A stretch of 64,000 nt of DNA from an uncultured Verrucomicrobiae bacterium (GCA_963764165.1 CAVXRD010000004.1:576001-640000), one strand, 5' to 3'; shown: positions 1 through 64,000, counted from the stretch's first letter. Notes: a model not told the origin generated them from the letters alone. Made by a program: numbers and translations.

Positions 1-1075
1 CGAAATCAATGGCAAGGCCAATCAGAATCGGCGCAAACGTCACCGTCAGAATATTCAAATGGCCGACTGCCAGCGTGCCAAACCCCATGCTGTAACCCAA
101 TCCCACGACGAGGCACACCATCGCCTTGAGCGGGCGGCCGGTTTCGCGGTAGGCGTAAATGAAAATCAAGGAACAGATCACCAGCGAGACAAGCGTGGCC
201 TCCGTGGCGTCGCGCTCGGATTGCACCATCTGGTCGTAATCCAGCACGGGCGCTCCCGTGACGCCAACATTCAATCCGGGAACTTCGCTGGCGGTTTCGT
301 TGACAAGCTGCCGCATGCGGCGGACAGATTCTTCCACCACCTTGCCGTTGCGCGGGCGGGCGGTGACCAGAAAGATGCGCCCATTGGCCAGCGTGATGTA
401 CATGCGCCGCTGCGCTTCCTCGCCTGCTCCAAAGAGCGCCGTGACTCCCGGTGAAACGGGCGTCCCCGGACGATTCAAACTGTCCGTCGCCTCGTCGATG
501 ATCCGCTGCAGCGCGGGCAGAGCGCCGATGAGGGCGTTGTTGGCGGCATTTTCCTCCTGCTTGGCGGTGCGAATCTGGCGATTGACCATTCCGAAAAACG
601 AATCCAGATTGCTGGCGGTCGTGAATTGTTGGATGAACGGCGGGTACTTCTCCAGCTTCTCGCGCATCTGCTCCAAATCGGCTTTGGGAACAAACAGCAG
701 CGCTTTCCTGCCAAGCGACGGCAAATCTCCCTTGTAAAAAATGTCCGTGAAGAGATTGGTTTCCGGCTGCAGCTTGGCGGCGAGGCGTTCGACAAATTGC
801 CGGTTGCGGTCCAAGTCCTCGCTTTCCACCACCACCGCCAATTCGTCCTCGCCGGGAAATTCCTCACGGAATTTCAAGTAGATTTCGTGCGACTTCTGCC
901 CTCCGCCGACGAGGTTGTCCTGGTTCATGTCGAACTTCAGGAACAGCGCGGTGTAAAGGCAGCAGAAAGCGAAGATAACCAATTGCGGCAGGATGAACCA
1001 CTTCGGGTGCTTGCACACCAGCCGCGCCACGGCGCGGAGGAACCCCGCGAAAAGTGTATGGCCGGCGGGACTCAC
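1..1075 (-). CDS. MMPL/RND family transporter, HpnN-like (hopanoid transport); runs off the window start
   Basis: Hand translation, absent from the ORF track. GTG 1075 gives MSPAGHTLFAGFLRAVARLVCKHPKWFILPQL...FREEFPGEDELAVVVES...VGVTGAPVLDYDQM...GHLNILTVTFAPILIGLAIDF, with typical MMPL TM helices and a GLxIDF motif. Confidence 0.85.
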   Translation of the reverse strand, partial: MSPAGHTLFAGFLRAVARLVCKHPKWFILPQLVIFAFCCLYTALFLKFDMNQDNLVGGGQKSHEIYLKFREEFPGEDELAVVVESEDLDRNRQFVERLAAKLQPETNLFTDIFYKGDLPSLGRKALLFVPKADLEQMREKLEKYPPFIQQFTTASNLDSFFGMVNRQIRTAKQEENAANNALIGALPALQRIIDEATDSLNRPGTPVSPGVTALFGAGEEAQRRMYITLANGRIFLVTARPRNGKVVEESVRRMRQLVNETASEVPGLNVGVTGAPVLDYDQMVQSERDATEATLVSLVICSLIFIYAYRETGRPLKAMVCLVVGLGYSMGFGTLAVGHLNILTVTFAPILIGLAIDF

Positions 1076-1166
1076 GCGTGTTCCTGGAATTGGCAGGATT
1101 TAATGTTCAAAATCAGTTATTATCTGACAGCTCCGCCCAGGGATTTTATTCACCTGGAGGCACTGC

Positions 1167-1895
1167 TCACTCAGGAAATTCCGCGTTGGAATAAATTTCT
1201 TTGACGTCATCGTGCTCTTCGAGAAGGTCGATGAGCCGGGTCGTCTCCTCAACCGCCTTGCCCGCCGCCACCGGGACGGTGATGGTCGGAATCCATGTGA
1301 CTTCCGCCGCCGCCGGCTTGATGCCTTTGGCTTCGATTGCTTTATTGACGATCTCAAAATGCGCGGGGTCGGTGAGAACTTCGTAGCCCTCGGGTCTCGC
1401 TTGGAAATCATCCGCGCCAGCTTCCAGGGCGGCTTCCATGACCGCATCTTCGGCTGCCGAATCGCGCGTGACAATAATCTGCCCCTTGCGCTGGAACAAA
1501 CGGCTGACGGATCCGGCGGTGGCAATGGCGCCTCCATTCTTGGTCATGATGCTGCGAATTTCCGCCGCGGTGCGATTGCGATTGTCCGTGCTCAGTTCCA
1601 CCAGCATGGCCACGCCATGCGGCCCGTAAACTTCGTAGGTTAAATCTTCGTAATTGATGGAATTGTCGCCGCCCGCGCCGCGCTTCATGGCGCGCTCGAT
1701 ATTATCGTTGGGCATATTGGCCGCGCGGCACTTGAGCAGCACCATGCGCAAGCGCGGATTCATGGCCGCATCCGGCCCGGCCAGCTTGGTGGCGATGGCG
1801 ATTTCCTTGCTTAGCTTGGCAAAAATTTTGGCCCGTTTGGCATCGATGGCACCCTTGAAGTGCTTGACCTTGGCCCATTTGCTATGTCCTGCCAT
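1167..1895 (-). CDS. yebC: YebC/PmpR family protein
   Basis: MAGHSKWA start, NPRLR, YEVYGPHGVA, TDNRNRT and C-terminal DDVKEIYSN motifs. Confidence 0.97.
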   Translation of the reverse strand: MAGHSKWAKVKHFKGAIDAKRAKIFAKLSKEIAIATKLAGPDAAMNPRLRMVLLKCRAANMPNDNIERAMKRGAGGDNSINYEDLTYEVYGPHGVAMLVELSTDNRNRTAAEIRSIMTKNGGAIATAGSVSRLFQRKGQIIVTRDSAAEDAVMEAALEAGADDFQARPEGYEVLTDPAHFEIVNKAIEAKGIKPAAAEVTWIPTITVPVAAGKAVEETTRLIDLLEEHDDVKEIYSNAEFPE

Positions 1896-1922
1896 AATTA
1901 TAAATCTGCTTGCGGCGCCCGC

Positions 1923-2261
1923 TTAGCGGAGGGCTTCAACTTGCACCGCGGTGCCGTAGCACAAAACCTCCGTGATGCCCGGCATGATTTCCGTGGCATC
2001 GTAGCGCACGCCGATGACGGCGTTGGCGCCGAGCTTGCTGGCGTGCGTGATCATGTCGCGAAATGCGTCGTCGCGCGCACGCTCGCACAATTCCGTGTAA
2101 ATCGTAATATTGCCGCCAAAAAGGCTTTGGACGCCAGCCGCAAAATTCCCAACCACCGAGCGAGAGCGGACAACGATGCCGCGCACCACGCCGAAGTTCC
2201 TGACCGCTTTATATCCCGGGATTTCAAACGCCGTCGTTGTAAACGGATGCGTTTCGCTCAT
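1923..2261 (-). CDS. YbjQ/UPF0145 family protein
   Basis: [33 protein letters not shown]. Start moved to ATG 2261 (MSETHPF) to match the family length of about 110 aa. Confidence 0.9.
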
Positions 2262-2386
2262 GGCACGATTGAACACCATCGCGCGAACCCGCGCAAGCCC
2301 CGAGCCGCCCATGACGCGAGACAATTATAATTATTTAATCCGCGCATTCCCACGCGATGGCGGAAAATCCGCCCTCCGACTTTTTA

Positions 2387-3979
2387 CTAAGGCAACTGAA
2401 CTTTGAGCACAGCCGTGGAGCTGACGACGGATCCCGCGGCATTGCGAACCAGCACGCGGTAATCTCCCTTCTCCTTTGTCGTAAGGCCGGTGATTGAGCA
2501 AGTGGAATTCGTCTGATTGTGGATCGATGCGCCGTTGTGTTCCCACTGATAGTGAAGTGGGGCCGTGCCGGCCGCCTCGACTGAAAACGTGACTGTGGAC
2601 CCGTAAGGCGCGTTGGTGCTCTCAGGCGGCGTCACAATGCGCGGCGGCACGATAACGGAGAGAACCGCAGCGTCGCTGGCAACGGAAGAAACGGCGTTCG
2701 TCACCGTCACCGCGTAGGCCCCCGCTTCGGACACCTGAATCTTTGTCAATGCGAGCGATGCTTTGGTCGCCCCCGCGATGTTCGTGCCATCAAACTGCCA
2801 CTGGTAACGCAGCGGAGCAGTCCCGGTGGCATGGGTGCTGAGCGTCACGGTTCTGCCCTCGATCCCATTCTGCGTTAACGGCTGCTTCGTGATTTTCACC
2901 GGAGTATCAACAGTCACGCGGGCATTCGTGCTGGCAACCGAACCGCCCGGGCCTGACGCTTCCACATAATACTCGCCGGCCTTGGCGGCGGAAGCGGCGA
3001 TCTCATACGTGTCGTTCGTTGCGCCAGCGATTTTGCGCTTGTTGAAGAACCACTGGTATTTGGTCGCATCGAGGACGGAAGCGGACAAGGAAACGAGCGA
3101 TCCAACGGCAACAGTTTCATTTGCGGGGCCAGCAATGATGCTGGGGGCGAAATTACTGATGGCGCTTTCCGCGAGTTGAGCCACCAAACCATGAGCCTTG
3201 GTCGTCGGATGAATGACATCCCAAAAAAGATAATCCGCGCCGGGCCCGTCAAACCCGGGATTGCTGAACGCATCCAGCGCGTCGGCGTCAACCACGGTGA
3301 AGCCGTACTCGGACGGATGGGCCGAGATGTTGTCCACCAGCGTGAAATCGTCGACCCAGGCGATTCGCGCATTCGGATATTTTTTGGCCACAGCTTTCAT
3401 GGCTGCGGCGAGATCATTATTGAAATCGCCCACCAGCCCGCGAATCACCGAAGCCTCGGGCGCGAGCAAAATATTCGTCTTGACAACTGGCAACTGGCTC
3501 AAATCGGGAAGATTGGGAACCACAATGAAACGAGCGCCCGCCTTCGCCAGCGTGGCAACGGCGTTGCTGACATTGGCCACGCCGGTGTCGATCGTGGCAC
3601 CCCAGGCGATGGGGCTCGTTCCATCGGCCTCGGCGTTATCAATAAAATCATTTCCGCCGGACCATACGGTGAAGACAGTATTCGTGTAATCCCAAGAATA
3701 CGAAAGCGCTGTCGCGACCTGCCCGTCCAGAGCCGAGGTTTCGCTGCCGGAATAGGCGAAATCGCAGAGCGTCGCGCCAAAATTCGTCGCGAGATATTCG
3801 TCCCAGAGGGGGCCATTGCTGTAGCGCCCCTCCCAGTAATCGCCCGTGGCGGGATTGTTGGTGGTGTCGGAAAGGCTGTCGCCAAAGCTCACAACAGCCC
3901 CGTACGGGTGGGCGGACGCCGTTGAGGCCGACAGCAAGATTGCGAACAAAACGACGGTTAATTTGGATGAAGCGAGCAC
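2387..3979 (-). CDS. Secreted SGNH/GDSL hydrolase with three C-terminal Ig-like domains
   Basis: Signal peptide; FGDSLSD, GRYSNG, GGND and FWDVIHPT catalytic blocks; three repeats of the YQW...AG.Y.V Ig pattern. Confidence 0.92.
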   Translation of the reverse strand: MLASSKLTVVLFAILLSASTASAHPYGAVVSFGDSLSDTTNNPATGDYWEGRYSNGPLWDEYLATNFGATLCDFAYSGSETSALDGQVATALSYSWDYTNTVFTVWSGGNDFIDNAEADGTSPIAWGATIDTGVANVSNAVATLAKAGARFIVVPNLPDLSQLPVVKTNILLAPEASVIRGLVGDFNNDLAAAMKAVAKKYPNARIAWVDDFTLVDNISAHPSEYGFTVVDADALDAFSNPGFDGPGADYLFWDVIHPTTKAHGLVAQLAESAISNFAPSIIAGPANETVAVGSLVSLSASVLDATKYQWFFNKRKIAGATNDTYEIAASAAKAGEYYVEASGPGGSVASTNARVTVDTPVKITKQPLTQNGIEGRTVTLSTHATGTAPLRYQWQFDGTNIAGATKASLALTKIQVSEAGAYAVTVTNAVSSVASDAAVLSVIVPPRIVTPPESTNAPYGSTVTFSVEAAGTAPLHYQWEHNGASIHNQTNSTCSITGLTTKEKGDYRVLVRNAAGSVVSSTAVLKVQLP

Positions 3980-4096
3980 GCCAGCATCATGTCGGGTTCA
4001 CCGGTCACTGGCTAGAAAAAATGAGCGCCCCTGGATGCTGCGCCTGTGATTAATAGCGGGTATGGCGGATATGAGATTGCGGCCGATTCACATTCA

Positions 4097-4210
4097 GCGG
4101 CTGAGTTCGAAGGAGCGAAGCGACGAAGAATCAGCCGCAGCGCGCCACGATCAACGGGTGCGCCTTCGCTTCACCGTGCTGCGACTGGTCTGCGACACAG
4201 TCGCGCTCCG
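4097..4210. repeat. Degenerate palindromic element, same family as 8788-8972
   Basis: Right arm ctgcgactggtctgcgacacagtcgcgctccg (4179-4210) resembles 8941-8972. The left arm is degenerate. Confidence 0.7.
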
Positions 4211-4243
4211 CCTAAAGTTCTGCGGTTTCTCGCCCACTCCCAG

Positions 4244-4915
4244 TCACACCTTGTCCCTCCCTTTCTCGATCCGGCGCAGGGCTTTGTCCTGTTTTGCGAT
4301 TTCCATGCGCAGCAAATCCTCGGCGGACCAGCCGTTCGATTGCGCTTCGCGGGCAAGCTCGAACAGCAGTGCGCCAATTTCAGATTTCGTCCGGCGCTTT
4401 GATTTTGCGGCTGCGGTTTCGACGAGCTTCGCTTTGCGCGCTTTTTTCATCAGCTTCTCCGCCCGCATGAGCGCCGGAAGATGGCGCGGAATTCCGTCCA
4501 GCGCGGACGGGCGGGCGTGCCGCGTGCCGTGTTTCTCGGCGGCTTTGATTTTCTCCCAATTGGCCCAAACTTCATCGACGTTCTTCACTTTGACATCGCC
4601 GAACACGTGCGGATGGCGGCGGATAAGTTTATCAGCGATCCGGCGTGTGACTGCCTCGAAATCAAAGACGCCGCGTTCGCTGGCTAGCTGACAATGAAAC
4701 ACAACTTGCAATAGCAAATCGCCCAACTCCTCCGCCATTTCGTGATCGTCGCCTGCTTCGATGGAATCGATCAGTTCGTAAACCTCCTCCACGGCGTGGT
4801 AGCGGAGCGACTGATGGTCCTGCTCGCGGTCCCACGGGCAGCCGTCGGGCGCGCGCAATTTGGCCATGATGGCCAGCAAATCAACAATGGCGGGATTCGT
4901 ATTTTTTTTCTTCAC
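4244..4915 (-). CDS. mazG: MazG family nucleoside triphosphate pyrophosphohydrolase
   Basis: LRAPDGCPWDREQ, EEVYE, EELGDLLLQVVFH, RRHPHVF. GTG 4915 overlaps the proB stop (GTGA). Confidence 0.93.
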   Translation of the reverse strand: MKKKNTNPAIVDLLAIMAKLRAPDGCPWDREQDHQSLRYHAVEEVYELIDSIEAGDDHEMAEELGDLLLQVVFHCQLASERGVFDFEAVTRRIADKLIRRHPHVFGDVKVKNVDEVWANWEKIKAAEKHGTRHARPSALDGIPRHLPALMRAEKLMKKARKAKLVETAAAKSKRRTKSEIGALLFELAREAQSNGWSAEDLLRMEIAKQDKALRRIEKGRDKV

Positions 4916-5982
4916 AGGATGACAAGGTTGTCGCGATGCACCAGGACGCCCTCCAGAGTTTTCGATTTGACAGCATCGGAATCGAAATCGCACATGCCGC
5001 GCGCGAATTCCGTTCCGTTTCGGTCGCAAATCCGCACGACGTCGCCGGCGCCAAAATCGCCTTCGCAACGCGAAAGGCCCGGCGTGAGCAGGCTTTTGCC
5101 ATTTTCGCGCAAGGCGGAACGCGCGCCATCGTCAACAATGAGAGTTCCTTTGGCGTGATGAAAAAAGGCTATCCAGCGTTTCCGCCCCGCCAGCTTGGAA
5201 GGCTGCGCGACGAAGATGGTCCCCTCCTCTTCACCGGCCACCACTCGGGCCAGGGCGGCTTCCTTGCGCCCGGACGCAATAACCAGCGGAATGCCCGCCC
5301 GCATGACAATCCTGGCGGCCTGCAGCTTTGAGGTCATGCCGCCGACGGACGTTTCGCTGTCCGTCCCGCCGGCCAGCGCTTCGACCGCCTCCAAATTCTC
5401 AACCGCGCCGATGATTCGTTGGTTGGGGGCGCCGAAATTCTCCAGCAAACCGTCCACCGAAGTCAGGATGACCAGCACATCGGCCGGCAGCAGGCAGGCG
5501 ACAAGCGCGGAAAGTTTGTCGTTGTCGCCGAATTTAATTTCGGTGAACGAAGTGGCGTCGTTTTCGTTGATGATCGGGATGACGCCGTGCTGCAAAAGAG
5601 TCACGAGAGTGCTGCGGGCGTTGAGATGGCGTTCGTGATGTTCCAAGTCATCGTGCGTCAACAATACCTGGGCCACACAAAAACCCGCCTCGGCGAACAG
5701 CTTCTCGTAGATCGTCATCAGGCGCGGCTGCCCGACCGCCGCGCACGCCTGCAACTCGGAAAGTTGAGACGGCCTTTTGGCGTGTCCAAGAACGCCCATC
5801 CCCGCCCCCACTGCCCCGGAACTGACGAGCACAACCTGTTTGCCCTGCGAGCGGACGGCGGCGATTTGGGCTGTCAAACGGCCGATTTGGGACAAATCCG
5901 GCTGCTTACGGCTATCCGTCAGGATGCCGGTTCCCAATTTAATTATGATGCGACTTGCGCTTTTTACTGAAGCTCTGTGCAT
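4912..5982 (-). CDS. proB: Glutamate 5-kinase with PUA domain
   Basis: IIIKLGTG, VSSGAVGAG, IPIINEND, FGDNDKLSA, GGMTSKL, C-terminal VHRDNLV. Start taken at ATG 5982. Confidence 0.96.
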   Translation of the reverse strand: MHRASVKSASRIIIKLGTGILTDSRKQPDLSQIGRLTAQIAAVRSQGKQVVLVSSGAVGAGMGVLGHAKRPSQLSELQACAAVGQPRLMTIYEKLFAEAGFCVAQVLLTHDDLEHHERHLNARSTLVTLLQHGVIPIINENDATSFTEIKFGDNDKLSALVACLLPADVLVILTSVDGLLENFGAPNQRIIGAVENLEAVEALAGGTDSETSVGGMTSKLQAARIVMRAGIPLVIASGRKEAALARVVAGEEEGTIFVAQPSKLAGRKRWIAFFHHAKGTLIVDDGARSALRENGKSLLTPGLSRCEGDFGAGDVVRICDRNGTEFARGMCDFDSDAVKSKTLEGVLVHRDNLVIL

Positions 5983-5998
5983 ATAATAGCCGATAAGG

Positions 5999-6466
5999 AT
6001 GGAGGAAGCGCGCCAACTTACAAAGAGAAAAGACTTGCCAGACAGCATGGAAACTCCCACAAAAAAGGGAATGGAACAGGCCGAACCGAAGAAGAAGACT
6101 ATTCTTGTCGTGGAAGACGAGCCCACTCTTCGCGCCCTGGTCCGCAAAGTATTGGAGCGCAGCGGCTACGACGTTATCGAGTCTTCCTCCGGCCTGGCCG
6201 CCCTGGAACTTTGGACGCGCACCAAGCCGCAGGTGGATCTTTTATTGACCGACATGGTGATGCCGGACGGCATCTCCGGAATGCAACTGGCCGAGAAGCT
6301 CAAAGCGCAAAATCCCAAGCTTAAAGTCATTTTCACAACCGGCTACAGCGCCGAACTAATGGGAAACAACTTCGAGATCAAGGAAGGGCTCAATTTCCTG
6401 CAAAAGCCCTATCCCCCCCAGCGCCTCGTGCAAACGGTTAAGAACGGGCTGGCGTCGGAGGAGTAG
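5999..6466 (+). CDS. Stand-alone response regulator receiver protein
   Basis: ILVVEDE, DLLLTDMVMPDGISG, FLQKPY. The start may be 6047 or 6071. Confidence 0.9.
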   Translation: MEEARQLTKRKDLPDSMETPTKKGMEQAEPKKKTILVVEDEPTLRALVRKVLERSGYDVIESSSGLAALELWTRTKPQVDLLLTDMVMPDGISGMQLAEKLKAQNPKLKVIFTTGYSAELMGNNFEIKEGLNFLQKPYPPQRLVQTVKNGLASEE

Positions 6467-6485
6467 CGCACTGCCTGCTCTTGAA

Positions 6486-7070
6486 TGGTAGGGACGCCTC
6501 GCCGAGGCGTCCGGGGTGAGGCAGGATTCGGAAAAAGAGGTTGACAGATTCCCCGATGAGTCACTTTTTTGCCCAATTGAGTAAACCCAAACGTGAAACA
6601 CTGCCACACCACGTTCCTCTATGGGTCGATCCCCAGAAAGAGGTTCATTTTATTACCATCGCGTGCCAGCAAAGAGGCTTAAGTGAACTGACCAAACCAG
6701 AAGTTGCCCATGCACTGCTCGACACCGTAAGGCTCCGCAACGAAAAATACATTTGGTTCGCGCACGTTTTTCTTTTGATGCCCGATCACGTTCATGCGTT
6801 GGCCTCATTTCCGCCCTCGGGAAACACAGTCCAACAAACCATCACGTTCTGGAAACGCTGGACGGCTCGGCAAATGGGAATCGAGTGGCAACGTGATTTC
6901 TTCGAGCACAGGCTGAGGTCTGATGAAAGTCGGCGCGAGAAGGCGGATTATATTTTGGCGAATCCTGTGAGAAAAGGGCTCGTTTCTGACGCATCCAAGT
7001 GGCCGTTTGTATTTATGCCTAATCCGTTGTAGCGCCTCACCCCGGACGCCTCGGCGAGGCGTCCCTACCA
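6486..7070. mobile_element. RAYT (TnpA-REP) locus bounded by perfect 37-bp inverted GTAG-type REPs
   Basis: 6486-6522 tggtagggacgcctcgccgaggcgtccggggtgaggc is the exact reverse complement of 7034-7070, and the pair encloses a Y1 HUH transposase. Confidence 0.9.
6556..7032 (+). CDS. REP-associated tyrosine transposase (IS200-like Y1 HUH)
   Basis: HFITI, MPDHVH (HUH motif), WQRDFFEHRLR, YILANPVRKGLV...WPF. Start uncertain (ATG 6556 or TTG 6577); TTGACA at 6541. Confidence 0.92.
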   Translation: MSHFFAQLSKPKRETLPHHVPLWVDPQKEVHFITIACQQRGLSELTKPEVAHALLDTVRLRNEKYIWFAHVFLLMPDHVHALASFPPSGNTVQQTITFWKRWTARQMGIEWQRDFFEHRLRSDESRREKADYILANPVRKGLVSDASKWPFVFMPNPL

Positions 7071-7142
7071 GTCTTTCCCACGGCTGCGTTTAATTTCGAT
7101 TTCACGCTTTAGCGGCGCGCGAGCGATGGCTACCTTGTCTTC

Positions 7143-7679
7143 GTGAGCGAGGCCCGCACTATGCACAATCTAGCCTTGGCCGGTTTTATGGGAACCGGCA
7201 AATCCGCCGTTGGCCGGCTGGCGGCGGAGCACCTTCGCTTCGATTTTATTGACACGGATGATTGGATCGAACGCGAAACCGGCAAAGCCATTCCCGAGAT
7301 TTTCGCCGCCCACGGCGAACCTGCCTTCCGTCAATACGAGCGCGCGGCCGTCGAGGCGCTGCGCAAGTGCCGAAACACCGTCATCGCCACCGGCGGCGGA
7401 TTGGTCGTCGATCCCGCCAATATGGCCGATCTCAAAACGCACGCGCTGGTGGTCTGCCTTTGGGCTTCGCCGGAGAAAATTTGGGAGCGCGTGCGCTCGC
7501 AGACACACCGCCCGCTGCTCCAATCGCCCGATCCGCTGGGCCGGATTCGCGCCTTGCTGGAACAGCGCCGCCCGGCTTATCAGCAGGCGGATGTCCTGGT
7601 CCATACCGGCTGCCGCTCGGCCAGGGAAGTGGCCCACCAGATTATCCACCAATTCCAAATGGCGCGAAAGAAGCCGTGA
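7143..7679 (+). CDS. aroK: Shikimate kinase
   Basis: GFMGTGKS P-loop, FIDTD, GEPAFR, IATGGG, RPLL. Confidence 0.96.
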   Translation: MSEARTMHNLALAGFMGTGKSAVGRLAAEHLRFDFIDTDDWIERETGKAIPEIFAAHGEPAFRQYERAAVEALRKCRNTVIATGGGLVVDPANMADLKTHALVVCLWASPEKIWERVRSQTHRPLLQSPDPLGRIRALLEQRRPAYQQADVLVHTGCRSAREVAHQIIHQFQMARKKP

Positions 7680-8713
7680 AATCCGCCATCCGCCACAAGG
7701 CTCTTGAACTGGGCTTTGACGATTGCCGCTTCACCACGGCGCATTCGCCGGAACATGCGGATCATTTCCAGCGTTGGCTGCAAAACGGTTCGCATGGCCA
7801 GATGGAGTATCTGGCCCGCAACGCCCATAAACGCGTTGATCCAAATCAGGTGCTCCCCAACGCCAAAAGCATCATCACGCTGGCGGCCAGCTATGCGGCG
7901 GAATCCCGCCCCGTCGCTGCAAACGGCGCGGTGAAAGGCGTCATCGCGCGTTACGCCAGATATGCGGATTATCATGATGTTCTGGGCGCGCGGCTCAAAG
8001 ATCTCGCGGAATTTATCAGCGCCTTCGGCTCACGAACAAAATCCTTGTGGTATGTCGATACCGGGCCCCTGCTCGAACGCGATCTGGCGCAGCGTTCTGG
8101 CCTGGGATTCACCGGGAAACATACCAATCTCATCAGCAGGAAACTGGGAAATTGGATATTTTTGGCGGAAATTATAACCACGCTGGAGCTTGAGGCCGAC
8201 ACGCCGGAAAGGAATCGTTGCGGTTCGTGCGAACGCTGCATTCCGGCCTGCCCAACGGCGGCGATTACCGCGCCTTTCCAATTGGACGCCCGCCGCTGCA
8301 TTTCCTACCTCACGATCGAATTGAAGGGCGCAATTCCCGAAGAATTTCGGCCATTGATCGGCAATCGAATTTATGGCTGCGACGATTGCCTCGCCGCGTG
8401 TCCGTGGAACCGCTTCGCTCAGGACGGGGCGTTGATGGGCGCACATTTCCGCCGCGATTTGGAATCGCCGGATTTGCTGGAATTGCTGGCGCTTGATGAT
8501 GCGCAATTCGCCGAGCGCTTCGCCGGCACGCCCATCCGCCGGACGAAGCGCCGGGGATTCCTGAGAAACGTCTGCGTCGCGCTGGGGAACATCGGCGATG
8601 AGGCCGCGCTGCCCGCTTTGCAACGCGCGGCGCAGGATCCTGAACCGCTCATTGTCGAACATGCCCGTTGGGCCATGGCGCAAATTGAGTCCCGGCGAAA
8701 CAGTCCCGCCTGA
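7676..8713 (+). CDS. queG: Epoxyqueuosine reductase
   Basis: IARYA..DYH, YVDTGPLLER, CGSCERCIPACPT, RCISYLTIE, GCDDCLAACPWN. GTG 7676 overlaps the aroK stop. Confidence 0.95.
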   Translation: MKSAIRHKALELGFDDCRFTTAHSPEHADHFQRWLQNGSHGQMEYLARNAHKRVDPNQVLPNAKSIITLAASYAAESRPVAANGAVKGVIARYARYADYHDVLGARLKDLAEFISAFGSRTKSLWYVDTGPLLERDLAQRSGLGFTGKHTNLISRKLGNWIFLAEIITTLELEADTPERNRCGSCERCIPACPTAAITAPFQLDARRCISYLTIELKGAIPEEFRPLIGNRIYGCDDCLAACPWNRFAQDGALMGAHFRRDLESPDLLELLALDDAQFAERFAGTPIRRTKRRGFLRNVCVALGNIGDEAALPALQRAAQDPEPLIVEHARWAMAQIESRRNSPA

Positions 8714-8787
8714 CGTTCGCTCTATATAGCGACTGCTGCGCGGTGAAATTCTATGCGACGAGTGTGTCACGCACGCAGGCCGACAGC

Positions 8788-8972
8788 CGGAGCGCGGCTG
8801 TGTCGAAGACCAGCCGCAGCAGCTTCGAAACAAGTGGCGTGTCGGGAAGAGACCGTGACTCGCCAGTCGCAGTTCTGAGGTTTTTAAATGTTTGTCGACG
8901 ATCGCTGCCACAAGATTCGTTTTCGGTTGTTTGAGCGTTTCTGCGGCTGGTCTTCGACACAGCCGCGCTCCG
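8788..8972. repeat. Palindromic MITE/REPIN-like element with perfect 32-bp terminal inverted repeats
   Basis: cggagcgcggctgtgtcgaagaccagccgcag (8788-8819) is the reverse complement of 8941-8972. It lies between convergent genes. Confidence 0.85.
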
Positions 8973-8994
8973 AAGCAGAGCCAACCGGCCTTTT

Positions 8995-9771
8995 TTATTG
9001 AGGCGGGCTAAGGGGCAGCGGGCGCGGCGCTGGCGGCAGGTCCGTAGGCAGTTGGAACATTTCGGTGTGGCCGTCCATGTAAACGGCCTGCTTGCCGGTC
9101 TTGGGCGGGTTCGGATGAAAATCGTCGTAGTCCAGCATCATCACCGTCGCGCTGGCGGAGCGGACTATATTTGACTGGAAAAAATTGGTGAAAGCGGGCG
9201 AGGCGATGACACCGTTAATCTTGACGGATTCTCCCAAGTCGATTTTCTGCCCGTTCAAGCGGGGATTCCATCGATAGCTCGAGCCCTCAACTTCAAAGAA
9301 GTAATCGTTGTCGCGCGGACATTTGAAAATCGCGGAACTTGCGTTGGTATCGTTTTTTCCGGCGAACGGACCGAGCGCCGCGCTGATGCGGGGAAAGTGC
9401 ATGCGCGGAAAGTCAGGCGCGCTGGGAAACGGCTCCACTTGGGGAAGGACGCCATTGTTGTCGCCTGCGTAAAGGCGCGCCGCCACTCCGAGTTGACGGA
9501 GATTACTAAAGCATGTCGTGTCGTTGGCCTTGATCTTCGCCTTGCTTAACAAGGGCAACAATAGCGCCGCCAGTATTCCAATGACTACAATCACCACCAG
9601 CAACTCGACGAGAGTCAAGGCCGCTTCCGCCGCACGCAGCCGTTCAAAGGCAGGGACGCATCGCCGAGGCGTCCGCTTGCGCGTGAATATCTCCTCACCC
9701 CGGACGCCTCGGCGAGGCGTCCCTACCTCAATTTGATTCGCGCGCCGTCTGGATGATAAACAAATTTTCAT
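8995..9771 (-). CDS. Prepilin-type N-terminal cleavage/methylation protein with H-X9-DG-like C-terminal motif
   Basis: [39 protein letters not shown]...[12 protein letters not shown] 9771 lies 10 nt after the upstream stop codon. Confidence 0.88.
9648..9728. repeat. 81-bp REPIN of the RAYT-associated family, inside the CDS
   Basis: Two inverted REPs. 9693-9727 is identical to 7035-7069. Confidence 0.9.
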
Positions 9772-9781
9772 ATTGACTGGA

Positions 9782-11380
9782 TTAATTTCCCGCCTGTTTT
9801 CGTTTGTACGCTTCGACGGCTGCCGCATGGGCGTCGCGCTCATCGGCATTCATCTCGAATACGCCGGGGCGCTGCGGCGCCATGGTAACCTGGTCTTCTT
9901 GCTCGTGGTGAGTCAAACCAAGGCTGGATCCTTCCACTGGAGATTTGCGCAGAGAATAAATTTTCACCCAGCTCGCTCCGATCTCCTTGGCGATGCGCGC
10001 GGCATTTTCAGGGGTGGCTTCTTCTGGTGACTTGGGGTGGATCTTTGCGACGAGATCCGTCTCCGCCAGCAGGCATTCAGGGACCAATGCGCCATCCGCC
10101 TCGCCCGCCGCCATGGCATTGGCGACGGTCTTCTTTTCGGCCAAATCATCGTCTTCCACACCGGAATTTCTTTCATCCAGCCACTTTCCGGTGGCGTCCG
10201 GGCCGAGTTCCACCATCACGGTGACGATGGTTGGATCCGGTCGCATCACCATGAAAGCCGAGCCATGCGCCATCGGGCCGTGCGGAACAAAAATGCACTG
10301 TGCCTCATGCGGGGCGCGGCTCAGATTCGTCCAGCCGGCGTCCGATAGCGAAAGACCGTCGGCTAGCCCGCTCTTTAGTTTCTCCAACGCGCTCTTTGAA
10401 TCGTAAATCGCATAATCCACCGTCCAGTAACCGCTCGCGCGAAAACAAATTCGGTCCAGCGCCTGGGGCAAGGTGTAATTCTTCAAGTAAATGGCCGACG
10501 GCAGAGCCAGCCGCTTGTCAAAAACAATAACCGCCCCGCTCTGCTTCTCCAATTGGCCGACGATGCCGCCGACTGAGTTGTTCTCCGCCTTGATGGCAAT
10601 CAATCCGCCCGCCGCCAAAAAGAAACCCGCGCCGATCACCGCCACCGCCTTTGAATTCGACCATCCCAGCCATTTGAAGGCGCCCTTGGCAGACGCGCCG
10701 GCGAATCCGTGACCGGACGCGGCTTTCGCAATGGCGGCGGTCGCGATGGCCGCCGACAAACCCGCAGGCGCGGCCTGAGCCATGTTGGATGACAGAGCCG
10801 CCGTCAGCGCGGCAGACGGCGTGGCCAATCCCTGCCGGGCAAAAATCGCGCGCAACCGTTCCACCGCGCGGGAGACGCGCGCCTTGGCGGCGTCCTCGCT
10901 GATGCCGAGGAGGCCCGCAATCTCGCGATGGCTTTTGTTTTGGAAAAAGCGGATGAGCAGCGCATCGCGGTCGGGCTGGGAAAGTTTATCCAGCGCTTCA
11001 TAAAGATGCGGCGCAATAAGTTCCCATAGCGAATCGCCCTGGTCGGGGCGCAAAGATTCGGACACGGCGGCCTCCTGTTCGTAGAATTTGCGGCGCGCTT
11101 CGGCTCGCGCCAGGTTCATGGCGGCGAATCGGGTGGCCTCAAAAATCCAGCCCGAAAGCGTCGCGTCGCGGGAGATGGTTTTGGCCTTGCGCGCCAGCGC
11201 GATGAAGACGGCCTGGGCGATTTCCTCCGAAAGGCTTGGGTTGCCGCAGCGGTTCAGGGCGGCGTGATACGCCAGACCGGCGTAGCGGTCCACCAAGGCG
11301 CGGAACGCTTCTTCGGAATTCCGCTCGGCGTAATCGTTCAGTAATTGCCAGTCATCCATTTCCATGTTGCACTCCACCAT
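9782..11380 (-). CDS. ECF sigma-70 factor fused to a TM helix and a large C-terminal extension
   Basis: DWQLL..YA...[27 protein letters not shown], region 4 [23 protein letters not shown], Ala-rich linker, hydrophobic [19 protein letters not shown]. The start may be 11365 or 11359. Confidence 0.9.
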
Positions 11381-11408
11381 TTAACAGCCGCCGCCGGAAA
11401 AAGGTGAC
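11381..11408 (-). promoter_or_regulatory. Putative ECF-type autoregulatory promoter GTCACC-N16-TGTTAA
   Basis: Bipartite motif immediately upstream of the ECF gene. ECF genes are commonly autoregulated (inference). Confidence 0.4.
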
Positions 11409-12103
11409 AGCTTATTTTGCAACCCATATTTTGGTGGTTCCTCAACGATTTCGGTGGAATAGCAGTGGCAAATTTGATTCATGTCAGCCCTGCTATGCCA
11501 TCTCGAAAAAGTCTGGATTTTTGGCGAGTTTTTGACCCGGCTTTTCTTTCTGGCTGCCGCTGTCCGTGCCGCACCCTTGGGCTTGGCGTGAAGGCTCCCG
11601 GGCTCCCGGACTGAATAATGAAATAATCTGGAACTCCCGAACTCTGGAAAAGAGGTCAGAGTTGTTTTTCGAACGATGGAGGTGGCGCGAATGACGTGTA
11701 TAAATACCTGGCCGCCGATCCAAATAATTCATGAGGCGCGTGAAATCAGCTTCAATCTCTTTTCCTGAGTTCGGTCGTTCCTCATTCAATTTTTCCCATC
11801 AAGGCAAGCCGGCTGCACGGAAGTTCCAGAAGGAAAAGAAATCTCGCGCAGAGAAGATGAATGCGCACAGGAACTCACATGCAAATGTCCACTTCCGGTT
11901 GGTTTTTGAAATATTTCTCCAAAAATGGCGCCGAAAACACTCTGGTAGGTTTTCGATCCAGCCCCAGCCGTGGCAAAGTGCGCTCATGCAAAAGCAAGGT
12001 CATATTCAGAAAGGCTGCGCAGCGCGCCGCTTCGCATTCACCCGGCGCGGTCTGCGTGCCCAGGCATTGGGACGCCCGAACGGGTTTCGCCGGAAGAGGT
12101 TCG

Positions 12104-12150
12104 TTGCACCCTATTGCACCCTATTGCACCCTATTGCACTTTGCGTTTTT
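12104..12150. repeat. Tandem 10-bp repeat (ttgcacccta x3 plus a partial copy) followed by a T-tract
   Basis: Seen directly; a further near-copy lies at 12171-12180. Confidence 0.85.
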
Positions 12151-12330
12151 GAGCCTCCCCGGCGCCCAGCTTGCACCCTCCAAAACAGTCATGAAAGCAA
12201 GGGTGACAACGCCTTGGGGGAAAAGTTTGTCGTTTTTCTTCATTGCCCCGGGAGGGAAAGGAATTTATACAAATGGGCCGTTTCCGGTGTCTAGTCCGGT
12301 GGAATACGTTGGGCAGAAGTTAATATAAAG

Positions 12331-15300
12331 ATGAATCCGAATCCGAATCCAAAACCGCCACAGGGCGCGCCGGCAAAAGGCGACGCCACCCCTGCTGCCA
12401 AACCCGTGGCTGCGGCCGGGCCCACCAAGTCGACTACGCTGCACTCCATTACCGCGGGAGCCGTGCCGCCGCTTTATCGGCGTCTCGATTGGTTCACAGC
12501 GCTAGTGACCTTCGCTGTGGTGTGGATCATTTATTTTTGCTGCCTTGCCCCTCAAGTAACCTTGGAAGACTCCGGCGAACTTTGCACCGCTTCTTATTAC
12601 GCTGGCATCCCTCACCCTCCAGGATACCCGTTTTGGACAATTTATACCTGGTTCTGGACGGTGTTGGTCCCGTTCAAGAATATCGCATGGCGCGTTGCCC
12701 TGGCTGAGGCGAGCACGGCGGCGGCGGCTTGCGGCATCCTGGCGCTCATTGTGTCGCGCGGCAGCAGCATGTTGATGGAAGGCATTGAAGAACTGAAATC
12801 CATGACCGGAAAATGGGAATCGGCCATCTGCTCCGTCTCGGGTTTTGTCGCTGGTCTCATGCTGGCGCTGGGAAGCTCCATGTGGAAGGAATCGGTGGTC
12901 ATTAACCGTATTTCCCTGTTCGGCGTGCCATGGCTGGTATTGGTCATGGCGATGATGCTGCGGTGGATGTATGCCCCGCATCAGCGGCGCTACCTTTATC
13001 TGGCGTTCTTTTTCATCGGCATTTGCTCGACCATTCACCAAACGCTCACGATGGCGATCATGGGCATCGAGATTGGCGTGGCGGCCCGGGCGCCAAAACT
13101 TGGCCGCGACATGCTGGCGCTGAATTCCATTGGTTACCTGCTGGGAGTCATCGCCAAGCACGCCCACATGGTCGGCATGTTCGATACCACCAACCCGATG
13201 GTCTACACGATCTTCACCGCAGTTGGCCTTTCATCGATTGCCGGCTGCCTTTACTTAACGATTGTCACCGGCGGTTTGATGACGGAATGGCTGACGGCTT
13301 GCGTTTCGTTCGTGCTGATGCTGGGCGGGGCGTGCTTCTACTTCTACGAAGCCATCGCGGGCATGACAAACCCGCCGATGGAATGGGGTTATCCGCGCAC
13401 GGTCGAAGGTTTTTGGCACGCCATCAGCCGCGGCCAATACGACAAGCTGAACCCGACGGATATCTTTCACGATTTCGGCCACTTCATCACCGAATTGGTC
13501 ATGTTGTTCAAGGGTGTGGCGGATGCCTACAGTTTGGTGGCCATGTTTTTCGCGATTCTGCCGCTGGTATTCCTCTTTAAGATGAAGAAACGCGAACGCG
13601 CCTGGATCATCTCCGTGGCGGCGATTTATCCGTTCTTGGGCGTGATGCTCTCGATCTTCCTGAGTCCAACCCGTGACCGGCAGACGTCCGAACTGGTGAA
13701 AGTTTTCTTTACGGCTTCGCACGCGGTCGTGGCGGTGATGGTGGGTTATGGACTGGCGCTCATTGCGGCCTTCATGTCCACCAATTACGAGAAGTTCCGC
13801 CGCTGGGGCTTCGCGGGCGCGGGTGTGGCCATCGCGCTGGCTCTTTATTCGCTTTATTCGGTCACGGAGGAAACCTTTTTCGGCCCGGATTTGGAAGCTC
13901 AGATGAGCCTGGGCCAACTGCCTCATTTTGTGGCGCAAGCATTCGCGCGGAATCAATACGGCTCGTCGATCATCGCGGCGCTGATGCTGGTGGCGATGAC
14001 CATCCTTTTTCTCGTCGCTCTGTTCGTGTATAACAAGCGCGCGCCGCTGGGCGTGACGCTGGGGTTGTTTGCGCTTCTGCCGCTGTATTCGGGAATGTCC
14101 CACTGGTACAAAAGCGAGCAGCATGACCATTGGTTTGGCTACTGGTTCGGCCACGACATGTTCACGCCGCCGTTCGTTGGGCCTGATGGACAATTGACCT
14201 ACGACGCCAAGCTGCGCGATGCCGCCGCCAAAGGGCCCAAGGGCAAAATGGTTTATCCCGAAATGGCGCGCGATGCCGTGCTCTTTGGAGGCACCGACCC
14301 TGGCCGGTTTTGCCCAACTTATACGATTTTCTGCGAGAGCTTCATTCCGCACGATTGCCAGCCAGCAGCGGACACCAACTATGACCGCCGGGATGTTTAC
14401 ATCATCACCCAAAACGCGCTGGCGGATAACACATATCTCGATTACATCCGCGCCCAATACAATCGTTACACGCAAATTGATCCGCCGTTCTTCCAGAATT
14501 TCCTTTCCGGCAGCGCGCCGAATATTTTTCACGGCCAATCGCGGTGGCTGCGCTGGCTGGACGACATTTTTGAAGGCATCGGCGCAAAGGTCGAGCGCAA
14601 CCGGCGAACAGGAACATCGTGGTTCAAGCCAGATCAATTTCTGAGCGCGAAAAGCCTCGCCGGAAAACTCCACGGGGCAACCGATCCACTGGGCAAATAT
14701 CTGTATGGGCGGTTAAGCAAGCCGACTCAGCAGCTTGTCGATTCCGGCGGCGATGAAAATGCGCTCCGCTCGGCGCTGACGCCTGATTTGAACGCGATCC
14801 TGGACGGCGAAAACATCTATTCGGCCGACCGTTTCGGAGGGATCAAACTTCCCCCGCTCATTCAAGAAGCCGCGGCCAGCGCCGCGCTGACGTCCAACAA
14901 CATCGTCCGCCTTAATCGGCGGATGCTGGAAGTAGCCTATCCTGATGCCATCGTTAAAAGCCTGGGCGGCGTTTATCCGGACACGGAAATCCAAACCCCC
15001 TCGCCGGACGATTCGGCGCAATGTTTTAACGACTATATTTACGACGCTCAACGCCGTCTGCAGCACGATTCATCGCATCCGAATGAGCCACGCGAAGTCA
15101 AACCGAACGAGGAAGTCCACATGGATCAAAGCGGACGCGTGCAGGTTTCCGGGCAGGTCGCAGTCATGAGCATCAATGGTCTTCTCACGAAGGTCATTTT
15201 CGACAAGAATCCGCACCACGAGTTTTACGTCGAGGAAAGCTTTCCGCTGGACTGGATGTATCCCTATTTGGAGCCGTTTGGCATCATCATGCACATCAAC

Positions 15301-16245
15301 CGGCAGCCGATCACGGAAATGTCACAGGAAACGATTGACCGCGACCACGCGTTCTGGAGCGAGTATTCCGCCCGCACCATCGGCAACTGGATTACATACG
15401 ACACCTCGGTCAAGGAGATTTGCGAGTGGGCGGAAGCGGTCTACCTGCGCCACGACCTGAGCCATTTCACCGGCAACCCGAAATTCGTCCGCGATGACGA
15501 CGGCCAGAAGGCGTTTTCCAAACTGCGCAGTTCCATTGCCAGCAGCATTTACCAATGGCGCTCGCAACCGCAAAATTCCCGCAGCGCCACGGAGCGCGCA
15601 CGGGTGACGAAGGAAGCGGATTTCGCGCTAAAGCAGGCGTTCGCGTATTGCCCGTACAGCCCGGAAGCGGTGTTCCATTACATGGATCTGATGCTGAAGC
15701 AAAATCCGCCGCGGCTCGACGACGCGATCATGATCCTTGAAACGTGCCACAAGCTTGATCCCTACTACACGCAGATCAGCCAGTGGATTGACGAATTGAA
15801 GCGCAGCAAAGCCGGCGGCGGAGACCAAATCCGCCAGGCCTTCTCCCAAGTGCAGCAATTCATCGCTCAAGGCCAGACGAACAACGCGGATCAGCTCCTT
15901 GATCAACTCATGAACGTTCCCGGCGCGGATATAAATCTGCTCATGGCCGTGGCTGACGCATTCCTGCGCATACACGATTATGCCAAGAGCGAGCAGGCTG
16001 TCACGAAGTTAACCCAGCTCGAGCCAAACTCTGCCCAGGCCTGGTATAACCTTGGGGCGGTTCAATCCGTTCGCAGCGAAATCCCGCAAGCGATCGAATC
16101 TCTCAAGAAAGCGATCGACTTGAATAAAGGCGAACTCGCAAGAGATCCGAAGGCGGCCAATTTGCGCGAACACCTTTTTCAGGACCCAACTTTTGCTCCT
16201 CTCCGCGAGACGCCTCAGTTCAAGGCCGCTTTTGGAGAAAAGTGA
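12331..16245 (+). CDS. DUF2723 (TMEM260-like) GT-C membrane glycosyltransferase with C-terminal TPRs
   Basis: LEDSGEL...GIPHPPGYP signature, many TM helices, GGTDPGRF, RRDVYIITQNALAD, TPR-like AQAWYNLGAV. Confidence 0.9.
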   Translation: MNPNPNPKPPQGAPAKGDATPAAKPVAAAGPTKSTTLHSITAGAVPPLYRRLDWFTALVTFAVVWIIYFCCLAPQVTLEDSGELCTASYYAGIPHPPGYPFWTIYTWFWTVLVPFKNIAWRVALAEASTAAAACGILALIVSRGSSMLMEGIEELKSMTGKWESAICSVSGFVAGLMLALGSSMWKESVVINRISLFGVPWLVLVMAMMLRWMYAPHQRRYLYLAFFFIGICSTIHQTLTMAIMGIEIGVAARAPKLGRDMLALNSIGYLLGVIAKHAHMVGMFDTTNPMVYTIFTAVGLSSIAGCLYLTIVTGGLMTEWLTACVSFVLMLGGACFYFYEAIAGMTNPPMEWGYPRTVEGFWHAISRGQYDKLNPTDIFHDFGHFITELVMLFKGVADAYSLVAMFFAILPLVFLFKMKKRERAWIISVAAIYPFLGVMLSIFLSPTRDRQTSELVKVFFTASHAVVAVMVGYGLALIAAFMSTNYEKFRRWGFAGAGVAIALALYSLYSVTEETFFGPDLEAQMSLGQLPHFVAQAFARNQYGSSIIAALMLVAMTILFLVALFVYNKRAPLGVTLGLFALLPLYSGMSHWYKSEQHDHWFGYWFGHDMFTPPFVGPDGQLTYDAKLRDAAAKGPKGKMVYPEMARDAVLFGGTDPGRFCPTYTIFCESFIPHDCQPAADTNYDRRDVYIITQNALADNTYLDYIRAQYNRYTQIDPPFFQNFLSGSAPNIFHGQSRWLRWLDDIFEGIGAKVERNRRTGTSWFKPDQFLSAKSLAGKLHGATDPLGKYLYGRLSKPTQQLVDSGGDENALRSALTPDLNAILDGENIYSADRFGGIKLPPLIQEAAASAALTSNNIVRLNRRMLEVAYPDAIVKSLGGVYPDTEIQTPSPDDSAQCFNDYIYDAQRRLQHDSSHPNEPREVKPNEEVHMDQSGRVQVSGQVAVMSINGLLTKVIFDKNPHHEFYVEESFPLDWMYPYLEPFGIIMHINRQPITEMSQETIDRDHAFWSEYSARTIGNWITYDTSVKEICEWAEAVYLRHDLSHFTGNPKFVRDDDGQKAFSKLRSSIASSIYQWRSQPQNSRSATERARVTKEADFALKQAFAYCPYSPEAVFHYMDLMLKQNPPRLDDAIMILETCHKLDPYYTQISQWIDELKRSKAGGGDQIRQAFSQVQQFIAQGQTNNADQLLDQLMNVPGADINLLMAVADAFLRIHDYAKSEQAVTKLTQLEPNSAQAWYNLGAVQSVRSEIPQAIESLKKAIDLNKGELARDPKAANLREHLFQDPTFAPLRETPQFKAAFGEK

Positions 16246-16253
16246 CCGGGAAC

Positions 16254-16435
16254 TTGGCCACAGATTAACACAGATTAACACAGATTTTTGAAAGAACGGA
16301 TCAATCGGCTCGGGGCCGGTCTGAATCCGTGGGTGGTTCAATGGAAAGAATGGGATGTAATGAGACTTATGCGGCCTGCCTTCTGTTTGTCTGATTTGGT
16401 TTTATCTGTGTTGATCTGTGTAAATCTGTGGCCAA
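16254..16435. repeat. Inverted-repeat element whose arms are built of 10-bp cacagattaa units
   Basis: ttggccacagattaacacagattaacacagat ... atctgtgttgatctgtgtaaatctgtggccaa. Confidence 0.85.
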
Positions 16436-16492
16436 TTCTCAGTGGCGGAATTCGTCCTTGCGGACGGCGGCAGGGCAATTATCGTTATATTT

Positions 16493-17323
16493 GTGTCCTG
16501 GTGGTCTGACCGTCATTTCTTTTTGCTGGCCGTAATTGTCTACGGCCTCAGCGCGCTCTACTCGTTGTTCCTCTGGCGCCGGGGCTTTCGCACCCATGAC
16601 CATATCAATTATGGCTTATTGCTGACCGGCCTTTCCCTGCACACGAAGGCCATGTTCATGCGCGGATTTTCGCTGCGCGAATGCCCCGTCCACAATCTGT
16701 ACGAAGCCATGACCTTTGTGGATTGGACCATCTTGGCCGCCTATCTGGTGCTCGGTTTGTGGCCGCGACTGCGGTTCCTCGGAGCGTTCGCCGCCCCGGT
16801 GATTTTCGGAATCGGCGTCTTTGCGCTCATGCCGGGATTGGATTCGCCCCACACCGCGCCTCAGCCATTCGCGGCGGCCAATGGAGTGGTCAGCTTGCAC
16901 GCGGCCCTCACCCTGCTCTCGTATGGCGCGTTTGGATTGAGCTGCGTGGCGGGAATCATGTATTTGAGCCAGGAGCACAATCTGAAGTTCAACCGACTGC
17001 GCGCCCTTGGCTCCATCATGCCTCCCATTGAGCGCCTGGAAAAAATCACCAGCCGCCTGCTATGGGCAGGGTTCCTATTATTGACGGCAGGGCTGGCGCT
17101 CATCCCTGTCCTCCTGAAGAGCCGGCCCGAATTGCGGGCGGGTGGCGACCCGAAAGTCATTTGGTCTGGACTCGTTTGGGGACTTTATCTGGCCCTGCTG
17201 GTGTTGCACGGACGGTTTGCCCAAACCGGGCGGAAATTTGCCTGGGGTGCGGTGGCGGGCTTTGCGTTCGTCGTCTTGACGTTCTGGGGAGTCAACCTGC
17301 TTTCTCCGTCGCACAGATTCTAG
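16493..17323 (+). CDS. CcsA/HemX-like cytochrome c biogenesis membrane protein
   Basis: About 8 TM helices, PVHNLYEA, LHAALTLLSYGAFG, DPKVIWS. Start moved to GTG 16493. First gene of the hem operon. Confidence 0.88.
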   Translation: MSWWSDRHFFLLAVIVYGLSALYSLFLWRRGFRTHDHINYGLLLTGLSLHTKAMFMRGFSLRECPVHNLYEAMTFVDWTILAAYLVLGLWPRLRFLGAFAAPVIFGIGVFALMPGLDSPHTAPQPFAAANGVVSLHAALTLLSYGAFGLSCVAGIMYLSQEHNLKFNRLRALGSIMPPIERLEKITSRLLWAGFLLLTAGLALIPVLLKSRPELRAGGDPKVIWSGLVWGLYLALLVLHGRFAQTGRKFAWGAVAGFAFVVLTFWGVNLLSPSHRF

Positions 17324-17324
17324 C

Positions 17325-18389
17325 ATGGCTCTGATTGTCATTGGCGTGAGCCACCATTCCTCCCCCGTCAACGAACGGGAGCGATTCGCCTTCACCGACG
17401 CGGCCATCCCAACCGCCTTGGAGGAAATGCGCAAGAGCGGCCTGGCTCGCGAAGCCGTCATTCTCTCGACCTGCAACCGGGTCGAGATTTACGCGGTCAG
17501 CGATCTCCCGGAGGCCCAGGCTATTGCGCAACTGCGGCAATTCCTGCTGGATTACCATAAGTTTCAAGGTGCGCCGGATGGCGAAATTTATGGGCATGGC
17601 GGAAAACGCGGTCTGGAGCATTTGTTCAAGGTCGCCTGCGGCTTGGATTCGATGGTGCTGGGCGAAACCGAAATTCTTGGGCAACTGAAAAAAGCCTACG
17701 AAACGGCGCTGCGGCTCAAACACACCGGCGCCTCTCTTAACAAGGCCTTTCAACGCGCTTTCAACGTCGCCAAACTCGTGCGCACCGAAACCAACATTCA
17801 ACGCGGCAGTGTTTCGGTGGGATCGGTGGCGGTGGAATTGGCGGAACGCATTTTCAGCACACTAAGCCAGCACCCCGTCATGGTCATCGGCGCGGGGGAA
17901 ACGAGCGAGAAGACGGCCCGGGCGCTCTTGAGCCGGGGCGCGCACAGCATCTTCGTCTCGAACCGCTCGCACGAGCGGGCGATGGCCCTGGCGGCCGAGT
18001 TGGGAGGGCGCGCGGTGAGTTTTGACGATTGGGCGGCGGAGTTTGCGAACATCGACATCCTCATCAGCAGCACCTCCGCCCCGCATTGCATTTTGGATCG
18101 CGCGAAATTGGAGCCGCTGATGAAGCTCCGCAAGAACCGCCCTCTTCTTCTAATTGACATCGCCGTTCCGCGCGACATTGATCCATCGGTCAATTTTCTG
18201 GACAACGTTTACCTCTACAACATCGACGATTTGCAGGCCATTGCGGGTGATTATTTGAAGCAGCGCCAGCAGGAAATTGCGCGCTGCGAGGCCATCATTG
18301 CCGAGAAGGCGGTGGCCTTGCTGCCGGCTACGGATAACGCCCGGCCCGCCAACCATCCCCTGCCCGACATGGGCAAAGTCGGAGCGTGA
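17325..18389 (+). CDS. hemA: Glutamyl-tRNA reductase (short form)
   Basis: LSTCNRVEIY, GLDSMVLGETEILGQ, VIGAGE, DIAVPRDID. Confidence 0.96.
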   Translation: MALIVIGVSHHSSPVNERERFAFTDAAIPTALEEMRKSGLAREAVILSTCNRVEIYAVSDLPEAQAIAQLRQFLLDYHKFQGAPDGEIYGHGGKRGLEHLFKVACGLDSMVLGETEILGQLKKAYETALRLKHTGASLNKAFQRAFNVAKLVRTETNIQRGSVSVGSVAVELAERIFSTLSQHPVMVIGAGETSEKTARALLSRGAHSIFVSNRSHERAMALAAELGGRAVSFDDWAAEFANIDILISSTSAPHCILDRAKLEPLMKLRKNRPLLLIDIAVPRDIDPSVNFLDNVYLYNIDDLQAIAGDYLKQRQQEIARCEAIIAEKAVALLPATDNARPANHPLPDMGKVGA

Positions 18390-19339
18390 AAAGCAAAACC
18401 ATTTACATCGCAACCCGCGGCAGCACCCTCGCGCTCGCCCAGGCCGGCGCGGTCCTTGCCCAATGCCAAAAGACGTTTCCAAAGCTCGCGTTCGAGTTGA
18501 AAATCATCAAGACCAGCGGCGATAAATTCCTGAACGTTTCGCTGGCCAAACCCGACGCCTCGCTGCCGAAAGGGCTTTTTACGAAGGAACTGGAAGTGGC
18601 GCTCCTCAAAGGCCGGGCCGACCTCGCCGTGCATAGCTTGAAGGATCTGCCGACGGAACTTCCCGAGGGCTTGAAACTCGGCGCGGTGGCCGGCAAGCGC
18701 GCGGACGTGCGGGACGTTATTGTTTACAAGAAATCCCTGGCCGCCGGCCCAAAACTCGCCGATTGGCCGAAGGGGCTGACGGTGGCCACCAGCAGCACGC
18801 GCCGCCAGGCCCAATTGCTGGCGCTGCGTCCCGATTTCAAGGTGGTGGAAATTCGCGGCAACGTCGCCACCCGCCTCCGCAAATTGGCTGAGGAGGCGGT
18901 GCTTGACGCGACGATCCTTGCCGCCGCAGGCCTGAGCCGCTTGAAATTCAAGATTTCCGCCGCGGGAAAATTATCCGGAGCAGATGTTCCCGAAGGTTTG
19001 CTGGCGAAGATTTTGGATACGGACGAAATGCTTCCGTGCGTCGGGCAGGCGGCGATCGGATTGGAAGTCCGCTCCGATGACGAACAGGCAGCCTCCCTTT
19101 GCCGAGAGTTAAACGACGAGTCCACCTTTCAATGCATTACCGCCGAGCGGGCGTTGCTGCGCGCGCTGGGCGGCGGTTGCCAGATGCCCATCGGCGCCCA
19201 CGCAACGCTGAGTGGAACGGAGCTTCACTTGCGCGCGGTTTCATTTTTGGACGGCATGGTGCGCAAAGCCGAAAGCCGTGCTTCCGTTCACGAGGCTTCC
19301 AAACTCGGAGAGTCCGTTGCCGAGCAATTGAAAAAATAG
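18386..19339 (+). CDS. hemC: Hydroxymethylbilane synthase
   Basis: ATRGSTLALAQ, KGLFTKELE, AVHSLKDLP, IRGNV.TRL, GGGCQMPIG. Confidence 0.96.
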   Translation: MKSKTIYIATRGSTLALAQAGAVLAQCQKTFPKLAFELKIIKTSGDKFLNVSLAKPDASLPKGLFTKELEVALLKGRADLAVHSLKDLPTELPEGLKLGAVAGKRADVRDVIVYKKSLAAGPKLADWPKGLTVATSSTRRQAQLLALRPDFKVVEIRGNVATRLRKLAEEAVLDATILAAAGLSRLKFKISAAGKLSGADVPEGLLAKILDTDEMLPCVGQAAIGLEVRSDDEQAASLCRELNDESTFQCITAERALLRALGGGCQMPIGAHATLSGTELHLRAVSFLDGMVRKAESRASVHEASKLGESVAEQLKK

Positions 19340-19340
19340 C

Positions 19341-19988
19341 CTATTCCGCGCGGACCGCAACAGCGGGCGTATTGGCCGCTTGCGCCGTTGAAGAGGCGAC
19401 TGTCACGCTTCCGACTCCGTCCACCAATACTCGCAGTCCCACCACCGTCATCGTCCCAAAATGCTCGCCGCCCAAGGTCGTTTGACCGTCGATCAAAACG
19501 TAGCCATCGGGCAGCACCACCGATTGGTTTGCCTCGCCCGTGACGGCAATCGCCTGCCCGTCTATAGTCAGGCCTTTGACCGTTGTTTTTCCATGCATCG
19601 GCACCGCCATCACATCGCCGCTGGCCACGGCCTCGGTCTGAACTTCGAGCGCGGTGATATGGTGCGAACCCAGCGTAATGTCCAAATGATTTAGAGACGC
19701 CTTGGAATGATTTTGGCCATTTGCCGCATCCGTCACCGCAAATAAATCCTGGGCGGAAACGCCGGGAGCAGGAGTTGCTTTTACTTCCGAGCTTTCGTGC
19801 TTGCCGCCGTTAAGCACGGCGGAGCCTGTGTCGCCGCAAGCCACGGCATTTTGATTCCAGGGATTTACCTGCAACGCCACAGCGCGGCCCGGGCGCGCCG
19901 TGGGGAGATTGTCGTTGTCTTGGGCGTCGGAAACGAACGGGAAGATCGAAAGAACTGCGATTGCCGAGAGCCACTTTTGTGTTTTCAT
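19341..19988 (-). CDS. Secreted beta-rich protein, choice-of-anchor-P-like
   Basis: Signal peptide MKTQKWLSAIAVLS from ATG 19988; GLTIDGQAIAVTGEANQSVVLP.GYVLI pattern. Family assignment is from memory. Confidence 0.6.
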   Translation of the reverse strand: MKTQKWLSAIAVLSIFPFVSDAQDNDNLPTARPGRAVALQVNPWNQNAVACGDTGSAVLNGGKHESSEVKATPAPGVSAQDLFAVTDAANGQNHSKASLNHLDITLGSHHITALEVQTEAVASGDVMAVPMHGKTTVKGLTIDGQAIAVTGEANQSVVLPDGYVLIDGQTTLGGEHFGTMTVVGLRVLVDGVGSVTVASSTAQAANTPAVAVRAE

Positions 19989-20046
19989 AGCTGCCTCCAC
20001 CAAACGATAGGCCCAAAGCAGCGTGCGGCAATGCGGAAAGACTACG

Positions 20047-20754
20047 CTACAGCAACTGGGTGAAAAACCGATGCCAGCGCGGCTGATAGTAGTGGTCGTG
20101 GTCCAGCGACAACACAACGCCGATGGCGCGCCCCACAATTTTGCCCCGCGGCACAGTTCCCCAAAAACGCGAATCGTTGCTGTTATCTCGATTGTCACCC
20201 ATCACGAAATACCCTCCCTCGGGCACTGTCGTTGAATCGAACGTTCGACGCGCTGGGCGTTCCGGCAGAATAGTTAAAGGATGGGCCGGGCTATTCAGCA
20301 GTTTTTCACGAGTGTAAACCCGTGCGCCGTTGTTGTCGGGGGGGACGTCATGCCCCGTTGTATCCGGCAACGGTTCATAGGCCGCAGGCTGGCCGTTTAC
20401 AAAAAGGCGTTCGTCCCGAAGCTCCACCTTGTCGCCAGGCAATCCCACCACCCGCTTCACGAGCCGCGTTCCATCGACAGGCGAGAAAAAGACAATGATA
20501 TCGCCGCGCTTCGGATTTCCCCATGTCGCAATATGCCAGGTAGTAAAGGGGACCTTGAGGTCGTAGGCCAGCTTGTTAACGAAAACCCGGTCGCCTTGCA
20601 CGATGGTCGGATTCATCGAGCCGCTGGGGACGTCATTCCAATCCGCGATGGCCGACCGCACCGCCATCAAAATCAAAATCATCAACAGCAGCGATTTGGC
20701 TTCGCGAGCGAAATTTTTCCAGCGATCCTTTCCAACTGGCTTCGATTCATCCAT
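20047..20754 (-). CDS. lepB: Signal peptidase I
   Basis: VPSGSMNPT, LVKRVVGLPGD, GDNRDNSNDSRFWG. Confidence 0.95.
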   Translation of the reverse strand: MDESKPVGKDRWKNFAREAKSLLLMILILMAVRSAIADWNDVPSGSMNPTIVQGDRVFVNKLAYDLKVPFTTWHIATWGNPKRGDIIVFFSPVDGTRLVKRVVGLPGDKVELRDERLFVNGQPAAYEPLPDTTGHDVPPDNNGARVYTREKLLNSPAHPLTILPERPARRTFDSTTVPEGGYFVMGDNRDNSNDSRFWGTVPRGKIVGRAIGVVLSLDHDHYYQPRWHRFFTQLL

Positions 20755-20785
20755 GGAAAATTAGACACGCAGCCCAATGCAGCGT

Positions 20786-21634
20786 TTAATAATAAAAAGA
20801 GGGCCCGGGGCCGGAGCGAATGGTGAACTGCTGGAACGGCCGCCACTCAACGTGCCCGTCGAACATGCCGATGTTTCCGCCCGAGGGAACTTTCTGATTC
20901 AGCATGTGCGCGCTCGTGAATGATTTGAGCACCGGGACATCCGGATCGTCCGTATGTGGAATATCCGACCACTGAAAGTTCTTGAAGGTGTTGTAGGACG
21001 ACGACATGGAATCGCTCGCCGCGACGGTGCAGCACGCCAGCAAAACACGCGTCGACGCGCGAATCGGGTAGGAGACTCCGTTAACGACGATTGGCTCAGT
21101 TCGCAAGCGCGCATTGATATTCGTGGCCAGAAGAAATCCAGACGTCGACGCGTAACCGCTTACACCCGGCAGCGTCAGCGAATAGCCGACCACACGGAGC
21201 TCATCGTCATCGTCGTATTCAATGCCTGCGTTATTCCAGGATGTGACCAAGTCAGCGTCTGAATACTTCCCATACAATCCGGGATCATACCAAACTTTGT
21301 AAGTCGCACCGTAGGCTGCCAGGGAACTCCCATCGCCGTACGCAAGATCCCACGGCTGATGGGCGCCGACATCAAGCGGCAAATAATCCTTGTTTTCGTG
21401 GGCGTACATAATGAACGCCAGGGTTTCCTGCCGCTCATTGTTTTTGCACGATGTGCGGATGGCTTGATCCTTGGCTTTCGAGAGGGCTGGGAGCAAAAGT
21501 GCGGCAAGAATCGCAATAATGGCGATGACGACCAAAAGTTCTATGAGGGTGAAACCATCCGAACGCTGGCCGCAGGCAGCGCCACTGGCACGAGGGGAGG
21601 CCTGCTGAGGCCGCCTTGAAGGTGTTTCGGGCAT
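20786..21634 (-). CDS. Prepilin-type N-terminal cleavage/methylation protein with H-X9-DG motif
   Basis: [30 protein letters not shown]-terminal H...[13 protein letters not shown]. Start uncertain (21634 or 21706). Confidence 0.9.
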
Positions 21635-21799
21635 GAGCTGGCACCGCGCACGTGTCGAGCCGATCCGCACTGAACGCAATGACGGAAGGGACTTTATGGG
21701 AGTCACATAATTGTTGCAACGATAATTTTATGGTTTTTTTGGGCCTGCCACCCTCCTGCTCTTCCCCTCCTTCAAGAGTCCCGCCTGCTGCCGGCGGCC

Positions 21800-22759
21800 T
21801 CATTGCGGCGCGAACTTCCGCTCGATGATGGTCTCGATTTCAACCTTTTCCAACTTCGCTGATGCGTGATTCGGATCGACCCGCTCCAGCCGGTAGGCGC
21901 CTTTTTCCAATTGCTCCGCCGACATTTCCGCCTTCAATTCCTCCGCCATCTGCGAGGCGTTGGGAATGCCGCGCCGGGCCGCCAAGCTCATCCAGGCGTA
22001 AGCCTCCGGCAAATCCACGTCAGTTCCGCGCCCGTGCCAATGGCAAAGAGCCGCTTCAAATTCCGCCATTGGCAATCCTTTGGCCGCCGCGGTGGAGAAC
22101 CACCTGAAAGCTTCCGCCTCGTCGACAGCCGTCCCGGAACCTTGCTGGAAGCAACGGCCAAGATTGAATTCCGCCTCGGCCACTCCGGCGCTGGCTGCTT
22201 TCCGATACCACTCGATGGCTTCCTTTTCGTTCTTCTCAATCCCCTCGCCCGTTTGCAGGCACGCTCCCAAACTCATCTCGCCCGCGGGATCGCCTGCGTC
22301 GGCGGCTCTGCGGAACCAGAACACGGCTTCCTTCGGGCTCGTGTAGGCACCCAAGCCCTTTTGCAAACAGAGACCCAGGCTCACTTGCGCGCCGATGTTG
22401 TTTTGCTCGGCCGCTTCACGGAAAAGCGCGACCGCCTGCTCATAATCCTGCGCGACGCCCTGCCCGTTGGCATAACAGACGCCAAGGCTGAATTGGCCGC
22501 GCTGGTCGCCGAGCTTGGCGGCTTCGCCGTACCAATGGGCCGCCTCAGTATAATTCTGCTCCACGCCATCGCCCTCCGCATAGCACGTGGCCAATTCCAC
22601 TTGCGCCTCAACATTGCCGCGGCGGGCGGCCATCAGCATTTGGGCATGGCGGCCTTTGAGAACCATTCGCTTGACAGGCGCTTTCTTCGGCGCCATCAAT
22701 TTTTTGGCGCTGAAGATCAGGCTCCAGAAGCCCATGAAAATAACTTTAAGAAATTTCAT
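21800..22759 (-). CDS. SEL1-like repeat protein
   Basis: About six repeats of AQxxLGxCYxxGxGVxxD/N...AxxWYxxAA. Confidence 0.93.
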   Translation of the reverse strand: MKFLKVIFMGFWSLIFSAKKLMAPKKAPVKRMVLKGRHAQMLMAARRGNVEAQVELATCYAEGDGVEQNYTEAAHWYGEAAKLGDQRGQFSLGVCYANGQGVAQDYEQAVALFREAAEQNNIGAQVSLGLCLQKGLGAYTSPKEAVFWFRRAADAGDPAGEMSLGACLQTGEGIEKNEKEAIEWYRKAASAGVAEAEFNLGRCFQQGSGTAVDEAEAFRWFSTAAAKGLPMAEFEAALCHWHGRGTDVDLPEAYAWMSLAARRGIPNASQMAEELKAEMSAEQLEKGAYRLERVDPNHASAKLEKVEIETIIERKFAPQ

Positions 22760-22804
22760 CGTGTTGATTTATTTTGGTCTGGTTCGCTCATTTTTCGCCG
22801 TGCG

Positions 22805-23137
22805 TCAAATTCCCATGTTCGCCAGCAGGTTCGCAATACGGTTGACCACCCCAGACAACGCCGGATGCGTGGTTTCAAATTCCGTGACGGACGAACTCAA
22901 GCCGCCGATGGAATGGTTCAAAGTCTCCGCGTTCCGTTCGCTTCGCGTCGCTTCCCGGGTCGAGGCCTCGGCAAAAGCCGCGATGCTTTCCGCTTCTGCC
23001 TGGTGGGTTTTTGACAGGGCGTGAATTTCGGTGCGAAGCCGCCCGAGCAAGTTTAACAACTCCTCGCGCTGCTCACTGCCAAGCGCGCTTGAGGCCTGGA
23101 CCCGGCTTTCGATTTTCGATACGGTATCCTGCAACAT
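22805..23137 (-). CDS. DUF4404 family protein
   Basis: C-terminal FETTHPALSGVVNRIANLLANMGI. Confidence 0.85.
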   Translation of the reverse strand: MLQDTVSKIESRVQASSALGSEQREELLNLLGRLRTEIHALSKTHQAEAESIAAFAEASTREATRSERNAETLNHSIGGLSSSVTEFETTHPALSGVVNRIANLLANMGI

Positions 23138-23196
23138 ACAGAGCTGACTTCCTTTGCCCTTATCATATCAGAAATTCGCGGGTAAGCAAATGGGAG

Positions 23197-23609
23197 CTAA
23201 AAATCTCCCACATGGCGCCTCGAGGCTTTCTTGACCGCGCGATGGGATTTGTCGGCGAGAATTCGCGCCTTCGCTCCCCGGCTCTTTTTGCGTTTTTGCC
23301 GGCGAATCTTTTCAATCCGGGACACCTCGGCCGCCACCTGCCCGGTCTGCCGCTCTTCAATTTTGTCGAGCAGTATTCGCCGGGCGATAAATCGATTGAG
23401 CCCCTGTTGGCGGGTCTCCTGGCACTTCACCTGCAGGCCAGTTGGGCGGTGAAGCAGCATGACGCACGTCGCTGATTTATTCACATTTTGCCCGCCATGC
23501 CCACCCGATCTGACAAACGTTTCTTCAATGTCGGCGTCACGCACCCGAGCGCAGCCATTCGCTGCGCAAGTAGCTGCGACTTTTCTGTGCTTACCGGAAA
23601 CGCGGTCAT
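23197..23609 (-). pseudogene. GGQ peptide-chain-release-factor-like peptidyl-tRNA hydrolase with a 1-nt frameshift near 23545
   Basis: ATG 23609 gives [22 protein letters not shown] in one frame. [23 protein letters not shown] and a basic tail follow in the -1 frame. The junction reads CTC GGG TGC where LGV needs a fourth G. This may be an assembly error, or an intact 115-aa gene from GTG 23544. Confidence 0.7.
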
Positions 23610-23783
23610 GTCTTTAGAGTAGGTGAATTGATCAACAACCTCAAGACCCAGCTGAAATCGGTTACTTCAAACTGGCGTGGGACAAGATTCTTCATTAAGC
23701 ATCAATTCCCGACGCCAGCGCATATAGGCACTGAAGATACGCTTGAGGAAACATCTGGCGCGCGGGAAATCTCGAAACCTCCG

Positions 23784-23949
23784 AAGCGCCGTAGGCGCGG
23801 CACCGTTGTAGAAAAACATCCGAAACCATTCCCGAGCTCCGCAGGAGCGGCATTGGAAGCAGCGAGTTGTGCTGAGCAGGTGCCGCTCCTGACGGAGCTT
23901 GAAAACCTCTTGGCATCGTTTCTACAACGGTACCGCGCCTACGGCGCTT
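23784..23949. repeat. Nested inverted-repeat element (agctccgtaggagcggcat family)
   Basis: Outer arms aagcgccgtaggcgcggcaccgttgtagaaa / tttctacaacggtaccgcgcctacggcgctt; inner arms agctccgcaggagcggca / tgccgctcctgacggagct. A partial copy lies at 25026-25044. Confidence 0.85.
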
Positions 23950-24074
23950 GGCGGCAACGCGGAATGAAGAATTTTGCCTTGCATCCAAGTCAGACTTCCG
24001 ATGCGCCAGCCACGCAAATATGCGCCGGTCAAATTTAGTGATTCAGCGACCTCAGGCATCCGCATTCGAATTCT

Positions 24075-24788
24075 TTATTTTCCACGGGGCTGCGGCGTTA
24101 AATAATTTGTGCAGTGGGGCCCCCCAAAACTTGCAGCCATCTCAATTTTCTTCGAGCTTGAGTAGTCAACAAAATCCTGATCCCGGATGTTCAATAACTC
24201 ATTGCTGCCTACAATCGTCATCCTTTCCCTCTCCGAGTACAGATCACTGTTTTGGCGAAGTTCAATGAGCGATCCCGAGGGCATCAGGAAAATTACATCC
24301 ACTTTTCGTTCCCAATAAACGCTCACCAACAAATTTGTGGCGGGCTTCCCGGCATTATTCTCTCCCGCGTTCATTACAGAATATGCACTGACCACGCACG
24401 GATAAGCACGCTCAAGATTTGTAAAATTGATCGACATGACACTCCCAAAATTGGTCGCCACTTTGTAGAATGCATTTGACTCCGCCAGCAACAACGGCTC
24501 AGGAGCGCTCTTGGCGTGCTCCGGACGGTCAATTGCCCCGTTGTTCCTCATTTTCGTGACGGCGCTCAGCCTGCCCGATGAAAAAAAACCAAACGAATAT
24601 CCGTGGGCATCAATCCTCCCTTCAAGCCACCTCAGAGCGGGTGGATACGCATAGGCATACCTAACATCATCCCTGGTTATGGGTTTCTGGATTGGAAGCT
24701 GCAGCCTGTCTGCAAAGTAATTTGCCTCGGTAAGCATAAGGGCAATCGCAACGTATTTATACGCCAGTGGAATTGTGGTAGCGCTCAT
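24075..24788 (-). CDS. Hypothetical protein, visibly lower GC than its neighbours
   Basis: 237-aa ORF with a hydrophobic N-terminus and an ATGA overlap with the upstream small ORF. Confidence 0.65.
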   Translation of the reverse strand: MSATTIPLAYKYVAIALMLTEANYFADRLQLPIQKPITRDDVRYAYAYPPALRWLEGRIDAHGYSFGFFSSGRLSAVTKMRNNGAIDRPEHAKSAPEPLLLAESNAFYKVATNFGSVMSINFTNLERAYPCVVSAYSVMNAGENNAGKPATNLLVSVYWERKVDVIFLMPSGSLIELRQNSDLYSERERMTIVGSNELLNIRDQDFVDYSSSKKIEMAASFGGPHCTNYLTPQPRGK

Positions 24789-24874
24789 TTCCTAGTGGTG
24801 GCCTTGCCTAACGCTGTTACGGCGAGCACAATGGCCGCAGACAACAAATACTGCTGCACAATTCTAGATTTCAT
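24785..24874 (-). CDS. 29-aa hydrophobic small ORF or gene remnant
   Basis: MKSRIVQQYLLSAAIVLAVTALGKATTRK*; its stop overlaps the next ATG. Confidence 0.35.
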   Translation of the reverse strand: MKSRIVQQYLLSAAIVLAVTALGKATTRK

Positions 24875-25108
24875 ACGCCCGCCAAGGAATTACCCACGAA
24901 TGAGCGACACCGTCAAGCTGCAGCGGTCAACACCGTCATTCGGGTGCGTAGGAGGAACTCGCGGCCACCCAGCGCCAGAGGCGCGGAATCTTTAATAGAA
25001 ACGCCCCCGGCAAAAACATCTTCGAAGCTCCCTCGGAGCGGCATTATCCGCGCTGGGTGGATACCTGTGCGCCCGTTGTAGTTACGTTGTTTTACGCCCG
25101 CCAAGCGG

Positions 25109-27655
25109 CTAAGCCAGATTTCCAATCCGGCGCAGACGCAGCGATGGCTCGGCCAGTTTCCGGGATTCTTCAAGGTCCACCACAAACTCCGCCACCCAAT
25201 CATTATGCTCCTCCGGATCCACCAGCATTTGCTGCACTCGCCAGGTCTTCTTGTCGTCGGAGGGCAACACGTAGGTATGGCGGGCATTGCGCGCATTGGG
25301 GTCGAGGTTGATGGCCTTGTGCTCGACGCTATAAGCCTGCAACGCCTGCCGCAAACGCTCGGCAGTCCAAGGTTGGCCGTCGAGATCTTGAGGCGAGCTA
25401 AGGTGGCCGATGGCCTGGTCAAGATCGCCGATAACAAGCCCGCGCAAGAAATAGAAAATGCGAATGCGAATGGCTGCCGTGAAGGCTTTGACGTCCCGCG
25501 TGATGTCCTGCGCTGCCTCCTCGGCCCCGGGCGGGCGGACTTCCGCCCTTTCGGCCCGCAGGTATTTCGGGTCGCGCATTTTCTCCCATTCGTCCAGCAG
25601 GCTGGAATCGACCTGGCGAATCATGGTGCCCAAATAAAGCTCCATCTCGCGCAACTGATCGTTCTTGGCCGCGTCGGGCACGGTTTGCGTCAGCGTTTTG
25701 AAAACGTTGTTGAGATGGCGCAGCAGGACGCCCTCGGCTCGTTGCAATTCATAGTCGCGAATGTAATCGGAAAAGGTGCGGAACGATTCGAACATCTCCC
25801 GAGCGATGGATTTCAGGCGGATGTTTTCCTGCCCGACCCACGGGTGCTTGGCGGTGAAATTGTTGAACGTCGAATAGACGAATTCGCGGTTCGGTTTTGG
25901 ATGCTCGAGCTTCTCGAGTTCGTCCATCCGCTGATTGTAATCGAGCCCTTCCATACGCATCTCCGCCATCCTCTGGTCCTTCACTTTATCCAACTGTTTG
26001 CGCAGGATGATATCGGGATCCTCCAGGATGGATTCAACAAGCGTGAGAAGCACCAGGGCGTAGTCCGGCGACTGCGGATCCACGAGCGGAATCGTGTCAA
26101 GCAAATAGAGCGAAAGCGCCTGGTCCATCGAAAAATCCTCCTGCAGATTCACATTCACGCGCAGATAGGCCCCATCTTCGGTCTGCGGGATAAATTCGAT
26201 GATCTTTCGATCCACCAGCGACCGAAACAATTGCCAGGCGCGCTTGGTGTGCTCCTTTTTCGCCTTGGGAGTTTCGTGGCAGTTGTGGATTAATTTTTGC
26301 ATCGCGCCGCAGCCGTCGCCTCGGCGGCTCAGCACATTGAGCAGCATGCCGTGCGTTACCTGGAATCGGGACGTCAGCTTCTCCGGCGGCGCGTTGATCA
26401 AACGAATGAACGTTTGCTTGTCCCAGTTGACGAAATTCTTCTCGGGAGGCTTGCGTTTGACTGATTTCTTGCCGTCTTTGGCCTTGGCATCCAGCTTGAT
26501 GTTTTCAATGGTGTGTTCCGGGGCTTGGGCCACGACCCATCCGCGATCATCGAATCCTTTTCGCCCCGCGCGCCCGGAAATCTGGTGAAAATCGCGCGCG
26601 GCCAGGATGCCTGTTTTCTGCCCATCGAATTTGCAGAGGCGGGTGAATAGCGCGGTGCGGATTGGCATATTAATCCCGGCCCCGAGTGTGTCCGTTCCAC
26701 AAATGACTTTAAGGAATCCTTTTTGTGTCAGTTGTTCGACCAAAACGCGGTATTTCGGCAATAGCCCGGCGTGATGCAATCCGATCCCGTGCTTGAGCCA
26801 TCTTCGGATATCGGGTCCATATGGGCTGGTGAATTTGAATCCTTCAAGCGCCGTGCTGATGGCATTCTTTTCTTCGCGGGTGCAGACGTTGATGCTCGTG
26901 AAATCCTGCGCGCTCTGGGCCGCCTCCAATTGCGTGAAGTGGACGACATACACCGGCGCCTTGCCTTCGGCGACGAGGCTTTCCAAAGTGCTGGCCAGTG
27001 ACAATTCGGAGTAAGCGTGTTCGAGAGGAACAGGACGGTCCGTCGAGGAAATGGTCACAGTGGGGCGGCCATTCAGGCGGGTCAATTCCGTTTCAAAAAA
27101 AGTGGTGTCGCCCAGCGTGGCGGACATCAAGAGGAACCGCGCCTGAGGCATGGTCAGCAACGGAACCTGCCAGGCCACTCCGCGCTCCCGGTCGGCGTAA
27201 TAATGGAATTCGTCCATGACCACTTCCTGCACATTGGCCGCCGCTCCTTCGCGGAGAGCGATGTTGGCCAGAATCTCGGCAGTGCAGCAAAGAATCGGGG
27301 CCTCGCGATTGACCGAGGCATCACCGGTGCTCAACCCGACGTTTTCCGGACCAAACTCGCGGCACAACGCGATGAACTTCTCGTTGACGAGCGCCTTGAT
27401 CGGGCACGTATAGACCGAGCGCTTCCCTTGCGCCAAAGCCTTGAAATGAAGCGCGGCCGCGACCAGCGATTTGCCGGAGCCGGTCGGAGTATTGAGAATG
27501 ACGTTTTTTCCCTCGAACAACTCCAGAATGGCTGATTCCTGCGCCGCATAAAGCTGAAGCTGCCGACCTTCGACATATTCAAGGAAAAGCCCCAGCAGCA
27601 CATCGCTGCCGGGCCGATCGTTTTTCGGAATCAGGTCATAAAGCGTCGCGGCCAT
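25109..27655 (-). CDS. Ski2/HelY-like DExH helicase with DUF3516-type C-terminus
   Basis: [40 protein letters not shown]. Confidence 0.94.
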
Positions 27656-27793
27656 AAGGATGCAACCTTACCCCGTGGAAAACCCGGAGAGAAGAAAGAT
27701 GGTGGGATTTGTTCGGCAAAGTTCTCCGCTTTTTTTCAGAACGGCATTGCGCTCCGCCGCGAAATCCTGCACAACAGCGGCCCATTTTGAATC

Positions 27794-28465
27794 ATGAAAA
27801 AAGAGCCGAAAAAGTCGAATGACGCGCAACTGCTGGATTTGCTCAAGCGCGTCCTGCCCAAAGCAACGCCCGATGCGCAATTGGCTGACAAGATTTACCA
27901 CGCCATCGAAGGCGAACTCAAATCCAAGGCCCGCGTCCTGGCGTTCGAGAAATTTTGTGGCGGAATTGAATTGCCCGATCTGGAACAAAAGACGCTTGGC
28001 GACGTGAAACTCCAACTCGCCGCTTCCTTTGGCGATGGCGACATCACGCTCAAACCCAATAAAAAAGAGAAAAGCCTGTTGGTGGAGGTGTCGCTGCCCG
28101 ACGGCAATCAATTCAGCAGCGAGCTGAAAGTCGGCCCCGTTGCCGCCGCTGATAGCGACGAGCAGGAAGTGACACTGAAGTTTGTGCCTTTTCCAGTCTC
28201 CCTTCCGGGCGACAAAGAACTTGTGTGGCTCCTGGCCAAGCGCGAGAACATGACGCCTGAAGAGGGGGGCATCGCTCTGGCCAAAGTGGAGGAGGACTTC
28301 TGGGCATCCAAAGCAGGGCAGAAGCTGCTCCGTGACCGGGTCGAACGTAATTTTCCGGAGTTCATCGCCCGCGTATCAGGTGGCTTGCTGACCGAAGTCG
28401 GACTTAAGCGCCATTACAAAACTCCAGAACCGGTCAAGTTGCTGCGCACAGCGCCGATACGATAA
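27794..28465 (+). CDS. Hypothetical protein
   Basis: 223-aa ORF with natural composition that fills the gap; no motif recognised. Confidence 0.8.
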   Translation: MKKEPKKSNDAQLLDLLKRVLPKATPDAQLADKIYHAIEGELKSKARVLAFEKFCGGIELPDLEQKTLGDVKLQLAASFGDGDITLKPNKKEKSLLVEVSLPDGNQFSSELKVGPVAAADSDEQEVTLKFVPFPVSLPGDKELVWLLAKRENMTPEEGGIALAKVEEDFWASKAGQKLLRDRVERNFPEFIARVSGGLLTEVGLKRHYKTPEPVKLLRTAPIR

Positions 28466-28545
28466 GCGACCAACAATCCCGAAGGGAGAATGGCGCTTGC
28501 TTAAGCGCAAAGCCCAGATATGCAGAGAGTTGGGAATAGCCATCC

Positions 28546-28719
28546 AAGCGCCGTTAGGCGCGACATATTTGTAGAATACCTTCCTGCTGTGATCATTAGC
28601 TCCGTAGGAGCGGCATATTGGACCGGCACGCCGAATGCGACGAGTCGACCGATGCCGCTCCTACGGAGCTCCGGGCATTTCTTGGCTTTTGCCTACAAAT
28701 ATACCGCGCCGACGGCGCT
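28546..28719. repeat. Nested inverted-repeat element, same family as 23784-23949
   Basis: aagcgccgttaggcgcg...agctccgtaggagcggcat / atgccgctcctacggagct...cgcgccgacggcgct. Confidence 0.85.
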
Positions 28720-28816
28720 AAGAATCAAATTGTCATCTATCTTTCTGATAGAGTTTTGCGCATTAAGTAAGCGCCATTTTCCCGTTGGGATTGCCAAGCT
28801 TGCTCTCTCCAAGCCA

Positions 28817-31132
28817 CTAGCCGTGGAAAATTTCAGCCAGGCAAGTCAATAATACTTTTGCGTTGTAAGGTTTGGGCAGGAAGCGCTTTACTCCGGCGGC
28901 AGTGGCTTGGTTTTGGTGCTGGTCGCTGGAGAGGCCGCTGGCGAGGATGACATGAACATTGGGGTTGATCTGCTTGACTGCGCGAATCAGCGCGAATCCA
29001 TCCATCACCGGCATCATGGCATCTGTCAGCACAACGTGGATGCCATCATGGTGACGGGAATAAGTGGCCAGGGCATCAGCGCCATTGGCGGCCGTAAGAA
29101 CGATATAGCCGAAAGCTTCGAGCGTGTCCCGGGTGAGCGAACGCAAGGAGCCTTCGTCATCTACGACAAGGACGACTTCGCCGTTTCCGCGCGGGAGCTG
29201 GGTTTCTTCGTCTGGCGCGGGAGAAGGATCGCCGCCGGTTTCCGCGGGCAGCCAAACTTCGAATATGGACCCTTTTCCCAGCTCCGTAACGACGTTGATG
29301 AATCCGCCGTGACTGCGTACGATTCCCAACGCGGTGGAGAGGCCGAGACCGGTTCCTTTCCCCGCCTCTTTGGTGGTGAAAAATGGATCAAAAATCTTTT
29401 CCCTCGCCTCGGCAGGAATGCCAGTCCCGGTGTCAATTACTTTAATGACGACATATGGCCCCGGTTTGACTCCGTGAGACACGCCCGCGCTGCCCGCATC
29501 CACTGCGACATTCTCCGCCGTAATCCTCAGGACGCCTTCGTCCGGCATGGCGTCCCGAGCATTCACGCAAAGGTTGAGCAGCACTTGATGAAGCTGGGTG
29601 GGATCGCCTGAAAGCAGCCAAAGGTTCCTGGGGGTGCTGAATTCGATGCACAGGGACTTCGGAAACGTTTGGCGGGTGATATCCACCATTTCGCGAATGA
29701 GATGCTTGGGCTGCACGGCAATGCGCCGGCCCTCAACCCCGCGGGCAAAAGAGAGAATTTGCTTGACTAGATCGGTCCCGCGCTGCGCGCTGCGCTTGAT
29801 CATTTCGACCATGTCGCGCGTTCCCGCATTGCCAGCCTCCATTTGCAGCAGTTCGCATGACATGATGATTGGGGCCAGAACGTTATTGAGGTCGTGGGCG
29901 ATGCCGCCCGCGAGTGTGCCGATGTTTTCCATGCGCTGCGCGCGCAGAAATTGCGCTTCCAGCATTTTCTTTTCCGTGATGTCCTCAACCATGCCGATGG
30001 CATATTCCGCCTCGCCGGTCGGCCCTCGGACCACGGAGGCTGTCAGCCGCGCATGAACCACAGCCCCGTCTTTGCGCAAATAGCGCTTTTCAATCTGGAA
30101 GTGTTCGCGTTTTCCTTCGAGCATCTCCTGGTGCAAGGCCATGCCCGCCATCACGTCGTCCGGGTGGGTGAACTCGGAGAAGGGCCTTCCGCGCAGCTCG
30201 TCATCGGTGTAGCCGAGCATTTGCTGCAAGGCGCGATTGGTCTTTAAGAAATGGCCGCCGATCCTTATCAGCCCCACCCCCAACGGGGCATTGTCGAATG
30301 TGACCCGCAGCTCGGCCTCGCTTTCTCGAAGGCTCTCCTCCAGTTTCTTGCGCTCCGTGATGTCTTCCGCCGTGCCGACAATGCGGTACACCTTTCCATT
30401 TTCGTCGCGCAAAGGAAAGGCCCGGTCACGAATCCATCGCAAATTGCCGCTGGGGCGGACGATTCGATAAACCTCATCGTACTTGCCGCTCTCCTGTTTG
30501 GTGGAGGCCGCTTCGCGGATGCGCGGCCGGTCCCCGGGATGAATCGAGTCTAGCCAGCTTTGCGGCAAACGATAAAGGCTCTCGCATGTCCGTTCCCAGA
30601 TCCGTTCGTAGGCCGGGCTGATGTAAACCATCTGCTGCTTCTCCGGGTCGGTGATCCAAAAGACTTCGTTGATGTTCTCGGCCAATTGCCGGAATTTTCT
30701 TTCACTTTCAAGCAATTCGTCCTGAACCTGCCGGCGTTGCGCGCGCAAGCGCTGCTGCTCCAACGCTCCGCGCACGGCGCCTCCCAGGCGCACCAAGCTG
30801 TCCTTGAGAAGGTAATCGTTGGCTCCGTGTTTCATGGCTTCCACGGCCATGTCTTCACCCACCGTTCCGGAGATCAGAAGGAATGGGATGTTCAATCCGC
30901 TTTCCTGCAAAAGCTTTGCCGCCTCCAAACCAGTGAACTGGGGCATGGCAAAATCGGAAAGGATGATGTCCGGGCGATTTGCGATTTCGGCCAGAAACGA
31001 CTTTTCCGTTTGCACGCGTTTCCATTTCGGATCGAATCCGGCCCGGCGCAATTCAATCAGAATCAGCTCCGCATCGGCTTCCGAATCTTCGACGATCAAA
31101 ACGTTGAGAGGGGTTGGCATGAATCCAATCAA
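28817..31132 (-). CDS. Hybrid sensor kinase REC-PAS-PAS-HisKA-HATPase-REC
   Basis: VLIVEDS, two PAS/PAC domains, [27 protein letters not shown]-terminal receiver. The start may be ATG 31120. Confidence 0.95.
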
Positions 31133-31479
31133 GGTCTGGCCTCGCGGGCGTTAGATGGTTCATCGGCCGCGGGTTTCTCCCGCGACCCGCCTTCGACGGC
31201 TTGTGTCAGCAAAGCGGGAAGCGAAACCTCCAAACTGCGGGCCAGTTTCTCCAAGGTCTTCAGGGTCACATTGCGGCTGCCTGACTCAACGCCTGCAACA
31301 TAAGTCCGATGCAGGCCCGAACGTTCGGCCAAGGTCTCCTGCGAAATATCCAAACCGTGGCGCAAACGCCGAACGGCCAAACCCAATTGCGAGGTGATCT
31401 GCGATGCGTCCCTTCCTGCTCCGACAGAAGTTGAATCTAATTCTATCCGAAAACTGACTGGAATCTTCTCTACCGTCAT
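31129..31479 (-). CDS. XRE family helix-turn-helix regulator
   Basis: ISQETLAERSGLHRTYVAGVESGSRNVTL. Confidence 0.9.
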   Translation of the reverse strand: MTVEKIPVSFRIELDSTSVGAGRDASQITSQLGLAVRRLRHGLDISQETLAERSGLHRTYVAGVESGSRNVTLKTLEKLARSLEVSLPALLTQAVEGGSREKPAADEPSNAREARP

Positions 31480-31561
31480 GTAATTACAATTGACGGCACC
31501 GGACGGGGTTTCACATGTGAGTGAACTGCTTTGACACTTGTCAGTGCGGAGAGAAACGCCA

Positions 31562-31580
31562 TGTCAGGAGAACGCCTGAC
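31562..31580. promoter_or_regulatory. Palindrome GTCAGG-N6-CCTGAC, candidate NarL/LuxR-type binding site
   Basis: tgtcaggagaacgcctgac lies between the response regulator and the XRE gene. Confidence 0.45.
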
Positions 31581-31613
31581 CGGTGGCGGGATATCTGTTG
31601 GTTTTTTGATTCC

Positions 31614-32246
31614 CTATTCCACCAAGCGGTGCTTCATGGCGTAACGCGCCAGCTCGACATTGGACGTCAAGCCTAATTTCTTGGCGATGCGCATGCGATA
31701 CGTGCCAATGGTCTTTTCGCTCAACGAGAGTTCGGCGGCGATTTCCTTGATGGTTTGGCCATTGGCGACCTTGCGCAGCACGAGCAGTTCGCGGGCGGAA
31801 AGCGATTCGTGCGGCGTGGGCGAACCCTTGTCACCCAGTGACGCCGCCAGCTTTTCCGCCAGCGAAGCGGTCACGAACTTTCCGCCGGCCAGAACCTTCT
31901 TCGCCGCAAACACGATTTCATCCGATGCCAGGCTTTTGTCGAGATAACCGGACGCACCCAGTTTAAGGGATCGGATGGCGAATTCCTCCTCAGGATAAGC
32001 GCTCAAAACGAGCACCGGCACTGCGGGCCGCAATCGTTTCACGTCCTCCAAGACTTCCAGCCCGCTGCGGCCCGGGATGTTGACGTCCACCAAGACCAGG
32101 TCCCACTCCTGTTTCATCAGCAGTTCCAGCGCGGCGTGTGAATTATTGGCTTCGCCCACCTTCACCTCGGGAAAGGCGTCGGCAAAAACTTCTTTCAGTC
32201 CGCGCCGCACAATCTCATGGTCATCCACGATGAGTACTCGAATCAT
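31614..32246 (-). CDS. NarL/FixJ family response regulator
   Basis: VDDHEIVRRG receiver and LSARE...IAAELSLSEKTIGTYR LuxR HTH. Confidence 0.95.
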   Translation of the reverse strand: MIRVLIVDDHEIVRRGLKEVFADAFPEVKVGEANNSHAALELLMKQEWDLVLVDVNIPGRSGLEVLEDVKRLRPAVPVLVLSAYPEEEFAIRSLKLGASGYLDKSLASDEIVFAAKKVLAGGKFVTASLAEKLAASLGDKGSPTPHESLSARELLVLRKVANGQTIKEIAAELSLSEKTIGTYRMRIAKKLGLTSNVELARYAMKHRLVE

Positions 32247-34099
32247 ATAAATTCTCCGCTTATCCCAGCCGCTCCGTCGATGGGAACGCGAATCGTCACA
32301 ATGGTTCCTTGATTGGGATGACTCTCATAAGCGACCTCCCCACCCAGAAGAGCCGTGCGTTCCTTGATCCCCAAGACACCAAGCGAGCGGGGATTGGCCA
32401 TGTCAGCTTCGGTGGTTCCAATTCCGTTGTCAGAGAGCCGCAGGACGGCAAAGCCTGATTCCACGCTCAAACGGGCCTCGACTTTGGTGGCGCGCGCATG
32501 GCGCGCCACGTTGGTCAGGCATTCCTGAAAGATTCTAAAAAGGGCGGTCGAGACCTCCACCGAAAGGCTCGGCTCAGATTCCGGCACATGCACTTCGCAC
32601 GAGATCCCGGCCCGTTCCTGAAATCGCCGGCCCTCATATTGAAGGGCCGCGCCCAATCCCAGTTTGTCAAGCATCGCAGGCCGCAGGTTGGCGGCGATTT
32701 CCTGGACACTGGCGGTGATGCTGTCCACCAACCCGGTGGCGCTGACGATCGTGTCCAGAAGCGCGTTGACCGGCTGCGAGCTCCCGAGTTCTTCGATCTT
32801 TCGCTCCGCGCGAAGCAGGTCCATTCTCAATCCAGTCAGCTTTTGGCCAAGGTCATCGTGAATTTCGCGCGCAATGCGCGTAGCTTCCTCCTCCCGCACC
32901 GATTGCAGCCGAGCGGAAAGAGCGCGCAGTTGCGCATAGGAATCCCGCAGCGCGGTTTCGGCGCGCACCCGATCGGTGACATCTTCGTTGACAATAACTG
33001 CACCCACGATCTGCCCGTCCGCGTTGCGGATGGGCGCCGAAGAATTCTGGATTGTTTTCTTTTGGCCGTCGTAGGTTTCAATGTCAATCAACTCGTTCAA
33101 GGAGGTTTGGCCCTCGGAAAGGGCGCGGGCCGAAGCCCAGTCAGCCGGGGCAATCCTCTTGCCAGAGCCGTGCCAAAATGCCTTGCTCTGCGCCCATCGT
33201 TCACGGCCAATGGCGATGGTGCTTCCCCAAATGCGCTTTGTTGCCGCATTGCCGAGAACGATGTCACCCGCCTGATCGGTCACCAGCACTCCCACAGGCA
33301 ATGTGGCGAGGACCAACTCCAGGAGCTGCTGGCTCTGCCGCAGCATATCCTCCGCCCGTTTGCGTTCCGTGATGTCCTGCATGCAATTGACGGCGCCCGT
33401 CAATTCTCCCCTGGCGTTTCTCAAGAGGGAAATATTCGCGAGAGCTGTGATGCGCGACCCGTCCGGCCGCTCCACCACCATTTCCCAATCGTGAGCCGGA
33501 ACGCCCGTCCGCAGCACCTCCTCCATTTTTGAGTTCTCGTGCAGCACGCGTTTGCCATCGGGAGAAAAAAGCCGTAATGATCCGCAATAACGCTCCGATG
33601 CGCGCCCCAGCTCTGGCTCGCGCCCCCATAATTTGACGGCCTCATTGTTATAGCTTTGAATCATGCCTGACTTATCACACACAAAGACGGCGACGGGCAT
33701 CGCCTCCAACAGCCGGCGGAATTGCACTTCGCTCTGCCGCGGCGCCTCCATCCCGCTGCGCTGCGAGGCGGTCAGCCACACGACAAAAAAGGATGTGAGC
33801 GAAGCCGCAACAAACCGCGGCATCTCCATCCCCGAACGCAAATGATAAATGGGAGCGAGAAAGCAATAGTGAAATACCAGCAGGGACAGTGCGAGCGTCA
33901 GCATTCCCGGCTTGAATCCGCCAAACCTGGCACTGACAATCATGCCGCACAAAAACACCGCAAAGGGCTCAAAATTGTAATGAGCCTCCAGCAGCCCTGC
34001 CACGACGCAAGCCGCCGCCACCGACAGAATTGCCGCGCCATACCTGCAAATCGCAGACTTCGCCGTTCGCTGCTCTTGGGCGGTAAATGCTGTGGTCAT
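32243..34099 (-). CDS. Membrane sensor kinase (DUF4118-like, PAS-PAS, HisKA_3)
   Basis: Four N-terminal TM helices, two PAS domains, IAREIHDDLGQ, QECLTNVARHA, DNGIG. Confidence 0.93.
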   Translation of the reverse strand: MTTAFTAQEQRTAKSAICRYGAAILSVAAACVVAGLLEAHYNFEPFAVFLCGMIVSARFGGFKPGMLTLALSLLVFHYCFLAPIYHLRSGMEMPRFVAASLTSFFVVWLTASQRSGMEAPRQSEVQFRRLLEAMPVAVFVCDKSGMIQSYNNEAVKLWGREPELGRASERYCGSLRLFSPDGKRVLHENSKMEEVLRTGVPAHDWEMVVERPDGSRITALANISLLRNARGELTGAVNCMQDITERKRAEDMLRQSQQLLELVLATLPVGVLVTDQAGDIVLGNAATKRIWGSTIAIGRERWAQSKAFWHGSGKRIAPADWASARALSEGQTSLNELIDIETYDGQKKTIQNSSAPIRNADGQIVGAVIVNEDVTDRVRAETALRDSYAQLRALSARLQSVREEEATRIAREIHDDLGQKLTGLRMDLLRAERKIEELGSSQPVNALLDTIVSATGLVDSITASVQEIAANLRPAMLDKLGLGAALQYEGRRFQERAGISCEVHVPESEPSLSVEVSTALFRIFQECLTNVARHARATKVEARLSVESGFAVLRLSDNGIGTTEADMANPRSLGVLGIKERTALLGGEVAYESHPNQGTIVTIRVPIDGAAGISGEFI

Positions 34100-34433
34100 G
34101 ATATCATCTTTTGCGGGCTGAACGTGTTTCGCAGACGCGGACAGGCGGTTTCAGGGGTGACGCCGCTTATATTGGTTTTCCGAGAGTTTATTTAATTCCT
34201 TCTGGAACATCCAGCCCGAATCTGAGATCTGCTTGCGTCTCTTTTCCTGACTTCGGTCGTTCCAGATTCAATTTTCCCAAATATCTCTTCAAGAACCGCG
34301 CCAAAAAACCCCCTGCAGGTTTTCGTTTTCGCGACGGATGCGCAAAAACTGCATCCATGACTGCAAAATGTCGTCATTAGCCAAACCTTTTCCTTGCCTT
34401 TTCCATTCTGCCAACGACAATACATCCCCTTTT

Positions 34434-35312
34434 ATGGATGCTGAAACGCAATCAACAGAGTTGTTCGTTCGGGTGCTCGAGTGGCTGCATGCTCGACGCA
34501 AAATGATCATTGCCGCCACCGTGGTCGTGGTGCTCATTGGCGTCATCATCGCTTTCATGTCTTGGAAGAAAAGCCAGGACGAGGCCAACGCCAATGAGGA
34601 TTTGCTGAACGTGCCGCTTCAATTGGTGCGCCCGGCTCCCATTTCGCCCAAGTCCTTGCTCGATATCGCCAACAACTATCCCAGCACACCCAGTGGCGAA
34701 TACGGGCGCTTGCTGGGCGCAACCGCCCTTTTCACGCAGGCGAAATACCCGGAAGCCTACAAGGAATTCACCGACTTTCTCAACACCTATCCTGACTCGC
34801 CTTTGGCGCCCCAGGCCAAGGTCGGCGTGGCCGCTTCCCTGGAAGCGCAGGGGAAAATCACGGAGGCGGAAAATAAATATCACGATATCATCCTGACCTC
34901 CAGCGAGCCCAATATCGTTTCGCCAGCCAAGCTCACGCTGGCCCGCCTTTACGAAGAGAACGGCCAGCCGCAGCAGGCGTTTAATTACTATGTGGAATTG
35001 GCCCGCGGCGCCGCCCAGAACCAGGGCGATCCGTGGGCTGTCGAGGCCCAGGAGCGCGCGCGTTTGCTCGTGTCCAAGCATCCCGAGGTCGCAAAGGCCC
35101 TGCAGGACGCGGCCGCGAAAGCCGCGCAGAGTCCGGCGGCCGGTTTTACTTTAGGCACGCCAACACAACCAGGCCCGTCTGGAACGACTGCGGCCCCGGC
35201 GCCGTCTCCCGCTCGCCCATCGAACGCGCCGGGGAGCGCGCCTGGCGGCCAGGCGCCGACTTTGATGAACATCCCGAGCGCTTCGAACACGAACGCAACC
35301 AAACCGAAATGA
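34434..35312 (+). CDS. Membrane-anchored TPR protein (YfgM-like) with Pro/Ala-rich tail
   Basis: Single TM helix, YPDSPLAPQA TPR pattern. Start moved to ATG 34434. Confidence 0.8.
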   Translation: MDAETQSTELFVRVLEWLHARRKMIIAATVVVVLIGVIIAFMSWKKSQDEANANEDLLNVPLQLVRPAPISPKSLLDIANNYPSTPSGEYGRLLGATALFTQAKYPEAYKEFTDFLNTYPDSPLAPQAKVGVAASLEAQGKITEAENKYHDIILTSSEPNIVSPAKLTLARLYEENGQPQQAFNYYVELARGAAQNQGDPWAVEAQERARLLVSKHPEVAKALQDAAAKAAQSPAAGFTLGTPTQPGPSGTTAAPAPSPARPSNAPGSAPGGQAPTLMNIPSASNTNATKPK

Positions 35313-36607
35313 AACTGACAATTATTGGCACCGGCTACGTAGGACTAGTCTCAGGCACCTGTTTTGCAGAGGGCGGCCACGAAGTCATCTGTGTCGATCG
35401 CGACGCGGAAAAAGTCAAAATGCTGCAAGCCGGCGGAATGCCGATTTACGAGCCCGGCCTCGCGGAACTAGTCAAGAAAAACGCCGCCGCCGGTCGCCTG
35501 CGCTTCACCGCCAGCACCCAGGAAGGTGTGGACAAATCGGACGTGATATTCATCGCGGTCCCGACGCCGCCGCAGCCGGATGGCGCGGTGGATTTGAGCT
35601 TCATCGAGGGCGTTTCCCGGGAGATTGCGGGCGCGATGACGGCATATAAAATTATAGTTGACAAGAGCACGGTGCCCGTCAAAACCGGCGAAAAAGTCAC
35701 CGAGACCATCAAACGCTACTGCAAGGCGAAGGTGGATTTCGATGTCGTCAGCAATCCCGAATTTCTGCGCGAAGGTTTTGCGGTGGATGATTTCATGAAG
35801 CCCGACCGCGTCGTCATCGGCGTCCTCTCGCCCCGCCCCGTCGCGGCGATGAAAGAGATTTACGCTCCTTACAATGCACCCGTCATTGTGACGGATATCA
35901 ATTCGGCTGAGTTGATCAAACACGCGGCGAATTCCTTCCTCGCGTTGAAAATTTCTTACATCAACGCAGTCTCCGTGATCTGCGAACTGTCCGGCGCGAA
36001 CGTCCAGGAAGTGGCCCTCGGCATGGGCATGGATGCGCGCATCGGCCGGCGGTTTCTTGATGCGTCGCTCGGCTTTGGCGGGAGCTGCTTCCCCAAGGAT
36101 CTGAGCGCCTTCATTCATATTTCCGAATCGATGGGCTATGATTTCGGCCTCCTCAAACAGGTGCAGCACATCAACACCTCGCAGATGGAGCGCTTCGTCA
36201 AAAAAATCACGGACACGCTTTGGGTCGTCAAAGGCAAAACCCTCGGCGTGCTGGGATTGGCGTTCAAGCAGAACACTGATGACGTCCGCACTTCGCCGGC
36301 GATTGATTTGTGCCAGCGGCTCGAAAAGGAAGGCGCCAAATTGCGCGTTTACGATCCGCAGGCGATGGAAAAAGCCAAGCCGCTCCTGCCCAAGGCCACC
36401 TACGTCAATGACATGGACGAAGTCGCCGAAGGCTGCGATGCGCTCATCATCGCCACCGAGTGGCCGCAATTCAAAAAGCTCGACCTGGATCGAGTCAAGA
36501 AGAACTTGGCCCATCCGATTATTTTCGACGGGCGCAATTTATTTGACGTCACGGAAATGGAGCACCTGGGTTTCCTCTACAAGAGCATCGGCCGCGGCAA
36601 GGCCTGA
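35309..36607 (+). CDS. ugd: UDP-glucose/GDP-mannose 6-dehydrogenase
   Basis: IGTGYVGL, KSTVPV, SNPEFLREG, GFGGSCFPKD, DGRN. ATG 35309 overlaps the upstream stop. Confidence 0.96.
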   Translation: MKLTIIGTGYVGLVSGTCFAEGGHEVICVDRDAEKVKMLQAGGMPIYEPGLAELVKKNAAAGRLRFTASTQEGVDKSDVIFIAVPTPPQPDGAVDLSFIEGVSREIAGAMTAYKIIVDKSTVPVKTGEKVTETIKRYCKAKVDFDVVSNPEFLREGFAVDDFMKPDRVVIGVLSPRPVAAMKEIYAPYNAPVIVTDINSAELIKHAANSFLALKISYINAVSVICELSGANVQEVALGMGMDARIGRRFLDASLGFGGSCFPKDLSAFIHISESMGYDFGLLKQVQHINTSQMERFVKKITDTLWVVKGKTLGVLGLAFKQNTDDVRTSPAIDLCQRLEKEGAKLRVYDPQAMEKAKPLLPKATYVNDMDEVAEGCDALIIATEWPQFKKLDLDRVKKNLAHPIIFDGRNLFDVTEMEHLGFLYKSIGRGKA

Positions 36608-36627
36608 CGGCCGGCGCCACAGTTGCC

Positions 36628-37068
36628 ATGGACGACTCGGGCAGCGCGGGACGGCGTCCCATCGAAGTCGCGGCCGGCGTGGTTTTCCGCGATGGCAAAC
36701 TGCTCATCACGCTCCGCCTCCCCGGCGCCCACTTGGGCGGCTTGTGGGAATTCCCCGGGGGCAAACGCGAGCCGGGCGAATCGTTCCAAGCATGCCTGCG
36801 CCGGGAACTGGCGGAAGAGCTTGGCATTGAAGTCGAAGTTCATGAGGTGATCGAGGAGTTGACGCACGACTACCCGGATCGAACCGTCCTGCTGAAGTTC
36901 TTCCGCTGCCGCTGGCTGCGCCACGAACCGCAGGCGATTCTCTGCCATGACTTCGCCTGGATTGAGGCCGCCCAGTTGTCAGACTATGCCTTCCCCGACG
37001 CCGACGCTCGATTGCTTGACAAGATCCGCCACGATTGGGAGCGGTTGGCCACCTTTTCGGCCGGGTGA
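36628..37068 (+). CDS. mutT: MutT-like NUDIX hydrolase
   Basis: WEFPGGKREPGESFQACLRRELAEELGI Nudix box, FPDAD. Confidence 0.9.
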   Translation: MDDSGSAGRRPIEVAAGVVFRDGKLLITLRLPGAHLGGLWEFPGGKREPGESFQACLRRELAEELGIEVEVHEVIEELTHDYPDRTVLLKFFRCRWLRHEPQAILCHDFAWIEAAQLSDYAFPDADARLLDKIRHDWERLATFSAG

Positions 37069-37247
37069 GACTCTTGGGAGGCGGAACTTCCGTCGAACCC
37101 AGTATAGATTTTTTCAATCGGCGAGCGGATATCTTTCCGATCTCATGAAAGCGTGATCAGGGCTCGTCCAGAGTGTCGCCCTACCGGAAGCGTAAATATC
37201 CAGCGCGAGTCGCAAAGTTGGTGTATAATACAGCGGGACTTAACCGC

Positions 37248-40200
37248 ATGTTTCGGTTTTACATTCGTTCATGGAGGAGGGTAGGTGTAGCGCTTGCGGC
37301 TGTCGCCATGGAGTGGAATGTACACGCGGCGAATGTGCTTCTCAGTTCGTTTCAAGCCGGCAGCGGAGATTGGCAATTGGGGGCGCCGACGGTCGGGAAT
37401 ATTGACAACACGCCGGACTTGGAAATCATCGTCCCCTACCGCACGACCAGCGGGCAGTGGTTTCTTGACGCTTTTAAATGGAACGGCACGGAACTGCCCG
37501 GATTCCCATGGTCGGACAGCAGCAACAGCGTGATCAACACCTCTCCGACACTTTATGACATCAATGGCGACGGGACGAACGAGATTATTTTCACGTGCGG
37601 CACGAAAGTAATCGCGTTGAATGGCAAAGGAACCGTTGTTTGGTCCAGCAACGTGGATCGTGGAAATTACATTCCCAACGGTGGCTTTCAAGTCCCCACC
37701 AATGGCTTTTATTGGTATCCCACGTATCTGTGGCTGCAGAATCTTCCGGTCACTTCCATTTTTTATTCGCAGGTTTCGCCGCCGATGATTGCCGACCTTG
37801 CGAACTCCGGACACAAGGAAGTCATCACCGCCTGGAAAATCAATCCGGACAGCACCGGAGGCGGGCAGGATTTCAATCCGTTCATCAGCCAGATTTGGGG
37901 CTCCGGCGAATGGGGCACGATGGGCGAGACGTGGTCGGGCGGGGTGGTCTTTCACAACGCCGCCACGGGCGCGCAGGATTATGTTTATCACATCGAGCAG
38001 CTTGTTGAATCCGGCCTGGCCCTTGGCCACGCCACCACCAACGTTCCGACGGATGTCTACGTCTTGAACGACAGCGACAGCGTGGCCGCCTTCGACAAAT
38101 CCCAGCCCAACGGCCTTTGGGGCCGCGGCACGCTGCAAGGGATGTTTGGCAAGAACCAGCAACTGATGAGCGGCTCTTATGAATTGCCGGTGGACGTCTA
38201 CACCGCGGACGTCAAGGGAGACGGCCTGTCCGAAGTTCTCGTGCCGATGACGCGCGTGCCAAGCTATCATCAACCCGGCGACACGATTCTCGATAACGAT
38301 GGCGCAATCCTTTGGCGAGAGTGGCGGCAAAGCACAAATTACAATAACGTCCACGGGTGGCTCAACAGCGCCAGCATGATCCCAGTCAATCCGGACCACG
38401 ACAATCACATTGACGTGCTCACGTTCGCGCAGTCGTTTGAGATAGATTACAGCTATTGGAACGGGATTGCGCTGGTGGACCATCCAGGCTGGCCGATTGA
38501 TTTTTATCCTGGCCTTCCCACGCCGCCAGTGGTGGGCGATGTCGACGGCGACGGCCAACAAGAAATCATCATCGGCACCTACGATCCCACCGTCTATCCT
38601 TCGAGTGGGAATTTGTATGTCTTCGCGCTGGACGGAACACAGAAACAGGTCATCCCTGTGCCCGGCGGCGTCAAACAAATTCCGTCACTGGCGGATGTCA
38701 ACAATGACGGCTCGCTGGACGTGATTTATCGCTCAACGCTGGGTGTGGTTTACGTGCAGAATTTCGGCGCGACCAATGCCACGAATGTTTCCTGGGCCAC
38801 TCACCGCGCCAACGCGCAGCACGATGGCAATTACCAGGTCTCGCTGTTTCCCCCGGGCACGCCATTCATCACGAGCAAAGCGGGCGGCTTCCGCAAAGCG
38901 ATGTTTAGCTGGGGTGGCCCGGCGACGAATACCGCAGCGGAATACCGAATCTATCGCGCGACGACCGCGAACGGCCCGTTCACGCGTCTCCTCACGCTTC
39001 CTTCAACCACCAGGTCTTACACCGACGGCGGGCTGGTGGAGGGCTGGCAGTATTTTTATGAAGTCGGCGCATTGCAGAACGGGCAGGAAGTTCTCTCATC
39101 CCCCTTCGCCGTGCTCTCGATGTTAAACAGCAACCTTCTGGCCAACGGCGGCATGGAGGAAAATGACAACAGCCATTGGGACAAATGGTTCACCGGCGAC
39201 ATCAACTGGAGCAACATGATTGGCAACACCAACGTGTTTTACGAAGGCCAGCAATCGATGGAAATCATCCTCAACACCAATGGCACGGACGGCACCATCA
39301 GCCAGTTCAACCAATATGGAATACCCGACAGCGTTTTCTACACGACACCCGGCGTGCTCTACAGCTTTGGCGGCTTCCTGCGCAGCGGCGGATTGACGCA
39401 GTCCACCGAACAGTGGTTTGAGTGGGCTTCGACACCAACCGCGGTGAACACCAATGCGCCCCCCAGCCTGCCCTATCCAAATTATTACACGCCGCACTTC
39501 GTCACCGGGACGGCGCCCAGCGGATGGGTCTATGAAAATCGCGCCTTCATCATGCCCGCGGGCTTTCCGAATGCCCAATTTTGGCAGCGCTATTCAGTAA
39601 ACAGTCCGGTGAGCGGCTCCATGTATATTGACAACGCCTTTTTCAGGCCACTGCCGCCGCCCTCCAGCGCCGGGTGGAATGAGGTGCTCCCGTTTGGCTC
39701 GCAATGGCGCTACTGGCTACTTGCCGCGCCGCCCAATTGGTATGCGCCGGGATTCAACGATTCGTTATGGCCCCAAGGAAAAGCGAAGATAGGCGCAGGA
39801 ACCGGGCCGCAAAACATCAACACCTACGTCACACCATTCCTGCCCGCCTACTATTTTCGGACGACGTTTACGCTGGCCAGCACGAACATCGAAGAATTCT
39901 TATTGTCAGCGACCTGCACGCAAAACCCCGCGGGGCCTTCGATGCAGATTTATCTCAACGGCCAGCTTGTTCCCGCCACGGACATCGGCGCGGTTTCTGC
40001 CCAAGGAAATCAAGTGCTCTACTTCGACCTCGCCCCGTTCATCGGGCTTTTGCAGCCCGGCACGAACCTCATCGCGGCGGTGCTCAACAATTACACGCTC
40101 CTGGCTTACGATGACGTGGCATTCGATCTCGATTTGAAAGTGATGCCCGGCGTGACGCCAAACATCGGTGCCCAGATTCTTTCCGCGACGCCTGACGCAA

Positions 40201-40409
40201 CCGGCGTGAACCTTCTGGTGCAAGCTCCACAAAACTCGGTTTGGGCTGTGCAGTCCCAAGACAACGTCAGCGAATCCCAGCCCTGGCAATTGGTCCAGAG
40301 TTTCACCAACGGAAATTCCACCACGATCACCATCCGCGACACTGGGCAGAATGGCAGGCCGCCACCGCAGTCAATTCCGTCGCGCTTTTACCGCGTTATT
40401 CCTTACTAA
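37248..40409 (+). CDS. Large secreted FG-GAP/VCBS-repeat protein with Fn3-like and CBM-like domains
   Basis: DINGDGTNEII, GDVDGDGQQEII and ADVNNDGSLDVI repeats; YRIYR..YTD..YFY Fn3 pattern; NLLANGGME; C-terminal RFYRV. TATAAT at 37224 supports ATG 37248. Confidence 0.88.
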   Translation: MFRFYIRSWRRVGVALAAVAMEWNVHAANVLLSSFQAGSGDWQLGAPTVGNIDNTPDLEIIVPYRTTSGQWFLDAFKWNGTELPGFPWSDSSNSVINTSPTLYDINGDGTNEIIFTCGTKVIALNGKGTVVWSSNVDRGNYIPNGGFQVPTNGFYWYPTYLWLQNLPVTSIFYSQVSPPMIADLANSGHKEVITAWKINPDSTGGGQDFNPFISQIWGSGEWGTMGETWSGGVVFHNAATGAQDYVYHIEQLVESGLALGHATTNVPTDVYVLNDSDSVAAFDKSQPNGLWGRGTLQGMFGKNQQLMSGSYELPVDVYTADVKGDGLSEVLVPMTRVPSYHQPGDTILDNDGAILWREWRQSTNYNNVHGWLNSASMIPVNPDHDNHIDVLTFAQSFEIDYSYWNGIALVDHPGWPIDFYPGLPTPPVVGDVDGDGQQEIIIGTYDPTVYPSSGNLYVFALDGTQKQVIPVPGGVKQIPSLADVNNDGSLDVIYRSTLGVVYVQNFGATNATNVSWATHRANAQHDGNYQVSLFPPGTPFITSKAGGFRKAMFSWGGPATNTAAEYRIYRATTANGPFTRLLTLPSTTRSYTDGGLVEGWQYFYEVGALQNGQEVLSSPFAVLSMLNSNLLANGGMEENDNSHWDKWFTGDINWSNMIGNTNVFYEGQQSMEIILNTNGTDGTISQFNQYGIPDSVFYTTPGVLYSFGGFLRSGGLTQSTEQWFEWASTPTAVNTNAPPSLPYPNYYTPHFVTGTAPSGWVYENRAFIMPAGFPNAQFWQRYSVNSPVSGSMYIDNAFFRPLPPPSSAGWNEVLPFGSQWRYWLLAAPPNWYAPGFNDSLWPQGKAKIGAGTGPQNINTYVTPFLPAYYFRTTFTLASTNIEEFLLSATCTQNPAGPSMQIYLNGQLVPATDIGAVSAQGNQVLYFDLAPFIGLLQPGTNLIAAVLNNYTLLAYDDVAFDLDLKVMPGVTPNIGAQILSATPDATGVNLLVQAPQNSVWAVQSQDNVSESQPWQLVQSFTNGNSTTITIRDTGQNGRPPPQSIPSRFYRVIPY

Positions 40410-40468
40410 CTCCGCTTCGAGCGAGCACTTGATTTTATCACAGAGTGGCCCACGGTTGAACCGCTTTT

Positions 40469-40666
40469 ATGGCACAAACGCCAAAGAATAGACCGCCTTT
40501 AGTGCGGGTATGTCCTGTTTGCAAGGGGACCGGATTAGATAAGGAATCGCACCGGAGATATACCACTGGTGGCCACGATGACCGCACTTGCAAGCGGTGC
40601 AATGGAGAATGCGTCATTGATGATCAGGATGACCCCGGCAAGTTGAACTCCCGCAAATCTGGATAG
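40469..40666 (+). CDS. Small DnaJ-type zinc-finger protein
   Basis: CPVCKGTG and CKRCNGEC motifs in 65 aa. Confidence 0.7.
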   Translation: MAQTPKNRPPLVRVCPVCKGTGLDKESHRRYTTGGHDDRTCKRCNGECVIDDQDDPGKLNSRKSG

Positions 40667-40741
40667 TCAAAGCAGCCCACCCACCGACTGCCGTCCGGAT
40701 TCATTGCGACGAAGGAGCGATGGCACTATAATGGCACCGTA

Positions 40742-42418
40742 ATGAGGCGGCTGACCATTCAAATTTCGTTCCTCCTGCTCCTCGCCTTTGGGGCGACAGC
40801 GCAGCCGTCGCTGGACTTTTTCACGAACAAGGCGAGCGCGCTGCTCCAAGCTGTATATGGTTTTGGCGTGACGAACATTCCCATCTACTCACCCACGGAC
40901 ACCAACGTCGGTTATACATCTTCAATCCATTATCTGCTCCAATCGGCAGCCAATCTTTACGACGCTGGCACACCGGCCACAAATTTCCCGTCCGTTTTTC
41001 GGCCGCTGTTTGGATGGAACAGCAATACCTTGGAAATCGTCGGCTACACGAATGTGACCACCGGTTTCTTCCCGCAAATCAGCTCAGGATTCAAAGCCCT
41101 CGGCGATTCGACGATTACCACAAACGACAATGTTTGGGGAATCCCGTGGGTTGTCGGCATGAAGAACGACCCACCGGCCTTCAGCGGCTTTGCCTATCTT
41201 ACTGAGGTTCTCGCTGAGCGGCAACTGTTGTTCCAGCGCGCTACCAACGCAAACGGGGCGCCAAACACAAACATTCCACCGCAGTACACGAATCAGTTTT
41301 TTATAATGACGATTTCGAACTCCTTCGGATTGAAGGCTTGGAATTTCAACAGATCCGCATACACGAATCCAGTCACGATTCTGGTCACGAATCAAATTTT
41401 CGTGACACTGACGAATAATTATAATTGGGGCTCCGTTTATTCGGTGTCAATTGGAACGAATGAACCGATTGATTCATGGCAAGGCTGGAGCGGCAGCCAA
41501 AGTGATGGGAGTTTCTTGGTTCCAATTATAACAAACATCACTGCACTTCCGCAGTCGTATTGGTCGGAGAATCAGAGAACGATGATTGCGCTCCCGGAGG
41601 GCGTCGCAGCTTCAAACGGGTTTTCCGCGACCGACCTTTACCAAACCGGGTGGCCAGTGCATCAGTGGACCGTTGCCGTCACAAATAATCTCGTCTACGC
41701 ATTGGTCGATGATAACTCGGGAGCCGTATTGGATTTTGTGAATCTTGGCGGATTTGGAAAGCTCTTTCCGATTACAACCCTGCTCCAAAACGCACCGCCA
41801 GGGGGAGTCTTTGGAGGCGGAGGCGTGCCATCTGGTGATTATTGGGAAATTGGAGCCGCAACGGAAGCGCCCAATTCACCAATTTCGACTGGAGTTCTAT
41901 ACCAGATCCAGCAAAGCCTCACAAACCAGTATTTTTTAAGCGCCCTGCGCGGCGTGCCGTACAGCGCGGCGAACGCGCCTGACTATCCCGGCCCTCTCTT
42001 CGGTTGCCCGTTTCAGGCGAACATCTCTATCCTGCAAACTTGCAAATGGGCCTCCGCCAATCCTCGGGTTCATTATACCATTTCAGATTTGGCAAATGTG
42101 TTAAACAACCTATTTGAGTATTCCGCGCCCTCGCCATTCGCGCTGACACCTTCATCCTACGCCGGTATCAATACCTATTATAATTCCGGCGCACCGACAG
42201 CCGAGATGGCGCTCCCTGACGGTGCGGCTCTCCAGCTTACGTTTACCGGCTCGACGAATATGCCTTACGTCGTATGGGAATCGCCTGACCTCATCAATTG
42301 GACCCCGACCGCAGTCGCAATGCAAGTCCGGCCAACTTTCGGACTAAGCTCATTTCAATTCAGCGCCATGATAAATACGAATTTACCGGCGCTTTTTTAT
42401 CAAATTCGGCAGCCGTGA
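40742..42418 (+). CDS. Secreted Thr/Asn-rich hypothetical protein
   Basis: Signal peptide, C-terminal SPDLINW...LFYQI; TATAAT at 40726. Confidence 0.85.
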   Translation: MRRLTIQISFLLLLAFGATAQPSLDFFTNKASALLQAVYGFGVTNIPIYSPTDTNVGYTSSIHYLLQSAANLYDAGTPATNFPSVFRPLFGWNSNTLEIVGYTNVTTGFFPQISSGFKALGDSTITTNDNVWGIPWVVGMKNDPPAFSGFAYLTEVLAERQLLFQRATNANGAPNTNIPPQYTNQFFIMTISNSFGLKAWNFNRSAYTNPVTILVTNQIFVTLTNNYNWGSVYSVSIGTNEPIDSWQGWSGSQSDGSFLVPIITNITALPQSYWSENQRTMIALPEGVAASNGFSATDLYQTGWPVHQWTVAVTNNLVYALVDDNSGAVLDFVNLGGFGKLFPITTLLQNAPPGGVFGGGGVPSGDYWEIGAATEAPNSPISTGVLYQIQQSLTNQYFLSALRGVPYSAANAPDYPGPLFGCPFQANISILQTCKWASANPRVHYTISDLANVLNNLFEYSAPSPFALTPSSYAGINTYYNSGAPTAEMALPDGAALQLTFTGSTNMPYVVWESPDLINWTPTAVAMQVRPTFGLSSFQFSAMINTNLPALFYQIRQP

Positions 42419-42465
42419 GCATTACGGCGTTGCCTTCGCGGGTGCGGAGTTGAGATACTGAGAAT

Positions 42466-43770
42466 GTGCAAATGCAGGAAGCCCTCGAATTTGATTTCTT
42501 TCCGGTTGAGAAAAAATCGCCGCCGCCGAAAGGTACGCCCGCGAAAGCGCCGTTGCTCCAGCAACTGGCGGAGTTTGACGAGTTCGGCGCCAAGACGCGC
42601 ATTTTGCAAACGGAAGCGAAGCTGTTTGATGGCGCGCCTGTTTCCGTTCCCACCGCGGTCAACGAATTCTGGACTTCAAAGCAGCGGGCGGCCAGCAGCT
42701 TGCATGAAGTCTCCTACCGCGCCTGCTTCAAACCGCAATTGCCGCGTTTTTTCATTCAACGCCTCACTGCTCCCGGCGAGATTGTTTACGATCCATTCAT
42801 GGGACGGGGAACCACGCTCGTTGAAGCTGCCTTGCTGGGCCGCGTGCCTTATGGCTGCGATGTCAATCCGCTAAGCGCCTGCCTCGCGGGGCCTCGGCTG
42901 AATCCTCCAACGCTGCCGGAAATCGAGAAACGCCTCGCGGGGATTGATTGGAACGATTCCGATGAAGCGCCGGCGGACTTGCTCGTGTTCTACCACCCGG
43001 AAACGCTCAAGCAAATTTCCGCGCTGAAAAAGTATCTTCTTCGACGCAAATCCGCCGCCCCGCTCGACGCGGTGGATGCGTGGATTCAGATGGTGGCGAT
43101 CAATCGGCTGACGGGCCATTCGCCAGGGTTTTTCTCCGTTTACACCATGCCGCCCAATCAGGCTGTCACCGTGCAAGTGCAACAGAAGATCAACGCGAAA
43201 CGAAATCAAACGCCGCCCGTCCGCAACGTCTCGCGCATCATTCTAAAAAAATCAAAACAACTCCTTGGCGATTGCACACAAACCGAACGGAACATTCTGC
43301 AAACCGTCGCAGGCAAATCCCTGTTGTTGACTGGCAAGAGCGACGCGACGCCGCAAATTCCAAGCGACTCTGTTTCACTGGCGGTCACTTCGCCGCCGTT
43401 TCTCGATGTCGTCAATTACGCGGGCGACAACTGGCTGCGCTGCTGGTTCATCGGCGTGGATTCGGCGGCGGTCGCGCTGACCGTTCCGAAGAAACTTGCC
43501 CAATGGCAGGAAGCGATGAGCGCTGTATTCCGCGAGTTGGCGCGTGTTCTTCGTCCGGGTGGGCATGTGGCGTTCGAAGTCGGCGAGGTGCGCGGCGGGA
43601 CGGTTCGCTTGGAGGAGGCTGTCGTTCCGTGCGGCGCCCAAGCCGGGCTGGATACGGAATTGATTTTGATCAACGACCAGAAATTCACCAAGACAGCCAA
43701 TTGCTGGGGGGTCGACAACAACGACAAGGGAACGAACACGAACCGAATCGTCCTTTTCAGAAAGCGGTAG
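42466..43770 (+). CDS. Orphan amino (N4-C/N6-A) DNA methyltransferase
   Basis: YDPFMGRGTT SAM-binding motif followed by the VTSPPF catalytic motif. No restriction gene adjacent. Confidence 0.88.
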   Translation: MQMQEALEFDFFPVEKKSPPPKGTPAKAPLLQQLAEFDEFGAKTRILQTEAKLFDGAPVSVPTAVNEFWTSKQRAASSLHEVSYRACFKPQLPRFFIQRLTAPGEIVYDPFMGRGTTLVEAALLGRVPYGCDVNPLSACLAGPRLNPPTLPEIEKRLAGIDWNDSDEAPADLLVFYHPETLKQISALKKYLLRRKSAAPLDAVDAWIQMVAINRLTGHSPGFFSVYTMPPNQAVTVQVQQKINAKRNQTPPVRNVSRIILKKSKQLLGDCTQTERNILQTVAGKSLLLTGKSDATPQIPSDSVSLAVTSPPFLDVVNYAGDNWLRCWFIGVDSAAVALTVPKKLAQWQEAMSAVFRELARVLRPGGHVAFEVGEVRGGTVRLEEAVVPCGAQAGLDTELILINDQKFTKTANCWGVDNNDKGTNTNRIVLFRKR

Positions 43771-43882
43771 CGCAAAGGGCGAGGATCCCCCTGACTCGCA
43801 TTACTCCCATTTCTCCAATGAAAATGGGACAGATCGGAGTAATGGGAATTATAGGGCGGCTCGACAGGCGCCTCGCCCTACC
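43766..43882. repeat. Degenerate GTAG-type REP pair enclosing tcccat/atggga repeats
   Basis: Right arm cggctcgacaggcgcctcgccctacc; partial left arm ggtag...agggcgagg. Confidence 0.6.
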
Positions 43883-43961
43883 ACGTCCAAATTCGCCGCA
43901 GTATTGTGCCGCGCAAGCGCGGTTGAATCGCGTCAAGCAAACGGATATACATGCGGGCGCG

Positions 43962-45116
43962 ATGTCCGCATTCGTTGTTTATCTCGTGGCCGCCGGCGTT
44001 GGATTCGCGGTGGCGCACTTTATCAGCCGCGCACCCGAGTTGCGCACAATGAGGCTTTCGCAGCTTGTCCTTGTTCCTGTGCTTTTTGTCGTCGCGGCCC
44101 ATTTGATCGCGCAGCCGCGGGCGCATTCGCAAATCGAAGGAATGGCGAATTTCATCGCGTTCGCCGGGGTCATGGGGTTTCTGGCTGTCCTGCTGGCGCC
44201 GAACATTGCTTATCACTGCGGCGCGGCGCTCTCGAATTTCCTCGATCCCACCGATTGGACGCCCGAGGAGGAGGAAATTGCGCTGCGCCCCATCCAGCAT
44301 TTGATCGACAGGAACCGCTACCACGAAGCTCTGACCGACCTAAAACTTCTTCTAGTCACTCACAAACCGACCTACGAAGCGCGCTTGATGGCGGCGAAAC
44401 TCCTGCATCATTGCGGGCAGTTGGACGAGTCGGTTTCCTCCCTCGTGAGCCTGATTGAACTCAGCCAGACTACTCCGCAACAGCTCGCCGCGATGGAACT
44501 TCTGGCCTTGCTCGAGGAATATCATCACGAAAAGTTGCCGAGCGGAAAGGCGGACACGGGCCGCATCCAAATCCGCCATGAATTGGTTTTGTTCCCCATC
44601 TCAGAGCAAGCGGTGGAACCTTACAAATTAATCGCACCCGGGACGCATGATGTGGAATCACTGTTTCACCGGAACCATCGCTGGCTGAAATTGAAAGGCA
44701 GCGAGTGGGGCAATGCCGAAATGTGCTGGCGCTCCATCGAGGGATCGCCCGGCGCGCCAGAGGCTGCGCCGCGGCGGAGCGTTTTCCGGCATGTCGCGCG
44801 GTTGCACCAATCAATCAGCCGTTGCCTGTATCGGAAGCCCTATTTGCGAAAACAAATGGAAGCCCAGGCGATGTTCAAAGAAGCCGGGCAGCTCATGCGC
44901 GAGGAAAAGTGGGCCGCGGCGGCGCCAATCCTGGAAAAGGCGGCATCACTCGACCCGGGCCGCTACGAAATCGCCTATCGGTGGCTGCAAGCAGTCGTCA
45001 GCGCTGGCAATTCCAGCGCCGCCGATTGCGCTCTGACGCAAATTCTCGAGCAAAGCCAATGGACTGAGTCGGAAGAGGAAATGCTCAAGCAGCTTCGCCG
45101 TTCTGGCGTTAAGTAG
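43962..45116 (+). CDS. Membrane protein (3 TM) with TPR-like helices
   Basis: ATG 43962 (MSAFVVYL). The longer ORF from 43080 overlaps the methyltransferase gene and a repeat. Confidence 0.75.
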   Translation: MSAFVVYLVAAGVGFAVAHFISRAPELRTMRLSQLVLVPVLFVVAAHLIAQPRAHSQIEGMANFIAFAGVMGFLAVLLAPNIAYHCGAALSNFLDPTDWTPEEEEIALRPIQHLIDRNRYHEALTDLKLLLVTHKPTYEARLMAAKLLHHCGQLDESVSSLVSLIELSQTTPQQLAAMELLALLEEYHHEKLPSGKADTGRIQIRHELVLFPISEQAVEPYKLIAPGTHDVESLFHRNHRWLKLKGSEWGNAEMCWRSIEGSPGAPEAAPRRSVFRHVARLHQSISRCLYRKPYLRKQMEAQAMFKEAGQLMREEKWAAAAPILEKAASLDPGRYEIAYRWLQAVVSAGNSSAADCALTQILEQSQWTESEEEMLKQLRRSGVK

Positions 45117-45573
45117 CGGCGTGCCAATGAACGGTTCGGCAAGCGCAACCGATTATAATTTGCCCCTGCCGAATAAATTTTCTTGCAGTCCCATTAAATC
45201 ATGGTAATATAAGAATATGGAAATATCATTTGATGGGATTGGGGGCGGCGCGGCGGGCGCAGGCTGGCCTGGCGCCCGGCTGTTGGGCGTGGCTGCCTTC
45301 TGCGCAGGGAGGCGGGGCTCTTTTTGGGTATTTCTGACGCTGCTGTTTCGAGATGCAGCGGTTTTCCGCCAGGAGATGGGATGCGATCGGAATGGTCGAG
45401 CGCGAGTCTCTTTGCCGAAGTTGGTTTTCAGTCTGGCAGGCGCAGAATTGGGGATCGTGTGTTTGGCCGGTTCTGGATACGGGCAAGCCAGTCGCACCAA
45501 ATCGCACCTGTTTTTCGAAAAATCGACAATTCGCCACATGACAAACATTTGCCTGAAATTTTCCAAAAACCAC

Positions 45574-45628
45574 TTGACGACCACAACCCTTTGTTGTTAT
45601 CAAGGCGCAACACTACATTATGTAGCGG
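45574..45628 (+). promoter_or_regulatory. nrdR promoter region with two putative NrdR boxes
   Basis: TTGACG at 45574. ccaCaAccctTtGttg (45581) and ctaCattATgTaGcgg (45613) are 32 bp apart and resemble acaCwAtATaTwGtgt. Confidence 0.55.
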
Positions 45629-45640
45629 TTGTTAAACCCT

Positions 45641-46111
45641 ATGCGCTGTCCCAAGTGCGGCAATCAAGACGACAAAGTCATCGATTCGCGAGCCTCCCGC
45701 GAAGGATCGACTATTCGCCGTCGTCGCGAATGCCTCCAATGCGGTCATCGCTTCACCACTTACGAGGAAGTCGAACACGAAGGCCTTATGGTGGTCAAGC
45801 GCGACGGCAGACGCGAGGAGTTCTCGAAGGAAAAGCTGCTTTCCGGCTTGCGCAAAGCCTGCCAGAAGCGGCCCATCAGCCCCAAAGTCATCGAGGAGCT
45901 GGCGGAAAATATCATGGATGAAATCAGCGACAAATACGAGCGCGAAGTCCCCGGCATGGCCATCGGCGAACGCGTCATGGAAGGGCTCCGGCAAATCGAC
46001 AAAGTGGCTTATGTCCGCTTTGCCAGCGTTTACCGGCGTTTCGAGGAAGCGACCGAATTTGTCCGCGAAGTCAGAAAATTGGAGGCTAATCATGATTCAA
46101 CTAAAGAGTGA
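45641..46111 (+). CDS. nrdR: Transcriptional repressor NrdR
   Basis: MRCPKC, VIDSR, IRRRREC..CGHRFTTYE, ATP cone, VAYVRFASVY. Confidence 0.97.
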   Translation: MRCPKCGNQDDKVIDSRASREGSTIRRRRECLQCGHRFTTYEEVEHEGLMVVKRDGRREEFSKEKLLSGLRKACQKRPISPKVIEELAENIMDEISDKYEREVPGMAIGERVMEGLRQIDKVAYVRFASVYRRFEEATEFVREVRKLEANHDSTKE

Positions 46112-46673
46112 TTGTCTGATCATAAAAACGAGCGACGGCGAACAAATCCCCTGCTCGGCGGAATGGGTCACGTTTGAACTGATGGGCGACGACGCCAATC
46201 TGCTGGACCCGGAAATGGTGCGGCACGCCTCGGCGGCGGTGCTCCATTATTTCAAGACGGAACTTCAACGCTCGGCGGTTTCGGTGTCGGAATTCGCCCA
46301 GGCTTTGGAAAAGGTGCTGCGCAGTTTCGGCTTGAGCGTGACGGCGGATTGCCCGTTGGAAGCTTCGCCGCCAGCACCGGCCCCCGCCCAGCGCACGATT
46401 GAATTCAATCTCAACGAGCTGGCGACCAGCGCGGCACGAGAGAGTTTTGAATTGGTTTTCTTCCCCACCCTGCGCCAGGAAATGAAACGGCGGCTTGACG
46501 AATCGCCGAATGTCATCCGCTTTCACAATTTGCGCGATTGCGTCAAGAAATTGACGGGTGCGCAGCGATGGAACCTGCGATGCCAGAAGCTGCACGATCA
46601 GATCGTCGATTTTCTGCGCTCCTGCTGGGTGGCCGAGCCCGGCCGGCGCTCGTGCGCGCTGGTGGTGGTATGA
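46092..46673 (+). CDS. Hypothetical protein, possibly a degenerate ATP-cone
   Basis: GGAGG at 46081 before ATG 46092; overlaps nrdR and the HIT gene. Confidence 0.8.
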
Positions 46674-47008
46674 GCATTTTCAAAAAAATCATTGACAAAG
46701 AAATCCCGGCCGCAATTGTTTACGAAGATGACCTCGTGCTGGCCTTCCGCGACATAAGTCCGCAGGCGCCGACGCACATTGTCATGATTCCCAAGAAGGA
46801 AATCCGCCGCATCGGCGAAGCGCAAGCCGAGGACCATAAGCTTCTGGGCCATCTGCTTCTGAAGGCGGCTGCGGTGGCGGCGCAGCTTGGCTTGGACAAG
46901 ACGGGCTACCGCCTCGTAGTCAACAATGGTCCCGATGGCGGCGAAACTGTTCCCCATTTGCATTGCCACATCCTCGGCGGCCGTAAAATGGCGTGGCCTC
47001 CGGGCTAG
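46670..47008 (+). CDS. Histidine triad (HIT) nucleotide-binding protein
   Basis: [29 protein letters not shown] triad, WPPG; ATGA overlap. Confidence 0.95.
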
Positions 47009-47039
47009 GCCCACGACAGCCGTGAAGCACAATTTCTAT

Positions 47040-47150
47040 GCAGCGCAGGTTTCAAAACCTGCTGTATCGCAGGCTTCCAAGCCTGCATGCGGTGTTGCGG
47101 CAAGCGGATTTGGAAATCCGCGATACAGCAGGTTTGGAAACCTGCGCTAC
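47040..47150. repeat. REPIN-like element of a second GTAG family (gtagcgcaggtttccaaacctgc)
   Basis: gcagcgcaggtttcaaaacctgctgtatcgc ... gcgatacagcaggtttggaaacctgcgctac, with inner hairpins. Confidence 0.88.
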
Positions 47151-47182
47151 GGAAGACAGGCTGCCGCTGAATCCTTTTCCCA

Positions 47183-47263
47183 AGGTAGGGACGCCTCGCC
47201 GAGGCGTCCGGTTGCGTGTGAACAATGCCTCGCCCCGGACGCCTCGCCGAGGCGTCCCTACCT
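47183..47263. repeat. 81-bp REPIN of the RAYT-associated family
   Basis: aggtagggacgcctcgccgaggcgtccg...cggacgcctcgccgaggcgtccctacct; same length as, and a spacer similar to, 9648-9728. Confidence 0.92.
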
Positions 47264-47266
47264 CTC

Positions 47267-47872
47267 ATGATCGCCTACTTGAGCGGCCAATTGATTGAGG
47301 CTCTCCCGACCCAGGTGATCGTGGAGGTCGGCGGCGTGGGTTACGATGTCCTCATTCCACTCTCGTCGTTCGACAAATTGCCGCAACGCGGCCAGGCAAT
47401 TAAATTATTGACGCACCTTGTCGTCCGCGAGGATGCGCATATTCTCTACGGATTCATGTCCGAGGCGGAGCGAACGATGTTTCGGCTGCTCATCAATGCC
47501 GTCAGCGGGATCGGCCCCAAAACGGCGTTGAACATCCTCAGCGGCATCAGCGTGGCGGCGTTTCGCGGCGCGGTGGCCGGCGGCGATGTCAAAATGCTTT
47601 CGCAGATTTCCGGCGTTGGCAAAAAAACGGCGGAGCGGATCATTATTGAATTGAAGGACAAGATCGGTCCCGGCGGAGTGCTCGAAGCCCAAAGCGCCGC
47701 GCGCGCCTTGTCCATTCCTGAACAGAAGATCAACGACGCCGTGCTGGCCCTCATTGCGCTCGGCTTCAAGCCCGCCGAAGCCCATGAGACCGTTCGCGGG
47801 GCGCAGGCAGTGCTCGGGCCGGAGGCGGGCCTGGAGGATCTCGTCCGGGCGAGTTTGAAGAAAGGGGCGTAA
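47267..47872 (+). CDS. ruvA: Holliday junction branch migration protein RuvA
   Basis: MIAYLSG, GGVGY, VREDAHILYGF, two HhH motifs, ALIALGF. Confidence 0.97.
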   Translation: MIAYLSGQLIEALPTQVIVEVGGVGYDVLIPLSSFDKLPQRGQAIKLLTHLVVREDAHILYGFMSEAERTMFRLLINAVSGIGPKTALNILSGISVAAFRGAVAGGDVKMLSQISGVGKKTAERIIIELKDKIGPGGVLEAQSAARALSIPEQKINDAVLALIALGFKPAEAHETVRGAQAVLGPEAGLEDLVRASLKKGA

Positions 47873-48540
47873 TGGCGGAATCCGGCGTTGTTGTGCCTTA
47901 CGCGCTGCCGTGGCCCAAGCGGCTTGCGGCCGCCACCGTGGCGGCGCTGTTCTGGCTTTGCCGGAAAACATGGCGGGTGCGGTGGCGCGATTCCAGTGGG
48001 CCGCCGACTTCGGGCCATGTGATTTTCTGCATCTGGCATAACCGCTTCATGGCGGCGCTGGCGAGCTACGACACAGTTGCGCGCAAGCGCTGGCAGGCAA
48101 AGGGTCTTGCCGCGATCATCAGCGCCAGCCGCGACGGCAGCCTGGTGTCCGACGTGGCGGCGCGCCTCGGCGTGCAGCCGATTCGCGGCTCGACCAGCCG
48201 GCGCGGCCCGCAGGCGCTGCTCGAAGCAACGACATGGGTCGACAGGGATTACAACATCGCGTTTTTCTCCGACGGGCCGCGCGGGCCTGTTTACGAGGTC
48301 AAGGAAGGCATTATCGCGCTGGCGAAAATCACCGGCCGCCCGATTGTCCCGGTGTCCAATTTCACGAATTGGAAAATCCGGCTGGGCAGCTGGGATCGCT
48401 TTCAAATTCCCCTGCCTTTCGCCCGTTGCGACGCTTATTTTGGCGAGCCGATCTGGGTGCCGCGCGACGCCTCGGACGCCGAGCGGGAGCAGCTTCGCGA
48501 GAAATTGGAGAAGTCCATGCGGGCGATCACGAAGGACTAA
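47872..48540 (+). CDS. DUF374/lysophospholipid acyltransferase family protein
   Basis: IWHNR, SASRDG, IRGSTSRRG, DGPRGP, SWDRFQIPLPF. Confidence 0.92.
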   Translation: MAESGVVVPYALPWPKRLAAATVAALFWLCRKTWRVRWRDSSGPPTSGHVIFCIWHNRFMAALASYDTVARKRWQAKGLAAIISASRDGSLVSDVAARLGVQPIRGSTSRRGPQALLEATTWVDRDYNIAFFSDGPRGPVYEVKEGIIALAKITGRPIVPVSNFTNWKIRLGSWDRFQIPLPFARCDAYFGEPIWVPRDASDAEREQLREKLEKSMRAITKD

Positions 48541-49064
48541 TCAGAGTGGTACATGTCCAGAACATTTCTTACGTACAGCTTCGTCGCGGGGAAGCCGATT
48601 TTCCGGATGAAATCAGCGCTGTTCGTCGCGCCGCCGCCGTCCAGCCATTTGAGGACGTTGCCGCGGCCGGCGTTGTATTCCGCGAGGGCAAATGGGATCG
48701 GGTCGTCGGCGATTTTGTAATGCTGGACGGCGTGCTTCAGATACCAGCTTCCTGCGAGAATGTTCGTCAGCGGATTGAGGCATTCCACATGCTCGAAATG
48801 GGAAATGTGCTCCGCGTATGCCCATTCGGAGGCGGCGACGTCCCTGATCTGCATCAGCCCAAGCTCGCCAGCGCGGCCCCGCACGGTGGGATCGAAATTG
48901 CTCTCTTGCCGGATGACCGAACGGATGAGGGCGGGTGGAAGCTGATAGCGCCTGGCCGCCTCGTTAATGAACGCGTCGAACCGGTGGGCGCGCCAATGAC
49001 GCCAGCCAATGACGGCGGACGCCGCCAACAATCCGAGCACAAGAGTGTAGCCAATCCGTTTCAC
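48537..49064 (-). CDS. Lytic transglycosylase (SLT domain)
   Basis: VIRQESNF, GLMQI, EYNAG. Start moved to GTG 49064, which gives an N-terminal TM helix. Confidence 0.9.
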   Translation of the reverse strand: MKRIGYTLVLGLLAASAVIGWRHWRAHRFDAFINEAARRYQLPPALIRSVIRQESNFDPTVRGRAGELGLMQIRDVAASEWAYAEHISHFEHVECLNPLTNILAGSWYLKHAVQHYKIADDPIPFALAEYNAGRGNVLKWLDGGGATNSADFIRKIGFPATKLYVRNVLDMYHSD

Positions 49065-49110
49065 CGCAAATCCGTGGCAGGGATTCTGGATGGCTTTGGC
49101 TCGGACCGCA

Positions 49111-52023
49111 CTACCCTTTTTTCGGCTTCGGTCTCCCCGCCGGAACCGCGACCTGCGGACGGGAAGGAGGATTGGCCGGTGGCGCCGAATTTGCGGCCAC
49201 CGGAGCGGGCGTGGCAGGCACTGGGGCCACCGGAGCCGCTTCGCGTTCGGGATGCTTGCGCGTGACAATTAGAAATCCCGCCAGCAATGCGCCCGCCAAA
49301 ATCGCGCTGACGCTCACATAAAGCCCCGTGATCGACGGGCTGAATTTGAATTCAACCTTGTGCTGACCGGCAGTCAAATAAACGCCGCGCATGATGAAAT
49401 TGCACCGCAGCATTGGCGCGGGATTTCCATCGACTGTCACGCGCCAGTTTGAGTCCCAGCGGTCGTTCAAAAGAAGAACCGCGGCAGTCTTGGCGTTGGC
49501 GTCGAGTTTGACCACCTTCGGATGATACTCGGCAATCGTCACTTCTCCAGCGTCCGCCGTGGAATCTGACCTGGGTTGCGGCGGCGGAGTGTTCGTGGCA
49601 ATGAGCACTGTGTTCAACGGCTCAAAATCCTGGTTCGTCAACATTCCAAGCGTGGCGACATCGTTGGATGGCGTGAGCCAGTTGGAAAAGAGTTTTGCCC
49701 TCGGCAGCGCGCGATCGTACTCGATCATCGCGCAATCGCCCTTGCCCTGAGCTTCGACCACCGTGTAGTCGCTGATCTCAACCGCAGCCACCCCCGGCTT
49801 CTGCGTCGTTTTCATCAATTCCTTGAGCTTAAACGCATGGTGAATCGGATCGGCGCGGACGTTGAGCGTTTGCAATGCTCCAGCATTGCCGAAAAAGTAA
49901 CGCGTGTTGGTGAGCTGCCATAAGCGCGCCGCCGGGCGAAGATCGGTCGAGGCAATATCCGCGCCGACAAGCTCGAACGCCTTCAAGTAGACGCGATCCA
50001 GATCCGGCATGTGCGAGGCTTGGGAAAAATCCAGCGTCTGGATGTTGTGATACGGAAAATCATTTTGCAGCCAGAAGAAATAGAGCTGGCCAAGCCCCGG
50101 CTGAACGCCGCTTCCCGGTCCCCTCGGCTCCAGTTTGCCGATCACGCGGTGCTCCCAAGGTTTGTCAATCAAAAATTCGGTCGCCGCATTCATCACATAT
50201 TTCTCGCGGTAATCGTAATAGTGCAGCCAGGGAACATCGGCTCGCGCCAAATCCCAGATCATAAGGATGGCCATGCAGCTCCAGGCCCATTTCGATTCGC
50301 GCCCGGTCCACGCCCCGCAAAGAACCGCCGCGATTATGAGCATGCCGCCGAGAAGAAAGGCCACGAAAATGACGGCTTCCTCAAGCGTGAACGCGGATAT
50401 TTGCCTGGCCTGGTTCAGCGTGAACGATTGCTCCCGCAAATAACGCATATGATCATTTCGATCCATGGCCAGCAGGACGGTTCCAAGAATGGCCACGCCA
50501 GCGAAAGCGAGCATGAAGATCGCCCATTTGCGTTCAAATCCGACGGCGCGCTTCCACCATGTGTGAATCTGGCTAACGAGAACATCCGTTGATTTGTTCC
50601 CGTAGTTCCTCATGTAGCGGCGGTAGAGCACTTCCATTCCGTAGGCAGCGAGGATGATCCAGGCAATATGGAACGGATGCATGAACTTGATAGGATTTCG
50701 GATCGTCGAAAAATAAGGGAGCTTGTAAATGAATTGGTAAATAAATCCAAATCTTCCCCATGCCGCGAGCAGCGAAAACACCGCCACCGCGCCCCAGTAA
50801 ACGACCGACATCCATTCCGACTTTGAAAATACTCCCTCCGCTTTGCTGCGAAATATATTTGCCACTCCGAAAATGGCCAAGAGCGAGACGAGGACGCCCG
50901 CGCACTCACCCGAGCCGGAGTATCGCCAGTAAATGCCGCTCTTCCGCGTGATGTTTTGCAGTCCGGGGGTTCGCGAGAGGCGATCGGGCGTATCGAGATT
51001 TGTGCGGAACGCTTCGCCAAGCTTCATGGCGGTCAGCGCGTTCGAACGCACCACCGGATCGTCGCTGCCGAGAAGCGGAAGCTGCGGGGCCTGGCCGATT
51101 CTGCCCCAATAAGCCGAAGAGTGATTTGTCTCGTCGATATTGCCGCTGAGGCGATAGCCAAACAGCCCCGGCACCATGACTTGCAGCGACTCCGCTTTCG
51201 GCAAGCTCCATTGCGTGGCGGGATTCCAACGCGACTCCCTTGTTTGCTCGTCCTGATTCATTGCGGCGACGCCTTCAACTTCCGTCTCAACCAGGGTGTG
51301 CATTGTTTGATAAGCGATGACTGCCGCGAAAAGAACAACCAATGCGCCACCCACCGCCACGTTCACCGCCCTAGTGGCAAGGGGAGCGTTGTTGTTCACA
51401 AAGAGATGGAAGACTAGATAAACGCCCAAGTAAATACTAAGAATAGCCCCAACATCGTACCCCTCCATGACTCCCATGCCGACCGCCAATCCCGCAAGCA
51501 CAGCGCGCTCCCAGACGCGCGGGATGGCCTTCGCGTTCAGCGCCGCCATGGCCAAGAAGGTGCATGCGGCCGCCAACTCCCAATGGCCCAAACCCCAGCA
51601 GGCGATGGACAGAAAATGGCCGTTCAATCCCGCCGCCACGCCACCCAGAACGCACACCATCGGGCCGAAATTAAGCTGCCGGAAAAAGAGCCACGCCGAA
51701 AAACCCAAGAATAAAAGCGTCAGCGGCGCATACATTTTCAGAAACACCACTGGCGAAAGCACCGTCGCAAGCGACATCGTAATGCTCGGGGACGCTGCCG
51801 GGGCATCGCCGCCCAGCCATGCATTGTCCGTCCAGGTGCCGGTGAAGCGGCCCGGGAGGCGGTTGCACTCCACGACCCGCTCGCCAAGAGTGTGATCGTT
51901 GTCAAAAAGAATGTAGTGGGGATTGAGGCTTTGATGGAAAAGGCAGAGCAAGGCCGCGCCAAGCAACGCAAACAACAGCCAGCACTGGCTCGTTTGGCCT
52001 GATGTCCCGGAAACGTTACGCAT
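49111..52023 (-). CDS. YfhO-like GT-C membrane protein
   Basis: Polytopic; PYFSTIRNPIKF; C-terminal LLNDRWDSNWRVTVDG...NFIMRGVYLTAGQHKVEFKF followed by a TM helix. Confidence 0.85.
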   Translation of the reverse strand: MRNVSGTSGQTSQCWLLFALLGAALLCLFHQSLNPHYILFDNDHTLGERVVECNRLPGRFTGTWTDNAWLGGDAPAASPSITMSLATVLSPVVFLKMYAPLTLLFLGFSAWLFFRQLNFGPMVCVLGGVAAGLNGHFLSIACWGLGHWELAAACTFLAMAALNAKAIPRVWERAVLAGLAVGMGVMEGYDVGAILSIYLGVYLVFHLFVNNNAPLATRAVNVAVGGALVVLFAAVIAYQTMHTLVETEVEGVAAMNQDEQTRESRWNPATQWSLPKAESLQVMVPGLFGYRLSGNIDETNHSSAYWGRIGQAPQLPLLGSDDPVVRSNALTAMKLGEAFRTNLDTPDRLSRTPGLQNITRKSGIYWRYSGSGECAGVLVSLLAIFGVANIFRSKAEGVFSKSEWMSVVYWGAVAVFSLLAAWGRFGFIYQFIYKLPYFSTIRNPIKFMHPFHIAWIILAAYGMEVLYRRYMRNYGNKSTDVLVSQIHTWWKRAVGFERKWAIFMLAFAGVAILGTVLLAMDRNDHMRYLREQSFTLNQARQISAFTLEEAVIFVAFLLGGMLIIAAVLCGAWTGRESKWAWSCMAILMIWDLARADVPWLHYYDYREKYVMNAATEFLIDKPWEHRVIGKLEPRGPGSGVQPGLGQLYFFWLQNDFPYHNIQTLDFSQASHMPDLDRVYLKAFELVGADIASTDLRPAARLWQLTNTRYFFGNAGALQTLNVRADPIHHAFKLKELMKTTQKPGVAAVEISDYTVVEAQGKGDCAMIEYDRALPRAKLFSNWLTPSNDVATLGMLTNQDFEPLNTVLIATNTPPPQPRSDSTADAGEVTIAEYHPKVVKLDANAKTAAVLLLNDRWDSNWRVTVDGNPAPMLRCNFIMRGVYLTAGQHKVEFKFSPSITGLYVSVSAILAGALLAGFLIVTRKHPEREAAPVAPVPATPAPVAANSAPPANPPSRPQVAVPAGRPKPKKG

Positions 52024-52055
52024 AACGGTAGGTTTTCCCGATTTAACGTGAGAAA

Positions 52056-53096
52056 TTAACCGCGGGCGGGAACAGCCGTCTCAGCGGGAATATTCACTTT
52101 GGCCGGCGTAACAGAGCGGCCCATTTGGCCTCGCAGCTGTTGCTGCGACGCCAGCCTGTCTCGCGCGCGCAGCATGAGGCCCCGGCTCGCGTCTTCGATG
52201 GCCGACAGGGTTTCGGGCTTCAATTCGGATGCGCCCGATCCGTTCACTCCTCTGCGGAAGTAGCGGCTGCCCCCCCTGATTGTGCGAGCCTCGAGCGCCT
52301 GCAATTTTCCAAACCGCATATTGGATTCGGCGCGGACCACGACCGCCTCCGGGTGCGGAATTCCGGCCCAGTTCAGGGAGTCGCTCAGAACAGAGGCGGT
52401 GTCTTTGAGCATTTCCTCGTAACTTACGAGGTGAATCGGCAATCCTGCGTCAAACGCGTCCAAGTAACCGGTCACGTGCTCGACCCAGGACGGAAGAAAC
52501 TCAAGGCACAGCAAATCGATATCGGCCCGGTTGTTGGTGCGTATATATTTTTCTCGCAGCGCAAAATGGTATAACGAAACCAAGACGTCCTCTGGAGCGC
52601 GAAAAATATAAAGAAACCGGAGTTTGCCGACATCAATGCTGGCTGGAAATCTCGAGCGAAGCAGCGGCAGCGTGTCATGAGTCTTGATCAAATTGCCGTA
52701 GGCCCGGCCCGCAGGCATCCGCGACGCAATGCGGTCGGCATAATAATCGGGAACAAGCCTCTCGGGCTGAACCGACCCGGTCGCAGTCTCGATTCCGTGC
52801 AACTGCAGCAGGACGTCAGACATGAGGTACCGCATCCAAGTGTTGCCAGAGCGGCCGTAGGAGCAGACAAAAGTCAATTTGCCCGGCTCCTGCGCAAGCC
52901 TGCCGAGCTCGGAATTATTAAACGCCTGGACGACCAGCCGGCGCACCGGGGCAAAGCCTTCGTCGAGCAGCCGCGGCAATTGCAAGAGTGTGCTGGGCCG
53001 AAGCAACAGGCGGCCCGTTTGGAAAAGGCCGTTCAGCATTTTTGAACCCTTCGGAGAACCATTGGTTTCCGATGGGGGCAGTTGAGCATTTTTCAT
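52056..53096 (-). CDS. PAPS-dependent sulfotransferase
   Basis: SYGRSGNTW (5'-PSB), IKTH, RAPEDVLVS (3'-PB), YEEM, FRRG. Confidence 0.9.
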   Translation of the reverse strand: MKNAQLPPSETNGSPKGSKMLNGLFQTGRLLLRPSTLLQLPRLLDEGFAPVRRLVVQAFNNSELGRLAQEPGKLTFVCSYGRSGNTWMRYLMSDVLLQLHGIETATGSVQPERLVPDYYADRIASRMPAGRAYGNLIKTHDTLPLLRSRFPASIDVGKLRFLYIFRAPEDVLVSLYHFALREKYIRTNNRADIDLLCLEFLPSWVEHVTGYLDAFDAGLPIHLVSYEEMLKDTASVLSDSLNWAGIPHPEAVVVRAESNMRFGKLQALEARTIRGGSRYFRRGVNGSGASELKPETLSAIEDASRGLMLRARDRLASQQQLRGQMGRSVTPAKVNIPAETAVPARG

Positions 53097-53184
53097 GAGT
53101 TCTTACCACAAGCTGCAGGGGAACATAAACTATATGCCGCCGGATGACAAGGCGCCACCCCTTCACGCGGAAATTCATTCATGA

Positions 53185-53218
53185 AAACCCTCTCATGGTT
53201 GTAAGGAGATACCCTACA
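53185..53218. promoter_or_regulatory. Shared 34-bp upstream motif, copy 1
   Basis: aaaccctctcatg-gt-tgtaaggagataccctaca; matches 55180-55213. Confidence 0.55.
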
Positions 53219-53347
53219 GAGGTTGATTTCGATTGTCAAGCCCCCGAACCGACTCTTGCCAAAGGAGATTTTCGACTTGCCCATCCCTCAAAGTCTTGTC
53301 ACGGTTGAGCTTCCGTTACTGAATCGAAAGACGTCGTTTTGTCTATT

Positions 53348-54082
53348 ATGATTGGAAGCAATTCGCGGCCTGGCGGCATTTATTTCAAGACGTGTGAGCT
53401 GGCCAAACGAGTTGCCTACCGCAGCCGCTGGCTGAACGCCTTGACCCGCCCGCGTTTTCCGCTGTTTGGAATGCAGCCCGCACAGCTTGCCTGGCTTGTC
53501 AATAAGATTGACGAAACCAAAACCGCCAATCGCGCGCCAGGGGCGATTGTGGAGGTGGGAGTTGGCTTGGGGATGACGACTGTGTTTTTGCTGGAGCACA
53601 TGCGGCTGTCCAACGACAAGCGTCCTTATTACTGTGTGGACACGTTTAGCGGCTTCCTGTCCCGCGACTTGGATTTCGAGGAAAAGCAGCGAAGCAAAGT
53701 TCGCCTCGCGATGGAGGGGCGCTTTAGTTACAACAAGCGGGAGGTGTTCGAGGGCAATCTAAAGAAGGCCGGCTACACCAACCAGATTGTCATCGGCGCA
53801 GACGCGGCTGAGTTCGATTTTTTGCGCGTAGGCCCCGTTGACGTGATGCTGCTTGATGTGGATCTGTACCTTCCCACCAAAGCCGTGTTGGAGCGGGTGA
53901 CAAAATTCATGAATCAAACGTCCTATCTCATGATCGACGACTGCATGCCAAATTCTCTTTGGGATGGTTCCGATCAGGCCTATAACGAGTTTTTGACAGC
54001 GCAAGGAGCGCAACGGACCATCGTCGGGACCAAGGGCGGTGTTTTTGGAAAGTCGCCTACCCTTGAGCGACGTGCTTCTTGA
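53348..54082 (+). CDS. TylF/MycF/NovP-like O-methyltransferase
   Basis: GAIVEVGVGLG, DTFSGF, LDVDLY, IDD. Confidence 0.85.
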   Translation: MIGSNSRPGGIYFKTCELAKRVAYRSRWLNALTRPRFPLFGMQPAQLAWLVNKIDETKTANRAPGAIVEVGVGLGMTTVFLLEHMRLSNDKRPYYCVDTFSGFLSRDLDFEEKQRSKVRLAMEGRFSYNKREVFEGNLKKAGYTNQIVIGADAAEFDFLRVGPVDVMLLDVDLYLPTKAVLERVTKFMNQTSYLMIDDCMPNSLWDGSDQAYNEFLTAQGAQRTIVGTKGGVFGKSPTLERRAS

Positions 54083-55085
54083 TTAAATCCACGAAATAGT
54101 CGGAGCCAAAAGGGTCAATCTTTGTGCCGTTGACGAACTCCTCAATGGCCTGGATGCGATCCCTGTAATCCTTTTCAGTCATGCTGGCCAGGTATCGATA
54201 CATGGACTCATTGTCGGGAAACTTGCGGCGGTCGACGAATGTTTCCGGCGGAATGTGCTCCACAACATCGGGCGCCCCCAGGTAGACGGGGATGCAGCCG
54301 GCGAAGAATGCGTCGAAAATCTTCTCCGTGAGATAACCCGGAAACACCGCATTTTCGTAAACGATGGCGAATTTGTATCCAATCATAACATCCCGTTTTC
54401 GGCTTACCGGCCCTCGCCACGATGGGAAGTTGCGCGTTTTGAACCGGTGGGGAGCCATGCTGTAAAATTTGGACAGGAACAGATTTAAGCGCCAGAGATG
54501 ATTTGCGAAATAAAAGCGATCCCACCGCTGCCCAAACAGGTCAAATTGATCTGGGTGATTCCGCTCGAACCAGCGAATGATGTCGATGCGCTCCCGGTAA
54601 AGCCCGCACGAGTGAGTGCTATACTTTTGACTTGACAGCAGGATGGAAAATTTATTCTTGCGGGAGACGTCAATTGCCAGCGGCCGCGGTATATTGACGC
54701 AATAATGCGTGGGAAGGTATTTTTTCCCGTCGATTAGCGTTGGATCCCACGTAAAAACTTTTTCGAAGTCCTTGTGCAGCCACTTCCAATAATTGTCCGG
54801 CCGGTTCAGGCGATTCTCCAGCAGGAACACGTAAAGCTTTGTCCGCGTATTTCGCAATCGGCGAAAATGCGAGTTAAGGAATGTTGGGTGGTCAAAGAAA
54901 ACTGCCGCATCGAGCTCGCCTTCGGCCCGGTCAAGCGTGTTTACGGTATGGCCCAAAGCCCGCAGCGTTAAGGCCATTTTGGCCGTGGGGTGGGTCACGT
55001 CATCGCCCGCCGCTGACGACGATTGAGCCTCAAACATTTTGTTCGCATTGTAAAACCCGTAGAAGTTCCAAAACCCGAGGTTCAT
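54057..55085 (-). CDS. GT10 family glycosyltransferase (alpha-1,3/4-fucosyltransferase-like)
   Basis: YKFAIVYEN...GYLTEKIFDAFFAGCIPVYLG motif. Start taken at ATG 55085. Confidence 0.9.
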   Translation of the reverse strand: MNLGFWNFYGFYNANKMFEAQSSSAAGDDVTHPTAKMALTLRALGHTVNTLDRAEGELDAAVFFDHPTFLNSHFRRLRNTRTKLYVFLLENRLNRPDNYWKWLHKDFEKVFTWDPTLIDGKKYLPTHYCVNIPRPLAIDVSRKNKFSILLSSQKYSTHSCGLYRERIDIIRWFERNHPDQFDLFGQRWDRFYFANHLWRLNLFLSKFYSMAPHRFKTRNFPSWRGPVSRKRDVMIGYKFAIVYENAVFPGYLTEKIFDAFFAGCIPVYLGAPDVVEHIPPETFVDRRKFPDNESMYRYLASMTEKDYRDRIQAIEEFVNGTKIDPFGSDYFVDLIKKHVAQG

Positions 55086-55179
55086 TAAAATTGTGCGGGC
55101 GGCACTAATTGCCCCTTTCGAACCCGGCAAGAGTTGGCGACCAAAATGTCGACTTAGCCGCTAAACTGCTTTCAAGTTG

Positions 55180-55213
55180 AAACCCTCTCATGTCTGTAGT
55201 GCAAATCCTGACA
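55180..55213. promoter_or_regulatory. Shared 34-bp upstream motif, copy 2
   Basis: aaaccctctcatg-tc-tgtagtgcaaatcctgaca. Confidence 0.55.
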
Positions 55214-55315
55214 AAATAAAAAACGATGTCAATCCCCTTTGGACGCATTATCGTTATGTGAAGGCAGCAACTCTTGCGTCTTGTTTCGCCGGATCAAGCA
55301 ACTTATTCTAACGGT

Positions 55316-58300
55316 ATGACGAGTGGCCAAGGAAGTAAACAGACCGCAACAGTATATCTGGTTTTTTTGTTATTATTGACGCATGTATCTTATGGAAGTA
55401 CAGGCTTCGTTCCACTTCCTTTGGTGTCATCGAGTTTCAATCAGGACGTTGTCGTCGAGAAGACGGCGCCTGCCCCGATCTTCAGCGGTGAATTTACAAC
55501 AGCTTCAATGGATGCCGGTCTTGGCAACTCAGGCACGAGCTGGTACGAAATGGGATTCGACACCGCTGCTCCCACGACGGGACTGCCTCACCCTGGCGTC
55601 ATCTTCACAAGCCAAACTTCGTCGACGCACCAATATATCATGGCCCCGAGTTACGCGACGAATGACGCCATTCTTATTGACTCGACGTTGAAAAACTCAA
55701 CGCTGGTGCTGACGACGCCGACCATTTGCAGCCAACTTTCGTTTCTGGAGAGCGCCGGGCACGGGCCGGTGTCGTTTAAGTACACCGTGCATCACGCTTC
55801 GGGCGCATCCGATACGGGCACTGGAAGCAGTGTTGACTGGTTTACGTCATCGACGGCGGCATGGACGGCGAATGGGAGAGTCGATGTTGGAACATTTGCC
55901 TTGAGCAGTGTGAACGGAAATGACCCGCGTCTTTTTTCTTTGGACATCACCCTTGCTAATACGACAAATCCCGTGACAAGCATCGATTTCACTTGGGTAA
56001 GCGGCACTGGCGAAGCGGCGGTCCTGGCCGTCAGCGGCGGCACCGGCGGGACGTTCTCGCCGTTGATTGTGACGGGCTACAACGAGGACATCATCGTCGA
56101 AGCCGCAGCGGGAACATCATTGTCGGGATTCACAACGGCGACAATGGACACCGGACTGACTAATACGCTGAATACTTTTTTCGAAGAAGGCTACGATCCA
56201 TCTGCTCCGCTCGTTGGGATCCCTCCCGCTGGTTCGACGTTCACAAGCGCCTCCGCTCCCGACCATCTTTATGTCCTTCCGGCGAGCTACGCCGCGAACA
56301 ATGCTCTCCTTCTCACATCCAACACACCGACTGGGACAATGACGCTCTCCAGCGCCGTTACGGAAAAGGGATTGTCATTCCTATGCTCTGCGGGAAACGG
56401 GCCGGTGACCGTCGGTTATGTAGTTCATCACAGCGGCGGGGCGACGGAGAGCAACACGCTTGTCGTGCAGGATTGGTTTTCGTATTCGCCTGTCGCGTGC
56501 TTTGCCAATGGCCGCGTCAACGTCAGCTCCAGGACCGTCAATAATATCAACGCCAGCAACCCGTGCCTTTACTCCGTCGACGTCACCTTGAACAACACCG
56601 CCCCGGTCGCGTCCGTAACGCTTACCTGGCTCTCCGGTGAAAACGGCGGCAACGCGGCTTTCTTTGCCCTCAGCGGCGGCTCCTCGACACTCCCTTTTGC
56701 GACGGACGACTTCAACACCAACAGCGCCGTCGCCGCCAACGTCATGCAGCAGTGGTACAACCAAAGCGGTCTTTACAACTCCACCGGGTGGTGGAACGCC
56801 GCCAATTGCCTCGAAGGCCTTGAAACCGTCATCGCAGCCGATCATCAATTGCAATATCTCAGCGTTCTGACCAACACGCTTGTTTTGAATTCCAACGCCA
56901 ATTTTCTCAACGGTTATTACGATGACGAAGGCTGGTGGGCCAACGCCTGGATTCACGCCTACGACCTGACGGGCAGCACGAATTTTCTCCGCGCCGCCAA
57001 AATCATTTTCTCGGACATGAGCAATTCGTGGAACTCGGCCAATTGCAACGGCGGCATTTGGTGGGATAGATCCGAAACCTATAAGAACGCCATCGCCAAC
57101 GAACTGTTCATGCTCGCGGCCATTCGCCTGCATCAGCGCACGCCCAACGACACCGGAGCAGGCAGTTATCTCGCTTGGGCGACCAATGAATATAATTGGT
57201 TCCTGCAAAGCACGATGATCAATTCGGAATATCTCATCAACGACGGCCTCACGAACTGCGTCAACAATGGCGGCCCGACTTTCACTTACAATCAGGGCGT
57301 CATCATTGGCGCGCTGACCGACCTTTACAAAGTCACCGGTGTCACCAACTATTTGACTCTGGCGACATCCATCGCCCATGCCGTCGTGACGAATTTGAGC
57401 AGCGGACACGTCCTCGTGGAAGGCTCGCCTTGCGACCCCACCTGCGGCGGCGGCGACGTGCCGGAATTCAAGGGAATCTGCATTCGCAACATCGCCTATC
57501 TTTACGATGTCACGCATGACCCGCAATTGTACACCCTGCTCTATGACTCCGCCCACTCCATTTGGTTCGTCGACCGCAACGTTTACAATCAACTCGGCAT
57601 GTCGTGGGCTGGCGTGGTGGACGCGGTGGACGCCGCGCGGCAAAGTTCAGCGCTCGCGGGGGTCGCTGCTCTTGCGCAACCCATCACGACGAATCTTTTG
57701 TTCGTGCGCGGCGCGGGCGACCCGTCGTTCACTCACGCCATCGGAAGCGCGACCGGCGCGCTCGGCTGGACTTGCGGGCCAACCAACGCGCAGAACGCAA
57801 ATTACATGCTGAGCGGGCCGCACGTTGCCTATTTGCCGCCCGGCCTGCACGCCGCGCATTTCCAACTTTCGGTGGACGCCCTCAGCAACTCGCCCGCCAG
57901 CCTCGCGATTCTCAGCGTGCTCGAAGACAATTCGTCCACGATCCTTGCGACCGCGCCGGTTCCTTGGAGCGCATTCACCCAGGTTGGCGTGCCGCAGGAC
58001 TTTGTTGTTCTCTTTACAAACAATGTCGCAGGCGACCCACTCCAATTCCGCATTTTCTGGACGCGCGCCGCGGGAGGCCCGGATTTGACGGCGAATGACG
58101 TGGCGATCGATGGGCTGATGAACTGGTCGGGCGCAAATTTGATTCACGACATCGGCCACCTCGATGGATTGAACGCGTGGGCGGCGGATCTTCGCAGCTC
58201 GACCTTGTCCGGCTACTTGTCGCGCGGGCCGGGCATCAACACCCTTCCCACTGGCGATTACACGGCGACCTTCGAGTTGAAAGTGGACAACTTCAATTAC

Positions 58301-58741
58301 GACACCGCCGTCGTGGCCACCGTCTCTGTTATTGACATGGACACGGGCGTTGCCGTCAGCACCGAGGCCATCACGCGCAACCAATTCCCGAACACGCTTT
58401 ACCAGCCGTTCACGCTCAGTTTCAACGCGGTGGCGGGAACGCATTATGATTTCCGCACCTATTGGTATCGCAGCGCCAATGCGCCACGCCTGACGCAGCG
58501 CAGCGTCTTTTTGCGCCCCGGCCCGCAGGCATTTTTCACCTCGGTGCAATGGGCAAACGGCGCGCCGCAATTTGCGATTGCGGGCGTTCCCGGCCGCACC
58601 TACTCGCTGCAGGCGACACCGGACTTGACGCTGCCATGGTCAACCATCGGAACAGTGACAATTCCGGCCAACTTGGGATTCGCATCAGCGGCTGACGCCG
58701 CCGGGACCGCGGCAAAATTCTACCGGTTAAGCTACCCGTGA
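55316..58741 (+). CDS. Secreted multidomain GH76 glycoside hydrolase
   Basis: WWNAAN, YYDDEGWW (catalytic DD), GGIWW, KNAIANEL, TYNQG, FKGI. Duplicated N- and C-terminal domains; ends in KFYRL. TTGTTT-N17-TATTCT-N6-ATG 55316. Confidence 0.9.
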   Translation: MTSGQGSKQTATVYLVFLLLLTHVSYGSTGFVPLPLVSSSFNQDVVVEKTAPAPIFSGEFTTASMDAGLGNSGTSWYEMGFDTAAPTTGLPHPGVIFTSQTSSTHQYIMAPSYATNDAILIDSTLKNSTLVLTTPTICSQLSFLESAGHGPVSFKYTVHHASGASDTGTGSSVDWFTSSTAAWTANGRVDVGTFALSSVNGNDPRLFSLDITLANTTNPVTSIDFTWVSGTGEAAVLAVSGGTGGTFSPLIVTGYNEDIIVEAAAGTSLSGFTTATMDTGLTNTLNTFFEEGYDPSAPLVGIPPAGSTFTSASAPDHLYVLPASYAANNALLLTSNTPTGTMTLSSAVTEKGLSFLCSAGNGPVTVGYVVHHSGGATESNTLVVQDWFSYSPVACFANGRVNVSSRTVNNINASNPCLYSVDVTLNNTAPVASVTLTWLSGENGGNAAFFALSGGSSTLPFATDDFNTNSAVAANVMQQWYNQSGLYNSTGWWNAANCLEGLETVIAADHQLQYLSVLTNTLVLNSNANFLNGYYDDEGWWANAWIHAYDLTGSTNFLRAAKIIFSDMSNSWNSANCNGGIWWDRSETYKNAIANELFMLAAIRLHQRTPNDTGAGSYLAWATNEYNWFLQSTMINSEYLINDGLTNCVNNGGPTFTYNQGVIIGALTDLYKVTGVTNYLTLATSIAHAVVTNLSSGHVLVEGSPCDPTCGGGDVPEFKGICIRNIAYLYDVTHDPQLYTLLYDSAHSIWFVDRNVYNQLGMSWAGVVDAVDAARQSSALAGVAALAQPITTNLLFVRGAGDPSFTHAIGSATGALGWTCGPTNAQNANYMLSGPHVAYLPPGLHAAHFQLSVDALSNSPASLAILSVLEDNSSTILATAPVPWSAFTQVGVPQDFVVLFTNNVAGDPLQFRIFWTRAAGGPDLTANDVAIDGLMNWSGANLIHDIGHLDGLNAWAADLRSSTLSGYLSRGPGINTLPTGDYTATFELKVDNFNYDTAVVATVSVIDMDTGVAVSTEAITRNQFPNTLYQPFTLSFNAVAGTHYDFRTYWYRSANAPRLTQRSVFLRPGPQAFFTSVQWANGAPQFAIAGVPGRTYSLQATPDLTLPWSTIGTVTIPANLGFASAADAAGTAAKFYRLSYP

Positions 58742-58860
58742 TGTGTGGCGGCAAGGGAGGAATGCGAAGCATGGGAGTTATGGAATTACCATTCGCTTGA
58801 CACTGCCCGCAGCCTTTTTTCCAGCTTTCCTGAGTTCCAGATTAAAAACGTCCCCCCGTT

Positions 58861-60291
58861 CTAAATCTCGTATTCCAAGACGGCCTGCCTCGCCTCCTCA
58901 ACTCTCGCGCCGGACATTTCTCCAAATTGCTTCAGCAAAATTTCCGCCAAACGGAACGCCTGCGAGCGAAGCTCCGGCACCGCGCTGCTTTCCCAGAGCG
59001 TTCCCTTCAAGAGCGGCCCAATCGCAAATATCCGCGACGATGCTTTGCCCGCCGTCACGACAGCGTAATCGGAGTTCACCTGAAGCCCCATATCCATCGC
59101 GTCGGGCTCGATGACTTTTAACGAGACAAGTTTTGCGTAAAAAGGCGAGAGCGACCGGGTCAAACTTTCCGATGGCCCGGTGCAATTGATGACGGCGCAT
59201 CCCTCCAGTTCACGCAATTCATCCCCGCACTTTACTGTCAGCGCTATGTTCTCGCCACGCGAGGCGCCCCCACACAAGCGGCCTTTCACGATCTCCAGCC
59301 TGCCCTCCTCCATGTGGTCGGCCAGCAATTGGTGAATGCTCTGCGCGATGCGGTGGCGCACCACATTCCATCTCGTTCGCAGATGGCGATTGAATCGCCT
59401 CTTTTCCGCCAGGGAGAAATGCTGCCAGATGCGGTGCGTGTGGGGCCGCAGTTTGTCAACAAGAATGGCTGGGTTCACGCCATCCACTTTCGCCTTTCGA
59501 TAACTGCGCTTGAATGCGGCAAAGGCTTTCGCAAGCGTGATGTTGTCAGCTTTGCCGTCGATCCAGTCCGGATATTCCGCGCCCTTGAAATGCGAAAGCG
59601 GGAGAAGCCCGTTGCGCGAGACTGCGAAAATGCGCCCCTGCCATCCAAGGTCGTTCAATGAGATGATCGCGTCCACCGCCGTCAAGCCGGTGCCAATGAG
59701 GATGATGTTCTGCGTGCGATTCGTCAGTTGGGTTTCCCAATCTGACCACGGATTTTGGAAGAAACACGGGTGCGCCGGATCGAGCCCCTTGATGCGCAGC
59801 GCCGACGGCGGCGGATTTCCCGTGGCCAGCACCACCTTGTCCGCCTCGACGAGAGCGCCATCGGCCAGGACGACATTGGCGCCCGCCGCTGTCAAATCGA
59901 TATTCACAGCTTCGCCCGCCACTGTTTCCATTTTGACGCCGCGGTCCGCCGAGAGCGTGGCCACCGAATAGAGGAGCCCGCGCACATAATCCCCATAAAC
60001 GCGCCGAGGCATGTATTGCTCGCGCAGCTTGGCGATGGGCTCGTCCGCAAATTCCGAGCGCGTGTGCAGCCAGTCAACAAAATGATTCGGCTGATCCGCC
60101 AGCGCGGACATGTTGCGCGCCGCGACGTTGAGCAAATGATGCCCATTGCGCGTGCTGTAAGCGACGCCGCGCCCGGCTGGATAACCGCTATTGACCACCG
60201 TGATCCTGAGCGGCCCGCTGCTGAAGCGGCACAAGTTGATGGCCGTCAGGCTGCCGCTAAAACCGCCCCCGATGATGACAACGTGATTCAT
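58861..60291 (-). CDS. FAD/NAD(P)-binding protein (YdhS-like)
   Basis: IIGGGFSG, GRGVAYST, LLNV...MSA, GTGLTAVD, RHRIA, NCTGP, WESSAVPELR. Confidence 0.9.
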   Translation of the reverse strand: MNHVVIIGGGFSGSLTAINLCRFSSGPLRITVVNSGYPAGRGVAYSTRNGHHLLNVAARNMSALADQPNHFVDWLHTRSEFADEPIAKLREQYMPRRVYGDYVRGLLYSVATLSADRGVKMETVAGEAVNIDLTAAGANVVLADGALVEADKVVLATGNPPPSALRIKGLDPAHPCFFQNPWSDWETQLTNRTQNIILIGTGLTAVDAIISLNDLGWQGRIFAVSRNGLLPLSHFKGAEYPDWIDGKADNITLAKAFAAFKRSYRKAKVDGVNPAILVDKLRPHTHRIWQHFSLAEKRRFNRHLRTRWNVVRHRIAQSIHQLLADHMEEGRLEIVKGRLCGGASRGENIALTVKCGDELRELEGCAVINCTGPSESLTRSLSPFYAKLVSLKVIEPDAMDMGLQVNSDYAVVTAGKASSRIFAIGPLLKGTLWESSAVPELRSQAFRLAEILLKQFGEMSGARVEEARQAVLEYEI

Positions 60292-60448
60292 TTTGGAGAA
60301 CGAACACTACCAGCCAGCTTTCCAATTAGCCATAAAATCAGTGTCAACTACATAGCGCACCGGCCCTGAGGTTCTCAAAGCAAATCGCCGGTGGCGTTTG
60401 GGCCATCGGCGATTCGTTGCCATTCCGGTTCCGCTCCCCAACCCCGGC

Positions 60449-62479
60449 CTAGTTCGGCTTCTTCTCTTGGCTTGAGCCAGACTTCGATCCCGAGGCGGAA
60501 GGTCTGCCGGGTGCCGTGCGGGATGGTGTCGTGCCTGGACGACCGGGAGCGCCATGGTCTGCCGCGGTTGGCCCATGCTCGGCCGCGCTGCGGCCTGGTT
60601 CGGCGCGGTGAGCTTCCGCCTCATGGTGTTCGACCCGGGCCACTTCTTTATGCTCCGCCACGCGCCGCTCAAAGTTGTGATGCTCCTCTGTCCTCCGCAA
60701 TTCCGCGGCTTTATGCACGACGACTTCGTGGTGCGTAATGGCCGCAATGTGTTCGCGGCCGAGGCCCTCGAAATGAACATGGCCGCCTTCGACACGGAAT
60801 CCTCCGTGAAACACGCTGTGCTCATAGAAAATCCGCGCCCGATCAGGCCCGAAACGGAAGCGCGCATAATCCCCGCCCCAGAAGTGATCCGGGCCGACGA
60901 ACACGAAGGCGTCAAAGCCAAGCCCAAACCCGACGCCACCATCCACCACCAGCCCGCCGTGCCAGAAAAGGCCCACGCCAGCGTGAAATTCCACGCCCCA
61001 CGGCAACGGGGCCCAGCCCATGCCGCCATCGCCTTCGCGCCAGCTTACCCAGGACGGAGCCCAATCGTAGGCCGGAGCCCAGGCCCAGCGGCCACCGGTG
61101 AACTCATTGCGAATCCAGCGTCCGTAGTGAAAACCAATGTCGCCCCAAGGATAGTCGGACTGCCAGAACCAGCCAGCGTCCGTGTATTCCCAATGACCTG
61201 CATCCATATAAGGACGCCATTCAAGATTGTTGGCTTCCATTGGAACCCAGACGGAACCCGCATCCGGCACCGTGATCCATTGCCCGTAAGGCGCCAGGTG
61301 CGTTTGGAAATAATCAAACGTCGGAACTTCCGGCGGCGCGGTCATCACAACCGGCTGCGGCGCGGGCGCCAGCGAAGTCAATTCAATCGATTGCCAATTT
61401 GCAAAGGTCGGACCGTGGCGGCGCGAATCCAAAACGACGTGGAACGGCCCGGCGCCGACCGGCATCGAATTCATCGCGCCGAGCTGAAAGCCGGCCGCGT
61501 CCTGGAACGAAACGGATCCCATTCCATCCGCGGTGACGGTCAGAGTCACGGTGTAAGGGACACTCGGGACGGGAGCCGGATAAATCTTGCTGCCAAGAGC
61601 CGATATCGGCTGACCGCTGCCGGTCCAGTTGGCCCAGACGCCGTGGTCCGGCGACGGGCCGCCCATCGGAACCCGCACGCCCCCAAATGGCGTGCGAATG
61701 CCCAATCCACCGCGGGCCTCCCCCATCCCGCCGACGTGCGCGGCCACGCTCAGCCACTGACGCAGATCCGGGCTGACAAGTGAAAGCTCGAACGGCACGC
61801 CTTCCGCCGATAGGGCGCTGACGCGTGCCGTTACCGAAAACGGCGCGGCATAAACACCCGCCGATTGGATGCCCGTAAATTGGCCGGGTCCATTCACGCC
61901 CGACAATTGCAGTCCAGCCGGGCTGAAAGCCATCATCGGCGGCATCGACGCAGCGCCGTTCCATTGAGCAAGATTCTGCAACAAGGGCGTCTGAATCGAC
62001 CAAATCGAAGGATTCAATCCGCCGTCCGTGGTGAAATTATCGATCAAACCGGGTGGCGGCGTATAAGGCGGAGGGGCAGCGGCCATGGGCGGCTGAACGG
62101 AAACGCCCGGCGGCGGCGTCGAAGGCGTGGCAATTTGCTGCGGCGCGGGCGCGGGCGCCGGGGCAGGCGCTGCGTTGATCTTCGTTTGCAGCAAGGCGGA
62201 TAAAACCGGCTGGGAAACACCCTGGCTGGTCAGATAAATCATGTCGTCGCCGGAGAGGTTGTAGGCCTTCCCAGAATTCTTGATATAGGCCAGAATGACA
62301 TCATCCGACATCTTGGCTTGGGCAAATTTGACGATTTCCTGCAAATCTGGCGAGAGGTTGGCGGGAGGGGTTTGGGCCTGGCTGATGGAGCCGGCAGTCA
62401 GGACCGCGCAGGCCAGCAACGTGGCCCAACAAGCGGCGAAGACACCGGTCTTGCGATGAATTGTTCGAGTTGTTTTCAT
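60449..62479 (-). CDS. Secreted DUF6600-type (Trp/Tyr-rich) protein
   Basis: Signal peptide from ATG 62479; LAPYGQW...WRPY..GHWEYTDAGWFWQSDYPWG..FHYGRW...WAPSWVSWR. Confidence 0.85.
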   Translation of the reverse strand: MKTTRTIHRKTGVFAACWATLLACAVLTAGSISQAQTPPANLSPDLQEIVKFAQAKMSDDVILAYIKNSGKAYNLSGDDMIYLTSQGVSQPVLSALLQTKINAAPAPAPAPAPQQIATPSTPPPGVSVQPPMAAAPPPYTPPPGLIDNFTTDGGLNPSIWSIQTPLLQNLAQWNGAASMPPMMAFSPAGLQLSGVNGPGQFTGIQSAGVYAAPFSVTARVSALSAEGVPFELSLVSPDLRQWLSVAAHVGGMGEARGGLGIRTPFGGVRVPMGGPSPDHGVWANWTGSGQPISALGSKIYPAPVPSVPYTVTLTVTADGMGSVSFQDAAGFQLGAMNSMPVGAGPFHVVLDSRRHGPTFANWQSIELTSLAPAPQPVVMTAPPEVPTFDYFQTHLAPYGQWITVPDAGSVWVPMEANNLEWRPYMDAGHWEYTDAGWFWQSDYPWGDIGFHYGRWIRNEFTGGRWAWAPAYDWAPSWVSWREGDGGMGWAPLPWGVEFHAGVGLFWHGGLVVDGGVGFGLGFDAFVFVGPDHFWGGDYARFRFGPDRARIFYEHSVFHGGFRVEGGHVHFEGLGREHIAAITHHEVVVHKAAELRRTEEHHNFERRVAEHKEVARVEHHEAEAHRAEPGRSAAEHGPTAADHGAPGRPGTTPSRTAPGRPSASGSKSGSSQEKKPN

Positions 62480-62765
62480 AAATAGCATCCTTAAACGTGC
62501 GTTCCTGCGTTGGCGGTCAAGCCGGGCACCATCGCCCGGATCAATCCGTTCATGCGCCAATACGCCTTGAGGGGACGAATCTTGCATGAGGGTCGATATG
62601 TACCCAGAAGACTCTCCTCACTGCTAAGCAACATGCGAAATCCATCCTTTTTTGCAAGGCAAAAAGAGGCGCAACCAAGGCTGAAAACCCACCCGCAATG
62701 ACGCCCAATGACCTCCGTTTCTTGAGAATTTTGGTCTATATTATGGCTTAAGTCGCGCCTCATCA

Positions 62766-62826
62766 TTTTCCAAAAAACAGGTGACATTTGCTGAGATTTG
62801 GTGCGATTTGCTAAGATTAGGTGACA
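62766..62826. repeat. A-tract plus degenerate 10-bp-period array
   Basis: aaaaaacag gtgacatttg ctgagatttg gtgcgatttg ctaagattag gtgaca; related to the reverse complement of 45491-45521. Confidence 0.7.
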
Positions 62827-62856
62827 CTGTCCATCGCAGCCGCAAGCCGTCCCGGC

Positions 62857-63044
62857 GGCCAACAGATCAGGACGCAGATCAGGACGCAGATCAGGACGCA
62901 GATCAGGACGCAGATCAACGCAGATCAACGCAGATAAAAATTCAAGAAAGCGACCTGCGAATCCGATCCTGTCCAGCATGATGCCGCCGGGTCGCAAGCT
63001 GGCGAACGCGTGTCTTAACAGAAAATCTGCGTTCATCTGCGGCC
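62857..63044. repeat. Inverted-repeat element with an expanded tandem arm (cagatcaggacg x4, cagatcaacg x2)
   Basis: Right arm atctgcgttcatctgcggcc; related to 16254-16435. Confidence 0.8.
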
Positions 63045-63233
63045 ATTTCTCAGTAGTTCCATTATCCGTTTTGTCATACGAGGCACTTTGGCACATCGAA
63101 ATGAAAACAGAAAACCTACCAGAGGTTTTTGGGCACGATTTATCGAGAAAAAGCCGGAAATTGGATCTGGTACGACTCGGGCGACCTTGGCGACGGCTGC
63201 GCAGGGCATTGAATATGCATAATCTCGAAAAAG

Positions 63234-63315
63234 CCGCTACATCCGCTACACCGTTGATTCTCAATGAGATAAACCGCTACATTTGCCGCTACAAGGCCGC
63301 TACAGACCCGCTACA
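63234..63315. repeat. Six copies of CCGCTACA
   Basis: Copies start at 63234, 63243, 63274, 63286, 63297 and 63308. Confidence 0.8.
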
Positions 63316-63397
63316 TTTCCTTGGAGGAGGGGTTTGACTCGATAACTCGGTGCCTGCCAAGGCCAGCTATCCAAGCCGGAACGATTCAGCTTGGACT

Positions 63398-63573
63398 GGG
63401 ACCGCGACCGCCTCGGTCGCTCTGGCTGGCCCACGCGAAAGCGTCTTCCCAATAATTTGTTCTGATCTCTCGCCAGCCAGCCTTGCGCCACCATCACCAT
63501 TTGGTGAAGAATCGGACACAGCATGGGTTTTCGGCGGGACGCCGAAAATAGCGGTCGAGACGACCGCGCTCCC
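63398..63573. repeat. REP-like hairpin pair (gggagcgcgg family)
   Basis: gggaccgcgaccgcctcggtcgc ... ttttcggcgggacgccgaaaa-ta-gcggtcgagacgaccgcgctccc. Confidence 0.65.
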
Positions 63574-63615
63574 TCAAAGCAAGGGAGTCGTTCCGGCTAA
63601 GATCGACTCTCGGAA

Positions 63616-64000
63616 TTACTGGTTCCCTTTTAGCTGGAAGAACTGGGCGCTGCCTGTGGTGGGACTCGTGTATGGGCTGGTCGCGCCCGGAATGTTCGTA
63701 AATGGACCCGGCAGCAAAGGCGCGCTCTGGAGCGAGAAGGCCGCGTTCGTCCAACTCAGCACGACGGCGTTCGGGATCTGCAGAATGTTCAGCGGAATCG
63801 GGACGAGCATCGGCGCGGCAATCGGCAGTGTGTATGAAAAAAGTGCGCCGTCATTAAATGCGCTGCCGCTATAAACCGAACCGAAAAGCGCGCCATTATA
63901 CAAAGTCAAACCTCCCGTCGGCGCAGCGCCATCCGCGTAACTGAAACTGTAAAGGACGGCGAAGCCCGTTCCGTCGGTGTTGATTTGGAAAATGTTGCCT
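63616..64000 (-). CDS. C-terminal part of a GloVer-type tandem-repeat exported protein
   Basis: GNIFQINTDGTGFAVLYSFSYADGAAPTGGLTL..GALFG repeat, then LSWTNAAFSLQSA...AQFFQLK. The frame stays open beyond the window end. Confidence 0.85.
   Translation of the reverse strand, partial: GNIFQINTDGTGFAVLYSFSYADGAAPTGGLTLYNGALFGSVYSGSAFNDGALFSYTLPIAAPMLVPIPLNILQIPNAVVLSWTNAAFSLQSAPLLPGPFTNIPGATSPYTSPTTGSAQFFQLKGNQ

Follow-up and report, generated by a model that had tools for sequence, protein, structure and literature searches.

The FYR tail, a family of about 70 residues carried by about 204 proteins in the genome of an uncultured Verrucomicrobiae bacterium and present in 91/201 Verrucomicrobiota genomes, is predicted to be a folded, FN3-derived domain. 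The tail might act as a portable, non-cleaved docking tag for outer-membrane export, display or release of the type IV filament or T2SS type, a reading that we hold tentatively and rate at slightly less than an even chance. The family was recognized on four proteins encoded in a single stretch of 64,000 nucleotides (the window), for which an earlier note had proposed a lineage-specific targeting or anchoring domain. The proposal is well supported by terminal position, signal peptides, tail swaps, a predicted adaptor acting in trans and the lack of a catalogued family, and the machinery is suggested by gene context. Added here are the pairing of adaptors with fibres, the tail swaps on passenger-repeat proteins, and the linkage to prepilin, pilNOPQ and GspG genes.

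Three of the four window proteins are complete and lie on the plus strand. An exported FG-GAP repeat protein (37248..40409; PF13517/PF01839) ends in a tail at approximately 40173..40406, placed by a leave-out HMM and by an alignment in which a 10-residue insertion precedes the last strand. The exported 558-aa protein that follows (40742..42418) has a body matching no Pfam or NCBIfam model and a tail at approximately 42182..42415. The tail of an exported multidomain GH76 protein (55316..58741; PF03663 at E 1e-37) spans 58514..58738, where HMM, AlphaFold and structural alignments indicate a six-stranded FN3-like sandwich without strand G. Homologues of this protein picked by the catalytic domain alone retained the tail in 103/120 cases. 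On the minus strand, the window holds the 3' end of a GloVer-repeat protein gene (63616..64000; TIGR03803 at E 4e-92 for the whole protein), with a tail of a short subtype at approximately 63619..63810. The whole gene encodes 801 aa and starts at window position 66021, 2 kb outside the window.

The leave-out HMM was built from 144 other genome copies, with the four window tails excluded. It scored the tails of the GH76 protein at 53.5 bits (E 7e-12), the 558-aa protein at 36.6 bits (E 5e-7), the FG-GAP protein at 21.7 bits (E 0.0027) and the GloVer protein at 19.7 bits (E 0.051). Shuffled tails (200 each) reached maxima of 9.1-12.4 bits (9.1 for FG-GAP, 9.6 for GloVer), and a reversed-ORF database gave 0 matches. 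The shorter GloVer tail scored E 6.7e-7 with a subtype model of 10 other tails, which were picked by a pattern written after the GloVer tail had been seen. The four tails thus form a single family, as the earlier note had it, and the bodies are unrelated, with no BLASTP match among them at E<1e-10. The C-termini quoted at the time are correct as read from the sequence, with 3, 3, 3 and 4 residues between F[YF][RQ][VLI] and the stop. The signal-like N-termini reported for the three complete proteins were also confirmed, and the GloVer protein has one as well once its gene is read whole.

The C-terminal position foreseen for the tail is prevalent rather than strict. Among 164 HMM matches, 149 end within 15 residues of the stop, and the other 15 (about 9%) are internal or N-terminal, as in an FGE-sulfatase-fold protein whose sequence places the domain at the N-terminus. 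Single copies are found in 162/163 proteins of the main match set, and arrays with as many as 8-10 tandem copies, at a period of 70-80 residues, also exist. The last residue of tail proteins is P in 94/204 and Q in 49/204 (143/204 together), compared to 9% and 5% in other genes; in other low-charge signal-peptide proteins the counts are 38/241 and 27/241. By a crude rule, 139/180 tail proteins have a signal-like N-terminus versus 1399/3973 in the comparison; a lipobox was found in one and a Tat signal in none. Among proteins of at least 400 aa, the tail is present in 160/237 with K+E+R below 7.5% and in 0/1318 with K+E+R of at least 12%. N-glycosylation was rejected as the reason why Asn and Thr are abundant, with a sequon observed/expected ratio of 1.07 and no STT3 found (control positive). 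The bodies of 192 tail proteins fall into 63-93 clusters and include LamG, PA14, CotH/LTD, BspA LRR and Ig domains, as well as proteases, LRR proteins, passenger repeats and cytochrome c peroxidase-like proteins. Many cargos are glycan-active or glycan-binding. The tail profile matched 88,254 proteins in a set clustered at 50% identity, some of which are true FN3 repeats having a G strand. Across genomes with a single tail match, ORF lengths point to no carrier in common.

The AlphaFold model of the GH76 tail (pLDDT 90.6) is all-beta, with six strands in the FN3 topology A-B-C-C'-E-F. In the model, only 2-4 residues follow the last strand, and strand G is absent after strand F. In tandem arrays, the next copy begins right after the last strand, which leaves no room for G. 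A six-stranded tail lacking strand G would expose an open edge. The best structural alignment reached Z 7.0 (rmsd 2.2, 67 aligned), which may mean only a common arrangement, and many FN3 chains align at Z 5.8-6.4 (e.g., 1cfb at Z 6.4, rmsd 3.7, 73 aligned). Solved FN3 chains align without their last ~19 residues (3-77 of 96 in 3mpc, 1-70 of 89 in 9y5y). The tail shares the FN3 (PF00041) topology but lacks both the seventh strand and a match to the Pfam model: none of 44 tail members matched PF00041 at E<=0.1, and none matched CBM or fn3 models more significantly than E 0.003. Pfam and NCBIfam hold no model for the tail, a PDB sequence search gave a best E of 0.012, Foldseek with the tail model returned nothing at E<=0.001, and no Pfam family is common to the 30 nearest Atlas clusters. 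A search of literature that included few subscription journals found no description of the domain. The earlier note had regarded a match to a characterized CBM or Ig family as evidence against its proposal; such a match is found for the fold, which is predicted to be FN3-derived, and not for the family.

In Bacteroidota, many unrelated proteins with a signal peptide have a type A CTD of the T9SS (PF18962, TIGR04183), a small beta-sandwich, at their very C-terminal end. The FYR tail is also a terminal beta-sandwich on unrelated signal-peptide proteins and shares similar cargo, but it has six strands of FN3 type and occurs N-terminally and in tandem as well, hence it is probably not cleaved. PF18962, TIGR04183 and TIGR04131 matched neither the four proteins and their tails nor the 44 members, and no solved T9SS CTD is named among the structural matches listed. 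PorV (PF19572) had 0 matches in the genome, which is 97% complete (control positive). PF14349 (SprA) and PF18962 had 0 matches in the genome, and control genomes gave none either. Dockerin type I (PF00404) and SLH-type domains are non-covalent anchors. Like the tail, which is itself probably not cleaved, they are portable, uncleaved and mostly terminal, and dockerin fills the same slot on homologous adaptors. The dockerin fold is unrelated though; the tail is all-beta without a PF00404 match, and no cohesin-like partner was identified. PEP-CTERM, GlyGly-CTERM and MYXO-CTERM are described as signals made up of a motif, a transmembrane helix and a basic tail, which a sorting protease cleaves; the latter two require the T2SS to reach the surface (bioRxiv 10.1101/2023.06.07.544157). 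These are likewise many-to-one C-terminal tags, and PEP-CTERM alternates with the FYR tail in the source genome; the FYR tail differs as a soluble, folded all-beta domain without a transmembrane helix or basic cluster. The initial likening to cleaved tags such as the T9SS CTD and PEP-CTERM is not supported, given the lack of a transmembrane sorting motif, the failure to find PorV and the N-terminal and tandem copies. Such copies fit a non-cleaved docking domain.

Gene context points to type IV filaments. A tail gene lies no more than two genes away from 30 of 80 prepilin-like genes, compared to a mean of 10.3 and a highest value of 20 under a null of 500 shifts, and 31/198 tail genes are direct neighbours of a prepilin gene compared to 41/1310 other signal-peptide genes. 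The prepilin-like proteins encoded beside tail genes have an F-x-DG-H motif. The adjacency may instead reflect co-regulation in sugar-use loci, and 162/198 tail genes lack a prepilin gene in this two-gene range. A tail-bearing NHL-propeller gene lies directly 3' of a conserved pilNOPQ operon in 14/20 fetched genomes. However, of the 26 genomes in the order that have no pilNOPQ secretin at E<1e-60, 25 nevertheless carry the tail, so the pilNOPQ machine is not the general route. The source genome encodes a complete T2SS, with two gspE-F-G-H-I-J-K-(L-M)-D clusters and parts of another. GspG is found at E<1e-20 in 63/68 genomes with at least three tail matches, with full-length matches of 6e-20 to 7e-16 in the other five. 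The profile is weak, because GspG also occurs in 80/132 genomes with fewer than three tail matches, secretins are a near-universal family (197/201 genomes) and the genomes are kin. Across 80 genomes, single secretin sequences gave no orthology signal usable for profiling, and a 22-position H-X9-DG model was too insensitive (20/72). Binding of a terminal segment to a filament component would have a counterpart in PilC/PilY1, where a free C-terminal peptide of ~10 residues docks on PilK in the tip complex, a system of one or two adhesins (bioRxiv 10.64898/2026.02.14.705861). The FYR tail resembles it as a terminal beta-strand on non-pilins and in a beta-propeller cargo encoded with pilus genes (the NHL protein after pilNOPQ). 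It differs in that the strand is built into a folded domain, which about 200 proteins carry, and in that the contact is hypothetical; encoding together with type IV filament genes, as for PilC/PilY1, applies to a minority of tail genes.

Tails are exchanged on similar bodies. Among eight ORFs with autotransporter passenger repeats, seven end in the FYR tail and one in PEP-CTERM. The autotransporter barrel PF03797 was not found in the genome (controls positive), hence these proteins still need a route out. Of 30 paralogous bodies lacking the FYR tail, five end in a second tail family, two in PEP-CTERM and 23 in no recognized tail. The FYR tail and the second family co-occur in 0/22 cases, and the FYR set has no overlap with the PEP-CTERM pattern.

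Some fibres might obtain the tail from a partner. Small tail-bearing adaptors were found at 79 loci. A gene for a fibre head (about 110 aa) is present at 47 of these, in 41 cases no more than 600 bp away and in the same orientation. The FYR tail is absent from all 66 complete fibre-head proteins. Fibre heads occur in 34/200 genomes, of which 32 are tail-positive. The complex prediction for adaptor and fibre scored 0.90 versus 0.17 for the best of three controls, with a partner pLDDT of at least 85 and runs agreeing in at least 93% of contacts. The benchmark mark for this score, only roughly valid here, was reached by 116/157 solved complexes and 2/215 mismatched pairs. Modelled alone, the adaptor segment has a pLDDT below 50, and neither chain has a solved homologue at E<1e-3. 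The prediction suggests that the glycine-rich N-segment of the adaptor clamps a trimer of fibre heads, lending the FYR tail in trans. Homologous adaptor segments elsewhere carry a PF00404 dockerin (three), DUF4214 (one) or a short motif in Herpetosiphon. An Atlas search with the segment gave no usable named match, and a putative Bacteroidota version with a T9SS CTD was not found in the searches run. Two fibres of the source genome carry an S74 domain, a signal peptide and a conserved N-terminal beta domain. Bdellovibrio MAT fibres have a signal peptide, a conserved beta-rich N-terminal domain and in many cases a C-terminal S74 chaperone, and Caulton et al. state that the surface partner of the N-terminal domain is unidentified (PMC10769870). 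Our fibres are likened to these by architecture; the adaptor with FYR tail is known only from Verrucomicrobiota and a few other sequences.

A docking tag would work as follows. Judging by the signal-like N-termini, cargo would reach the periplasm by Sec export, where the tail would fold into a six-stranded sandwich with an open edge at the lost strand G. A type IV filament component, most plausibly a pilin-like subunit in view of the gene context, would then bind the tail at the open edge or at conserved Gln/Leu/Trp/Phe/Arg positions. Cargo with an unavailable C-terminus might carry the tail N-terminally, as the FGE-sulfatase-fold protein, and trimeric S74-type fibres would, by prediction, be supplied with it in trans by the small adaptor. 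A more specific version appears to us possible but less likely than not. Here, mass export and display in Verrucomicrobiota would proceed through an FN3-derived handle for a type II secretion or type IV pilus machine, docking by its terminal strand on pilin-like subunits of the large prepilin family, adaptors would lend the handle to trimeric fibres, and the adaptor would be a cross-phylum plug with a lineage-own tag, equivalent maybe to the Bdellovibrio MAT surface partner. Against the docking tag, the internal or N-terminal copies and tandem arrays suit an anchor as well as a signal. Dockerin and the Herpetosiphon motif on homologous adaptors are not known outer-membrane export signals, and most tail-less paralogous bodies show no recognized tail.

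A possible though not probable alternative is a non-covalent surface anchor, similar to dockerin or SLH domains, acting after cargo has left by an independent route. The tail would bind an outer-membrane scaffold, LPS, S-layer or exopolysaccharide, and fibres would be held to the cell through the adaptor. The array and position data just mentioned and the dockerin, DUF4214 and Herpetosiphon variants favour an anchor, as does the expectation of Caulton et al. that the N-terminal domain of Bdellovibrio S74 fibres binds a surface element (PMC10769870). However, copies are nearly always single, and a simple anchor requires neither a fixed C-terminal distance nor a P/Q ending. An anchor would also leave the exit of barrel-less passenger-repeat proteins and the prepilin and pilNOPQ linkage unexplained, and a scaffold was not found incidentally. 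It is improbable that the tail is read independently of type IV filaments, by a chaperone or translocon of a kind not yet described, e.g., through G-strand donation. The six strands, the FN3 chains aligning without their ends and the weak T2SS profile would agree with it, and chaperone-usher pilin domains likewise miss the final strand. Yet usher (PF00577, 0 matches, control positive), PorV and autotransporter barrel were not found in the genome, which has one Omp85 only, and a donor strand is not obviously needed in view of the confident G-less model and abutting tandem copies. The tail is very unlikely to be a truncated FN3 spacer or carbohydrate-binding module that plays no part in sorting and was passed between exported proteins by recombination, despite the FN3-like fold, the profile matches to true FN3 repeats and the many glycan-acting cargos, given the terminal position, diverse bodies, exclusion of other tails, absence of CBM/fn3 matches and a dedicated adaptor consisting of little else.

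Among large proteins of low charge (extracellular-type) in the genome, about two in three carry the FYR tail, yet it is unnamed in the libraries searched. As a marker, the tail would single out exported enzymes and adhesins of Verrucomicrobiota from soil, peat, aquatic and gut environments in one step. The adaptor-fibre pair is a candidate answer to how non-phage S74 fibres are held at cell surfaces. How the T2SS recognizes its substrates has long been a puzzle. If the FYR tail is read by type II secretion, the domain would provide a modular signal for the T2SS, usable to study and engineer export.

The FYR tail, a C-terminal domain of about 70 residues, is a real and large family with a terminal position, a Pro or Gln ending, exclusivity among tags and a recurrent gene context. 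The four C-termini of the earlier note are encoded exactly as quoted in the window. Their bodies are unrelated, as it had held, with no pairwise BLASTP match at E<1e-10. Pfam and NCBIfam scans of the four carriers gave FG-GAP repeats, no match (the 558-aa protein, 40742-42418), GH76 and GloVer repeats. The GloVer gene extends past the window end, where its N-terminus is also signal-like; about 0.4 kb upstream of its start (contig C4 of this genome, G000) the translation bears a tentative resemblance to a group II intron 3' end. An HMM of 144 other copies recovers the four tails (E 7e-12, 5e-7, 0.0027 and 0.051), each outscoring all 200 shuffles, with 0 matches in a reversed database; the training copies came from an iteration seeded with the four tails, and the result thus speaks to family coherence rather than independent discovery. 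The 7.0 Mb genome (completeness 97%) holds 162 matches at E<0.01 in an iterated HMM search of six-frame ORFs, and about 204 carriers once a short, GloVer-type subtype and a tail-only search are included. The proposed strict C-terminal position held for most copies, with 141 of 164 matches at most 7 residues from the stop and 8 of 164 at 8-15, and failed for 15 of 164 lying further inside. Of the 204 carriers, 94 end in Pro and 49 in Gln. When 120 GH76 homologues were picked solely on their catalytic domain, the HMM detected the tail in 103, every one ending in Pro or Gln, and 9 further showed the short subtype as judged by eye; of the 8 with no tail, 3 carry a partial label and the remainder look truncated or frameshifted. 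The profile matches 91 of 201 Verrucomicrobiota genomes and 58 of 104 genera of the phylum. The profile also matches 88,254 protein representatives at 50% identity; of the top-ranked ones inspected, two are true FN3 repeats. Literature searches, supplements excluded, returned no published description of the tail.

The tail is predicted to adopt a six-stranded fold. The GH76 tail, the one window tail folded separately, was modelled by AlphaFold from 44 alignment rows at pLDDT 90.6, its sixth and last strand stopping two residues short of the terminus. The FYR domain of a small adaptor protein was modelled at pLDDT 85-94, and the GH76-tail and adaptor-tail alignments match at 97% probability (E 6e-11). 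Structural comparison places the tail near FN3 and Ig-like chains, with Z no higher than 7.0; several of these chains align minus the last ~19 residues, which fits an FYR tail without strand G. In natural tandem arrays, over-represented here through ranking by summed score, a short Pro-rich linker and the next copy directly follow the last strand. Conservation is highest at Leu (96%), Trp (95%), Phe-Tyr-Arg (77, 74 and 77%) and a Gln/Glu on strand C, positions that may make up one surface patch. The tail would work much as a T9SS CTD or a dockerin does, yet it belongs to neither family, nor to PEP-CTERM or FN3 proper.

The anticipated export signals were recovered by a crude rule, with a signal-like N-terminus in 139 of 180 carriers versus 1399 of 3973 other genes; start-codon errors seem to account for many of the missed carriers. 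One of the 180 has a lipobox, none a Tat signal, and 12 a later hydrophobic segment. Among 36 proteins chosen by hand, most of them FYR-tail carriers, the domains include LamG, Ig, PA14, CotH/LTD, BspA LRR, GH2, Calx-beta, S53 peptidase and passenger repeats. By composition, the tail is found on 160 of 237 large low-charge proteins versus 0 of 1318 high-charge ones. Of eight ORFs with autotransporter passenger repeats, seven end in the FYR tail and the other in PEP-CTERM; a search of the genome for an autotransporter barrel, with positive controls, found none. An 11,324-codon passenger-repeat ORF (G000:C1:939962-973936) has a single FYR tail at its end. A second tail family occurs on 22 large exported proteins (e.g., C1:1158063-1140742, C2:2928951-2934071 and C2:2258452-2254082, the last also L058:2085-6437), within 9 residues of the stop in 21, and never together with the FYR tail. 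The one carrier scanned gave no library match for this module, and one carrier sits three genes past an Amuc_1098-1101-like pilus cluster. Thirty paralogous bodies without the FYR tail have the second tail (5), PEP-CTERM (2) or nothing recognised (23). The FYR tail behaves as an exchangeable tag, and tails of different kinds may direct proteins to different secretin machines. The 23 unmarked paralogues count against a strict tail requirement, although periplasmic or broken copies may be among them. In the window, a GDSL lipase of exported type with Ig domains (2387-3997, minus strand) has no FYR tail. Adjoining the GH76 gene, 49111-55130 encodes a YfhO-like membrane protein, a sulfotransferase, a TylF-like methyltransferase and a GT10 fucosyltransferase, a possible surface-glycan cluster.

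A surface-targeting role of some form is very probable. We tentatively read the tail as an export-and-display tag recognized by a T2SS/pilus machine, and infer Sec export, a surface destination and a type IV filament route for its carriers. The genome has five secretin loci, namely two full T2SS clusters, one partial, a pilNOPQ-like operon and the Amuc_1098-1101-like cluster. One T2SS secretin is split into two ORFs (N-domains of 532 aa and a barrel of 413 aa; L054:12375-15241, G000:C2:2361363-2364244), and GspK of both T2SS clusters has ComEA-like helix-hairpin-helix repeats. Of 80 prepilin-like genes selected by pattern, 30 have a tail gene at most two genes away (null mean 10.3, maximum 20 in 500 shifts), directly upstream in 16 and downstream in 11; pilin N-terminal models match 12 of 12 scanned. 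In 14 of 20 genomes fetched from the 34 having that secretin, pilQ of a pilN-pilO-pilP-pilQ-like operon without pilM is followed by one to three NHL-propeller FYR genes (L057:2920-13869, G000:C1:404839-415872; further loci L202-L221). These propellers are candidate PilY1-like tip adhesins. Every tail-rich genome has GspG or a full-length near match. Prepilin adjacency, NHL genes after pilQ and GspG co-occurrence point to type IV filaments. However, 80 of 132 tail-poor genomes also have GspG, the tail occurs in 25 of 26 genomes without the pilNOPQ secretin, and the majority of tail genes have no pilin neighbour; the genomes compared are kin and not independent counts. Two preprints report that GlyGly-CTERM and MYXO-CTERM proteins depend on T2SS (bioRxiv 10.1101/2023.06.07.544157), and that PilC/PilY1 dock on PilK through a terminal strand, which GspK itself provides in T2SS (bioRxiv 10.64898/2026.02.14.705861). 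A direct copy of the PilC/PilY1 geometry is therefore not expected for a standard T2SS. The tail could instead anchor proteins after export, a sizeable if lesser possibility. Recognition by a translocon of another, unknown kind seems unlikely; PorV of T9SS and an usher were not found in the genome, with positive controls. A SprA model gave 0 matches there and none in any control genome. A spacer or CBM, for all the FN3-like fold, is highly improbable for so terminal a unit.

The display-tag reading may extend to S74-type trimeric fibres. Three small genes encode a signal peptide, a glycine-rich segment and the FYR tail, and one such adaptor, with three repeats in the segment, follows two fibre genes, each with an N-terminal FTYQG head and a C-terminal S74 chaperone (L158:784-5129, G000:C1:820781-828760; further loci L079-L157). 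Neither adaptor nor head has a Pfam or NCBIfam model. Across 79 adaptor loci of other genomes, a head gene is present in 47 and directly adjoining in 41; of 200 genomes, 34 have a head gene, and 32 of these are tail-positive. The tail is on 0 of 66 complete head proteins and on 86 of 86 adaptors, the latter count biased by the tail being part of the query. S74 domains cut themselves off, according to PMC10769870, so a tag at the fibre C-terminus would be lost. Modelled alone, the adaptor segment has low confidence. With three heads, the complex scores 0.90 versus 0.17 for the best control, with a partner pLDDT of 85 or more and 93% or more of the contacts shared between runs. This mark is reached by 116 of 157 solved pairs and 2 of 215 mismatched ones, counts that apply only roughly to this job. 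In the model, each of the three head copies touches the adaptor through residues 4-14, and the closest pairs link two head copies with two adaptor repeats, which supports a putative 1:3 complex. Among 63 longer homologues of the adaptor segment, 48 have the FYR tail by HMM, 3 a dockerin and 1 DUF4214. In Herpetosiphon aurantiacus (L163:2785-5150, plasmid CP000876.1), a fibre is paired with an adaptor, missing from the record's gene table, that ends in another short sequence. This hydrophobic-Leu-Pro-x-x-x-Arg motif also ends the next gene, Haur_5100, and is possibly a Chloroflexota tag. The slot thus holds a lineage-specific tag. We suggest that the adaptor would lend the FYR tag to S74 fibres, and that such a tag need be neither covalently joined to the fibre nor cleaved.
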